From assembly GCF_963506605.1 (NCBI RefSeq), contig NC_083290.1:36146001-36210000 (forward strand): DNA of 64,000 bases. Direction: 5' to 3'. This document shows positions 1 through 64,000 of the stretch, piece by piece. Source of the stretch: Zootoca vivipara. Its lineage: Eukaryota. Made by a program: the position numbers and the translations under genes. Numbering within the stretch: position 1 is the first letter of the stretch; each line of letters starts with the position of its first letter. The notes under the pieces were generated by a model. That model ran no database searches. It was given only the letters and a program-made list of their open reading frames with translations, and was not told where the DNA came from.

Positions 1-279
1 ACTGAAGTGAATGGACCAAAGTTTGTCATGTACATCAAATCCAATGGGTCTACTCAGAGGAGCACTAAAACAGGCAACAGTCCTTAGGCTCAAAGTAGCC
101 TTGACATAAGCCACAGAATATGGAAGGTAAACGCAGCTGCAATGTCCAAATTCTGATGGAGGCTGCTTGGGGAACCAAGGACATGCAAGGAGCCAAAGAA
201 CACAAAGCCCAACACTCGGCAGAAACCAACCCAGGGCCTCCTTGCTGCACCCATTTCCTCCCGCGTCAGTCCCCCTCAC

Positions 280-3200
280 CTCGATGTAGATAGCTGCCGC
301 TACTTGTGGCATTCCGGCAAACTCCTGGTCCTCGAGAGCAGCGGTGATGTTTTCTACCATGGGAGGGATCCACCAGTGTCGCTTTCCGACAGCTCTGAAA
401 TGAAGAACCAGATCTGGGTAAGGAAGGGAAATACACTGCAGGAAGCAAACAGGGGCACAGTCCGATCCCGTGCCATAAACTCCGTTTGCCAGACCATTGG
501 GGAAGGTCACTGTGTTCTTCCTCTTACCTCACCATGGCAGCCAACCCCTGGCTGAAATTCTCCCGGCAGAAAAGTTGGTCAACAATGGCCGCCTCTACTT
601 GTTCTCCAGTGGTGCCGAGAAGGAGGTGCAGAACTTCCTTAGCCCCTCTGTAACCAAAGCAAGGCCAGTTTTATCAGGAGGGTCATTGCCAACCACTCAA
701 ATTCCTTCCCCATCCTTGCTCCCTAGCAGCAGCCTGAAAGAGAGCCTCCCTTGGAAAACCAAGCTGGACTGGCAACCCCCCCCCCCCCGAGGTTGAAGGG
801 AAAAGGACTCCATTGGCCCCTTTGCAACACACTACTCACCCGAGGAATTCCTGGTCATAATGGAAGTTGACAACCATCCCCAGGAGAGCGATCAGCAGCT
901 GCGGGAAGTTCCGGCGCACAGCTGCCTTATATACCTCCATCCTGAGGATGGTGTGCAACAAGCTGGTGAGATGTTGCTGGAAGAGAGAGAGGTGCAAGTT
1001 ACTTTCCCTGCTTTTCTGCAGAATACAGAAACCCCTTGATATTACCCTGGGAAGAAGGAAGCCAGAAAGCAGGTGGTTCGTCCTTACCACTTGGGTGGCA
1101 GATTCTGCCAAGGGGCTTTGGTAAAGCTGCTCGGCCATGAGATGGAGCAGTTGTTCTTGGTCGGCCGATGCCAAAACCTCCTTCCATACTCTCTCGCAGT
1201 CTCTGTGAATGCAAAAACAAGATCAATGGTCAGATTCAAGTCTTCTCCTTGCTGCCATGCCACACAGAGAGGAAATGGCAGCAAGGGCCATTTCTGAGCA
1301 AGCTCTGCATCTTGCCAACCTTTCCCTTAGCACAGTAGAACCTGGAGGGCTCCATACCTGAAGGGAAACTGGAGGAGGTATGCAACCACTTTCGCCAGGT
1401 GTTGGTGTGGCATGATGGACAGAGCAAAGGCGGCCATGTTTCTGCCCTGCACTGTAGGCCCCTGGGTGATCTTATAGAAGGCCTCCAGCAGCACCTCCAC
1501 CTGTCAGAGAAAAGGAGAGGGTTGCTGGGAGAGTACAAGGAAGCGGGGCTGTCTGCAGGCGGATCCCTCCATCTCTCATAGAAAGAGGGGCCCTTGACCT
1601 GTGCCACCACAGCCATCTTCCTTCAAAGGTACCACTCAGGGTCCTTGGGAGTTTTGGACCAAGGCAGCTCCAGGGCGCCAGTTGCCCTATCCATTCTTGG
1701 CCAAGAGAAGAAGCTTGCCAGTCTGCTCCCAGGTGGAGGAGGATTCCCCATTGCTGGACCCATGTTTCTCAGGACCCTTGGCTGAGGTTCTTGTCCTGAC
1801 ATTGCCAGGCCTCTCTAAACAAACATGTGTCCTGGCCACCCAATGGCATGAGGTTGCCTCCCCTACAGCAAAGTGGAGAATCTTCTTCTCTCCTACCTTT
1901 GCAGACACCTTACCTCCACTTTTGTGCCGCTAAACTGCTTGATGAACTCTTGCAGCAAGTGGGAGATGTCCAAGGGGTTGAAGCTGCTCTCGACAACCAG
2001 GTCACTGGCCAGGAAGCACATGGCCTCCAAGAGCTGCTGCGCAGGAAGATAGGCACCAAAGACCTGAATGAAGCAAGAGAGGAAGGTCAGAGCTGCCCAC
2101 AGGGCAGGGCTGGGGAGCATAAAGCCCAGGTGCTGTCTCTGCGGAACCCAGAACATGTGGCTTGAGAGACCGCTCTGCCTTGTGTGACAGTGACTTACCC
2201 TGGCAAGAGAGTAACAATCATTCACGAACAATTCAGGAACCGGTCCTCTGGTGGATTGGAGGACCTTCTGAGCTCGAAGGATGAGGGTTTGGTCCCACGA
2301 TGTTCGTGCCAGTGTCTCTGCAAAGGAAAGCCAAAGGGTTAGTTCGGGCCTTGCTCATCCCACCCCATGCTGGAATGCATTCCTTCCAGTATTACCTTCT
2401 TTGCGCTGCAGGATGGGCAGAAGATGGCAGAGGGCCTCTGCTGCCTGCTGCCTGCACTCCGGGTCTGGATCCAAAGCACACAGACAGGAAATAGCCACCA
2501 GTTGGCCAAGGGAGGATGCAGGAAGCGCTACCGATGGCTGAGAAGAGACCCAGAGAAGTGACTGATAAGAGAAGAGACCCATCACCATTTTCCCTATAAC
2601 ATTTTTATTAAATCTTCAAAACATTCCAAAACATTTAGCATCCTATACAGGGGTGTGTGTGTGTGAATAATTTCTTTTTGACTTCCCACCCCTCTTTTCC
2701 TGATGTTTGCTTTTTACTTCTTCTTACTCACTGGGGTTTGCTGTACTATGGCCCAGCTCTTTTCTCAAAATTGGTTATGTGCTGTGATGCCTGATTGTCC
2801 CTTGGGCCCCTTGCAGGGTGGGCCTGGAAGGGGCAGCCTGAAGGCCTTGTCAGCCCTGCATGGTTGCAATGCTTTCCTTCAGTAACTCACATATTCCTGG
2901 ATCTTCTGCAGGAGGGCGGAAAGATCTTGGAGCGCCTTCCTTCGGATCTTCCCACTCTTCATCCTGGTGACGACATCCATAAGCCTGGCCTTCAGCTGGT
3001 CCTTTCTGAAGCCGTCGGGAGGAGGATCAGCCGTGCCCAGAGAACCTGTGGTTGAGATGCTGAGGGGAGAGAGGAGGAGCACTTTTGTAAAAAGGTTTTA
3101 TTGCCTCCCATCCTTCAAAGACCCCAAGCACCACCACCATAGAAATGGACCGGGGTGGTGGTGATGGCTTTTGGAAGCAATTGATTACAATGTTTCCCCC

Positions 3201-6200
3201 TTTTAAAGACACTGTCTTATAACATTTTTTCCTCAAAAAAACACAGGGTGGCTTACTTTTGGTGGGGTGTCTTTTTTTATTTTATTACCGGCACGGTTTT
3301 TACAGCTCAGGGCGCTGGCTCAGGGCGCTGCTGGGCTCTCTTGAGTGTTTGGCGCTGCAGCAGCCGCCAGTTCCAGGTGGCGGAGCAGCAGGCGTCCTTG
3401 GCCGGGCCAGGCAAGGAAGAAGCAGTGAGCCCAGCGGTGGTGGCAAGCACGGAAGCGGCAGGAACGACGGTGGATGAGAAGGTGGAGTGCGGGGATGCAG
3501 CCAGCAAGGCGGGAGCGTGATCAGCTGTTAAGCGGCGCTCTTGGAGCGCCGCTTCACAGCTGATCGCGCTCCTGCAGTGCCGGCCGCATGGAGTGACTAT
3601 GTGAGGTGGAGGTGCCTGTGGGGGTTGGCTTATTTTCAGGGTATGTCTTGTATTTCTCAAATACTTAAAAACCCTGCCATGGCTTACTTTATGACTACGT
3701 ATTAAAAAAAGGGGAAACAGGGTACTGTGGGGCGGGGGGGGGCGGTTCGCATAGCATTACCTTGCATAAAGATCCTCCTCATCTTCCAGGCTGATTACTG
3801 ATATTTCATCCTCGTCAAAATCAATTCCCTGTCCATGAGAAAAGAGAAACAGGAACGTCAGAATGTGAAGAATGGATCAGACCCATTCATGTTTTTGTGT
3901 TGACCAGGAAAGCGCAGACGAGGTCGGTTGGGAAACAAACTGAAAATCTCTGTTCCCCATTTCCTTAGAGACCTTATTAATCCATTCATTTAGAGGATTT
4001 GTACCCCTCTCTTAGGGACGCGGGTGGCGCTGTGGTCTAAACCACAGAGCCTAGGGCTTGCCGATCAGAAGGTTGGCGGTTCGAATCCCCACGATGGGGT
4101 GCGCTCCCGTTGCTCGGTCCCTGCTCCTGCCAACCTAGCAGTTCGAAAGCACGTCAAAGTGCAAGTAGATAAACAGGTACCGCTGTGGCGGGAAGGTAAA
4201 CAGTGTTTCCATACGCTGCTCTGGTTTGCCAGAAGCGGCTTAGTCATGCTGTAGCAGGGGCCCAAAGGGCCCCAATTAAGGTGATAATGTAAATCCCTAT
4301 AAATTCTAGAACATGCTTATAATAGTGAATTTTGGGAACTTGTTGCTTTAAGAAACTGATGATCTAGCAAGATGCCGTTCTTTTACCAGAACAGAAGGTC
4401 AGCTAACACGCAAATCACAAAGAAGCAATTCATAAACTAGAACACAAATTGTTATATAGTACACGTAACACAGGTTCCCAACACGCATACTATCTCACAA
4501 TGTAACATCTTATTGAGAATCAAAGGCCTAGCTAGCAATCCTTGGCCTAGTTAGCAATGCTTATTGTGCATGTGTATTAGATTAGGTAATGACATACGTA
4601 TTAAATATGAAATGAGACAATGATGAATATCATAGCTGCCAAGTTATCCCTTTTTTTCAGGGATTTCCCATTATGCTGAATAGGCTTCCTCGCGAGAAAA
4701 GGGGAAACTTGGCAGCTATGTGAATATTAAAATATTAAATGATGTAATGCTTTATGTGATTGGTTAAATCAAAATCCTTTGTCTGAAATGTTATAAATTC
4801 CTGCCCGACCTTTGGGCGGGGTTGCAGTATTCCAAAAAGATTCGACTGTAACCTTATTGCTTTGCAATAAACAAAATGGACTCCTAACTCCTCTTGTCTC
4901 TTGAGTTTTATTGGCTAACTCAGAAGATAAGCCATTTTTGGCTTACAACAATGCTTGCCACATGACCCAGAAACTGTATGCTGGCTCCCTCGACCAGTAA
5001 AGCGAGATAAGCGCCGCAACCCCAGAGTCAGGGGTCCCTTTACCTTGTCCCTCTTTTAAGGCAAAAAGGCTCCAAGGGAGCCTTCCATGATATCAAATGC
5101 AAGAAACTGCACTCCCTAATGGTGGTTTCTTTTAAACAATCTGATCAACAAAAACTCAGAGACAAGAGGAGTTAGGAGTCCATTTTGTTTATTGCAAAGC
5201 AATAAGGTTACAGTCAAATCCTGTGTGAGTGCTTGGGGGCGGTTGGAGGATGGATGGCGGCTAACAGATTGAGATTGAATCCTGACAAGACAGAAGTACT
5301 GTTTGTGGGGGACAGGAGGCGGGCGGGTGTGGAGGACTCCCTGGTCCTGAATGGGGTAACTGTGCCCCTGAAAGACCAGGTGCGCAGCCTGGGAGTCATC
5401 TTAGACTCACAGCTGTCCATGGAGGCACAGGTCAACTCTGTGTCCAAGACAGCTGTTTATCAGCTCCATCTGGTACGCAGGCTGAGTCCCTACCTGCCCA
5501 CTGACTGTCTCTCCAGAGTGGTGCATGCTCTAGTTATCTCTCGCTTGGACTACTGCAATGCGCTCTACGTGGGGCTACCTTTGAAGGTGACCCGGAAACT
5601 ACAACTAATCCAGAATGTGGCAGCTAGACTGGTGACTGGGAGCGGCCGCCGAGACCACATAACACCGGTCCTGAAAGACCTACATTGGCTCCCAGTACGT
5701 TTCCGAGCACAATTCAAAGTGTTGGTGTTGACATTTAAAGCCCTAAACGGCCTCGGTGCGGTATACCTGAAGGAGCGTCTCCACCCCCATCATTCTGCCC
5801 GGACACTGAGGTCCAGCACCGAGGGCCTTCTGGCGGTTCCCTCACTACGAGAAGCCAAGTTACAGGGAACCAGGCAGAGGACCTTCTCGGTAGTGGCACC
5901 CACCCTGTGGAATGCCCTCCCACTAGAGGTCAAAGAGAACAACAATTACCAGACCTTTAGAAGGCATCTCAAGGCAGCCCTGTTTAGGGAAGCTTTTAAT
6001 GTTTGATGGATTTCTGTATTTTAGAATTTCTGTTTTGTTGGAAGCCGCCCAGAGTGGCTGGGGGAACCCGGCCAGATGGGCGGGGTATAAATAATAAATT
6101 ATTATTATTATTATCAACAGAAATACAACACACAAGGAAAGGGGGCAAGGAAGGCAGAGGAAAAGACAACTCACAAGCTCAGGCCTCAGTGTCTAGAATG

Positions 6201-6845
6201 TTGTCATCTCTCCCACTGAGGCAGCCTGATGAAATGGCTGCCGCCAGATGACAGTTGGGGGAGAGGAGGCCTGAGGGAGCTGGCCTGTCTCAGCAGAGCC
6301 CATGGCACTGTTTCTCATCCGTCCTTCCTCCAGGAGCAGAGCTCCGCCAGGCCTCCTGTCTCTCCCTCGCCTGCACCTGGGAGCAGCCCTTTCCTGCAAT
6401 GGACTCTGTGGACAGGTGGGTAGCAGGGCTCCCTGCCTCAGCTCTGCAGAAAAACCAGCTCCATCCGGCACCCCATTCCCCTCCACTTGGCCAGCCACTC
6501 ATGCTTTCTTTTCTTCTTCTGTTTTTCCCTTTCCCTTCCAAATTATAGTACAACATAACATCCAGCATGTAGAAATATAAATGACGCCTCTCCCAGATTC
6601 ACATGAACATAAACCAGAAGGAATCCTCTGTACAAAATAATATTCAATCGACTGTAATATAGGACACTGAATTTTCCTTTTCAGCATTCCTTCTCCCCTT
6701 CCAAAAACCTGGGCAAAGCTCAACCCTTTCTTTGATTTTGGATAGCTCTTTGCCAAACTTGGTGATACTATTAATATAGGTTCTAGAGTTAAGTCCACTG
6801 GCCATGGCAACCTCCACTTACCTCCAGGGGTCGTGGGGACGCCAT
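280..6845 (-). CDS. MROH (maestro HEAT-like repeat) family-like gene, copy A, coding exons 1-11; the 3' part lies left of the window
   Basis: GT-AG exons that join in frame: 6845-6822, 3828-3761, 3059-2891, 2537-2396, 2317-2199, 2063-1914, 1500-1358, 1202-1088, 976-840, 647-528, 394-280. Start AAGATGG is in strong Kozak context (MASPRPLE). MROH-like motifs include LGQLVAISCLCALDPDPECRQQAAEAL and NFPQLLIALL. Confidence 0.85.
3188..3722. mobile_element. Non-autonomous Tc1/mariner-superfamily (Tc2-like) DNA element in intron 2
   Basis: Imperfect TIRs TA|CAATGTTTCCCC ... GGGGAAACAGGG|TA. Absent from copy B (~21481). Confidence 0.75.
4250..4950 (+). mobile_element. Solo LTR (ERV-like) inside the Sauria SINE
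   Basis: TG...CA ends, 4-bp TSD ATGC (4246-4249 and 4951-4954), TATAAA near 4792, AATAAA near 4866. Absent in copy B. Confidence 0.8.
4631..4720. mobile_element. 90-bp hAT-like MITE inside the solo LTR
   Basis: TIR CATAGCTGCCAAGT...ACTTGGCAGCTATG; TGAATAT duplicated on both sides. Empty site in copy C (~45755). Confidence 0.85.
5221..6112 (+). mobile_element. 5'-truncated L2 LINE (ORF2 C-terminal 257 aa at 5233-6006, 3'UTR, (TTA)n tail), copy A only
   Basis: WMAANRLRLNPDKTE, SRLDYCNALY and HITPVLKDLHWLPV are L2 ORF2 motifs. ATCAACA flanks both ends of the insert. Empty site at ~46165. Confidence 0.93.
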
Positions 6846-7659
6846 CTTCTAATGTAGTGACTGAGCGAAGGTCACTACTGGCCACCTCTGCAAACCTCGA
6901 GATGCTGAAGATGCAGGACTGTTCAAACGGTCACAAGTTCCGTTGCTAGGCAGCGGCCCTTGAGAACATGGAATTCCCGGCCTCAGTGCCAATGTTCTAG
7001 GAGAGTCCATGTGGCCTAGTGGTTAGAGCAATGTGAATGCCATGCAACTCAAGGGTGATATATATATTCTTCGAAATGTACAGTTTAATACTTTTTATTA
7101 TTATTTTAATCCTGCTTTGCAGACTCTTGTTGTCTTGTAAAGCAGCTGACATTGATTTAAAAGAAGGTGAGACAAGTCCTGTTCTCAGGTTTAGAAACTC
7201 CAAAGACACCCAATGGAAGGGATGTGGAGGAACAAGGCAGAGGAAGAGCCCCTTTCCCAGGGCCCAAGGAGAGGCCTGAGATGGCCCCAGGCAAGTCCTG
7301 TCCTGCTGGTGCCACGCTGACCTTCTCCACCCCCAGCTCTTCTTGGACAGAGAGTCAGCCACTGACCCTGTAGGGCTTCATGCCCAACTTCAAGGGGGCT
7401 GTGGGGCTCAAGCCCCTCTCAGATTCCCCTGCGGGGCTTATGTGGGCCCCACAGACAGTGCCTGGCAAATGCGCAGGCTCACTTGAGTTGCAACTATGTT
7501 ATCCTACAGGTTCCAGGATGGGGTGGGTGGGTGTTTTGGGAGAATAGGTAGCCTGGCTCCAAGGGCCCATTGCCCTCACAAAGGGCCCTGAGCCCTGAGG
7601 GAAGAGAGGTGAGTTTCAGCAAGACCCAAGGCAGCCATTCAGCCTCTAGGCTTTTTTGA

Positions 7660-7722
7660 GGCGTCCGGAGGAGACTGGCGAAACAGGGCTTATATACACT
7701 TCCGCCCGCCCCCTGGCGACAC
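7660..7722 (-). promoter_or_regulatory. Putative core promoter of MROH copy A (GC box, ETS, TATA)
   Basis: Minus strand reads GGGGGCGGGCGGAAGTGTATATAAG, ~850 bp upstream of the ATG, and is conserved in copies A, B and C. Confidence 0.55.
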
Positions 7723-8932
7723 TTTTCCTTAGAATGTCCCTCGTTTGTTTGGGAAAATGGCCTGAAAGGTATGCAATTACAATGGTACCTCAATCCATTC
7801 CGGAAGTCCGTTCCAAAACCAAAGTGTTTCCAAACCAAGCTGCGCTTTCCCGTAGAAAGTAATGTGAAATGGATTAATCCATTTTAGACTTTTAAAAACA
7901 ACGCCTGAAACAGTTATTTAACATGAATAGACCATTGATCCATAAAATGAAAGCAATAAACATTGTACTGCAGTCACACAGATTCCCCTGGGGGGCTTAC
8001 ATGGGCCCCACAGGCAGCAGGCAGTCCCTGGCAAATGCTCCCCACCTGCTGAATTTCTGCCTGCCAGAATAGTAGTAAATGTAGAAATCAATCCAAAATA
8101 GAAGGAATAAAGAAAAGGGGGAAGAGATAACAAGAAATTCTGCTTCTCTTCCTCATGGAGCTTTAATGGCCAGGGAATGGCAAATGGTGGTAATTTATTA
8201 TTTTTTTTGCCTCCATTCATGGAGGCCACTTCAGTGACAGAAACCTCAAGGTAAGAAGGCCTCCTTTGCAGCCTCCACACCATCCATTCTAGAGGTGGAA
8301 AGGAGCCAAGAGACCCCTTAGACCCCAACTGAGAGGCCGAGGGAGATGGAGCTTTGCAAGCAGAGCCTTCTGCTTCAGGAAAAGTCTGGCTGCTTCTCTG
8401 GGAGCCATTGGCAGCAGCTCTGCCCACCCCAGAAGAGCCTGCTGGCTGATGAGCTCTATTGGCTAGCCTGGAGCGTCAATCAGCCAGCTAGGGAGGGAGG
8501 GCTCAACTTGCGAGGTGCCTAGCCAGGTAGGCTGCACAAGACAAGCAGGTTAGGGTGAGGGAAAAACTTTTACATTTTATTTCTTGTGACTTCAAGAAAG
8601 TGACCAAAGGCATCCCAAAGGGAGCAGGGGGCTCTGTGCGCCCGAAAGGGAACCTATCCGTCTTTGGAAGGCCAGGTGGCCACCCCAGCTGGGGCTTTGC
8701 TCCTGGATGAGTCCTTTCTGACTCCCAGGACTGTCCTGATGGTCAGGGAGCCTCTCTCAGCCGGCTCCGCCAGCCAGGCCTTGGGCAGCCCCTGATTCCC
8801 AAGGAGGACCTCCGGGCTCCCTGGCCCTTCTTGTTCTCCATCCTCGGCCACCTGAGCCTTGGGACCTCAGCTGGAGACACCCAGGACTTGGCAGAGCCTC
8901 CCTCTGTCTCTGCACAGCTTCTTCCTGTGGCG

Positions 8933-9245
8933 CTGACTCTCCAAGTGTCCCTCTTTCCCAGGGACTGTCCAGGATTTACAAAAGCCGTCTCAGTTCCTGA
9001 TTTGACTCCAGAATGTCCCACTTTTCCTTAGGACGTCCCTATTTTCATCAGAGAAATGTTGGAGGGTATGGAATTATGGGACCCCTGAGCCAAGGAGCAA
9101 AGTAACTATACAGCCTTTACAAGACGTGGGAAGGCAGCCCTGTATAGGGAAGTTGTTTAGTGTTTAATGTTTTATTATGTTTTTATATATGTTGAAAGCA
9201 GCCCAGAGTGGCCTGGGGCAACCCAGTCAGATGGGCGGAGTATAA

Positions 9246-9295
<50 letters not shown>

Positions 9296-9335
9296 GGACG
9301 TCCGTATTTCCAAAAGTAAAATGTTGGAGGGTATG
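8933..9335. mobile_element. Composite non-autonomous DNA element (hAT-like) containing an L2 3' tail and (AAT)n
   Basis: The ...AATGTTGGAGGGTATG terminus occurs twice (to 9070 and to 9335) around an L2 3' end homologous to ~5950-6100. Paralogues at ~26255-26650 and ~49843-50251. Confidence 0.55.
9248..9295 (+). repeat. (AAT)n microsatellite
   Basis: Direct observation. Length differs in copy B (26568-26610), and copy C has a mixed (AAT)/(AAC)n tract (50155-50211). Confidence 0.95.
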
Positions 9336-9876
9336 CAATCAGCCGAGATGGAAACACACAAGGGAGAGTAGTGTTTGTGTGGGAGGAGGAGGAGGAGGAG
9401 GAAGAGGCATGAAGGCATATTTGGGCCCTTTCTTGGAGTACTGGCCCAACTTGTTGGTGTGCAAATGTGGAGCCCTATGTTATAGGAAAAACCTGCTCCT
9501 TTTCCTCTATGGGGTATCCAAGAGCCCGTATAGAGTCCTTAAGTGGGTTCTCTATTGTTAGGAGAAAATAACCGAGGCAAACCAGAGTATATTGAGAAGC
9601 AAAGCAGCTAGTAAGCCTGATCTTTATTCAACAGTTGCAACAGGGTCCTCACTCACCACATGCAGGGAGGAGGAACCCAGAACAATGGTGTGCAAGCCCT
9701 TCTAGAGACTTTTGAAATTGCCCACCTTGTAGCTCAGTAAGATCCCTTTTAAAAAGAAGAGACACGAGAATCTGATTAAACTTAATGTAAAAGTAGTTTA
9801 TTCACAGATTAATTCAGGTTCACTGATAGATCCCTGAAGGCAGGCTTAGGTTACATAACTATATACAGTATATATA

Positions 9877-10109
9877 CATAGAATCATAGAGTTGGAAGAG
9901 ACCACAAGGGCCATCCAGTCCAACCCCCTGCCGAGCAGGAAACACCACCAAAGCATTCTTGACATATGCCTGTCAAGCCTCTGCTTAAAGACCTCCAAAG
10001 AAGGAGACTCCACCACACTTCTTGGCAGCAAATTCTACTGTCGAACAGCTCTTACTGTCAGGAAGTTCTTCCTAATGTTTAGGTGGAATCTTCTTTCTTG
10101 TAGTTTGAA
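9877..10109 (-). mobile_element. CR1 LINE 3' fragment
   Basis: (ATTCTATG) tail on the minus strand; WNLLPRSVVESPSLEVFKQRLD-type ORF2 C-terminus. Paralogues at ~27166-27398 and ~50800-51031. Confidence 0.9.
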
Positions 10110-10196
10110 CTGTTATGACATGACAGTTGACATGAACTGTCCCATAAGGGAATTAGTCCCAAGTGACTCCGACTGAGCAGTCACTTCTCCTAACAC

Positions 10197-10646
10197 CATA
10201 GCTGCCAAGTTCGGATCGTAAAGATCCGGGATCGGCAGCACGCGCATGACCGGAAGTTGCGTGACGCAACTTCCGGTGGCGCTTCGCCCTTCTATGGGCA
10301 CCAGAAAATGGCGGCGCCAGCGCCGGAAGTCGCTTCCGCGCATGACCGGAAACACGTAAAAGTGACTTCCGACGCCGGCGCCGCCATTTTCTGATGCCCA
10401 TAGAAGGGCAAACCGCAACCGGAAGTCGCGTCACGCAACTTCCGGTCATGCGCGGATGCGACTTCCGGCGCCGGCGCCGCCATTTTCTGATGCCCATAGA
10501 AGGGCAAAGCGGCACCAGAAAAATGGCCGCCGGGAAGAAGCAAATTAAAGGGACAATGCCGGGATTTTCTGCCAAACGGGAGACCGCCGGGAAAGGGTAA
10601 GAAAAAAGGGGTTTTCCTGGCGGATACGGGATACTTGGCAGCTATG
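10197..10646. mobile_element. GC-rich palindromic hAT-type MITE
   Basis: TIR CATAGCTGCCAAGT/ACTTGGCAGCTATG, 8-bp TSD CCTAACAC; empty site in copy B at ~27478. Confidence 0.92.
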
Positions 10647-11109
10647 CCTAACACACAGGAATGCAAAATGGAGAAGAAGAAAAACAGAACAACATGGGGG
10701 AACGCTTGTTCCTCTGCCCAGAATAGGCCACACCCACATCAAGTCACATGCAGTGGAAGTCTGTCCCAGCTCAGGAGGAAACAGGAGGTTTTCTCTTGAG
10801 TGGTACAAAACATCCCCTAACATGTCCACTGTAGGAATGTTGTACATGACTGCTATAAGTTTCACATCCCACAAAGACCACCCCCAAAACATCATACATA
10901 CTGTACCTCACAGAAGGAATCCAGTTTGCCAGGATATCTGTCACTGATTGCTTTACATTTATATTCTTTTGTGATGGTAAATTCCTTAATACCTGATTGC
11001 TTTACATGGGTAGCCTTTTTTAAATATATATTTCAAGGCTTTTATATGTTATTTTCTCTCTTATGGTTTTATCTGCAAAATGCCTAATAAAGGTTTGATA
11101 AGTAGTAAA

Positions 11110-11555
11110 ATAAACTTATTTATTTTTTGCAAGTATTTACAAAAAGTTGCCATAAACAAACCAAAAATATAATAGTAAATAATAATAAAAAATTATCACA
11201 ACCTAACAAAAAATACAATAAATAATAAATCTTTGCTTAATCAAAAAGCAATTTACATGATCTCACCAACCACCCCCTCCACCCACCTTTTTTTGTTTTC
11301 CAGCCAGTCTTATATTGCGCCTTTTTACTCTTCCTTTACTCACATGTATACCTATATCCTCACTGTCCCTTTTAATATTCATTGGTTTGGGCCTTCATAG
11401 ATCTGTTCTCGACAAAGCTTGCTATATAATCTTTCAATTTCCCCCCATCTTTATCCTTTTCTCATTTATTCCTTTAATCTCTGCTGTTTTTGTTGCCAAA
11501 TTATAATATGATATCATTTTTACTTGCCCATCCTCTTTGCTTGGTAGCAGCTTCT
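11110..11555 (-). mobile_element. Degenerate L1-like LINE 3' end
   Basis: Minus strand reads LPSKEDGQVKMISYYNLATKTAEI...KDYI, resembling the squamate L1 ORF2 terminus, followed by a T-rich 3'UTR and AATAAA. Confidence 0.55.
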
Positions 11556-11747
11556 GTGAGTGAAGTGAAGGGCTGTTTCTCAGAAGAGGAAACCCTGGGA
11601 GAGACTAGGGTTCAAATACCTCCTTACTCAGCTATGAAGCCAACTGGGTGAGCTGGGACCAGGTTGTAGGGATTAAATGAGAAGGCGAGAACTATGTATG
11701 TCATCTTGAGCTTCTTGGAGAAAAAGATGGGATATAAATTCAGACAG

Positions 11748-12240
11748 TCTTGTTTTTGCTGACTGTATAGAGCTTCTCCATCTTTGGCTGCAGAGAATAT
11801 AATCAATCTGATTTCGATGCTGCCCATCTGGTGATGTCCATGTGGAGAGTCATCTCTCGTGTTGTTGGAAAGAGTGTTTGTGATGAACCGCTTGTTCTCT
11901 TGACAGAACTCTATTAGCCTTTGCCCTGCTTCGTTTTGAACTCCAAGGCCAAACTTGCCAGTTGTTCCTTTTATCTCTTGACTCCCTACTTTAGCATTCC
12001 AATCCCCTATAATGAGAAGAGCATCCTTCTTTGGTGTCATTTCTAGAAGGTGTTGTAAGTCTTCATAGAATTGGTCAATTTCAGTTTCTTCAACACTGGT
12101 AGTTGGTGCATAAACTTGGATTACTGCGATGTATCGAGATCATTCTGTCATTTTTGAGATTGCATCCCAGTACAGCTTTTACCTCCCTTTTGTTGACTAT
12201 GAGAAGGCCACTCCATTTCTTCTATGGGAGTCTTGCCCAC
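11748..12240 (-). mobile_element. RTE/BovB LINE endonuclease-domain fragment
   Basis: IIGDWNAKVGSQEIKGTTGKFGLGVQNEAGQRLIEFCQEN is BovB-like. Paralogue at ~52670-53160. Confidence 0.92.
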
Positions 12241-12244
12241 AGAA

Positions 12245-13469
12245 TCAGGGGATGGCTTGAACTGTTATAGTCACCCCTATCAGAATTAACTTGGTATCTG
12301 GAGTGTTGGTAGGCTGCAGGAGCCCTGCATTCTGAAGCTCTAAGTTAAGAACAGAACCGGAACCTTTTAAATTGACAGTTATAGCCTGTCGATGGCTTAA
12401 AGAAGGATCCTCATCCTTTAATTCTCCCAAATTAGAGGTGTTAAAACCAAGTAAAAAGAGAGAAGCTATAAAGTCTTGAGGGAGAAGGCTCTGGTTTACC
12501 AAAAGCAAGTGGCATTTTAGGGCATATTGTGCAGCAAGGAACTTGTTTGCCACCTTTGACATGCCCAACCTGAGTTCTCAAAGGTCCTGAGAACATTCCT
12601 AGGACTTTGCTGGATTTGGCAAGAATTGGATACCAGAAATGAGGGGAGAAGCAATACATCACAACACATTAACCAAAAAGGGTTCCTGGATTGAATATGG
12701 ACTATAGAAATGAGAAAAGGCTTTGAAGAGTCTTTGAAGACATCCCTAGCTGAACCACCAGCGCTGGCATTGCCCAGTCCGTTTATATCCTGCAGACCGT
12801 ATGTGAATGAAGTGAAGGCTGTGAGATCGGGAGTGTTGATACAGAGAGGAGAATCCCATTGGAGGACAGTGGAGAATCTGGATTCTGTGGCCCAATGATG
12901 GCCAACATGCAGCAGCAGCATTTGTCCTCCCTGTGCAGGAGGCTCAGAAGGTGACTATGGGAGCTGATGTTGGAGATTATATTTTGCATGGAGTGCCTTG
13001 GATTCTCAGCACCAAAGGAAAAGCTTCTTCATCCTACTTACCAGTTCAGGTATGAGTTTTCCCTCCTGACTAACCCAAATCTGACTTTGAAAGCGTTAAC
13101 TCCTTGAACCCAGCTACCTTGTGTCATTTCCTTTTTCGGATCCAGGAGAACCCCATGATCATCTCTTTGCTATGTATCAGAAAGCTATTATCAGGATGTT
13201 CCTTTTAGAGATGCAGATGAAGACATGTTTGTGGATGAACCCAGCTTCATGGCCAAAGGAAGGAGATATTCAAGATTCGCTGTGGTTACGGCAAAGGTAA
13301 TCCTTACACAAGAAGGACTGCTCTCTCATTTTTCAGCACAAGAGGTTGAACTGATGGAATTGACTAGGACTCTCCATATCTATAAAGATTCTACTTATGC
13401 TTTTGGAACAGTGCAAGCCCAGGGCCTTTTGTGAAAGGAGAGAAGTTTCATTACTGCAGATGGACATCA

Positions 13470-13521
<52 letters not shown>

Positions 13522-13960
13522 TATTATTTATACCCCGCCCATCTGGCCGGGTCTCCCCAGCCACTCTGGGCGGCTTACAACAGAAAAATAAAACACTAAT
13601 ATATTAAACATTAAAAGCCTCCCTGAACAGGGCTGCCAACAGATCTCAACTACTTGCTCTCCTAGATGCCCTCTTGTTCCCTGTGATGCGTGTTGGATCC
13701 ATGGAAGAGCAACAGACCCAAGCTAGGAGAAGAAATACGATGGATGAGAAACCTCTAAGGAAGTGGCAAGAATGCTATCTTATGGGTAACGTGCAACATT
13801 TTCACCAAGGACTGACCCCAACCACAGCATACTGAAGAAAACATGATCTGAACTCGAGAATAAGGAACCTTGAAACCAAATATGGGTGATGGACTTTTGA
13901 TGGTAAATCTTGAAGGAATTTCATCAACAAGGAAGGACACATGAATGCAGTGAGAGAATT
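12245..13960 (+). mobile_element. Decayed endogenous retrovirus pol remnant (class I-like RT connection/RNase H)
   Basis: SLKTSLAEPPALALP, FVDEPSFMAKGRRYSRFAVV, SAQEVELMELTRTL and DSTYAFGTVQAQGLL match retroviral RNase H motifs. Many stops and frameshifts; ends approximate. Confidence 0.8.
13470..13638 (-). mobile_element. Short L2 3' end with (AAT)n, inserted into the ERV remnant
   Basis: Reverse complement of the L2 tail at ~5975-6100. Also at ~54392-54540; absent at ~31278. Confidence 0.85.
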
Positions 13961-16317
13961 GGGAGAATTAGTTTCTAGAATAGGCACGTTACTTTTGAAC
14001 ACTGAAGCCACAACACATGAGAAGATGTGAGTCCAGGAGTGAAATATATACATTTTGAGTAAGATGCCATTTTCTATTGTATTCCTCAAGATCTTATAAG
14101 TTATGTTAGTTTGTTGCTTTGCTAAACAGCTTTCATTAGGCATGTGTTGAATGCAGTTGTTTTTGTAATGTATGCCAAATTAAATATGCAGGAGGGTGAA
14201 GATAGTCTTTTAGAAAGGAAGCTCTTAAAAGTCTTGAGGGGGTTCTGCCTCTAAGAAGTCTGACCCCCTTTCTTTCGGGAGCCAGGAGTGAATCTGGAAC
14301 ATGTATCCCAGGGAAGAACAGCATAGATTTAGGCAACAGTTTGTAGGCTCCATTGCTCTTCCCCCACCGCAGCAGCAGTCTTCTTTTCCCAACGAGATTC
14401 CCCCCCCCTTCTTCACAGGAGCCTCCTCCCAGCACACCCTCCAAATCTGCCTTCCCATAGGCAGCCTTGGATTCAGCCCTTTGTTTCCAGCAGGGGCTGT
14501 GAAGTGCTGAAGGGACAGCAAGACCAGATTTTCTATGAGTTCTATGAGTTTTTCATGAGTTCCCATAGCCTGGATCTTGTCTCGGCCACTGGAGGTTGCA
14601 GGTGAGATGTATTTGGAGAGAACTGATAAGGAAGTGGGGCAGGATGGTGAAAAGGGACGGTTGTGAACATCCCCACCTCTGAGCGGCAGACAACTCTGGG
14701 GTTCCTGCGCTTAGCCTGGGTTCAGTTTCCTTGGAATGAAGACTGGGCTGTCTTTGGGATATTAGGCTTTGCTTGCCCATAGATGCTAGGATGGGTCCAG
14801 CTCAGAGCAAGACAATCTCCTGCCTCTCCAGATTCCAGCATCCTCCCATCTCACCAGACACATTCCCTGCCACCAGCCTCTATGTCTCCATCTTGGGGAT
14901 GACAGGGCATCCCTCCAGGGAAATGTGTAGAGATTTCCCTTACGAGCTGACTTTTCACAAACCAAAAGACTCACTTCTCTTTTTAACAAAAATATTATTT
15001 ATTCATTTTTTACAAAGTGAATATTTTACACATTTTAACATAAACCATAAGATCCATATTTATCATTTAAAAATATTTTTAATAAAAGAATTAGAATTAC
15101 AAAGACATAAAGTGATACAAAGGGGGGAAGTGAGGAGGAAAAGGACAAAGATGCTTATAAAAAAGAAGGAACAAAAATAATATGCTCCCTATTTTGCCTA
15201 TACTATTCTATACATCCATTCTAACCTATCTATCTTCCTAAAAAAAGTCCTGCTTGCCGTTTTAAGTCCTGAAAGAGTCAATAAAAAGTGTCCAGTCCAC
15301 AAATTCACTTCCAGGTGGAGGGTCGATGTTGCTCATGTCGTCTTCAGGGCGGCTCCTTTCCCAGCTGATGACATTCTTGCGGGGGTCTTCTTTTCTCCGG
15401 ACGTCTCCTCCCAGGCTCCAGCAGATAGACCGCCATTTCCCATCGTGGATTTGTTGCATGCAGGAAAAAGAGAAGAGAGATTCTGTTAGAAAGGGTACTA
15501 AATCTCATGAATATCAGACCCTCTTGTTGCTGCCCCCCCCAACAATAATGAATAAACAAAGAAATGGAAGTAAGTTGCTGCTGGGGGGTTGCCTGCCCCA
15601 CCCCCCACTCGAGAGGACGAAAGAGTCCTGCAAGGAACTGGACCCTGGGCTTACAACAGCGACTGGGGGAGCTCCATAGAGCCTGCCTGTCCTGGGGGCG
15701 GGACCCCCAACAAAGGGCAAACAACAAAGGAAAAGTTGTCCCTTTGGGGGCAACACTTAGGGGGCGAGACCAGATTGTGGGCCAGCCCCCTTGTGATTAC
15801 ATTACTGTTTTAACAAGGATGGGGCTTTAAATTGGGTGGGTGCTGTTTGATTTGCAGGGTGGGGTTGTTTTAAATGGTTGTTAAATGTGATATGTTGATT
15901 TAGATTTTGGATTTGTGGGCTGGGGTGTTGTTTTGGGGCTTTTGTATTAGTCTTGTGGCTATTTTTATTATGTCTTTATTATTTAATTTATGTTATGTTC
16001 TGATATTTTTATTATGATTTTTGCACACTGATTATTCTTATTATGGATTTTGTGCTTTGTATGCTGGAACTTGGTGTTGTGAACCATACTGAGATTCAAA
16101 ATCAATCAGTGAAATAAACCCTCAACAATCAAAAACGACATCAACAAGAAACACAACAACAACAAAAAGATTTCCTACCGCTATGTATGGGGGGGGTATC
16201 GTGAGGGCAGCACCACTCCTATTGGTCGATCCTGGTGGCGTTGATGTTCCTGGTGCTGGTCCAGACTGGATCCCATGGAGAGCAGAAGATGGTATCTCTG
16301 CAGCACAACTCTGATGT

Positions 16318-19300
16318 TCATGTTCCCTTGGCCTGGCGCGACTGCGGATGTTCTGTCAGGAGGAGAAAGGGCTCTTTTTTAAAAAGAAACATCACCTCCA
16401 AATAGCCCACCAGACATCCAAATAGCCCACCAGATGCCTCACTCACCTGGCATGCAGCTCAGGAAGTCCCGTGGGTAAGGTTCCCTGTGAACACAATGGA
16501 GCAGCCTCCTCACAAGGCGCTGGACCCTGCCTTTCTGCCGATGTTTACAGGCCCGCTGCATGATGTTCAGGCAGCTCCTCCCTGTCCGCCTGAGCCCTTC
16601 TTCCTCGTGCTGCTGCATCTCTTCCAGCCCTGAGTGGCAAGAGAGAAAGGTTGAGCAAGGATTCAGCTTTTCACAAGGCAAAAACTTCCAAAGCACCCCC
16701 ACCAGAACCTGCCTTCACCTAAAGCCCTTTCTCAGCAGAAGCATCCCTCCCTGCTCTCTGTACGTCTCACTTACATGTGCCGTAGGATGCCATGTCTTGA
16801 CTGTCTATGAAACTGGCATCCCGGAAAGCCAGATGACCTAGAGAGACAGGGCAAGAAAAGGGACGTCATCGGCAGCTCGGCAGGAGGACAGGTATGCTAG
16901 AGCCTCCACCCTTGCGGAGCACTCAGAGCAAGATCTGGGCGCAGATGGAGACCTACCTAGCAGGTGGCCTGGGGACATGCCCATCCTCAATGCCAGCATT
17001 AGCAAGACGTTTCTGTCCATCCCTACCAGGGAAGGACGTTGCTTGACTTACCCAGAAGCAGAGCTGCCACCCTGGAGACTGCTGGCATCCTGTTGGCAGA
17101 CGGCTTCATACATGTCAAGGCAGCACTCCGAAGGATGTTCTTGCTGAAAGTCTTGCTCTGTCGGCAAAGACAAAGGCGAAGGGGCATCAGAGAGGCTTGA
17201 GAGCGCGGAAGAAGAATCCGTCACCCCCAAAGACATCCCTGGGCAAATCTGCCAATGAAGCAGAGTGACCTTACCAGATGCTTGGCAGCCTGGTGGAGAG
17301 CAAAGTGGAGGCTAAATTTGTTGGGATGTGCCCACCACTTCACTTGTGGAGCTAGATGGGAAAGAGCCCTCCTTGCGGCCTGCAACACAAGAAGAGAAGA
17401 GGCTTACAAATTGCAGTACATAGTCTTGGAAGCTCTTGAGAACAATACCTCCCTCCTACTGCATAAGTCCACCTCCTTGGCCCTCACCTTGGCCACCTCG
17501 TCCTCGTCTTCGAGGTGAAGGAGGACGACGACCAGTTCATTAATGGCTTCTTCTTCTGTTGTTGTTGTTGTGGGAAGCTTTTTGTCTCTCGCCCAGCCCC
17601 GAAGCAGGCCCAGATGTTGGATGGCTGATGCCCGGACGGAGGCTTCCTCCTGTAGGCAGAAAAGATCAGAGGTTGTGTTTCTTATCAGATTAGTTTCCTT
17701 TCTCCTGTCCACCAAGATGTTTTGAGGCTGCTTAGCCCCCTATCCTCCTCCGGGGGGAGACTGGGGGCAGGGGGGACTCTCCCCCTGTGTTTTCCAGGCA
17801 GGCTTCCAAGAGAAGGTGCTCCAAAGGAACACTTTCCTGAAGCCAGAACATCTCTGCTTCATGCCAGTCTAAACACCACCCTTCCTCTTCCAAAGCATTC
17901 CTCCTCCCCCCTGTGTGATGTCGTGTGTTTCCTAATACTCACATGGGCAGCCAGACCGCAGTAGGTTGCGGCCAGCATCTTCAGGTCTTCCTCTCCCAGC
18001 TCCTTGGAGAGGTAGGCTTGGTGTACCAGCTCTATCAACTCTGGGAAGACATCAGCTTCTGCATCAGGGAGGAAATCCAGCAGCGACAGCCGCAGAAGCG
18101 AAGGGTCCTACACAAAAGAGAGAATCTTTTCAAAGGTCTGAAAGGCCCCACGCTGTTTCTTTGAGAACAGGCCCTTCAGCATTCTGTCAGCAAAAGAGTG
18201 CTGGGCCATGATTAGAACCAAAATCTGTGCCCCCTCCCCCCTCCCTCTGACTATCACTTACCATGTCAGAGTCCAGAAGCAGGGATATCCCTCTGACGCT
18301 GAGCTTCCGGACTTGCAGGTGGTCATGTTTCAGCCAGGTGAGGAGCTGCTCCAGTGTATCCTCACAGGGATAGACCTGCAGACGGCAGCTGAGCAGCTAA
18401 AGAGGCCCAAAGAGAAAGAAACTCTTCAGTGATGAGAGGTTGAGGCCTTGACATAAGCCGCAGAATAGGGAAGGTAAATGCAGGTGCAATGTCCAGATTC
18501 TGATGGAGGCTGCTTGGGGAACCAAGGACATGCAAGGAGCCAAAGAACACAAAGCCCAACACTTGGCAGAAACCAAGCCAGGGCCTCCTTGCTGCTGCAC
18601 CCATTTCCTCCCGCGTCAGTCCCCCTCACCTCGATGTAGATAGCTGCCGCTACTTGTGGCATTCCGGCAAACTCCTGGTCCTCGAGAGCAGCGGTGATGT
18701 TTTCTACCATGGGAGGGATCCACCAGTGTCGCTTTCCGACGGCTCTGAAATGAAGAACCAGATCTGGGTAAGGAAGGGAAAGACACCGAAGGAAGCAAAC
18801 AGGGGCACAGTCCGATCCCGTGCCATGATCTCCGTTTACCAGACCATTGGGGAAGGTCACTGTGTTCTTCCTCTTACCTCACCATGGCAGCCAACCCCTG
18901 GCTGAAATTCTCCCGGCAGAAAAGTTGGTCAACAATGGCAGCCTCTACTTGTTCTCCAGTGGTGCCGAGAAGGAGGTGCAGAACTTCCTTAGCCCCTCTG
19001 TAACCAAAGCAAGGCCAGTTTTACCAGGAGGGTCATTGCCACCCACTCAAATTCCTTCCCCATCCTTGCTCCCTAGCAAGAGAGCCTCCCTTGAAAAACA
19101 AAGCTGGACTGGCAACCCCCCAAAGTTGAAGGAAAAAGGACTCCATTGGCCCCTTTGCAACACACTACTCACCCGAGGAATTCCTGGTCATAATGGAAGT
19201 TGACAACCATCCCCAGGAGAGCGATCAGCAGCTGCGGGAAGTTCCGGCGCACAGCTGCCTTGTATACCTCCATCCTGAGGATGGCGTGCAACAGGCTGGT

Positions 19301-22300
19301 GAGATGTTGCTGGAAGAGAGAGAGAGGTGCAAGTTACTTTCCCTGCTTTTCTGCAGAATACAGAAACCCCTTGATATTACCCTGGGAAGAAGGAAGCCAG
19401 AAAGCAGGTGGTTCGTCCTTACCACTTGGGTGGCAGATTCCGCCAAGGGGCTTTGGTAAAGCTGCTCGGCCATGAGATGGAGCAGTTGTTCTTGGTCGGC
19501 TGATGCCAAAACCTCCTTCCATACTCTCTCGCAGTCTCTGTGAATGCAAAAACAAGATCAATGGTCAGATTCAAGGAAATGGCAGCAAGGGCTTTCTGAG
19601 CAAGCCCTGCATCTTGCCAACCTTTCCCTTAGCCCAGTAGAACCTGGAGAGCTCCATACCTGAAGGGAAACTGGAGGAGGTATGCAACCACTTTCGCCAG
19701 GTGTTGGTGTGGCATGATGGACAGAGCAAAGGCGGCCATGTTTCTGCCCTGCACTGTAGGCCCCTGGGTGATCTTATAGAAGGCCTCCAGCAGCACCTCC
19801 ACCTGTCAGAGAAAAGGAGAGGGTTGCTGGGAGAGTACAAGGAAGCGGGGCTGTCTGCAGGCGGATCCCTCCATCTCTCATAGAAAGAGGGGCCCTTGAC
19901 CTGTGCTACCACAGCCATCTTCCTTCGAAGGTACCACTCAGGGTCCTTGGGAGTTTTGGACCCAGGCAGCTCCAGGGCACCAGTTGCCCTATCCATTCTT
20001 GGCCAAGAGAAGAAGCTTGCCAGTCTGCTCCCAGGATGAGGAGGAGGAGGATTCCCCATTGCTGGACCCATGTCTCTCAGGACCCTTGGCTGAGGTTCTT
20101 GTCCTGACATTGTCAGGCCTCTCTAAAGAAACATGTGTCCTGGCCACCCAATGGCATGAGGTTGCCTCCCCTACAGCAAAGTGGAGAATCTTCTTCTCTC
20201 CTACCTTTGCAGACACCTTACCTCCACTTTTGTGCCGCTAAACTGCTTGATGAACTCTTGCAGCAAGTGGGAGATGTCCAAGGGGTTGAAGCTGCTCTCG
20301 ACAACCAGGTCACTGGCCAGGAAGCACATGGCCTCCAAGAGCTGCTCCGCAGGAAGATAGGCACCATAGACCTGAATGAAGCAAGAGAGGAAGGTCAGAG
20401 CTGCCCACAGGGCAGGGCTGGGGAGCAGAAAGCCCAGGTGCTGTCTCTGCGGAACCCAGAACATGTGGCTTGAGAGACCGCTCTGCCTTGTGTGACAGTG
20501 ACTTACCCTGGCAAGAGAGTAACAATCATTCACGAACAATTCAGGAACCGGTCCTCCGGTGGATTGGAGGACCTTCTGAGCTCGGAGGATGAGGGTTTGG
20601 TTCCACGATGTTTGTGCCAGCGTCTCTGCAAAGGAAAGCCAAAGGGTTAGTTCGGGCCTTGCTCACCCCACCCCATGCTGGAATGCATTCCTTCCAGTCT
20701 TACCTTCTTTGCGCCGCAGGATGGGCAGAAGATGGCAGAGGGCCTCTGCTGCCTGCTGCCTGCACTCCGGGTCTGGATCCAAAGCACACAGGCAGGAAAT
20801 AGCCACCAGTTGGCCAAGGGGGGATGCAGGAAGCGCTACCGATGGCTGAGAAGAGACCCAGAGAAGTGACTGATAAGAGAAGAGACCCATCACCATTTTC
20901 CCTATAACATTATTATTAAATCTTCAAAACATTCCAAAACATTTACAATCCTATATCAGGGAGGGGGGGGAATAGTTTCTTTTTTACTTCGCACCCCTCT
21001 TTTCCTGATGTTTGCTTTTTACTTTTTACTCACTGGGATTTGCTGTACTATGGCCCAGCTCTTTTCTCAAAATTGGTTATGTGCTGCGATGCCTGATTGT
21101 CCCTTGGGCCCCTTGCAGGGTGGGCCTGGAAGGGGCAGCCTGAAGGCCTTGTCAGCCCTGCATGGTTGCAATGCTTTCCTTCAGTAACTCACATATTCCT
21201 GGATCTTCTGCAGGAGGGCGGAAAGATCTTGGAGCGCCTTCCTTCGGATCTTTCCACTCTTCATCCTGGTGACGACATCCATAAGCCTGGCCTTCAGCTG
21301 GTCCTTTCTGAAGCCGTCGGGAGGAGGATCAGCCGCGCCCAAAGAACCTGTGGTTGAGATGCTGAGGGGAGAGAGGAGGAGCACTTTTGTAAAAAGGTTT
21401 TATTGCCTCCCATCCTTCAAAGACCCCAAGCACCACCACCTTAGAAATGGACCGGGGTGGTGGCTTTTCAAAGCAATTGATTTCTGGGGGGCTGGGGGGG
21501 GGGCGGTTCGCCTAGCATTACCTTGCATAAAGATCCTCCTCATCTTCCAGGCTGATTACTGATATCTGATCCTCATCAAAATCAATTCCCTGTCCATGAG
21601 AAAAGAGAAACAGGAACATCAGAATGTGAAGAATGGATCAGACCCATTCATGTTTTTGTGTTGATCAGGAAAGCGCAGAGGTAGGTTGGGAAACAAACTG
21701 AAAATCTCTGTTCTCCATTTCCTTAGAGACGTTATTAATCCATTCATTTAGAGCATTTGTACCACTCTCTTAGGGGCACAGGTGGCGCTGTGGTCAAAAC
21801 CACAGAGTCTAGGGCTTGCCGATCAGAAAGTCGGCGGTTCGAATCCCCACGATGGGGTGAGCTCCCGTTGCTTGGTCCCTGCTCCTGCTAACCTAGCAGT
21901 TCGAAAGCACGTCAAAGTGCAAGCAGATAAACAGGTACCGCTCCGGTGGGAAGGTAAACAGTGTTTCCGTACACTGCTCTGGTTTGCCAGAAGCGGCTTA
22001 GTCATGCTGGCCACATGACCCAGAAGCTGTACGCTGGCTCCCTCGGCCAGTAAAGCGAGATGAGCGCCGCAACCCCAGAGTCAGGGGTACCTTTACCTTT
22101 ACCTTGCCCCTCTCTTAAGGCAAAAAGGCTCCAAGGGAGCCCTCCATGAAATCAAATGCAAGAAACTCCCTAATGGTGACTTCTTTTGTAATAAACAAAC
22201 TGACCAACTGAAATACAACACACAAGGAAAGGGGGCAAGGAGGGCAGAGGAAAAGACAACTCGCAAGCAGTCAGGCCTCGGTGTCTAGAATGTTGCCATC

Positions 22301-22937
22301 TCTCCCACTGAGGCAGCCTGATGAAATGGCTGCCGCCAGATGACAGTTGGGGGAGAGGAGGCCTGAGGGAGCTGGCCTGTCTCACCAGAGCCCATGGCGC
22401 TGTTTCTCATCCATCCTTCCTCCAGGAGCAGAGCTCCGCCAGGCTTCCTCTCTCTCCCTCGCCTGCACCTGGGAGCAGCCCTTTCCTGCGATGGACTCTG
22501 TGGACAGGTGGGTAGCAGGGCTCCCTGCCTCAGCTCTGCAGAAAAACCAGCTCCGTCCGGCACCTCCTTCCCCTCCACTTGGCCAGCCACTCACGCTTTC
22601 TTTTCTTCTTCTGTTTTTCTCTTTCCCTTCCAAATTATAGTATAACATAACATCCAGCATGTAGAAATATAAATGACGCCTCTCCCAGATTCACATGAAC
22701 ATAAACCAGAAGGAATCCTTTGTACAAAATAATATTCAATCGACTGCAATATAGGACACTGAATTTTCCGTTTCTGCAGTCCTTCTCCCCTTTCAAAAAC
22801 TTGGGCAAAGCTCAACCTTTTCTTTGATTTTGGATAGCTCTTTGCCAAACTTGGTGATACTATTAATCTAGGTTCTAGAGTTAAGCCCACTGGCCATGGC
22901 AACCTCCACTTACCTCCAGGGGTCGTGGGGACGCCAT
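16318..22937 (-). CDS. MROH family-like gene, copy B, complete 19-coding-exon CDS, 751 aa
   Basis: Exons 22937-22914, 21589-21522, 21361-21193, 20845-20704, 20625-20507, 20371-20222, 19802-19660, 19537-19423, 19309-19173, 18997-18878, 18744-18630, 18396-18262, 18107-17943, 17649-17488, 17379-17275, 17157-17052, 16837-16775, 16629-16447, 16352-16318. Total 2256 nt, all GT-AG, phases compatible, no internal stop, ends ...EHPQSRQAKGT*. HEAT-like motifs include VRKLSVRGISLL and EEASVRASAIQHLG...LLHLEDEDEVAK. The exact orthologue was not identified. Confidence 0.88.
21773..22105 (+). mobile_element. Sauria SINE, uninterrupted (copy B)
   Basis: tRNA-like head, ACCTTT tail, approximate TSD CTCTCTTA. 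Confidence 0.9.
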
Positions 22938-23769
22938 CTTCTAATGTAGTGACTGAGCGAAGGTCACTACTGGCCACCTCTGCAAACCTCGAGATGCTGA
23001 AGATGCAGGACTGTTCAAACGGTCACAAGTTCCGTTGCTAGGCAGCGGCCCTTGAGAACATGGAATTCCCGGCCTCAGTGCCAATGTTCTAGGAGAGTCC
23101 ATGTGGCCTAGTGGTTAGAGCAATGTGAATGGCATGCAACTCAAGGGTGATATATATATTCTTCGAACTGTACAGTTTAATACTTTTTATTATTATTTTA
23201 ATCCTGCTTTGCAGACTCTTGTTGTCTTCTAAAGCAGCTGACATTGATTTAAAAGAAGGTGAGACAAGTCCTGTTCTCAGGTTTAGAAACTCCAAAGACA
23301 CCCAATGGAAGGGATGTGGAGGAACAAGGCAGAGGAAGAGCCCCTTTCCCAAGGCCCAAGGAGAGGCCTGAGATGTCCCCAGGCAAGTCCTGTCCTGCTG
23401 GTGCCACGCTGACCTTCTCCACCCCCAGCTCTTCTTGGACAGAGACACAGCCACTGACCATGTAGGGCTTCATGCCCAACTTCAAGGGGGCTGTGGGGCT
23501 CAAGCCCCTCTCAGATTTCCCCAGGGGGCTTATCTGGGCCCCACAGGCAGTGACTGGCAAATGCGCAGGCTCACTTGAGGGGCTCAGTTGCAACTATGTT
23601 ATCCTACAGGTTCCAGGATGGGGTGGGTGGGTGTTTATGGAGAATTGGTAGTCTGGCTCCAAGGGCCCATTGCCCTCACAAAGGGGCCTCCCCCTGAGCC
23701 CTGAGGAAAGAGAGGTGGGTTTCAGCAAGACCCAAGGCAGCCCTTCAGCCCCCAGGCTTCCTTGAGCAG

Positions 23770-23880
23770 ACTTCCCGGAGCAGACTGGCGAAACAGGGCT
23801 TATATACACTTCCGCCCGCCCCCTGGCGACACCCACTTAGGGCAGGATTGGCTGCTTTGCACTAGGCAGCCAATCACAAT
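23770..23880 (-). promoter_or_regulatory. Putative core promoter of MROH copy B (two CCAAT, GC box, ETS, TATA)
   Basis: TATA at 23799-23807, GC/ETS at 23808-23825, inverted CCAAT pair GATTGGCTGC...GCAGCCAATC at 23846-23875. Confidence 0.6.
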
Positions 23881-24785
23881 GCAGGGTTCAGAAGCCTGTC
23901 CTGCCTTCTGATGCGGACTCAGCTGAGAGCAGGAGACACCAAGGAGCAGACAGAACCCCTGACACCCCCCTTTTCCTGGGAGCAACTGACTGCAAGGCCT
24001 CTGCATTGCCCCACAGAGAAGGGCCAAGGTTGGAAGAAGGCTGGACTGGCCCAGTCAAGGGCCTCCCTGATAGGAAATAGAAATACGGTCTCCAGCTTTC
24101 CTAGGAGTGACACACTGCAAGGCTTCCGCTGCGCCTACGATGGCCACCTTTGGCAGACCCTCCAAGTGTCCCTATTTTCCAGGGCCGTCTTTGATTTAGC
24201 AGAGCCAACCCAGTTTCTGATTTGATCCTGGAATGTTCCACTTTCCTTAGAATGTCCCTCGTTTGTTTGGGAAAATGGCCTGGAAGTTATGGAATTACAA
24301 TGATACCTTAATTCTCAGACTCAATCCATTCCGGAAGTCCGTTCCAAAAGCAAAGCGTTTCCAAACCAAGCTGCGCTTTCCCATAGAAAGTAATGCAACA
24401 TGGATTAATCCATTTTAGACTTTTAAAAACAACGCCTGAAACAGTTATTTAACATGAATAGACCATTGATCCATAAAATGAAAACAATAAACATTGTACT
24501 GCAGTCACACAGATTCCCCTGGGGGGCTTACATGGGCCCCACAGGCAGCAGACAGTCCCTGGCAAATGCTCCCCACCTGCTGAATTTCTGCCTGCCAGAA
24601 TAGTAGTAAATGTAGAAATCAATCCAAAATAGAAGGAATAAAGAAAAGGGGGAAGAGATAACAAGAAATTCTGCTTCTCTTCCTCATGGAGCTTTGCCTC
24701 CAACACCCTAATGATGTTCACATAACCCCTCATCCCCCTGAGACTTCCAATATAGTAAGGTTATGGTGCTTTAATGGCCAGGGAA

Positions 24786-25119
24786 CATACCTGCCAAGTC
24801 CCTGCCTGAGAAATAAGGGACTGGACCGGAAGTAGCAGACCGGAAGTAGCACTGCGGCCATTTTGGAACTGGGCGGAGCATGCTCAGAAGCGACTTTTGA
24901 TGCTGCTCTGCCCTTTTCCAAAATGGCCGCCACGCCAGAAGTCGCGCTGCAGCCATTTTGGAACTGGGCAGAGCAGCAGCAAAAGTCGCTTCTGTGCATG
25001 CTCTGCCCAGTTCCAAAATGGCTGCCGCGTCAGAATAAACTGGGAAAAAACAAAAAAATCCGTTTTTTCGGCTGGGAACAGCTGGAAAAAGGGAATACAG
25101 GAGACTCGGCACAGCTATG
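24786..25119. mobile_element. hAT-type MITE upstream of the copy B promoter
   Basis: CATACCTGCCAAGT...CAGCTATG, 8-bp TSD CCAGGGAA; empty site in copy A at ~8170. Confidence 0.88.
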
Positions 25120-25527
25120 CCAGGGAATGGCAAATGGAGGTTATTTATTAATTTTTTTGCCAACCTTCATGCAGGCCATTTCAGTGACAGAAACCTCAAG
25201 GTCAGAAGGCCTCCTTTGCAGCCTCCACGCCATCCATTCTAGAGGTGGAAAGGAGCCAAGACACCCCTTAGACCCCCACCAAGAGGCCGAGGGAAATGGA
25301 GCTTTGCAAGCAGAGGCTTCTGCTTCAGGAAAAGTCTGGCTGCTTCTCTGGGAGCCATTGGCAGCAGCTCTGCCCACTCCAGAAGAGCCTGCTGGCTGAT
25401 GAGCTCTATTGGCTAGCCTGGAGCGTCAATCAGCCAGCTAGGGAGGGAGGGCTCAACTTGTGAGGTGCCTAGCCAGGTAGGCTGCACAAGACAAGCAGGT
25501 TAGGGTGAGGGAAAAACTTTTACATTT

Positions 25528-25927
25528 CATAGAATCATAGAATCATAGAGTTGGAAGAGACCACAAGGACCATCCAGTCCAACCCCCTGCCAAGCAGGAA
25601 ACACCACCAATCATTCTTGACATATGTCTGTCAAGCCTCTCCTTAAAGACCTCCAAAGGAGGAGACTCCACCACACTCCTTGGTAGCAAATTCCACTGCC
25701 GAACAGCTCTTACTGTCAGGAAGTTCTTCCTAATGTTTAGGTGGAATCTTCTTTCTTGTAGTTTGAATCCATTGCTTTGTGTCTGCTTCTCTGGAGCAGC
25801 AGAAAACAACCTTTCTCCCTCCTCTATATGACATCATTTTATATATTTGAACATGGCTATCATATAACCCCTTAACCTTCTCTTCTCCAGGATAAACATA
25901 CCCAGCTCCTTAAGCCGTTCCTCATAC
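25528..25927 (-). mobile_element. CR1 LINE 3' fragment unique to the second period
   Basis: (ATAGAATC)n tail; NGFKLQERRFHLNIRKNFLTVRAVRQWNLLPRSVV. Absent at ~8578 and ~49488. Confidence 0.92.
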
Positions 25928-26566
25928 TTCAAGAACGTGGCCAAAGGCGTCCCAAAGGGAGCAGAGGACTCTGTGCGCCCGAAAGGCAACCAATCCGTCT
26001 TTGGAAGGCCAGGTAACCACCCCAGCTGGATGAGGCCCTTCTGACTCCCAGGACTGTCCTGATGGTCAGGAAGCCTCTCTCAGCTGGTTCTGCCAGCCAG
26101 GCCTTGGGCAGCCCCTGATTCCCAAGGAGGACCTCTGGGCTCCCTGGCCCTTCTGGTTCTCCATCCTCGGCCACCTGGGCCTTGGGACCTCAGCTGGAGA
26201 CACCCAGGACTTGGCAGAGCCTCCCTCCGTCTCTGCACAGCTTCTTCCTGTGGCGCTGACTCTCCAAGTGTCCCTCTTTCCCAGGGACTGTCCAGGATTT
26301 ACAAAAGCCGTCTCAGTTCCTGATTTGACTCCAGAATGTCCCACTATTCCTTAGGACTATTTTCATCAGAGAAATGTTGGAGGGTATGGAATTATGGGAC
26401 CCCTGAGCCAAGGAGCGAAGTAACTATACAGCCTTTACAAGACGTGGGAAGGCAGCCCTGTATAGGGAAGTTGTTTAGTGTTTAATGTTTTATTATGTTT
26501 TTATATATGTTGAAAGCAGCCCAGAGTGGCCTGGGGCAACCCAGTCAGATGGGCGGAGTATAAATA

Positions 26567-26610
<44 letters not shown>

Positions 26611-29237
26611 GGACGTCCGTATTTCCAAAAGCAAAATGTTGGAGGGTATGCAATCAGCCGAGATGGAAACACACAAGGGAGAGTAGTGTTTGTGTGGGAG
26701 GAGGAAGAGGCATGAAGGCATATTTGGGCCCTTTCTTGGAGTACTGGCCCAACTTGTTGGTGTGCAAATGTGGAGCCCTATGTTATAGGAAAAACCTGCT
26801 CCTTTTCCCCTATGGAGCCCGTATAGTGGGTTCCCTATTGTTAGGAGAAAATAACTGAGGCAAACCAGAGTATATTGAGAAGCAAAGCAGCTAGTAAGCC
26901 TGATCTTTATTCAACTGTTGCAACAGGGTCCTCACTCCCCACATGCAGGGAGGAGGAACCCAGAACAATGGTGTGCAAGCCCTTCTAGAGACTTTTGAAA
27001 TTGCCCACCTCCTAGCTCAGTAAGATCCCTTTTAAAAAGAATAGACACGAGAATCTGATTAAACTTAATGTAAAAATAGTTTATTCACAGATTCATTCAG
27101 GTTCACAGATAGATCCCTGAAGGCAGGCTTAGGTTACATAACTATATATATATATATATACAGTACATAGAATCATAGAGTTGGAAGAGACCACAAGGGC
27201 CACCCAGTCCAACCCCCTGCCAAGCAGGAAACACCACCAAACCATTCTTGACATATGCCTGTCAAGCCTCTGTTTAAAGACCTCCAAAGACGGAGACTTC
27301 ACCACACTTCTTGGCAGCAAATTCCACTGTCGAACAGCTCTTACTGTCAGGAAGTTCTTCCTAATGTTTAGGTGGAATCTTCTTTCTTGTAGTTTGAACT
27401 GTCATGACATGACAGTTGACATGAACTGTCCCATAAGGGAATTAGTCCCAAGTGACTCCGACTGAGCAGTCACTTTTCCTAACACACAGGAACGCAAAAT
27501 GGAGAAGAAGAAGAAACAGAACAACATGGAGGAACGCTTGTTCCTCTGCCCAGAATAGGCCACACCCACATCAAGTCGCCTGCAGTGGAAGTCTGTCCCA
27601 GCTCAGGAGGAAACAGGAGGTTTTCTCTTGAGTGGTACAAAACATCCCCTAACATGTCCACTGTAGGAATGTTGTACATGACTGCTATAAGTTTCACATC
27701 CCCCAAAGACCACCCCCAAAACATCATACATACTGTACCTCACAGAAGGAATCCAGTTTGCCAGGATATCTGTCACTGATTGCTTTACATGGGTAGTCTG
27801 AATATTCTTTTGTGATGGTAAATTCCTGAATTCCTGAATTCAGGTCACAGGCTCACCCTATTCATACACAAATACACCCTTAAGACAGGTAAGCAAAAGA
27901 CAATGGAGAGGCTTTCCCATTTCCTTCCTCCTTGCAGAGAAATATTTGAGGTCAATTTGGGAGAGTCAAAATGGTTTGGGAGAGTCAAAATGTCTTCAGA
28001 ATTGCTTCCCTGTACTTATATATATGTTGGCCATATATATGTATGAACGTTTATTTTATATTTGGGACCTTCGAATTCATATAACAGAACCTTCTGAACT
28101 CTTGATTAATAACATTTCCAGGACGGCTGATTCGGGGCAGTTTGGGGTTGGGGGCAGATGAACATAAACATGCCAAAAATATAATAGTAAATAATAATCA
28201 AAAATTATCACAACCTAACAAAAAATACAAAAAATAATAAATAATCTTTGCTTAATCAAAAAGCAATTTACATGATCTCATCAACCACCCCTTCCACCCA
28301 CCCTATTGTGTTTTCCAGCCAGTCTTACATTGTGCCTTTTTACTCTTCCTTTACACCTTTACTCACTGTCCCTCTTAATATTCATTGGTTTGGGCCTTCA
28401 TAGATCTGTTGAGAGATCGGCGTTCTCGACAAAGCTTGCTATGTAATCTTTGAATTTCCCCCCATCTTTATCTTTTTCTCATTTATTCCTTTAATCTCTG
28501 CTGTTTTTGTTGCCAAATTATAATCTGATATCATTTTTACTTGCCCATCCTCTTTGCTTGGTAGCAGCTTCTGTGAGTGATGTGAATGGCTGTTTCTCAG
28601 AAGAGGAAACCCTGGCAGAGACTAGGCTTCAAATACCTCCTTACTCAGCTATGGAGCCGACTGGGTGAGCTGGGACCAGGTTGTAGGGATTAAATGAGAA
28701 GGCGAGAACTATGTATGTCATCTTGAGCTTCTTGGAGAAAAAGATGGGATATGAATTCAGACGCCTTCAGAAGCTGGTGGACTCTCCTTCTTTGGAGGGC
28801 TTTTATACAAAGAGGTTGGGTGGCCTTTTGCAAGGGATTCTTTAATTGGATTCCTGTTTTGCAGGAAATTGTGCTAGATGCCCCTTTGGGTTCTTTCCAA
28901 ATCTACAATTCTATGATTTAGCTAAAGGTTCATTTTATTGATTAGATTGGAAACCGCTTTGGGACTACTATGAGATGCCAAGTTGGATATAAACGCCGTA
29001 AGTAAGAAAAGAGCGAGACAGGGCGGCCTGTGAATGACCCCAGGCAGCTGGCAGAAGGCACACATCTCCAATGAACCAGATTGTCTTACGTGAGGATATC
29101 CACCCCAGCCTCCAGAATTGCGCCTATTACTATGTCTTATTTTCGGGGTATGGCTTATATTGCGCAAATGCTTAGAAATCCTGCTGCGGCTTATTTTATG
29201 GGTATGTCTTACTTTCAGGAAGCAGGGTAGGTACAGT

Positions 29238-29680
29238 GTCATGCAAAGTTGGTTCTTGTTGCTCCCTCCTGTATAATGTTATGAGTTTCCATCCATAGTT
29301 CTTCAGGCACTCTGTCCACCAAATTTAAATCCTGAAAACAGTTCCTCACATCCACGGTGTATTCATAAGGGATTTGGTTTAGATTGTATCTTACTGGCCC
29401 AGTGGTTTCCACTACTTTCTTCAGTTTAAGCTTGAATTTTGCTATAAGAAGGTGATGATCTGAGCCACAGTCAGCTCCAGGTCTTGTTTTTGCTGACTGT
29501 ATAGAGCTTCTCCATCTTTGGCTGCAGAGAATATAATCAGTCTGATTTCGATGTTGCCCATCTGGTGATGTCCATGTGTAGAGTCGTTCTATCATTTTTG
29601 AGATTGCATCCCAGTACAGTTTTGCCTCTCTTTGGTTGACTATGAGAGGGCCACTCCATTTCTTCTATGGGAGTCTTGCC
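29238..29680 (-). mobile_element. RTE/BovB LINE fragment (second period)
   Basis: LYTWTSPDGQHRNQTDYILCSQRWRSSIQSAKTRPGADCGSDH is BovB-like. Confidence 0.92.
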
Positions 29681-29994
29681 CACAGAATCAGGGGATGGCT
29701 TGAACTGTTACAGTCACCCCTATCAGAATTAACTTGGAATCTGGAGTGTTGGTAGACTGCAGGAGCCCTGCATTCTGAAGCTCGTAAGTTAAGAACAGAA
29801 CCGGAACCTTTTAAATTGACAGTTATAGCCTGTTGATGGCTTAAAGAAGGATCCTCGTCCTTTAATTCTCCCAACTTAGAGGTGTTGAAACCAAGTAAAA
29901 AGAGAGAAGCTATAAAGTCTCGAGGGAGAAGGCTCCGGTTTACCAAAAGCAAGTGGCATTTTAGGGCATATTGTGCAGCAAGGAACTTGTTTGC

Positions 29995-30958
29995 CATCTT
30001 GACTGTGTATGAAACTGGCATCCCGGAAAGCCAGATGACCTAGAGAGACAGGGCAAGAAAGGGGACGTCATCTCGGTGCAAAGCAAGCGGAGATAGAGGC
30101 AGCTCGGCAGGAGGACAGGTATGCTAGAGCCTCCACCCTTGCGGAGCACTCAGAGCAAGATCTGGGCGCAGATGGAGCCCTACCTAGCAGGTGGCCTGGG
30201 GACATGCCCATCCTCACTGCCATCATTAGCAAGACGTTTCTGTCCATCCCTACCAGGGAAGGACGTTGCTTGACTTACCCAGAAGTAGAGCTGCCACCCT
30301 GGAGACTGCTGGCATCCTGTTGGCAGACGGTTTCGTACATGTCAAGGCAGCACTCTGAAGGATGTTCTTGCTGAAAGTCTTGCTCTGTCGGTAAAGACAA
30401 AGGTAAAGTGGCATTAGAGAGGCTTGAGAGCATGGCAGAAGAGCCTGTCACCCCCAAAGACATCCCTGGGCAAAGCTGCCAATGAAGCAGAGTGACCTTA
30501 CCAGATGCTTGGCAGCCTGGTGGAGAGCAAAGTGGAGGCTAAATTTGTTGGGATGTGCCCACCACTTCACTTGTGGGGCTAGATGGGAAAGAGCCCTCCT
30601 TGCGGCCTGCAACACAAGAAGAGAAGAGGCTTACAAATTGCAGTACATAGTCTTGGAAGCTCCTGAGAACAATTCCTCCCTCCTACTGCATAAGTCCACC
30701 TCCTTGGCCCTCACCTTGGCCACCTCGTCCTCGTCTTCGAGGTGAATGCGGACGACGACCAGTTCATTAATGGCTTCTTCTTCTTCTTCTTCTGTTGTTG
30801 TTGTTGTTATGGGAAGCCTTTGGTCTCTCGCCCAGCCCCGAAGCAGCCCCAGATGTTGGATGGCTCCCTAATACTCACATGGGCAGCCAGACCACAGTAG
30901 GTTGCCGCCAGCATCTTCAGCATCTTCTGCATCTTCAGGTCTTCCTCTCCCACCTCCC
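29995..30958 (-). pseudogene. Orphan MROH gene fragment (part of exon 17, exons 16 and 15, parts of exons 14 and 13) embedded in the ERV remnant
   Basis: Paralogous to 16790-17630 and 17930-18000, with introns 14-16 retained and an internal deletion. Flanked on both sides by ERV pol sequence. Confidence 0.9.
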
Positions 30959-33900
30959 AGTTCAAGTATGAGGTTTCCCTCCTGACTAACCCAAATCAGA
31001 CTTTGAAAGTGTTAACTCCTTGAACCTAGCTACCTTTGTCAGTTCTTGTTTCGGATCCAGGAGAACCCCACGATCATCTCTTTGCTATGAATCAGAAAGT
31101 TATTATCAAGATGTTCAGATGCAAATGAGGACATGTTTGTAGATGAACCCGGCTTCATGGCCCAAGGAAGGAGATATTCAAGATATGCTGTGGTTACAGC
31201 AAAGGTAATCCTTACCCAAGAAGCCCACGGCCTTTTGTGAAGGGAGAGAAGATTCATTACTGCAGATGGACAGCAAGTATCCAACAGATCTCACCTACGT
31301 GCTCTTCTAGATGCCCTCTTGTTCCCTGTGATGCGTGTCGGATCCATGGAAGAGCAACAGACCCAAGCTAGGAGAAGAAATACGATGGATGAGAAATCTC
31401 TAAGGAAGTGGCAAGAATGCTATCTTATGGGCAACGTGCAACATTTTCACCAAGGACTGACCCCAACCACAGCATACTGAAGAAAACATTATTTGAATTC
31501 AAGAATAAGGAACCTTGAAGCCAAATCTGGGTGATGGACCTTTGGTGGTAAATCTTGAAGGAATTTCATCAACAAGGAAGGACACATGAATGCAGTGAGA
31601 GAATTGGGAGAATTAGTTTCTAGAATAGGCACGTTACTTTTGAACACTGAAGCCACAACACATGAGAAGATGTGAGTCCAGGAGTGAAATATATATATTT
31701 TGAGTAAGATGCCATTTTCTATTGTATTCCTCAAGATCTTATAAGTTATGTTAGTTTGTTGCTTTGCTAAACAGCTTTCATTAGGTATGTGTTGAATGCA
31801 GTTGTTTTTGTAATGTATGCCAAATTAAATATGCAGGAGGGTGAAGATAGTCTTTTAGAAAGGAAGCTCTTAAAAGTCTTGAGGGGGTTCTGCCTGCAGG
31901 AAGTTTGACCCCCTTTCCTTCGGGGGCCAGGAGTGAATCTGGAACATGTATCCCAGGGAGGAATAGCATAGATTTAGGCAACAGTTTTTAGACTCCATTG
32001 CTCTTCCCCCACCGCAGCAGCAGTCTTCTTTTCCCAACGGGATTTCCCCCCCCCTCTTCACAGGAGCCTCCTCCCAGCACACCCTCCAAATCTGCCTTCC
32101 CATAGGCAGCCTTGGATTCAGCCCTTTGTTTCCAGCAGGGGCTGTGAAGTGCTGAAGGGACAGCAAGACCAGATTTTCTATGAGTTTTTCATGAGTTCCC
32201 ATAGCCTGGATCTTGTCTCGGCCACTGGAGGTTGCAGGTGAGATGTATTTGGAGAGAACTGATAAGGAAGTGGGGCAGGATGGTGAAAAGGGACGGTTGT
32301 GAACATCCCCACCTCTGAGCGGCAGACAACTCCAGGGGTTCCTGCGCTTAGCCTGGGTTCAGTTTCCTTGGAATGAAGACTGGGCTGTCTTTGGGATATT
32401 AGGCTTTGCTTGCCCATAGATGCTAGGATGGGTCCAGCTCAGAGCAAGACAATCTCCTGCCTCTCCAGATTCCAGCATCCTCCCATCTCACCAGATACAA
32501 TCCCTGCCAGCAGCCTCTATGTCTCCATCTTGGGGATGACAGGGCATCCCTCCAGGGAAATGTGTAGAGATTTCCCTTACGAGCTGACTTTTCACAAACC
32601 AAAAGACTCACTTCTCTTTTTAACAAAAATATTATTTATTCTTTTTTTACAAAGTGAATATTTTACACATTTTAACATAAACCATAAGATCCATATTTAT
32701 CATTTAAAAATATTTTTAATAAAAGAAGTAGAATTACAAAGACATAAAGTGATACAAAGGGGGGAAGTGAGGAGGAAAAGAACAAAGATGCTTATAAAAA
32801 AGAAGGAACAAAAATAATATGCTCCCTATTTTGCCTATACTATTCTATACATCCATTCTAACCTATCTATCTTCCTAAAAAAAGTCCTGCTTGCTGTTTT
32901 ACGTCCTGAAAGAGTCAATAAAAAGTGTCCAATCCACAAATTCACTTCCAGGTGGAGGGTCGATGTTGCTCATGTCGTCTTCAGGGCGGCTCCTTTCCCA
33001 GCTGATGACATTCTTGCGGGGGTCTTCTTTTCTCCGGACGTCTCCTCCCAGGCTCCAGCAGATAGACCGCCATTTCCCATCGTGGATTTGTTGCATGCAG
33101 GAAAAAGAGAAGAGAGATTCTGTTAGAAAGGGTACTAAATCTCATGAATATCAGACCCTCTTGTTGCTGCCCCCCCCCCAACAATAATGAATAAACAAAG
33201 AATTGGAAGTAAGTTGCTGCTGGGGGGTTGCCTGCCCCGCCCCCCACTCGAGAGGATGAAAGAGTCCTGCAAGGAACCGGACCCTGGGCTTACAACAGCG
33301 ACTGGGGGAGCTCCATAGAGCCTGCCTGTCCTGGGGGCGGGACCCCCAACAAAGGGCAAACAATAAAGGAAAAGTTGTCCCTTTGGGGGCAACACTTAGG
33401 GGGCGAGACCAGATTGTGGGCCAGCCCCCTTGTGATTACATTACTGTTTTAACAAGGATGGGGCTTTAAATTGGGTGGGTGCTGTTTGATTTGCAGGGTG
33501 GGGTTGTTTTAAATGGTTGTTAAATGTGATATGTTGATTTAGATTTTGGATTTGTGGGCTGGGGTGTTGTTTTGGGGCTTTTGTATTAGTCTTGTGGCTA
33601 TTTTTATTACGTCTTTATTATTTTAATTTATGTTATGTTCTGATATTTTTATTATGATTTTTGCACACCTATTATTCTTATTATGGATTTTGTGCTTTGT
33701 ATGCTGGAACTTGGTGTTGTGAACCATACTGAGATTCAAAATCAATCAGTGAAATAAACCCTCAACAATCAAAAACGACATCAACAAGAAACACAACAAC
33801 AACAAAAAGATTTCCTACCGCTATGTATTGGGGGGGGGGGTCGTGAGGGCAGCACCACTCCTCTTGGTCAATCCTGGTGGCGTTGATGTTCCTGGCGCTG

Positions 33901-33959
33901 GTCCAGACTGGATACCGTGGAGAGCAGAAGATGGTATCTCTGCAGCACAACTCTGATGT

Positions 33960-36900
33960 TCATGTTCCCTTGGCCTGGCGCGACTGCGGATGTTCTGTCA
34001 GGAGGAGAAAGGGGTCTTTTTTTTTAGAAACATCACCTCCAAATAGCCCACCAGACATCCAAATAGACCACCAGATGCCTCACTCACCTGGCATGCAGCT
34101 CAGGAAGTCCCGTGGGTAAGGTTCCCTGTGAACACAATGGAGCAGCCTCCTCACAAGGCGCTGGACCCTGCCTTTCTGCCGATGTTTACAGGCCCGCTGC
34201 ATGATGTTCAGGCAGCTCCTCCCTGTCCGCCTGAGCCCTTCTTCCTCGTGCTGCTGCATCTCTTCCAGCCCTGAGTGGCAAGAGAGAAAGGTTGAGCAAG
34301 GAATCAGCTTTTCACAAGGCAAAAACTTCCAAAGCACCCCCACCAGAACCTGCCTTCACCTAAAGCCCTTTCTCAGCAGAAGCATCCCTCCCTGCTCTCT
34401 GTACGTCTCACTTACATGTGCCGTAGGATGCCATGTCTTGACTGTGTATGAAACTGGCATCCCGGAAAGCCAGATGACCTAGCGAGACAGGGCAAGAAAA
34501 GGGACGTCATCGGCAGCTCGGCAGGAGGACAGGTATGCTAGAGCCTCCACCCTTGCGGAGCACTCAGAGCAAGATCTGGGCGCAGATGGAGCCCTACCTA
34601 GCAGGTGGCCTGGGGACATGCCCATCCTCACTGGCATCATTAGCAAGACGTTTCTGTCCATCCCTACCAGGGAAGGACGTTGTTTGACTTACCCAGAAGC
34701 AGAGCTGCCACCCTGGAGACTGCTGGCAGCCTGTTGGCAGACGGCTTCATACATGTCAAGGCAGCACTCCGAAGGATGTTCTTGCTGAAAGTCTTGCTCT
34801 GTCGGCAAAGACAAAGGCGAAGGGGCATCAGAGAGGCTTGAGAGCGCGGCAGAAGAATCCGTAACCCCCAAAGACATCCCTGGGCAAATCTGCCAATGAA
34901 GCAGAGTGACCTTACCAGATGCTTGGCAGCCTGGTGGAGAGCAAAGTGGAGGCTAAATTTGTTGGGATGTGCCCACCACTTCACTTGTGGGGCTAGATGG
35001 GAAAGAGCCCTCCTTGCGGCCTGCAATACAAGAAGAGAAGATCCTTACAAATTGCAGTACATAGTCTTGGAAGCTCTTGAGAACAATCCCTCCCTCCTAC
35101 TGCATAAGTCCACCTGCTTGGCCCTCACCTTGGCCACCTCGTCCTCGTCTTCGAGGTGAAGGAGGACGACGACCAGTTCATTAATGGCTTCTTCTTCTTC
35201 TGTTGTTGTTGTTATGGGAAGCCTTTGGTCTCTCGCCCAGCCCCGAAGCAGCCCCAGATGTTGGATGGCTGATGCCCGGACGGAGGCTTCCTCCTGTAGG
35301 CAGAAAAGATCAGAGGTTGTGTTTCTCATCAGATCACTTTCCTTTCTCCTGTCCACCAAGGTGTTTTGAGGCTGCTCAGCCCCCTATCCTCCTCCGGGGG
35401 CAGACTGGGGGCAGGGGGGACTCTCCCCCTGTGTTTTCCAGGCAGGCTTCCAAGAGAAGGTGCTCCAGTGGAACACCTTCCTGAAGCCAGAACATCTCTG
35501 CTGCATGCCAGTCTAAACACCACCCTTCCTCTTCCAAAGCATTCCTCCTCCACCCTGTGTGATGTCATGTGTTCCCTAATACTCACATGGGCAGCCAGAC
35601 CGCAGTAGGTTGCCGCCAGCATCTTCAGCTCTTCCTCTCCCAGCTCCCTGGAGAGGTAAGCTTGGTGTACCAGCTCTATCAACTCGGGGAAGACATCAGC
35701 TTCTGCATCAGGGAGGAAATCCAGCAGCGACAGCCGCAGAAGCGAAGGGTCCTACACAAAAGAGAGAATCTTTTCAAAGGTCTGAAAGGCCCCACGCTGT
35801 TTCTTTGAGAACAGGCCCTTCAGCATTCTGTCAGCAAAAGAGTGCTGGACCATGATTCGAATCGAAATCTGTGCCCCTCCCCCCTCCCTCTGACCATCAC
35901 TTGCCATGTCAGAGTCCAGAAGCAGGGATATCCCTCTGACACTGAGCTTCCGGACTTGCAGGTGGTCATGTTTCAGCCAGGTGAGGAGCTGCTCCAGTGT
36001 ATCCTCACAGGGATAGACCTGCAGACGGCAGCTGAGCAGCTAAAGAGGCCCAAAGAGAAATAAACTCTTCAGTGATGAGAGGTTGAGGCAGGTTCTCCTT
36101 TTATCCACCACCTGGAGTTCTGCACAGAGCAAAGCCACTGAAGTGAATGGACCAAAGTTTGTCATGTACATCAAATCCAATGGGTCTACTCAGAGGAGCA
36201 CTAAAACAGGCAACAGTCCTTAGGCTCAAAGTAGCCTTGACATAAGCCACAGAATATGGAAGGTAAACGCAGCTGCAATGTCCAAATTCTGATGGAGGCT
36301 GCTTGGGGAACCAAGGACATGCAAGGAGCCAAAGAACACAAAGCCCAACACTCGGCAGAAACCAACCCAGGGCCTCTGTTATGTACTGAGCTGAATCCTA
36401 GAACAATAGGATTCAGAATCAGCGGGAGCTACCCAATCCAACTCCAGGTGGAAGTGAATCTGCAACCTGATTGGCCTGCTGGAGCAGCCAATCAGGCGGC
36501 TGGCAGAAGTGAATCTGCTACCTGATTGGCCTGTAGGAGCAGCCAATCAGGCTGCAGGCAGAAGTCAATCCACAATATAATTGGCCCACAGGTGTAGCCC
36601 TGAAGTAGCCAATCACGCAAGGCCCATTGTGTAAATAATGTATATAAGCAGATGGTTTTGGGAAAAGAGCCACTCGTCTTCTCTTCTCCTCCTTGATGAC
36701 TATGAGCTGAATAAAGAGCATGAAATTCACTCTCGACTCCGAGTATATTTCACTGGCGACGAGGATGGGATCCTGCTGAGCTGACCGCCACCACGCACTG
36801 CACCGCAGCACCGCCACCTGCTGCACCGCTGCATCGCACCGTGCATCCAGGCTTCAGCTCCAGGACCCAAGGAACCCAGAATGGCAACCGACAGCAGCTT

Positions 36901-39900
36901 CTCGCCATTCAAACCAGCATCAGGAGACTGGGAAGGGTACGCCGCCCATTTCAACTTCCTCCTGCAAGCGAAAGAAGTCACCAACGATGCCATGAAGAGG
37001 GCGACATTCTTCAGCGTCTGTGGAGAGGAGACGTTTGAAATCGCCCGGGCTCTCCTTGCACCTAGAGATGTCGCTACCGTCTCTTACAAAACAATAATGG
37101 AACGGCTGAAGGAGCACTTCTCACCACAGCCCTCGGTGGTAGCTTGCCGAAATGCCTTCTACGCAAAGCGGCAAGCCCCGGGGGAAACCATAACTGGGTT
37201 TGTGACCTCCCTCCGCCAAGCCGCCCGGTTATGCAACTTCTCAGAATTGGAGAACATGCTTCGTGACCGCCTCGTCGGTGGCCTGAGGGACGAGATGTTG
37301 CAACGACGCCTCTACGCCAAAAAAGACCTCACGTTCCAGATTGCCCTGGAGGAAGCCCTGGCAACCGAAGCCGCCGAGAGGTCAACGCAAGAGGCACGAC
37401 CGGCCCCGCCATCCCAACCGAGGGTCTACCACGAAGACCTCACCGACGAATCCGAATCTGACAGGGAGGAAGTACACAGAGTACAGCGGCGCACTCAAGC
37501 AGCACACACACCACAGCAGCCTCGACGAGAAGGAGGGAACTGTGCAAGCTGCGGGGAGAACCACGAGAGGAGGACCTGTCGTTTCCGCAACGCAGAGTGC
37601 AGGCAGTGCAGAAAATTAGGACACATCGCCCGGGTGTGTCGGGCTCGACTCACACGTCGACAAGCATCAGATGACCGACCCAGGAGCCCCAGGTCACACG
37701 GCACCATGCACCAAGGCAACTCGACGGAGATCACGGACTATCAGGTATTCCAGTTGCCCCATCCCAGCACAGAGAAAATTTATATAGAGGTACAGATAGA
37801 GGGAGCCCCATGCCGCATGGAGCTGGACACGGGTTCAACTCTATCCATAATCTCGGCCCGAACATTAAGGGAACTGTGCCCTAATGGGGGTCCCAAACTA
37901 AGGCCGGCCCCATTCACCCTCCGGGACTTCCAGAAACGTAAGGTCCCTACTATGGGGGTGGGAACCTTCAGGGTGCAATATCGAGGGCGAAAGCAACAAT
38001 TGGACTTGCTGGTAGTTAAGGGCCCCTACGTTAGCTTACTGGGACTGGCATGGTTTGCACCTCTGGGGCTAGCCGTTACCGGGGTGAACCGCACTAGCTT
38101 ACAAGTGGACGTGGACGCCATATGCAAAGAGTTTCCAGGGGTTTTCGATGGGGCATTGGGACGATATACAGGACCCCCCATTGCCCTACAGCTAGACCCC
38201 GCTGTACGACCCATCAGGCACAAGGCCCGCCGGGTCCCGTTCGCCCTGAAACCCCGCATAGACGAGGAATTGGACCGGCTCGTGGAGCAAGGAGTGCTGG
38301 AGCCGGTGCCCAACGCCCCCTGGGAAACTCCAATTGTCACACCCGTCAAGCCTAACGGTTCGGTCCGCATCTGTGCAGACTACAAATGCACCATAAACAA
38401 GGCTCTCACGGCCCATGCATACCCAGTGCCAGTGGTCAGCCATGTCCTCGCCACCCTGGCTGGGTCAAAAATCTTTGGCAAACTGGACTTGGCCCAAGCG
38501 TATCAACAGTTGCCTGTGGACGAAGCCACAGCAGAGGCCCAGACGATTGTGACGCACAGAGGGGCATTCAGAGTAAAGCGGCTGCAATTTGGCGTTAGCG
38601 TGGCACCAGGCATATTCCAGAATCTAATGGACTCTCTCCTTAAAGGGATTCCTGACGTCACCCCCTTCTTCGATGATGTACTGATCGCCGGGCCCACACC
38701 AGAGGAATTTGAGGACCGCCTCCGCTCCGTCCTGCACCGTTTCCAGACGGCGGGCCTCAAGGTGAAGCGGGAAAAGTGTTTACTGGGAGTGCCGCAGGTG
38801 GACTTTCTGGGATTTAAGGTGGACGCAGAAGGGGTCCATCCAACCGGTGACAAGGTACGGGCCATTTGTGAGGCCCCAGCGCCCAAGAGCAAGCCCGAAC
38901 TTCAGTCATTCTTGGGACTATTGAACTTTTACCATGCCTTCCTTCCCCATAAGGCAGCGGTAGCGGAGCCCCTACACAGACTCCTAGATAAAAGGGCCCC
39001 TTGGGTGTGGGGCCAGCGACAAAGGGCCGCATTCCAGGCAGTCAAGGACTTGCTCGTCTCGAACTCGGTCTTAGCACACTTCGACGAGAGGCTGCCAGTG
39101 GTGCTGGCATGCGACGCCTCTCCCTATGGCATCGGCGCTGTCCTGGGACACCAACTCCCGGATGGAAGAGAGGTGCCGGTGGCATACTTCTCCCAGACGC
39201 TTGCTGCAGCCGAACGAAACTACTCACAGATTGACAAGGAGGGTCTGGCAATCGTGAAGGGCGTAAAAAAATTCCATGATTTCTTGTACGGGCGGCCCTT
39301 TACCATAGTGACTGACCACAAGCCGTTGCTTGGCCTGTTTGCCCCTGAGAAGCAGACCCCCCAAGTGTTGTCTCCACGTGTCCTCAGGTGGTCAATTTTC
39401 CTTGCCGGCTACCAGTATGCACTAATCCACCGCCCTGGGAAGGCGATGGGCCACGCAGACGCCCTCAGCAGGCTACCACTACCAGAAACAGGCCCCGACC
39501 CAGCGCCTGCGCAAGAGGTTATGACCCTGGAGCTGCTTCCCGACCGACCCATTCAGGCACAAGAAGTTGCGCACCATTCCACAAAAGATAGGGTCATCTC
39601 CCGGGTCCTGGACTGGGTGTGGCGAGGATGGCCCAGCAGCAGCCCCGGGCCAGAATTCGCTGGCTACACAAACCGCAAACATGAACTGTCGGCCCACAAG
39701 GGGTGCCTGTTATGGGGAAGCAGGGTTGTTGTTCCCCAGCCCCTCCGCAAAAGGGTCCTCACAGCCCTACACGAGACACACCCAGGGGTAGTGAGGATGA
39801 AGGCCCTTGCCAAGAGTTATGTGTGGTGGCCGGGGATTGACAGAGAGATAGAGGCCTGGGTCCAACACTGCCAGACCTGCCAAGAATCCCGCCCGGATCC

Positions 39901-42900
39901 CCCTAGGGCCCCAGTCCAGCCCTGGGAGTCCGCCCGACATCCATGGTCACGCTTGCACGTGGACTTCGCTGGCCCCTTCCAGGGAAAAACATTCTTCATA
40001 GTGGTGGATTCCTACACCAAATGGCTGGAGGTCGCACTGGTACCATCCACTTCTACGGCGGCAGCCATCCGGGTACTACGTAAGCTGTTTGCGACCCACG
40101 GGCTCCCTGACACCCTCGTCTCGGACAATGGAACCGCATTCACGTCAGAGGAGTTCCAGACCTTCACAGCGCAGAACGCCATCCGCCACATCCGCTCAGC
40201 ACCATTCCACCCTGCCACCAATGGCCAAGCGGAGCGCATGGTGCGGACCACCAAGGACAGCCTCCGCCGCATGACACAAGGGGACTGGGAATACCGCCTT
40301 GCCGCATTTCTTCTAGCACAGCACAGCACCCCAAGCACAACGACGGGCCGGAGCCCAGCTGAATTACTAATGGGCCGGCGCCTTGCAACTAGACTGGACC
40401 GACTTCACCCCGACAGAGCTCAGGATGAGGTAGTGGTGGGGAAAGGCAGGAACCCCCGGACATTTGTGGCCCAGGACCCAGTGTATGCAAAGAATTTTGG
40501 GGCAGGCCCAGCATGGGTACCCGCCACAGTCACCAAGGTGACCGGTCCCGTGTCGTACGAGGTACTAACGGAAGGGGGGCAATGTTGGCGCCGCCACTGC
40601 GACCAGCTACGGCGACGATTCCCAGGAGGAACCCGGGAGGAGAGCGGGACAGAGGGGTCCCAAGGGGACAGCAGGGCAGTGAGGCCTGTAGAGCGAGAGG
40701 GGTGGGCAGGGGAAGCAGAAGCAGTAGGCACAGAGGGGCGCCCCGAGGCTGGAAGGACACCGGAACCAGAGCTACAACCTAGTGGTTCAGTGGCGCCAGA
40801 CCAGACAGCCCCGGCACAGCCAGCAGCCTCGGAACACGAGCCAGAACCAGAACCCCTGACCAAGGAACACCCCAGGCCACAACGCACACGGAGGCGGCCA
40901 GCAGACCTTGGGGACTACGAATGCAACTTCCCGGGCAGGACTGGAACTTAGAGGGGAGGGGTGTTATGTACTGAGCTGAATCCTAGAACAATAGGATTCA
41001 GAATCAGCGGGAGCTACCCAATCCAACTCCAGGTGGAAGTGAATCTGCAACCTGATTGGCCTGCTGGAGCAGCCAATCAGGCGGCTGGCAGAAGTGAATC
41101 TGCTACCTGATTGGCCTGTAGGAGCAGCCAATCAGGCTGCAGGCAGAAGTCAATCCACAATATAATTGGCCCACAGGTGTAGCCCTGAAGTAGCCAATCA
41201 CGCAAGGCCCATTGTGTAAATAATGTATATAAGCAGATGGTTTTGGGAAAAGAGCCACTCGTCTTCTCTTCTCCTCCTTGATGACTATGAGCTGAATAAA
41301 GAGCATGAAATTCACTCTCGACTCCGAGTATATTTCAGCCTCCTTGCTGCACCCATTTCCTCCCGCGTCAGTCCCCCTCACCTCGATGTAGATAGCTGCC
41401 GCTACTTGTGGCATTCCGGCAAACTCCTGGTCCTCGAGAGCAGCGGTGATGTTTTCTACCATGGGAGGGATCCACCAGTGTCGCTTTCCGACAGCTCTGA
41501 AATGAAGAACCAGATCTGGGTAAGGAAGGGAAATACACTGCAGGAAGCAAACAGGGGCACAGTCCGATCCCGTGCCATAAACTCCGTTTGCCAGACCATT
41601 GGGGAAGGTCACTGTGTTCTTCCTCTTACCTCACCATGGCAGCCAACCCCTGGCTGAAATTCTCCCGGCAGAAAAGTTGGTCAACAATGGCCGCCTCTAC
41701 TTGTTCTTCAGTGGTGCCGAGAAGGAGGTGCAGAACTTCCTTAGCCCCTCTGTAACCAAAGCAAGGCCAGTTTTACCAGGAGGGTCATTGCCAACCACTC
41801 AAATTCCTTCCCCATCCTTGCTCCCTAGCAGCAGCCTGAAAGAGAGCCTCCCTTGGAAAACCAAGCTGGACTGGCAACCCCCCCCCCCGAGGTTGAAGGG
41901 AAAAGGACTCCATTGGCCCCTTTGCAACACACTACTCACCCGAGGAATTCCTGGTCATAATGGAAGTTGACAACCATCCCCAGGAGAGCGATCAGCAGCT
42001 GCGGGAAGTTCCGGCACACAGCTGCCTTGTATACCTCCATCCTGAGGATGGTGTGCAACAAGCTGGTGAGATGTTGCTGGAAGAGAGAGAGGTGCAAGTT
42101 ACTTTCCCTGCTTTTCTGCAGAATACAGAAACCCCTTGATATTACCCTGGGAAGAAGGAAGCCAGAAAGCAGGTGGTTCGTCCTTACCACTTGGGTGGCA
42201 GATTCTGCCAAGGGGCTTTGGTAAAGCTGCTCGGCCATGAGATGGAGCAGTTGTTCTTGGTCGGCCGATGCCAAAACCTCCTTCCATACTCTCTCGCAGT
42301 CTCTGTGAATGCAAAAACAAGATCAATGGTCAGATTCAAGTCTTCTCCTTGCTGCCATGCCACACAGAGAGGAAATGGCAGCAAGGGCCATTTCTGAGCA
42401 AGCTCTGCATCTTGCCAACCTTTCCCTTAGCACAGTAGAACCTGGAGGGCTCCATACCTGAAGGGAAACTGGAGGAGGTATGCAACCACTTTCGCCAGGT
42501 GTTGGTGTGGCATGATGGACAGAGCAAAGGCGGCCATGTTTCTGCCCTGCACTGTAGGCCCCTGGGTGATTTGATAGAAGGCCTCCAGCAGCACCTCCAC
42601 CTGTCAGAGAAAAGGAGAGGGTTGCTGGGAGAGTACAAGGAAGCGGGGCTGTCTGCAGGCGGATCCCTCCATCTCTCATAGAAAGAGGGGCCCTTGACCT
42701 GTGCCACCACAGCCATCTTCCTTCGAAGGTACCACTCAGGGTCCTTGGGAGTTTTGGACCTAGGCAGCTCCAGGGCGCCAGTTGCCCTATCCATTCTTGG
42801 CCAAGAGAAGAAGCTTGCCAGTCTGCTCCCAGGTGGAGGAGGATTCCCCATTGCTGGACCCATGTTTCTCAGGACCCTTGGCTGAGGTTCTTGTCCTGAC

Positions 42901-45900
42901 ATTGCCAGGCCTCTCTAAACAAACATGTGTCCTGGCCACCCAATGGCATGAGGTTGCCTCCCCTACAGCAAAGTGGAGAATCTTCTTCTCTCCTACCTTT
43001 GCAGACACCTTACCTCCACTTTTGTGCCGCTAAACTGCTTGATGAACTCTTGCAGCAAGTGGGAGATGTCCAAGGGGTTGAAGCTGCTCTCGACAACCAG
43101 GTCACTGGCCAGGAAGCACATGGCCTCCAAGAGCTGCTGCGCAGGAAGATAGGCACCAAAGACCTGAATGAAGCAAGAGAGGAAGGTCAGAGCTGCCCAC
43201 AGGGCAGGGCTGGGGAGCATAAAGCCCAGGTGCTGTCTCTGCGGAACCCAGAACATGTGGCTTGAGAGACCGCTGTGCCTTGTGTGACAGTGACTTACCC
43301 TGGCAAGAGAGTAACAATCATTCACGAACAATTCAGGAACCGGTCCTCTGGTGGATTGGAGGACCTTCTGAGCTCGAAGGATGAGGGTTTGGTCCCACGA
43401 TGTTCGTGCCAGTGTCTCTGCAAAGGAAAGCCAAAGGGTTAGTTCGGGCCTTGCTCATCCCACCCCATGCTGGAATGCATTCCTTCCAGTATTACCTTCT
43501 TTGCGCTGCAGGATGGGCAGAAGATGGCAGAGGGCCTCTGCTGCCTGCTGCCTGCACTCCGGGTCTGGATCCAAAGCACACAGACAGGAAATAGCCACCA
43601 GTTGGCCAAGGGAGGATGCAGGAAGCGCTACCGATGGCTGAGAAGAGACCCAGAGAAGTGACTGATAAGAGAAGAGACCCATCACCATTTTCCCTATAAC
43701 ATTTTTATTAAATCTTCAAAACATTCCAAAACATTTAGCATCCTATACAGTGGTGTGTGTGTGTGAATAATTTCTTTTTGACTTCCCACCCCTCTTTTCC
43801 TGATGTTTGCTTTTTACTTCTTCTTACTCACTGGGGTTTGCTGTACTATGGCCCAGCTCTTTTCTCAAAATTGGTTATGTGCTGTGATGCCTGATTGTCC
43901 CTTGGGCCCCTTGCAGGGTGGGCCTGGAAGGGGCAGCCTGAAGGCCTGGTCAGCCCTGCATGGTTGCAATGCTTTCCTTCAGTAACTCACATATTCCTGG
44001 ATCTTCTGCAGGAGGGCGGAAAGATCTTGGAGCGCCTTCCTTCGGATCTTCCCACTCTTCATCCTGGTGACGACATCCATAAGCCTGGCCTTCAGCTGGT
44101 CCTTTCTGAAGCCGTCGGGAGGAGGATCAGCCGTGCCCAGAGAACCTGTGGTTGAGATGCTGAGGGGAGAGAGGAGGAGCACTTTTGTAAAAAGGTTTTA
44201 TTGCCTCCCATCCTTCAAAGACCCCAAGCACCACCACCATAGAAATGGACCGGGGTGGTGGTGATGGCTTTTGGAAGCAATTGATTACAATGTTTCCCCC
44301 TTTTAAAGACACTGTCTTATAACATTTTTTCCTCAAAAAAACACAGGGTGGCTTACTTTTGGTGGGGTGTCTTTTTTTATTTTATTACCGGCACGGTTTT
44401 TACAGCTCAGGGCGCTGGCTCAGGGCGCTGCTGGGCTCTCTTGAGTGTTTGGCGCTGCAGCAGCCGCCAGTTCCAGGTGGCGGAGCAGCAGGCGTCCTTG
44501 GCCGGGCCAGGCAAGGAAGAAGCAGTGAGCCCAGCGGTGGTGGCAAGCACGGAAGCGGCAGGAACGACGGTGGATGAGAAGGTGGAGTGCGGGGATGCAG
44601 CCAGCAAGGCGGGAGCGTGATCAGCTGTTAAGCGGCGCTCTTGGAGCGCCGCTTCACAGCTGATCGCGCTCCTGCAGTGCCGGCCGCATGGAGTGACTAT
44701 GTGAGGTGGAGGTGCCTGTGGGGGTTGGCTTATTTTCGGGGTATGTCTTGTATTTCTCAAATACTTAAAAACCCTGCCATGGCTTACTTTATGACTACGT
44801 ATTAAAAAAAGGGGAAACAGGGTACTGTGGGGCGGGGGGGGGGCGGTTCGCATAGCATTACCTTGCATAAAGATCCTCCTCATCTTCCAGGCTGATTACT
44901 GATATTTCATCCTCGTCAAAATCAATTCCCTGTCCATGAGAAAAGAGAAACAGGAACGTCAGAATGTGAAGAATGGATCAGACCCATTCATGTTTTTGTG
45001 TTGATCAGGAAAGCGCAGATGAGGTATGTTGGGAAACAAACTGAAAATCTCTGTTCCCCATTTCCTTAGAGACCTTATTAATCCATTCATTTAGAGGATT
45101 TGTACCCCTCTCTTAGGGAAGCGGGTGGCGCTGTGGTCTAAACCACAGAGCCTAGGGCTTGCCGATCAGAAGGTTGGCGGTTCGAATCCCCACGATGGGG
45201 TGCGCTCCCGTTGTTCGGTCCCTGCTCCTGCCAACCTAGCAGTTCAAAAGCACGTCAAAGTGCAAGCAGATAAACAGGCACCGCTCCTGTGGGAAGGTAA
45301 ACAGTGTTTCCGTACACTGCTCTGGTTTGCCAGAAGCGGCTTAGTCATGCTGGCCACATGACCCAGAAGCTGTACGCTGGCTCCCTCGGCCATTAAAGCG
45401 AGATGAGCGCCGCAACCCCAGAGTCAGGGGTCCCTTTACCTTTACCTTGCCCCTCTCTTAAGGCAAAAAGGCTCCAAGGGAGCCTTCCATGAAATCAAAT
45501 GCAAGAAACTCCCTAATGGTGACTTCTTTTGTAATAACACGCAAATCACAAAGAAGCAATTCATAAACTAGAACACAAATTGTTATATAGTACACGTAAC
45601 ACAGGTTCCCAACACACATACTATCTCACAATGTAACATCTTATTGAGAATCAAAGGCCTAGCTAGCAATCCTTGGCCTAGTTAGCAATGCTTATTGTGC
45701 ATGTGTATTAGATTAGGTAATGACATACGTATTAAATATGAAATGAGACAATGATGAATATTAAAATATTAAATGATGTAATGTTTTATGTGATTGGTTA
45801 AATCAAAATCCTTTGTCTGAAATGTTATAAATTCCTGCCCGACCTTTGGGCGGGGTTGCAGTATTCCGAAAAGATTTGACTGTAACCTTATTGCTTTGCA

Positions 45901-46894
45901 ATAAACAAAATGGACTCCTAACTCCTCTTGTCTCTGAGTTTTATTGGCTAACTCAGAAGATAAGCCATTTTTGGCTTACAACAATGCTGGCCACATGACC
46001 CAGAAACTGTATGCTGGCTCCCTCGGCCAGTAAAGCGAGACCCCAGAGTCAGGGGTCCCTTTACCTTGTCCCTCTTTTAAGGCAAAAAGGCTCCAAGGGA
46101 GCCTTCCATGATATCAAATGCAAGAAACTCCACTCCCTAATGGTGGTTTCTTTTAAACAATCTGATCAACAGAAATACAACACACAAGGAAAGGGGGCAA
46201 GGAAGGCAGAGGAAAAGACAACTCAGAAGCTCAGGCCTCAGTGTCTAGAATGTCATCTCTCCCACTGAGGCAGCCTGATGAAATGGCTGCCGCCAGATGA
46301 CAGTTGGGGGAGAGGAGGCCTGAGGGAGCTGGCCTGTCTCAGCAGAGCCCATGGCGCTGTTTCTCATCCGTCCTTCCTCCAAGAGCAGAGCTCCGCCAGG
46401 CCTCCTGTCTCTCCCTCGCCTGCACCTGGGAGCAGCCCTTTCCTGCAATGGACTCTGTGGACAGGTGGGTAGCAGGGCTCCCTGCCTCAGCTCTGCAGAA
46501 AAACCAGCTCCATCCGGCACCCCCTTCCCCTCCACTTGGCCAGCCACTCACGCTTTCTTTTCTTCTTCTGTTTTTCCCTTTCCCTTCCAAATTATAGTAC
46601 AACATTACATCCAGCATGTAGAAATATAAATGATGCCTCTCCCAGATTCACATGAACATAAACCAGAAGGAATCCTCTGTACAAAATAATATTCAATCGA
46701 CTGCAATATAGGACACTGAATTTTCCTTTTCAGCATTCCTTCTCCCCTTCCAAAAACCTGGGCAAAGCTCAACCCTTTCTTTGATTTTGGATAGCTCTTT
46801 GCCAAACTTGGTGATACTATTAATCTAGCTTCTAGAGTTAAGTCCACTGGCCCTGGCAACCTCCACTTACCTCCAGGGGTCGTGGGGAAGCCAT
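33960..46894 (-). CDS. MROH family-like gene, copy C, complete 19-coding-exon CDS, 752 aa, with a Gypsy element in intron 11
   Basis: Exons 46894-46871, 44929-44862, 44159-43991, 43637-43496, 43417-43299, 43163-43014, 42600-42458, 42302-42188, 42076-41940, 41749-41630, 41496-41382, 36039-35905 (GC donor), 35751-35587, 35293-35129, 35020-34916, 34798-34693, 34478-34416, 34270-34088, 33994-33960. Reading frame intact. Confidence 0.85.
36377..36752 (+). repeat. 5' LTR of Gypsy copy 1
   Basis: TGTTATG...TATTTCA; internal CCAAT repeats, TATATAA near 36641, AATAAA near 36710. Confidence 0.97.
36754..36771 (+). other. Primer-binding site complementary to the 3' end of tRNA-Ser(GCU)
   Basis: TGGCGACGAGGATGGGAT is the reverse complement of ...AUCCCAUCCUCGUCGCCA (vertebrate tRNA-Ser-GCU 3' end, from memory). 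It lies 1 nt after the 5' LTR and recurs at 59956-59973. Confidence 0.88.
36881..40951 (+). CDS. Gypsy Gag-Pol polyprotein, 1356 aa
   Basis: Single ORF with two CCHC knuckles (CASCGENHERRTC, CRQCRKLGHIARVC), protease LDTGS, RT (KLDLAQAY...FFDDVL), RNase H (CDASPYG, TDHKPL) and integrase (HETHPG...CQTC, HVDFAG, SDNG, AERMV). PR-RT-RH-IN order is Gypsy-type. Confidence 0.98.
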   Translation: MATDSSFSPFKPASGDWEGYAAHFNFLLQAKEVTNDAMKRATFFSVCGEETFEIARALLAPRDVATVSYKTIMERLKEHFSPQPSVVACRNAFYAKRQAPGETITGFVTSLRQAARLCNFSELENMLRDRLVGGLRDEMLQRRLYAKKDLTFQIALEEALATEAAERSTQEARPAPPSQPRVYHEDLTDESESDREEVHRVQRRTQAAHTPQQPRREGGNCASCGENHERRTCRFRNAECRQCRKLGHIARVCRARLTRRQASDDRPRSPRSHGTMHQGNSTEITDYQVFQLPHPSTEKIYIEVQIEGAPCRMELDTGSTLSIISARTLRELCPNGGPKLRPAPFTLRDFQKRKVPTMGVGTFRVQYRGRKQQLDLLVVKGPYVSLLGLAWFAPLGLAVTGVNRTSLQVDVDAICKEFPGVFDGALGRYTGPPIALQLDPAVRPIRHKARRVPFALKPRIDEELDRLVEQGVLEPVPNAPWETPIVTPVKPNGSVRICADYKCTINKALTAHAYPVPVVSHVLATLAGSKIFGKLDLAQAYQQLPVDEATAEAQTIVTHRGAFRVKRLQFGVSVAPGIFQNLMDSLLKGIPDVTPFFDDVLIAGPTPEEFEDRLRSVLHRFQTAGLKVKREKCLLGVPQVDFLGFKVDAEGVHPTGDKVRAICEAPAPKSKPELQSFLGLLNFYHAFLPHKAAVAEPLHRLLDKRAPWVWGQRQRAAFQAVKDLLVSNSVLAHFDERLPVVLACDASPYGIGAVLGHQLPDGREVPVAYFSQTLAAAERNYSQIDKEGLAIVKGVKKFHDFLYGRPFTIVTDHKPLLGLFAPEKQTPQVLSPRVLRWSIFLAGYQYALIHRPGKAMGHADALSRLPLPETGPDPAPAQEVMTLELLPDRPIQAQEVAHHSTKDRVISRVLDWVWRGWPSSSPGPEFAGYTNRKHELSAHKGCLLWGSRVVVPQPLRKRVLTALHETHPGVVRMKALAKSYVWWPGIDREIEAWVQHCQTCQESRPDPPRAPVQPWESARHPWSRLHVDFAGPFQGKTFFIVVDSYTKWLEVALVPSTSTAAAIRVLRKLFATHGLPDTLVSDNGTAFTSEEFQTFTAQNAIRHIRSAPFHPATNGQAERMVRTTKDSLRRMTQGDWEYRLAAFLLAQHSTPSTTTGRSPAELLMGRRLATRLDRLHPDRAQDEVVVGKGRNPRTFVAQDPVYAKNFGAGPAWVPATVTKVTGPVSYEVLTEGGQCWRRHCDQLRRRFPGGTREESGTEGSQGDSRAVRPVEREGWAGEAEAVGTEGRPEAGRTPEPELQPSGSVAPDQTAPAQPAASEHEPEPEPLTKEHPRPQRTRRRPADLGDYECNFPGRTGT
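40950..40961 (+). other. Polypurine tract
   Basis: AGAGGGGAGGGG abutting the 3' LTR. Confidence 0.92.
40962..41337 (+). repeat. 3' LTR of Gypsy copy 1
   Basis: Direct repeat of 36377-36752, immediately preceded by the PPT. Confidence 0.97.
44288..44822. mobile_element. Same Tc1/mariner-type element in copy C
   Basis: Paralogue of 3188-3722. Confidence 0.75.
45116..45447 (+). mobile_element. Sauria SINE, uninterrupted (copy C)
   Basis: As in copy B. Followed by a partial solo LTR (45535-45982) and a second SINE tail (45983-46067). Confidence 0.9.
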
Positions 46895-47719
46895 CTTCTA
46901 ATGTAGTGACTGAGCGAAGGTCACTACTGGCCACCTCTGCAAACCTCGAGATGCTGAAGATGCAGGACTGTTCAAACGGTCACAAGTTCCGTTGCTAGGC
47001 AGCGGCCCTTGAGAACATGGAATTCCCGGCCTCAGTGCCAATGTTCTAGGAGAGTCCATGTGGCCTAGTGGTTAGAGCAATGTGAATGCCATGCAACTCA
47101 AGGGTGATATATATATTCTTTGAAATGTACAGTTTAATACTTTTTATTATTATTTTAATCCTGCTTTGCAGACTCTTGTTGTCTTCTAAAGCAACTGACA
47201 CTGATTTAAAAGAAGATGAGACAAGTCCTGTCCTCAGGTTTAGAAACTCCAAAGACACCCAATGGAAGGGATGTGGAGGAACAAGGCAGAGGAAGAGCCC
47301 CTTTCCCAAGGCCCAAGGAGAGGCCTGAGATGTCCCCAGGCAAGTCCTGTCCTGCTGGTGCCACGCTGACCTTCTCCACCCCCAGCTCTTCTTGGACAGA
47401 GACACAGCCACTGACCATGTAGGGCTTCATGCCCAACTTCAAGGGGGCTGTGGGGCTCAAGTCCCTCTCAGATTTCCCCAGGGGGCTTATCTGGGCCCCA
47501 CAGGCAGTGACTGGCAAATGCGCAGGCTCACTTGAGGGGCTCAGTTGCAACTATGTTATCCTACAGGTTCCAGGATGGGGTGGGTGGGTGTTTATGGAGA
47601 ATTGGTAGCCTGGCTCCAAGGGCCCATTGCCCTCACAAAGGGCCTCCCCCTGAGCCCTGAGGGAAGAGAGGTGAGTTTCAGCAAGACCCAAGGCAGCCAT
47701 TCAGCCTCTAGCCTTTTTT

Positions 47720-47830
47720 GAGGCGTCCGGAGGAGACTGGTGAAACAGGGCTTATATACACTTCCGCCCGCCCCCTTGCGACACCCACCTAGGGCAGGAT
47801 TGGCTGCTTTGCACTCAGCAGTCAATCACA
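47720..47830 (-). promoter_or_regulatory. Putative core promoter of MROH copy C
   Basis: TATA at 47751-47759 with GC/ETS motifs; one CCAAT intact, the other changed to GTCAATC. Confidence 0.55.
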
Positions 47831-48737
47831 ATGCAGGGTTCAGAAGCCTGTCCTGTCTTGTGATGCGGACTCAGCTGAGAGCAGGAGACACCAAGGAGCA
47901 GATAGAACCCCTGACACCCCCCCTTTTCCTGGGAGCAACCAACTGCAAGGCCTCTGCATTGCCCCACAGAGGAGGGCCAAGGTCTGAAGGCGGCTGGATG
48001 GCCCAGTCAAGGGCCTCCCTGATAGGAAATAGAAATACGGTCTCCAGCTTTCCTAGGAGTGACACACTGCAAGGCTTCCGCTGGGCCTACGATGGCCACC
48101 TTTGGCAGACCCTCCAGGTGTCCTTATTTTCCAGGGCCGTCTCTGATTTAGCAGAGCCGTCCCAGTTTCTGATTTGATCCTGGAATGTTCCACTTTCCTT
48201 AGAATGTCCCTCGTTTGTTTGGGAAAATGGCCTGGAAGTTATGGAATTACAATGATACCTTAATTCTCAGACTCAATCCATTCCGGAAGTCCGTTCCAAA
48301 AGCAAAGCGTTTCCAAACCAAGCTGCGCTTTCCCATAGAAAGTAATGCAACATGGATTAATCCATTTTAGACTTTTAAAAACAACGCCTGAAACAGTTAT
48401 TTAACATGAATAGACCATTGATCCATAAAATGAAAACAATAAACATTGTACTGCAGTCACACAGATTCCCCTGGGGGGCTTACATGGGCCCCACAGGCAG
48501 CAGACAGTCCCTGGCAAATGCTCCCCACCTGCTGAATTTCTGCCTGCCAGAATAGTAGTAAATGTAGAAATCAATCCAAAATAGAAGGAATAAAGAAAAG
48601 GGGGAAGAGATAACAAGAAATTCTTCTTCTCTTCCTCATGGAGCTTTGCCTCCAACACCCTAACGGTGTTCACATAACCCCTCATCCCCCTGAGAGTTCC
48701 AATATAGAAAGGTTATGGTGCTTTAATGGCCAGGGAA

Positions 48738-49083
48738 CATACCTGCCAAGTCCCTGCCTGAGAAATAAGGGACTGGACTAGAAGTAGCAGACCGGAAGTA
48801 GCGCTGCCGCCATTTTGGAACTGGGCGGAGCATGCTCAGAAGCGACTTTTGCTGCTGCTCTGCCCTTTTCCAAAATGGCCACCGCGCCAGAAGTCGCGCT
48901 GCAGTCATTTTGGAACTGGGCAGAGCAGCAGCAAAAGTCGCTTCTGAGCATGCTCCGCCCAGTTCCAAAATGGCCGCCGCGCGAGAATGAACCGGGAAAA
49001 AACAAAAAAAATCCTTTTTTCCGGCTGGGAACAGGTGGAAAAACGGGGGTTTCCCGGGGAATACGGGAGACTTGGCAGCTATG
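48738..49083. mobile_element. Same hAT-type MITE upstream of the copy C promoter
   Basis: CATACCTGCCAAGT...ACTTGGCAGCTATG; TSD CCAGGGAA/CTAGGGAA. Confidence 0.88.
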
Positions 49084-50165
49084 CTAGGGAATGGCAAATG
49101 GAGGTTATTTATTAATTTTTTTGCCTCCATTCATGCAGGCCATTTCAGTGACAGAAACCTCAAGGTCAGAAGGCCTCCTTTGCAGCCTCCACGCCATCCA
49201 TTCTAGAGGTGGAAAGGAGCCAAGACCCTTAGACCCCCACCAAGAGGCCGAGGGAAATGGAGCTTTGCAAGCAGAGGCTTCTGCTTCAGGAAAAGTCTGG
49301 CTGCTTCTCTGGGAGCCATTGGCAGCAGCTCTGCCCACTCCAGAAGAGCCTGCTGGCTGATGAGCTCTATTGGCTAGCCTGGAGCGTCAATCAGCCAGCT
49401 AAGGAGGGAGGGCTCAACTTGTGAGCTGTCTAGCCAGGTAGGGTGCACAAGACAAGCAGGTTAGGGTGAGGGAAAAACTTTTACATTTTTTTTTATTATG
49501 ACTTCAAGAACGTGACCAAAGGCGTCCCAAAGGGAACAGGGGACTCTGTGCACCCGAAAGGGAACCAATCCGTCTTTGGAAGGCCAGGTGGCCACCCCAG
49601 CTGGGGCTTTGCTCCTGGATGATGCCCTTCTGACTCCCAGGACTGTCCTGATGGTCAGGGAGCCTCTCTCAGCCGGCTCCGCCAGCCAGGCCTTGGGCAG
49701 CCCCTGATTCCCAAGGAGGACCTCTGGGCTCCCTGGCCCTTCTGGTTCTCCATCCTCGGCCACCTGGGCCTTGGGACCTCAGCTGGAGACACCCAGGACT
49801 TGGCAGAGCCTCCCTCCGTCTCTGCACAGCTTCTTCCTGTGGCGCTGACTCTCCAAGTGTCCCTCTTTCTGTCCAGGATTTACAGAAGCCATCCTGGTTC
49901 CTGATTTGACTCCAGAATGTCCCACTTTTCCTTAGGACGTCCCTATTTTCATCAGAGAAATGTTGGAGGGTATGGAATTATGGGACCCCTGAGCCAAGGA
50001 GTGAAGTAAGTATACAGCCTTTACAAGACATGGGAAGGCAGCCCTGTATAGGGAAGTTGTTTAGTGTTTAATGTTTTATTATGTTTTTATATATGTTGAA
50101 AGCAGTCCAGAGTGGCCTGGGGCAACCCAGTCAGATGGGCGGAGTATAAATAGTATAATAATAAT

Positions 50166-50201
<36 letters not shown>

Positions 50202-51118
50202 AACAACAACAGGATGTCCGTATTTCCAAAAGCAAAATGTTGGAGGGTATGCAATCAGCCGAGATGGAAACACACAAGGGAGAGTAGTGTTTGTGTGGGA
50301 GGAGGAGGAGGAGGAGGAGGAGGAAGAGGCATGAAGGCATATTTGGGCCCTTTCTTGGAGTACTGGCCCAACTTGTTGGTATGCAAATGTGGAGCCCTAT
50401 GTTATAGGAAAAACCTGCTCCTTTTCCTCTATGGGGTATCCAAGAGCCCGTATAGAGTCCTTAAGTGGGTTCTCTATTGTTAGGAGAAAATAACCGAGGC
50501 AAACCAGAGTATATTGAGAAGCAAAGCAGCTAGTAAGCCTGATCTTTATTCAACAGTTGCAACAGGGTCCTCACTCCCCACATGCAGGGAGGAGGAACCC
50601 AGAACAATGGTGTGCAAGCCCTTCTAGAGACTTTTGAAATTGTCCACCTTGTAGCTCAGTAAGAACCCTTTTAAAAAGAAGAGACATGAGAATCTGATTA
50701 AATTTAATGTAAAAGTAGTTTATTCACAGATTAATTCAGGTTCACTGATAGATCCCTGAAGGCAGGCTTAGGTTACATAACTATATACAGTATATATATA
50801 TAGAATCATAGAGTTGGAAGAGACCACAAGGGCCATCCAGTCCAACCCCCTGCCGAGCAGGAAACACCATCAAAGCATTCTTGACATATGCCTGTCAAGC
50901 CTCTGCTTAAAGACCTCCAAAGAAGGAGACTCCACCACACTTCTTGGCAGCAAATTCTACTGTCAAACAGCTCTTACTGTCAGGAAGTTCTTCCTAATGT
51001 TTAGGCGGAATCTTCTTTCTTGTAGTTTGAACTGTTATGACATGACAGTTGACATGAACTGTCCCATAAGGGAATTAGTCCCAAGTGACTCCGACTGAGC
51101 AGTCACTTCTCCTAACAC

Positions 51119-51568
51119 CATAGCTGCCAAGTTCGGATCGTAAAGATCCGGGATCGGCAGCGCGCGCATGACCGGAAGTTGCGTGACGCAACTTCCGGTG
51201 GCGCTTTGCCCTTCTATGGGCACCAGAAAATGGCGGCGCCAGCGCCGGAAGTCGCTTCCGCGCATGACCTGAAACACGTAAAAGTGACTTCCGACGCCGG
51301 CGCCGCCATTTTCTGATGCCCATAGAAGGGCAAACCGCAACCGGAAGTCGTGTCACGCAACTTCCGGTCATGCGCGGATGCGACTTCCGGCGCCGCCGCC
51401 GCCATTTTCTGGTGCCCATAGAAGGGCAAAGCGGCACCAGAAAAATGGCCGCCGGGAAGAAGCAAATTAAAGGGACAATGCCGGTATTTTCTGCCAAACG
51501 GGAGACCGCCGGGAAAGGGTAAGAAAAAAGGGGTTTTCCTGGCGGATACGGGATACTTGGCAGCTATG
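51119..51568. mobile_element. Same hAT-type MITE in the third period
   Basis: Same TIRs and TSD CCTAACAC. Confidence 0.92.
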
Positions 51569-53164
51569 CCTAACACACAGGAATGCAAAATGGAGAAGAA
51601 GAAAAACAGAACAACATGGGGGAACGCTTGTTCCTCTGCCCAGAATAGGCCACACCCACATCAAGTCACATGCAGTGGAAGTCTGTCCCAGCTCAGGAGG
51701 AAACAGGAGGTTTTCTCTTGAGTGGTACAAAACATCCCCTAACATGTCCACTGTAGGAATGTTGTACATGACTGCTATAAGTTTCACATCCCACAAAGAC
51801 CACCCCCAAAACATCATACATACTGTACCTCACAGAAGGAATCCAGTTTGCCAGGATATCTGTCACTGATTGCTTTACATTTATATTCTTTTGTGATGGT
51901 AAATTCCTTAATACCTGATTGCTTTACATGGGTAGCCTTTTTTAAATATATATTTCAAGGCTTTTATATGTTATTTTCTCTCTTATGGTTTTATCTGCAA
52001 AATGCCTAATAAAGGTTTGATAAGTAGTAAAATAAACTTATTTATTTTTTGCAAGTATTTACAAAAAGTTGCCATAAACAAACCAAAAATATAATAGTAA
52101 ATAATAATAAAAAATTATCACAACCTAACAAAAAATACAATAAATAATAAATCTTTGCTTAATCAAAAAGCAATTTACATGATCTCACCAACCACCCCCT
52201 CCACCCACCTTTTTTTGTTTCCCAGCCAGTCTTATAATGCGCCTTTTTACTCTTCCTTTACTCACATGTATACCTATATCCTCACTGTCCCTTTTAATAT
52301 TCATTGGTTTGGGCCTTCATAGATCTGTTCTCGACAAAGCTTGCTATATAATCTTTCAATTTCCCCCCCATCTTTATCCTTTTCTCATTTATTCCTTTAA
52401 TCTCTGCTGTTTTTGTTGCCAAATTATAATATGATATCATTTTTACTTGCCCATCCTCTTTGCTTGGTAGCAGCTTCTGTGAGTGAAGTGAAGGGCTGTT
52501 TCTCAGAAGAGGAAACCCTGGGAGAGACTAGGGTTCAAATACCTCCTTACTCAGCTATGAAGCCAACTGGGTGAGCTGGGACCAGGTTGTAGGGATTAAA
52601 TGAGAAGGCGAGAACTATGTATGTCATCTTGAGCTTCTTGGAGAAAAAGATGGGATATAAATTCAGACAGTCTTGTTTTTGCTGACTGTATAGAGCTTCT
52701 CCATCTTTGGCTGCAGAGAATATAATCAATCTGATTTCGATGCTGCCCATCTGGTGATGTCCATGTGTAGAGTCATCTCTCGTGTTGTTGGAAAGAGTGT
52801 TTGTGATGAACCGCTTGTTCTCTTGACAGAACTCTATTAGCCTTTGCCCTGCTTCGTTTTGAACTCCAAGGCCAAACTTGCCAGTTGTTCCGTTTATCTC
52901 TTGACTCCCTGCTTTAGCATTCCAATCCCCTATAATGAGAAGAGCATCCTTCTTTGGTGTCATTTCTAGAAGGTGTTGTAAGTCTTCATAGAATTGGTCA
53001 ATTTCAGTTTCTTCAACACTGGTAGTTGGTGCATAAACTTGGATTACTGCGATGTATCGAGATCATTCTATCATTTTTGAGATTGCATCCCGGTACAGCT
53101 TTTACCTCCCTTTTGTTGACTATGAGAAGGCCACTCCATTTCTTCTATGGGAGTCTTGCCCACA

Positions 53165-54880
53165 GAATCAGGGGATGGCTTGAACTGTTACAGTCACCCC
53201 TATCAGAATTGACTTGGAATCTGGAGTGTTGGTAGGCTGCAGGAGCCCTGCATTCTGAAGCTCTAAGTTAAGAACAGAACCGGAACCTTTTATATTGACA
53301 GTTATAGCCTGTCGATGGCTTAAAGAAGGATCCTCATCCTTTAATTCTCCCAAATGAGAGGTGTTAAAACCAAGTAAAAAGAGAGAAGCTATAAAGTCTT
53401 GAGGGAGAAGGCTCTGGTTTACCAAAAGCAAGTGGCATTTTAGGGCATATTGTGCAGCAAGGAACTTGTTTGCCACCTTTGACATGCCCAACCTGAGTTC
53501 TCAAAGGTCCTGAGAACATTCTTAGGACTTTGCTGGATTTGGCAAGAATTGGATACCAGAAATGAGGGGAGAAGCAACACATCACAACACATTAACCAAA
53601 AAGGGTTCCTGGATTGAATATGGACTATAGAAATGAGAAAAGGCTTTGAAGAGTCTTTGAAGACATCCCTAGCTGAACCACCAGCGCTGGCATTGCCCAG
53701 TCCCTTTAAATCCTGTAGACCGTATGTGAATGAAGTGAAGGCTGTGGGATCGGGAGTGTTGATACAGAGAGGAGAACCCCATTGGAGGACAGTGGAGAAT
53801 CTTGATTCTGTGGCCCAATGATGGCCAATATGCAGCAGCAGCATTTGTCCTCCCTGTGCAGGAGGCTCAGAAGGTGACTATCGGAGCTGATGTTGGAGAT
53901 TATATTTTGCATGGAGTGCCTCAGATTCTCAGCACCAAAGGAAAGCTTCTTCATCCTACTTTCCAGTTCAAGTATGAGGTTTCCCTCCTGACTAACCCAA
54001 ATCTGACTTTGAAAGCGTTAACTCCTTGAACCCAGCTACCTTGTGTCAGTTCCTGTTTCGGATCCAGGAGAACCCCACGATCATCTGTTTGCTATGAATC
54101 AGAAAGTTGTTATCAGGATGTTCCTTTTAGAGATGCAGATGAAGACATGTTTGTGGATGAACCCAGCTTCATGGCCGAAGGAAGGAGATATTCAAGATAT
54201 GCTGTGGTTACGGCAAAGGGAATCATTACACAAGAAGGACTGCTCTCTCATTTTTCAGCACAAGAGGTTGAACTGATGGAATTGACTAGGACTCTCCATA
54301 TCTATAAAGATTCTACTTATGCTTTTGGAACAGTGCAAGCCCAGGGCCTTTTGTGAAAGGAGAGAAGTTTCATTACTGCAGATGGACATCAAGTAGTAGT
54401 AGTAGTAGTAGTAGTAATAATAATAATAATTTATTATTTATACCCCGCCCATCTGGCCGGGTCTCCCCAGCCACTCTGGGCGGCTTACAACAGAAAAATA
54501 AAACACAATAATCTATTAAACATTAAAAGCCTCCCTGAACAGATCTCAACTACTTGCTCTCCTAGATGCCCTCTTGTTCCCTGTGATGCGTGTCGGATCC
54601 ATGGAAGAGCAACAGACCCAAGCTAGGAGAAGAAATACGATGGATGAGAAACCTCTAAGGAAGTGGCAAGAATGCTATCTTATGGGTAACGTGCAACATT
54701 TTCACCAAGGACTAACCCCAACCACAGCATACTGAAGAAAGCATGATTTGAATTCAATAATAAAGAACCTTGAAGCCAAATCTGGGTGATGGACTTTTGA
54801 TGGTAAATCTTGAAGGAATTTCATCAACAAGGAAGGACACATGAATGCAGTGAGAGAATTGGGAGAATTAGTTTCTAGAA
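53165..54880 (+). mobile_element. Decayed ERV pol remnant (third period)
   Basis: Paralogue of 12245-13960 (ORFs 53633-53821, 54147-54356). Confidence 0.8.
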
Positions 54881-57161
54881 TAGGCACGTTACTTTTGAAC
54901 ACTGAAGCCACAACACATGAGAAGATGTGAGTCCAGGAGTGAAATATATATATATATTGAGTAAGATGCCATTTTCTATTGTATTCCTCAAGATCTTATA
55001 AGTTATGTTAGTTTGTTGCTTTGCTAAACAGCTTTCATTAGGCATGTGTTGAATGCAGTTGTTTTTGTTATGTAGGAGGGTGAAGATACTCTTTTAGAAA
55101 GGAAGCTCTTAAAAGTCTTGAGGGAGTTCTGCCTCTAAGAAGTCTGACGCCCTTTCCTTCAGGGACCAGGAGTGAATCTGGAACATGTATCCCAGGGAAG
55201 AACAGCATCGATTTAGGCAACAGTTTGTAGGCTCCATTGTTCTTCCCCCACCGCAGCCGCAGTCTTCCTTTCCCAACGGGATTTCCCCCCCCCCTTCTTC
55301 ACAGGAGCCTCCTCCCAGCACACCCTCCAAATCTGCCTTCCCATAGGCAGCCTTGGATTCAGCCCTTGGATTCCAGCAGGGGCTGTGAAGTGCTGAAGGG
55401 ACAGCAAGACCAGATTTTCTATGAGTTCTATGAGTTTTTCATGAGTTCTCATAGCCTGGATCTTGTCTCTGCCACTGGAGGTTGCAGGTGAGATGTATTT
55501 GGAGAGAACTGATAAGGAAGTGGGGCAGGATGGTGAAAAGGGACGGTTGTGAACATCCCCACCTCTGAGCGGCAGACAACTCCAGGGGTTCCTGCGCTTA
55601 GCCTGGGTTCAGTTTCCTTGGAATGAAGACTGGGCTGTCTTTGGGATATTAGGCTTTGCTTGCCCATAGATGCTAGGATGGGTCCAGCTCAGAGCAAGAC
55701 AATCTCCTGCCTCTCCAGATTCCAGCATCCTCCCATCTCACCAGATACAATCCCTGCCACCAGCCTCTATGTCTCCATCTTACGAGCTGACTTTTCACAA
55801 ACCAAAAAACTCACTTCTCTTTTTAACAAAAATATTATTTATTCATTTTTTACAAAGTGAATTTTTTACACATTTTAACATAAACCATAAGATCCATATT
55901 TATCATTTAAAAATATTTTTAATAAAAGAATTAGAATTACAAAGACATAAAGTGATACAAAGGGGGAAGTGAGGAGGAAAAGGACAAAGATGCTTATAAA
56001 AAAGAAGGAACAAAAATAATAGGCTCCCTATTTTGCCTATACTATTCTATACATCCATTCTAACCTATCTATCTTCCTAAAAAAAGTCCTGCTTGCTGTT
56101 TTACGTCCTGAAAGAGTCAATAAAAAGTGTCCAATCCACAAATTCACTTCCAGGTGGAGGGTCGATGTTGCTCATGTCGTCTTCAGGGCGGCTCCTTTCC
56201 CAGCTGATGACATTCTTGCGGGGGTCTTCTTTTCTCCGGACGTCTCCTCCCAGGCTCCAGCAGATAGACCGCCATTTCCCATCGTGGATTTGTTGCATGC
56301 AGGAAAAAGAGAAGAGAGATTCTGTTAGAAAGGGTACTAAATCTCATGAATATCAGACCCTCTTGTTGCTGCCCCCCCCCCAACAATAATGAATAAACAA
56401 AGAATTGGAAGTAAGTTGCTGCTGGGGGGTTGCCTGCCCCGCCCCCCACTCGAGAGGATGAAAGAGTCCTGCAAGGAACCGGACCCTGGGCTTACAACAG
56501 CGACTGGGGGAGCTCCATAGAGCCTGCCTGTCCTGGGGGCGGGACCCCCAACAAAGGGCAAACAATAAAGGAAAAGTTGTCCCTTTGGGGGCAACACTTA
56601 GGGGGCGAGACCAGATTGTGGGCCAGCCCCCTTGTGATTACATTACTGTTTTAACAAGGATGGGGCTTTAAATTGGGTGGGTGCTGTTTGATTTGCAGGG
56701 TGGGGTTGTTTTAAATGGTTGTTAAATGTGATATGTTGATTTAGATTTTGGATTTGTGGGCTGGGGTGTTGTTTTGGGGCTTTTGTATTAGTCTTGTGGC
56801 TATTTTTATTACGTCTTTATTATTTTAATTTATGTTATGTTCTGATATTTTTATTATGATTTTTGCACACCTATTATTCTTATTATGGATTTTGTGCTTT
56901 GTATGCTGGAACTTGGTGTTGTGAACCATACTGAGATTCAAAATCAATCAGTGAAATAAACCCTCAACAATCAAAAACGACATCAACAAGAAACACAACA
57001 ACAACAAAAAGATTTCCTACCGCTATGTATTGGGGGGGGGGGTCGTGAGGGCAGCACCACTCCTCTTGGTCAATCCTGGTGGCGTTGATGTTCCTGGCGC
57101 TGGTCCAGACTGGATACCGTGGAGAGCAGAAGATGGTATCTCTGCAGCACAACTCTGATGT

Positions 57162-59241
57162 TCATGTTCCCTTGGCCTGGCGCGACTGCGGATGTTCTGT
57201 CAGGAGGAGAAAGGGGTCTTTTTTTTTAGAAACATCACCTCCAAATAGCCCACCAGACATCCAAATAGACCACCAGATGCCTCACTCACCTGGCATGCAG
57301 CTCAGGAAGTCCCGTGGGTAAGGTTCCCTGTGAACACAATGGAGCAGCCTCCTCACAAGGCGCTGGACCCTGCCTTTCTGCCGATGTTTACAGGCCCGCT
57401 GCATGATGTTCAGGCAGCTCCTCCCTGTCCGCCTGAGCCCTTCTTCCTCGTGCTGCTGCATCTCTTCCAGCCCTGAGTGGCAAGAGAGAAAGGTTGAGCA
57501 AGGAATCAGCTTTTCACAAGGCAAAAACTTCCAAAGCACCCCCACCAGAACCTGCCTTCACCTAAAGCCCTTTCTCAGCAGAAGCATCCCTCCCTGCTCT
57601 CTGTACGTCTCACTTACATGTGCCGTAGGATGCCATGTCTTGACTGTGTATGAAACTGGCATCCCGGAAAGCCAGATGACCTAGCGAGACAGGGCAAGAA
57701 AAGGGACGTCATCGGCAGCTCGGCAGGAGGACAGGTATGCTAGAGCCTCCACCCTTGCGGAGCACTCAGAGCAAGATCTGGGCGCAGATGGAGCCCTACC
57801 TAGCAGGTGGCCTGGGGACATGCCCATCCTCACTGGCATCATTAGCAAGACGTTTCTGTCCATCCCTACCAGGGAAGGACGTTGTTTGACTTACCCAGAA
57901 GCAGAGCTGCCACCCTGGAGACTGCTGGCAGCCTGTTGGCAGACGGCTTCATACATGTCAAGGCAGCACTCCGAAGGATGTTCTTGCTGAAAGTCTTGCT
58001 CTGTCGGCAAAGACAAAGGCGAAGGGGCATCAGAGAGGCTTGAGAGCGCGGCAGAAGAATCCGTAACCCCCAAAGACATCCCTGGGCAAATCTGCCAATG
58101 AAGCAGAGTGACCTTACCAGATGCTTGGCAGCCTGGTGGAGAGCAAAGTGGAGGCTAAATTTGTTGGGATGTGCCCACCACTTCACTTGTGGGGCTAGAT
58201 GGGAAAGAGCCCTCCTTGCGGCCTGCAATACAAGAAGAGAAGATCCTTACAAATTGCAGTACATAGTCTTGGAAGCTCTTGAGAACAATCCCTCCCTCCT
58301 ACTGCATAAGTCCACCTGCTTGGCCCTCACCTTGGCCACCTCGTCCTCGTCTTCGAGGTGAAGGAGGACGACGACCAGTTCATTAATGGCTTCTTCTTCT
58401 TCTGTTGTTGTTGTTATGGGAAGCCTTTGGTCTCTCGCCCAGCCCCGAAGCAGCCCCAGATGTTGGATGGCTGATGCCCGGACGGAGGCTTCCTCCTGTA
58501 GGCAGAAAAGATCAGAGGTTGTGTTTCTCATCAGATCACTTTCCTTTCTCCTGTCCACCAAGGTGTTTTGAGGCTGCTCAGCCCCCTATCCTCCTCCGGG
58601 GGCAGACTGGGGGCAGGGGGGACTCTCCCCCTGTGTTTTCCAGGCAGGCTTCCAAGAGAAGGTGCTCCAGTGGAACACCTTCCTGAAGCCAGAACATCTC
58701 TGCTGCATGCCAGTCTAAACACCACCCTTCCTCTTCCAAAGCATTCCTCCTCCACCCTGTGTGATGTCATGTGTTCCCTAATACTCACATGGGCAGCCAG
58801 ACCGCAGTAGGTTGCCGCCAGCATCTTCAGCTCTTCCTCTCCCAGCTCCCTGGAGAGGTAAGCTTGGTGTACCAGCTCTATCAACTCGGGGAAGACATCA
58901 GCTTCTGCATCAGGGAGGAAATCCAGCAGCGACAGCCGCAGAAGCGAAGGGTCCTACACAAAAGAGAGAATCTTTTCAAAGGTCTGAAAGGCCCCACGCT
59001 GTTTCTTTGAGAACAGGCCCTTCAGCATTCTGTCAGCAAAAGAGTGCTGGACCATGATTCGAATCGAAATCTGTGCCCCTCCCCCCTCCCTCTGACCATC
59101 ACTTGCCATGTCAGAGTCCAGAAGCAGGGATATCCCTCTGACACTGAGCTTCCGGACTTGCAGGTGGTCATGTTTCAGCCAGGTGAGGAGCTGCTCCAGT
59201 GTATCCTCACAGGGATAGACCTGCAGACGGCAGCTGAGCAG
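57162..59241 (-). CDS. MROH family-like gene, copy D, coding exons 12-19; the 5' part presumably lies right of the window
   Basis: Apparently identical to copy C exons 12-19 at offset +23202 (exon 12 at 59241-59107; last exon 57196-57162). Confidence 0.83.
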
Positions 59242-59578
59242 CTAAAGAGGCCCAAAGAGAAATAAACTCTTCAGTGATGAGAGGTTGAGGCAGGTTCTCC
59301 TTTTATCCACCACCTGGAGTTCTGCACAGAGCAAAGCCACTGAAGTGAATGGACCAAAGTTTGTCATGTACATCAAATCCAATGGGTCTACTCAGAGGAG
59401 CACTAAAACAGGCAACAGTCCTTAGGCTCAAAGTAGCCTTGACATAAGCCACAGAATATGGAAGGTAAACGCAGCTGCAATGTCCAAATTCTGATGGAGG
59501 CTGCTTGGGGAACCAAGGACATGCAAGGAGCCAAAGAACACAAAGCCCAACACTCGGCAGAAACCAACCCAGGGCCTC

Positions 59579-62500
59579 TGTTATGTACTGAGCTGAATCC
59601 TAGAACAATAGGATTCAGAATCAGCGGGAGCTACCCAATCCAACTCCAGGTGGAAGTGAATCTGCAACCTGATTGGCCTGCTGGAGCAGCCAATCAGGCG
59701 GCTGGCAGAAGTGAATCTGCTACCTGATTGGCCTGTAGGAGCAGCCAATCAGGCTGCAGGCAGAAGTCAATCCACAATATAATTGGCCCACAGGTGTAGC
59801 CCTGAAGTAGCCAATCACGCAAGGCCCATTGTGTAAATAATGTATATAAGCAGATGGTTTTGGGAAAAGAGCCACTCGTCTTCTCTTCTCCTCCTTGATG
59901 ACTATGAGCTGAATAAAGAGCATGAAATTCACTCTCGACTCCGAGTATATTTCACTGGCGACGAGGATGGGATCCTGCTGAGCTGACCGCCACCACGCAC
60001 TGCACCGCAGCACCGCCACCTGCTGCACCGCTGCATCGCACCGTGCATCCAGGCTTCAGCTCCAGGACCCAAGGAACCCAGAATGGCAACCGACAGCAGC
60101 TTCTCGCCATTCAAACCAGCATCAGGAGACTGGGAAGGGTACGCCGCCCATTTCAACTTCCTCCTGCAAGCGAAAGAAGTCACCAACGATGCCATGAAGA
60201 GGGCGACATTCTTCAGCGTCTGTGGAGAGGAGACGTTTGAAATCGCCCGGGCTCTCCTTGCACCTAGAGATGTCGCTACCGTCTCTTACAAAACAATAAT
60301 GGAACGGCTGAAGGAGCACTTCTCACCACAGCCCTCGGTGGTAGCTTGCCGAAATGCCTTCTACGCAAAGCGGCAAGCCCCGGGGGAAACCATAACTGGG
60401 TTTGTGACCTCCCTCCGCCAAGCCGCCCGGTTATGCAACTTCTCAGAATTGGAGAACATGCTTCGTGACCGCCTCGTCGGTGGCCTGAGGGACGAGATGT
60501 TGCAACGACGCCTCTACGCCAAAAAAGACCTCACGTTCCAGATTGCCCTGGAGGAAGCCCTGGCAACCGAAGCCGCCGAGAGGTCAACGCAAGAGGCACG
60601 ACCGGCCCCGCCATCCCAACCGAGGGTCTACCACGAAGACCTCACCGACGAATCCGAATCTGACAGGGAGGAAGTACACAGAGTACAGCGGCGCACTCAA
60701 GCAGCACACACACCACAGCAGCCTCGACGAGAAGGAGGGAACTGTGCAAGCTGCGGGGAGAACCACGAGAGGAGGACCTGTCGTTTCCGCAACGCAGAGT
60801 GCAGGCAGTGCAGAAAATTAGGACACATCGCCCGGGTGTGTCGGGCTCGACTCACACGTCGACAAGCATCAGATGACCGACCCAGGAGCCCCAGGTCACA
60901 CGGCACCATGCACCAAGGCAACTCGACGGAGATCACGGACTATCAGGTATTCCAGTTGCCCCATCCCAGCACAGAGAAAATTTATATAGAGGTACAGATA
61001 GAGGGAGCCCCATGCCGCATGGAGCTGGACACGGGTTCAACTCTATCCATAATCTCGGCCCGAACATTAAGGGAACTGTGCCCTAATGGGGGTCCCAAAC
61101 TAAGGCCGGCCCCATTCACCCTCCGGGACTTCCAGAAACGTAAGGTCCCTACTATGGGGGTGGGAACCTTCAGGGTGCAATATCGAGGGCGAAAGCAACA
61201 ATTGGACTTGCTGGTAGTTAAGGGCCCCTACGTTAGCTTACTGGGACTGGCATGGTTTGCACCTCTGGGGCTAGCCGTTACCGGGGTGAACCGCACTAGC
61301 TTACAAGTGGACGTGGACGCCATATGCAAAGAGTTTCCAGGGGTTTTCGATGGGGCATTGGGACGATATACAGGACCCCCCATTGCCCTACAGCTAGACC
61401 CCGCTGTACGACCCATCAGGCACAAGGCCCGCCGGGTCCCGTTCGCCCTGAAACCCCGCATAGACGAGGAATTGGACCGGCTCGTGGAGCAAGGAGTGCT
61501 GGAGCCGGTGCCCAACGCCCCCTGGGAAACTCCAATTGTCACACCCGTCAAGCCTAACGGTTCGGTCCGCATCTGTGCAGACTACAAATGCACCATAAAC
61601 AAGGCTCTCACGGCCCATGCATACCCAGTGCCAGTGGTCAGCCATGTCCTCGCCACCCTGGCTGGGTCAAAAATCTTTGGCAAACTGGACTTGGCCCAAG
61701 CGTATCAACAGTTGCCTGTGGACGAAGCCACAGCAGAGGCCCAGACGATTGTGACGCACAGAGGGGCATTCAGAGTAAAGCGGCTGCAATTTGGCGTTAG
61801 CGTGGCACCAGGCATATTCCAGAATCTAATGGACTCTCTCCTTAAAGGGATTCCTGACGTCACCCCCTTCTTCGATGATGTACTGATCGCCGGGCCCACA
61901 CCAGAGGAATTTGAGGACCGCCTCCGCTCCGTCCTGCACCGTTTCCAGACGGCGGGCCTCAAGGTGAAGCGGGAAAAGTGTTTACTGGGAGTGCCGCAGG
62001 TGGACTTTCTGGGATTTAAGGTGGACGCAGAAGGGGTCCATCCAACCGGTGACAAGGTACGGGCCATTTGTGAGGCCCCAGCGCCCAAGAGCAAGCCCGA
62101 ACTTCAGTCATTCTTGGGACTATTGAACTTTTACCATGCCTTCCTTCCCCATAAGGCAGCGGTAGCGGAGCCCCTACACAGACTCCTAGATAAAAGGGCC
62201 CCTTGGGTGTGGGGCCAGCGACAAAGGGCCGCATTCCAGGCAGTCAAGGACTTGCTCGTCTCGAACTCGGTCTTAGCACACTTCGACGAGAGGCTGCCAG
62301 TGGTGCTGGCATGCGACGCCTCTCCCTATGGCATCGGCGCTGTCCTGGGACACCAACTCCCGGATGGAAGAGAGGTGCCGGTGGCATACTTCTCCCAGAC
62401 GCTTGCTGCAGCCGAACGAAACTACTCACAGATTGACAAGGAGGGTCTGGCAATCGTGAAGGGCGTAAAAAAATTCCATGATTTCTTGTACGGGCGGCCC

Positions 62501-64000
62501 TTTACCATAGTGACTGACCACAAGCCGTTGCTTGGCCTGTTTGCCCCTGAGAAGCAGACCCCCCAAGTGTTGTCTCCACGTGTCCTCAGGTGGTCAATTT
62601 TCCTTGCCGGCTACCAGTATGCACTAATCCACCGCCCTGGGAAGGCGATGGGCCACGCAGACGCCCTCAGCAGGCTACCACTACCAGAAACAGGCCCCGA
62701 CCCAGCGCCTGCGCAAGAGGTTATGACCCTGGAGCTGCTTCCCGACCGACCCATTCAGGCACAAGAAGTTGCGCACCATTCCACAAAAGATAGGGTCATC
62801 TCCCGGGTCCTGGACTGGGTGTGGCGAGGATGGCCCAGCAGCAGCCCCGGGCCAGAATTCGCTGGCTACACAAACCGCAAACATGAACTGTCGGCCCACA
62901 AGGGGTGCCTGTTATGGGGAAGCAGGGTTGTTGTTCCCCAGCCCCTCCGCAAAAGGGTCCTCACAGCCCTACACGAGACACACCCAGGGGTAGTGAGGAT
63001 GAAGGCCCTTGCCAAGAGTTATGTGTGGTGGCCGGGGATTGACAGAGAGATAGAGGCCTGGGTCCAACACTGCCAGACCTGCCAAGAATCCCGCCCGGAT
63101 CCCCCTAGGGCCCCAGTCCAGCCCTGGGAGTCCGCCCGACATCCATGGTCACGCTTGCACGTGGACTTCGCTGGCCCCTTCCAGGGAAAAACATTCTTCA
63201 TAGTGGTGGATTCCTACACCAAATGGCTGGAGGTCGCACTGGTACCATCCACTTCTACGGCGGCAGCCATCCGGGTACTACGTAAGCTGTTTGCGACCCA
63301 CGGGCTCCCTGACACCCTCGTCTCGGACAATGGAACCGCATTCACGTCAGAGGAGTTCCAGACCTTCACAGCGCAGAACGCCATCCGCCACATCCGCTCA
63401 GCACCATTCCACCCTGCCACCAATGGCCAAGCGGAGCGCATGGTGCGGACCACCAAGGACAGCCTCCGCCGCATGACACAAGGGGACTGGGAATACCGCC
63501 TTGCCGCATTTCTTCTAGCACAGCACAGCACCCCAAGCACAACGACGGGCCGGAGCCCAGCTGAATTACTAATGGGCCGGCGCCTTGCAACTAGACTGGA
63601 CCGACTTCACCCCGACAGAGCTCAGGATGAGGTAGTGGTGGGGAAAGGCAGGAACCCCCGGACATTTGTGGCCCAGGACCCAGTGTATGCAAAGAATTTT
63701 GGGGCAGGCCCAGCATGGGTACCCGCCACAGTCACCAAGGTGACCGGTCCCGTGTCGTACGAGGTACTAACGGAAGGGGGGCAATGTTGGCGCCGCCACT
63801 GCGACCAGCTACGGCGACGATTCCCAGGAGGAACCCGGGAGGAGAGCGGGACAGAGGGGTCCCAAGGGGACAGCAGGGCAGTGAGGCCTGTAGAGCGAGA
63901 GGGGTGGGCAGGGGAAGCAGAAGCAGTAGGCACAGAGGGGCGCCCCGAGGCTGGAAGGACACCGGAACCAGAGCTACAACCTAGTGGTTCAGTGGCGCCA
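59579..64000 (+). mobile_element. Second copy of the same Gypsy element (5' LTR 59579-59954), cut by the window end
   Basis: Same left flank (...GGGCCTC|TGTTATG) and apparently the same sequence as 36377-40798, offset 23202. Confidence 0.97.
60083..64000 (+). CDS. Gypsy Gag-Pol polyprotein, copy 2 (open to the window end)
   Basis: ATGGCAACCGAC at 60083. Alternative-frame ORFs match those of copy 1 up to the window edge. It is missing from the ORF track, presumably because its stop is outside the window. Confidence 0.95.
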   Translation, partial: MATDSSFSPFKPASGDWEGYAAHFNFLLQAKEVTNDAMKRATFFSVCGEETFEIARALLAPRDVATVSYKTIMERLKEHFSPQPSVVACRNAFYAKRQAPGETITGFVTSLRQAARLCNFSELENMLRDRLVGGLRDEMLQRRLYAKKDLTFQIALEEALATEAAERSTQEARPAPPSQPRVYHEDLTDESESDREEVHRVQRRTQAAHTPQQPRREGGNCASCGENHERRTCRFRNAECRQCRKLGHIARVCRARLTRRQASDDRPRSPRSHGTMHQGNSTEITDYQVFQLPHPSTEKIYIEVQIEGAPCRMELDTGSTLSIISARTLRELCPNGGPKLRPAPFTLRDFQKRKVPTMGVGTFRVQYRGRKQQLDLLVVKGPYVSLLGLAWFAPLGLAVTGVNRTSLQVDVDAICKEFPGVFDGALGRYTGPPIALQLDPAVRPIRHKARRVPFALKPRIDEELDRLVEQGVLEPVPNAPWETPIVTPVKPNGSVRICADYKCTINKALTAHAYPVPVVSHVLATLAGSKIFGKLDLAQAYQQLPVDEATAEAQTIVTHRGAFRVKRLQFGVSVAPGIFQNLMDSLLKGIPDVTPFFDDVLIAGPTPEEFEDRLRSVLHRFQTAGLKVKREKCLLGVPQVDFLGFKVDAEGVHPTGDKVRAICEAPAPKSKPELQSFLGLLNFYHAFLPHKAAVAEPLHRLLDKRAPWVWGQRQRAAFQAVKDLLVSNSVLAHFDERLPVVLACDASPYGIGAVLGHQLPDGREVPVAYFSQTLAAAERNYSQIDKEGLAIVKGVKKFHDFLYGRPFTIVTDHKPLLGLFAPEKQTPQVLSPRVLRWSIFLAGYQYALIHRPGKAMGHADALSRLPLPETGPDPAPAQEVMTLELLPDRPIQAQEVAHHSTKDRVISRVLDWVWRGWPSSSPGPEFAGYTNRKHELSAHKGCLLWGSRVVVPQPLRKRVLTALHETHPGVVRMKALAKSYVWWPGIDREIEAWVQHCQTCQESRPDPPRAPVQPWESARHPWSRLHVDFAGPFQGKTFFIVVDSYTKWLEVALVPSTSTAAAIRVLRKLFATHGLPDTLVSDNGTAFTSEEFQTFTAQNAIRHIRSAPFHPATNGQAERMVRTTKDSLRRMTQGDWEYRLAAFLLAQHSTPSTTTGRSPAELLMGRRLATRLDRLHPDRAQDEVVVGKGRNPRTFVAQDPVYAKNFGAGPAWVPATVTKVTGPVSYEVLTEGGQCWRRHCDQLRRRFPGGTREESGTEGSQGDSRAVRPVEREGWAGEAEAVGTEGRPEAGRTPEPELQPSGSVAP

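Follow-up and report, generated by a model that had tools for sequence, protein, structure and literature searches.

Evidence for a tandem array of short Maestro/MROH-type HEAT-repeat genes in the lizard Zootoca vivipara

The window analysed here (64,000 nucleotides of the Zootoca vivipara genome) very likely harbours a genuine tandem array of paralogous protein-coding genes, which represent a short member of the Maestro/MROH HEAT-repeat family that evolves fast. Two complete and two partial copies with intact reading frames were modelled, relatives of which are transcribed and correctly spliced, and sequence differences between the copies carry the signature of constraint. To our knowledge, MROH proteins form a large vertebrate family whose biology is almost wholly obscure.

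Gene models and organisation of the array

The gene lies on the minus strand and consists of 19 coding exons (E0–E18), with a span of roughly 6.6 kb within a unit of about 18 kb (Table 1). In-frame joining of the exons yields products of 751 aa for copy B and 752 aa for copy C, the one-residue gap resulting from a 3-nt in-frame indel in the Thr run of E13. Introns begin with GT and end with AG throughout; the one departure is a GC donor at intron 11 in copies C and D. Neither stops nor frameshifts were found in any exon of copies A–D. The product lengths of the preliminary description, which had two complete and two partial copies, were thereby reproduced exactly, and the partial copies A and D end at its coordinates 280 and 59241. 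A 17-exon model of 727–744 aa, starting at an in-exon ATG (21619) and ending at a TGA (16441), was dropped, because this ATG reads ACG in copies A and C, an RNA joint splices 16447 to 16352, and RefSeq relatives indicate a first coding exon of 24 nt encoding MASPRPLE. The in-exon Met may serve as an alternative start, and one P. raffonei model begins there (MFLFLFSHGQ). With E0 and E18 encoding the true termini, MASPRPLE and EHPQSRQAKGT, respectively, the tails described earlier had to be repositioned: the acidic peptide exists but spans residues 9–29, behind MASPRPLE, and the basic stretch KHRQKGRVQRLVRRLL exists but sits ~28 residues ahead of the C-terminus.

Table 1. Features of the array in the window (exon ranges are given in the order of transcription).
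Feature	Position	Strand	Remarks
Head-to-tail tandem array	98-59291		unit ~16-19 kb, plus ~5 kb with Gypsy; self-BLAST
Array unit 1	98-18446		self-BLAST
Array unit 2	18445-36089		self-BLAST
Array unit 3	41338-59291		self-BLAST
Copy A	6845-280	minus	5' part, E0-E10, 434 aa; remainder past left window edge
Copy A, E0-E5	6845-6822, 3828-3761, 3059-2891, 2537-2396, 2317-2199, 2063-1914	minus	
Copy A, E6-E10	1500-1358, 1202-1088, 976-840, 647-528, 394-280	minus	
Copy B	22937-16318	minus	complete, 19 exons, 751 aa, without Gypsy, all introns GT-AG
Copy B, E0-E5	22937-22914 (ATG), 21589-21522, 21361-21193, 20845-20704, 20625-20507, 20371-20222	minus	
Copy B, E6-E11	19802-19660, 19537-19423, 19309-19173, 18997-18878, 18744-18630, 18396-18262	minus	
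Copy B, E12-E18	18107-17943, 17649-17488, 17379-17275, 17157-17052, 16837-16775, 16629-16447, 16352-16318 (TGA)	minus	
Broken partial duplicate	30971-29992	minus	E12 (part) through E16 (part); B-C spacer; blastn and tblastn
Copy C	46894-33960	minus	complete, 19 exons, 752 aa, frame intact, Gypsy in intron 10
Copy C, E0-E5	46894-46871, 44929-44862, 44159-43991, 43637-43496, 43417-43299, 43163-43014	minus	
Copy C, E6-E11	42600-42458, 42302-42188, 42076-41940, 41749-41630, 41496-41382, 36039-35905 (GC donor)	minus	
Copy C, E12-E18	35751-35587, 35293-35129, 35020-34916, 34798-34693, 34478-34416, 34270-34088, 33994-33960	minus	
Ty3/Gypsy LTR retrotransposon	36377-41337	plus	full-length; antisense, copy C intron 10
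Copy D	59241-57162	minus	3' part, E11-E18, 318 aa; 5' part past Gypsy and right window edge
Copy D, E11-E18	59241-59107 (GC donor), 58953-58789, 58495-58331, 58222-58118, 58000-57895, 57680-57618, 57472-57290, 57196-57162	minus	
Same Gypsy insertion	59579-64000	plus	copy D intron 10; ends at window edge

Self-BLAST revealed a mosaic pattern of self-similarity in which young and older units are mixed, with E0-to-E0 distances of 16,092 and 23,957 nt. The 5' halves of copies A and C are 99.25% identical, copy B is 3–5% off the others, and the stretches 32576–40798 and 55779–64000 match at 99.915% over 8,223 nt; E11–E18 (CDS and introns) are identical in copies C and D. A tandem array with very recent duplication, as originally suggested, is borne out by these values (C/D 99.9%, A/C 99.3%). 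The Gypsy element carries LTRs of 376 nt (36377–36752 and 40962–41337) that are 100% identical and have TG..CA ends, is flanked by a 5-bp target duplication (GCCTC), and contains a single gag-pol ORF (36881–40951, 1356 aa) with Pfam domains in the order protease (302–391), RT (500–647), RNase H (710–844) and integrase (951–1111). The insertion is probably very young. LTR and flank matches are identical in C and D, whereas the insertion is absent from A and B, with an empty site in copy A (240|241); the duplication that separated C and D therefore postdates the insertion. Growth and homogenisation of the array would proceed through gene conversion among its units or through unequal crossing-over, and its last step would be the duplication of C to D, after the element had entered intron 10. 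The array offers a well-dated case of tandem growth, with Gypsy insertion followed by unit duplication.

Upstream of E0, in the 11-kb spacer, no further family matches were detected save the broken duplicate, which shows 88–99% identity, is gapped and contains a stop codon on read-through (blastn, tblastn); self-BLAST found no counterpart of it at the corresponding place in either of the remaining spacers. Across the window, Rfam and tRNA scans gave no hits, and ten of the larger spacer ORFs contained no Pfam domains.

Domain content, fold and relatives of the protein

The copy B translation is identical to XP_060124580.1 (100% over 751 aa), which was used as the query in the later whole-protein searches. 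Its match to the Pfam family HEAT_Maestro (PF21047; 73.7 bits, E 2.7e-20, cutoff 27.4) covers residues 70–271 and profile positions 3–205 of 229, and exon 3 alone still scores 33.2 bits (E 6e-8), in agreement with the initial assignment to an MROH-type HEAT-repeat gene. HEAT_MROH2B_C (PF23227) is present in the precomputed Pfam annotation of XP_060124580.1 and most of its homologues; our own hmmscan with an older Pfam version gave no match to it at E <= 5. HEAT_MROH2B_1st and HEAT_Maestro_2 had no Pfam match in the 751-aa copy B protein, so the N-terminal domains of the long members are absent and the protein is indeed a shortened MROH. The AlphaFold2 model of the copy B protein is purely alpha-helical (35 helices, no sheets) and of moderate confidence (mean pLDDT 60.9, with 70–90 across residues ~430–720). 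Its best Foldseek matches are the HEAT solenoids karyopherin-beta2, SF3B1, the PP2A A subunit and CAND1, so that structure prediction returned the expected HEAT fold. These proteins have the paired-helix, all-alpha repeat fold in common with the lizard protein, but the likeness is one of fold class only (TM-scores ~0.2, identity 11–14%); a sequence search of the PDB found no relative. From N- to C-terminus, the protein would comprise a disordered acidic tail, HEAT_Maestro (~70–271), further HEAT repeats of MROH2B-C type and, close to its end, a basic helix. By analogy with other HEAT solenoids and MROH relatives, it might tentatively be regarded as a non-enzymatic scaffold for binding other proteins, whose charged tails could conceivably act in partner binding or regulation.

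The long MROH proteins (MROH1, MROH2A/2B, MROH5, MROH7 and MROH8; 1,000–1,750 aa) share HEAT_Maestro and the C-terminal HEAT region with the lizard protein, which is about half as long and lacks the N-terminal HEAT_MROH2B_1st and HEAT_Maestro_2. Short MROH clusters (MROH6, ~700 aa; MROH9, ~855 aa; 'putative MROH7', 617 aa) have the HEAT_Maestro plus HEAT_MROH2B_C layout that the precomputed annotation gives for the lizard protein and fall into the same size class, and every one of the nearest ESM Atlas clusters bears an MROH name and carries PF21047 and PF23227, with feature scores of 0.96. However, word searches gave no sequence-level match between these short clusters and the lizard family, so the relationship is distant; the tandem amplification of the lizard family is a further difference. 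Word-index searches and a single-exon search of 1.84 billion representatives returned only lacertid and cordylid relatives and one Logan fragment, and no canonical MROH; in these searches, the family was found in Lacertidae and Cordylidae only. Relatives that are collinear along the whole protein are uncharacterized loci of Podarcis raffonei, P. muralis, P. lilfordi and Hemicordylus capensis (e.g. XP_053257012.1 and XP_053100205.1), multi-copy in each species, with some Hemicordylus isoforms being longer, at 899–920 aa.

The preliminary description had singled out the array as a candidate for an undescribed system. This view is not upheld: copy A corresponds to residues 1–434 of XP_060124579.1 (100%) and copy B to XP_060124580.1, and the annotated domain layout is common to MROH6, MROH9 and the short 'putative MROH7' clusters, so this is no new kind of system. 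In RefSeq, the array genes are automatic models labelled "MROH7" or "uncharacterized", and the name 'MROH7' is best read as a similarity label only. No paper on the array gene was found in a literature search for MROH in lizards and for the LOC identifiers of the family. The array is real yet a fairly ordinary lineage-specific gene amplification, with genes that are annotated and unstudied; tandem expansions restricted to one lineage are common.

Transcription and integrity of the copies

Spliced RNA contigs (run X1) matched 11 of the 18 introns to the base (introns 5 and 8–17), with matching joints also in a small number of raw reads from X15 and X17; the level of spliced RNA was low. The RNA strand was taken from the CT..AC (= GT..AG) intron ends, since read orientation conflicts between X15 and X17. 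Members of the family are transcribed and correctly spliced. Contigs and reads differ from copies A–D at most diagnostic sites and thus stem from other paralogues, so that expression is demonstrated for the family, not for copies A–D specifically; the junction check proposed earlier was successful for these 11 introns, but with transcripts from elsewhere in the family.

Among the array copies, dN/dS ranges from 0.23 to 0.36. For copies B and C, 20 synonymous substitutions over 530 sites stand against the same number of nonsynonymous ones over 1,720 sites (dN/dS 0.30, Fisher p 2e-4), with a dS of 0.039 that is near their intron divergence of 0.031. Over 2,259 aligned columns, their exons contain a single indel event, which keeps the frame, as compared with 17 events in the introns (including 536, 619 and 5,109 nt). 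The contrast between intact exons and indel-rich introns noted before is therefore matched by codon-level constraint, and, as judged from these substitution patterns, the copies are under purifying selection. The divergence between A and C (0.3%) and between C and D (0%) is too small for a test of constraint.

Copies C and D may be impaired, as they combine the GC donor of intron 11 with the 5-kb antisense Gypsy element in intron 10, and no RefSeq twin of copy C was found among the 90% clusters.

It is possible, albeit rather unlikely, that function is confined to one or a few members (e.g. copy B) and that the others, C and D above all, are recent duplicates which are turning into pseudogenes and look intact through their youth. 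Besides the GT-to-GC change, the antisense element and the young pairs in which constraint is not measurable, this reading draws on the broken fragment in the spacer, on the many truncated RefSeq family models (228–619 aa) on another chromosome and on the database status of copy C, for which no identical RefSeq protein was found among 90% clusters, its closest database protein being XP_060124580.1 (97.2%). However, splicing of GC-AG introns usually occurs when the donor is strong in all other respects (GCAAGT), antisense LTR elements in introns are commonly tolerated, and between B and the A/C lineage constraint is visible in both halves of the gene.

Lineage pattern and chromosomal context

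In the tree, the copies of each genus cluster together, with support of 94/89 for Zootoca, 93/86 for Podarcis and 100/100 for Hemicordylus. Sequence identity amounts to 82–88% between Zootoca and Podarcis and is 41% when lacertid proteins are compared with those of Hemicordylus, a cordylid. The clustering by genus fits lineage-specific amplification, as claimed at the outset, or concerted evolution. In such a tree, the appearance of lineage-specific amplification could also be created by gene conversion.

The chromosome hosting the array measures 46,761,448 bp. In another Z. vivipara assembly, autosome 14 has 46.75 Mb, Z1 75.68 Mb and Z2 50.12 Mb (PMC13560796). By this size match only, the host chromosome is nearest to autosome 14 and not to Z1 or Z2, and the array looks autosomal.

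That the family is an ampliconic germline gene caught up in genetic conflict, such as meiotic drive or sperm competition, with copy number itself being selected, is considered unlikely. Separate amplification in three lizard genera, the fast protein evolution apparent from the above identities, the absence of a CpG island around the first exon and the ties of mammalian MRO and MROH2B/7 to gonad or sperm (partly general knowledge) would suit such a gene, but the dN/dS values reflect purifying rather than positive selection between copies, the chromosome size suggests an autosome, and the same tree is obtainable by gene conversion. The specific scenario in which a short, fast-evolving MROH was amplified repeatedly and independently in at least three lineages (Zootoca, Podarcis and Hemicordylus), with its copy number selected in germline conflict, appears quite improbable. 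If true, germline conflict would make the family the squamate equivalent of the ampliconic genes of mammals, in this case apparently on an autosome. As an array of protein-coding paralogues, an amplified, constrained and quickly turning-over lizard MROH provides a natural experiment on the role of the HEAT_Maestro module.

An assembly artefact, with the whole array or at least copies C and D produced by false duplication of a smaller locus, is very improbable: tandem repeats are easily mis-assembled, and C and D share 8.2 kb, whole Gypsy included, at the near-identity given above, but these two still show ~7 site differences, copies A, B and C differ by 0.7–5% and by large structural features (one indel of 144 nt and others of ~540–620 nt, presence or absence of Gypsy, and the fragment near 30 kb), the RNA contigs reveal further distinct paralogues, and independent annotations list many family loci on three chromosomes.

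Gene model and layout of the array

The four minus-strand copies (A-D) of the MROH-like HEAT-repeat gene comprise two complete ones (B and C) and two that are partial at the window edges (A and D). Copy B was read base by base and its exons were set by coordinates, giving a final model of 19 coding exons (E0-E18) separated by canonical GT-AG introns with strong polypyrimidine tracts; the donor of intron 11 is GC in copies C and D. The peptides of the preliminary description were located on the minus strand, and its protein lengths (751 aa for copy B, 752 aa for copy C), its end coordinates (280 for copy A, E0-E10; 59241 for copy D, E11-E18) and the absence of stops and frameshifts from all exons of the four copies were reproduced. 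Both termini were corrected. The proposed N-terminus corresponds to residues 9-29, the true start being an exon of 24 nt that encodes MASPRPLE, with AAG before and G after it, and is present in copies A, B and C. The basic motif placed at the C-terminus lies ~28 residues ahead of the true end, which is encoded by a small last coding exon joined via the splice 16447 to 16352.

An in-frame ATG in the intron-0/E1 acceptor region of copy B, replaced by ACG in copies A and C, could provide some copies with a different start or first exon; the Podarcis raffonei RefSeq model P0013 begins at the equivalent Met (MFLFLFSHGQ).

Self-comparison of the window revealed a head-to-tail array with a mosaic inter-unit identity of 91-99%. 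Units 1 and 3 share 99.25% identity in their 5' halves, unit 2 diverges from both by ~3-5%, and 32576-40798 matches 55779-64000 at 99.915% identity. One spacer contains a broken E12-E16 fragment. The spacers also carry, at equivalent positions, segments of 95-96 nt duplicated in tandem (~2 copies, 76-82% matches), which are probably part of a repeat element.

Coordinates of the array units and associated features in the window
Feature	Position	Detail
Unit 1	98-18446	self-comparison
Unit 2	18445-36089	self-comparison
Unit 3	41338-59291	self-comparison
Extra 5-kb blocks	36089-41338; 59291 to window end	self-comparison
Copy B, E0-E18	22937 to 16318	minus strand
ATG of copy B	21619-21617	ACG in A (3858-3856) and C (44959-44957)
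Full-length Ty3/Gypsy element	36377-41337	the 5-kb block; copy C, intron 10, antisense
Identical Ty3/Gypsy insertion	59579-64000	copy D
Tandem repeat in Gypsy LTR	36451-36586	55 nt
Intron-0 repeat (~340 nt)	21780-22120; 45124-45463; 4023-4251	first position in copy B
Spacer duplications	10323-10508; 24843-25035; 48795-48987; 51245-51430	95-96 nt

Constraint and growth of the array

Copies B and C differ at 20 of 530 synonymous and 20 of 1,720 nonsynonymous sites (dN/dS 0.30; Fisher p = 2e-4), with a dS of 0.039 vs an intron divergence of 0.031. Ratios of 0.23 and 0.36 were obtained for A-B (E0-E10 only) and B-D (E11-E18 only), respectively. The B-C comparison shows a single exonic indel (in-frame, 3 nt) vs 17 events in the introns. 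The dN/dS values and this contrast therefore indicate purifying selection both on the B lineage and on that of A/C/D; the inference covers B vs A/C/D, as the A/C and C/D pairs are too alike for testing.

The Gypsy LTRs (376 nt, TG..CA ends) are 100% identical and flanked by the target duplication GCCTC, and gag-pol forms one intact, uninterrupted ORF of 1356 aa. The insertion looks very recent and perhaps derives from a still-active element family. Its LTR also holds a tandem repeat (2.2-2.5 copies) with CCAAT-like motifs. The site is empty in copies A and B, which suggests that the insertion came first and that duplication of the unit then gave rise to C and D. The C and D regions show ~7 differences in 8.2 kb (0 in the LTRs), which are read as having arisen after the duplication. 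An alternative is that the C/D pair is an assembly duplicate. When the pair is taken as a genuine duplication, the shared element provides direct evidence of recent growth of the array, which would expand through unequal recombination between 18-kb units.

Expression and splicing

Four RNA runs (X1, X15-X17) were compared over 16300-22250. Joints with CT..AC ends in X1 contigs agree with introns 5 and 8-17 at single-base precision, among them the acceptor on the upstream side of E11 (18396) and the splice between E17 and E18, and the same joints occur in a few raw RNA-seq reads of X15 and X17. At 30 diagnostic sites the RNAs mostly match none of copies A, B, C and D, so that expression and splicing are demonstrated for the gene family but not for the copies in the window. 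The gene is a multi-copy HEAT-repeat gene that is constrained and, as a family, spliced.

In each of the four runs, RNA covered the ~340-nt intron-0 repeat to a very high depth (mean word depth up to 54,503 in X1). About 92-95% of its RNA-seq reads in X15-X17 continue into unlike sequence, which points to an abundant dispersed element, for example a SINE; it was recognised by neither ARAGORN nor Rfam.

Family, fold and relatives

Exon pieces were used as search queries, and the joined protein, built from coordinates, was compared with proteins returned by the searches. Exon 3 alone matches Pfam HEAT_Maestro (33 bits) and, among 1.84 billion representatives, lizard proteins; the full-length protein reaches 73.7 bits for HEAT_Maestro (residues 70-271), as anticipated. 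HEAT_MROH2B_C is listed in precomputed annotations and the ESM Atlas, without such a match in our scan with an older Pfam copy. The nearest ESM Atlas clusters are all MROH-named. Long MROH clusters carry extra N-terminal domains absent from the lizard protein, whereas short ones (MROH6, MROH9 and a 617-aa "putative MROH7") share its two-domain layout. The protein's description as the C-terminal half of MROH thus holds in outline but not as a novelty, since the short form was already known. Canonical MROH sequences were not reached by searches with the lizard protein, and the RefSeq name MROH7 is therefore treated as a similarity label rather than as established orthology.

The AlphaFold2 model is all-alpha, with 35 helices. 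Residues 1-49 lack secondary structure, pLDDT stays <50 to ~residue 74, and confidence is best at residues 430-720. Foldseek returned generic HEAT solenoids only, and a PDB sequence search found no relative. The protein would serve as a binding scaffold without catalytic activity, and its acidic N-tail and basic C-terminal helix may contact partners or modulate the solenoid; a germline, immune or conflict role, as put forward earlier, is considered rather unlikely.

Over its first 434 aa, XP_060124579.1 matches copy A at 100% identity, and XP_060124578.1, a third neighbour on the same 46.76-Mb chromosome, shares 99.8% identity with copy A across 428 aligned residues. XP_060124579.1 (717 aa) is shorter than copy B by ~34-35 residues, which corresponds in length to E14 (35 codons); this exon may be lost or skipped in copy A, whose 3' half is beyond the window. 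The genes, put forward as a candidate for an undescribed system, are thus already present in RefSeq yet unstudied, and literature searches for MROH in lizards or for these locus identifiers found nothing about the family. The locus adds a new and unstudied member to a known family, in a tandem expansion of an ordinary type; the preliminary observations stood, their interpretation only in part.

In RefSeq, two other Zootoca chromosomes (54.85 and 54.49 Mb) bear additional full or truncated members; several more are listed for Podarcis raffonei, P. muralis and P. lilfordi, and Hemicordylus capensis has at least 11 loci. In a maximum-likelihood tree, the copies of Zootoca, Podarcis and Hemicordylus each group by genus (support 94/89, 93/86 and 100/100), and within Zootoca the array on the 46.76-Mb chromosome stands apart from the members on those of 54.85 and 54.49 Mb. 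This topology fits lineage-specific amplification and turnover; concerted evolution would be expected to give an equal tree. Zootoca and Podarcis proteins share 82-88% identity, and lacertid proteins share 41% with those of the cordylid, which would be rapid change for a constrained protein.

Autosome 14 (46.75 Mb) of another Z. vivipara assembly (Z1 75.7 Mb, Z2 50.1 Mb; PMC13560796) comes nearest in length to the array's host chromosome (46,761,448 bp); this match, in size only, would argue against sex linkage.

A RefSeq model of Z. vivipara insulin receptor substrate 2 (isoform X2; 120.5-Mb chromosome) matches the C-terminal part of the MROH-like protein over ~50 residues at 88% identity, probably reflecting an exonised dispersed family fragment or a chimeric gene model.
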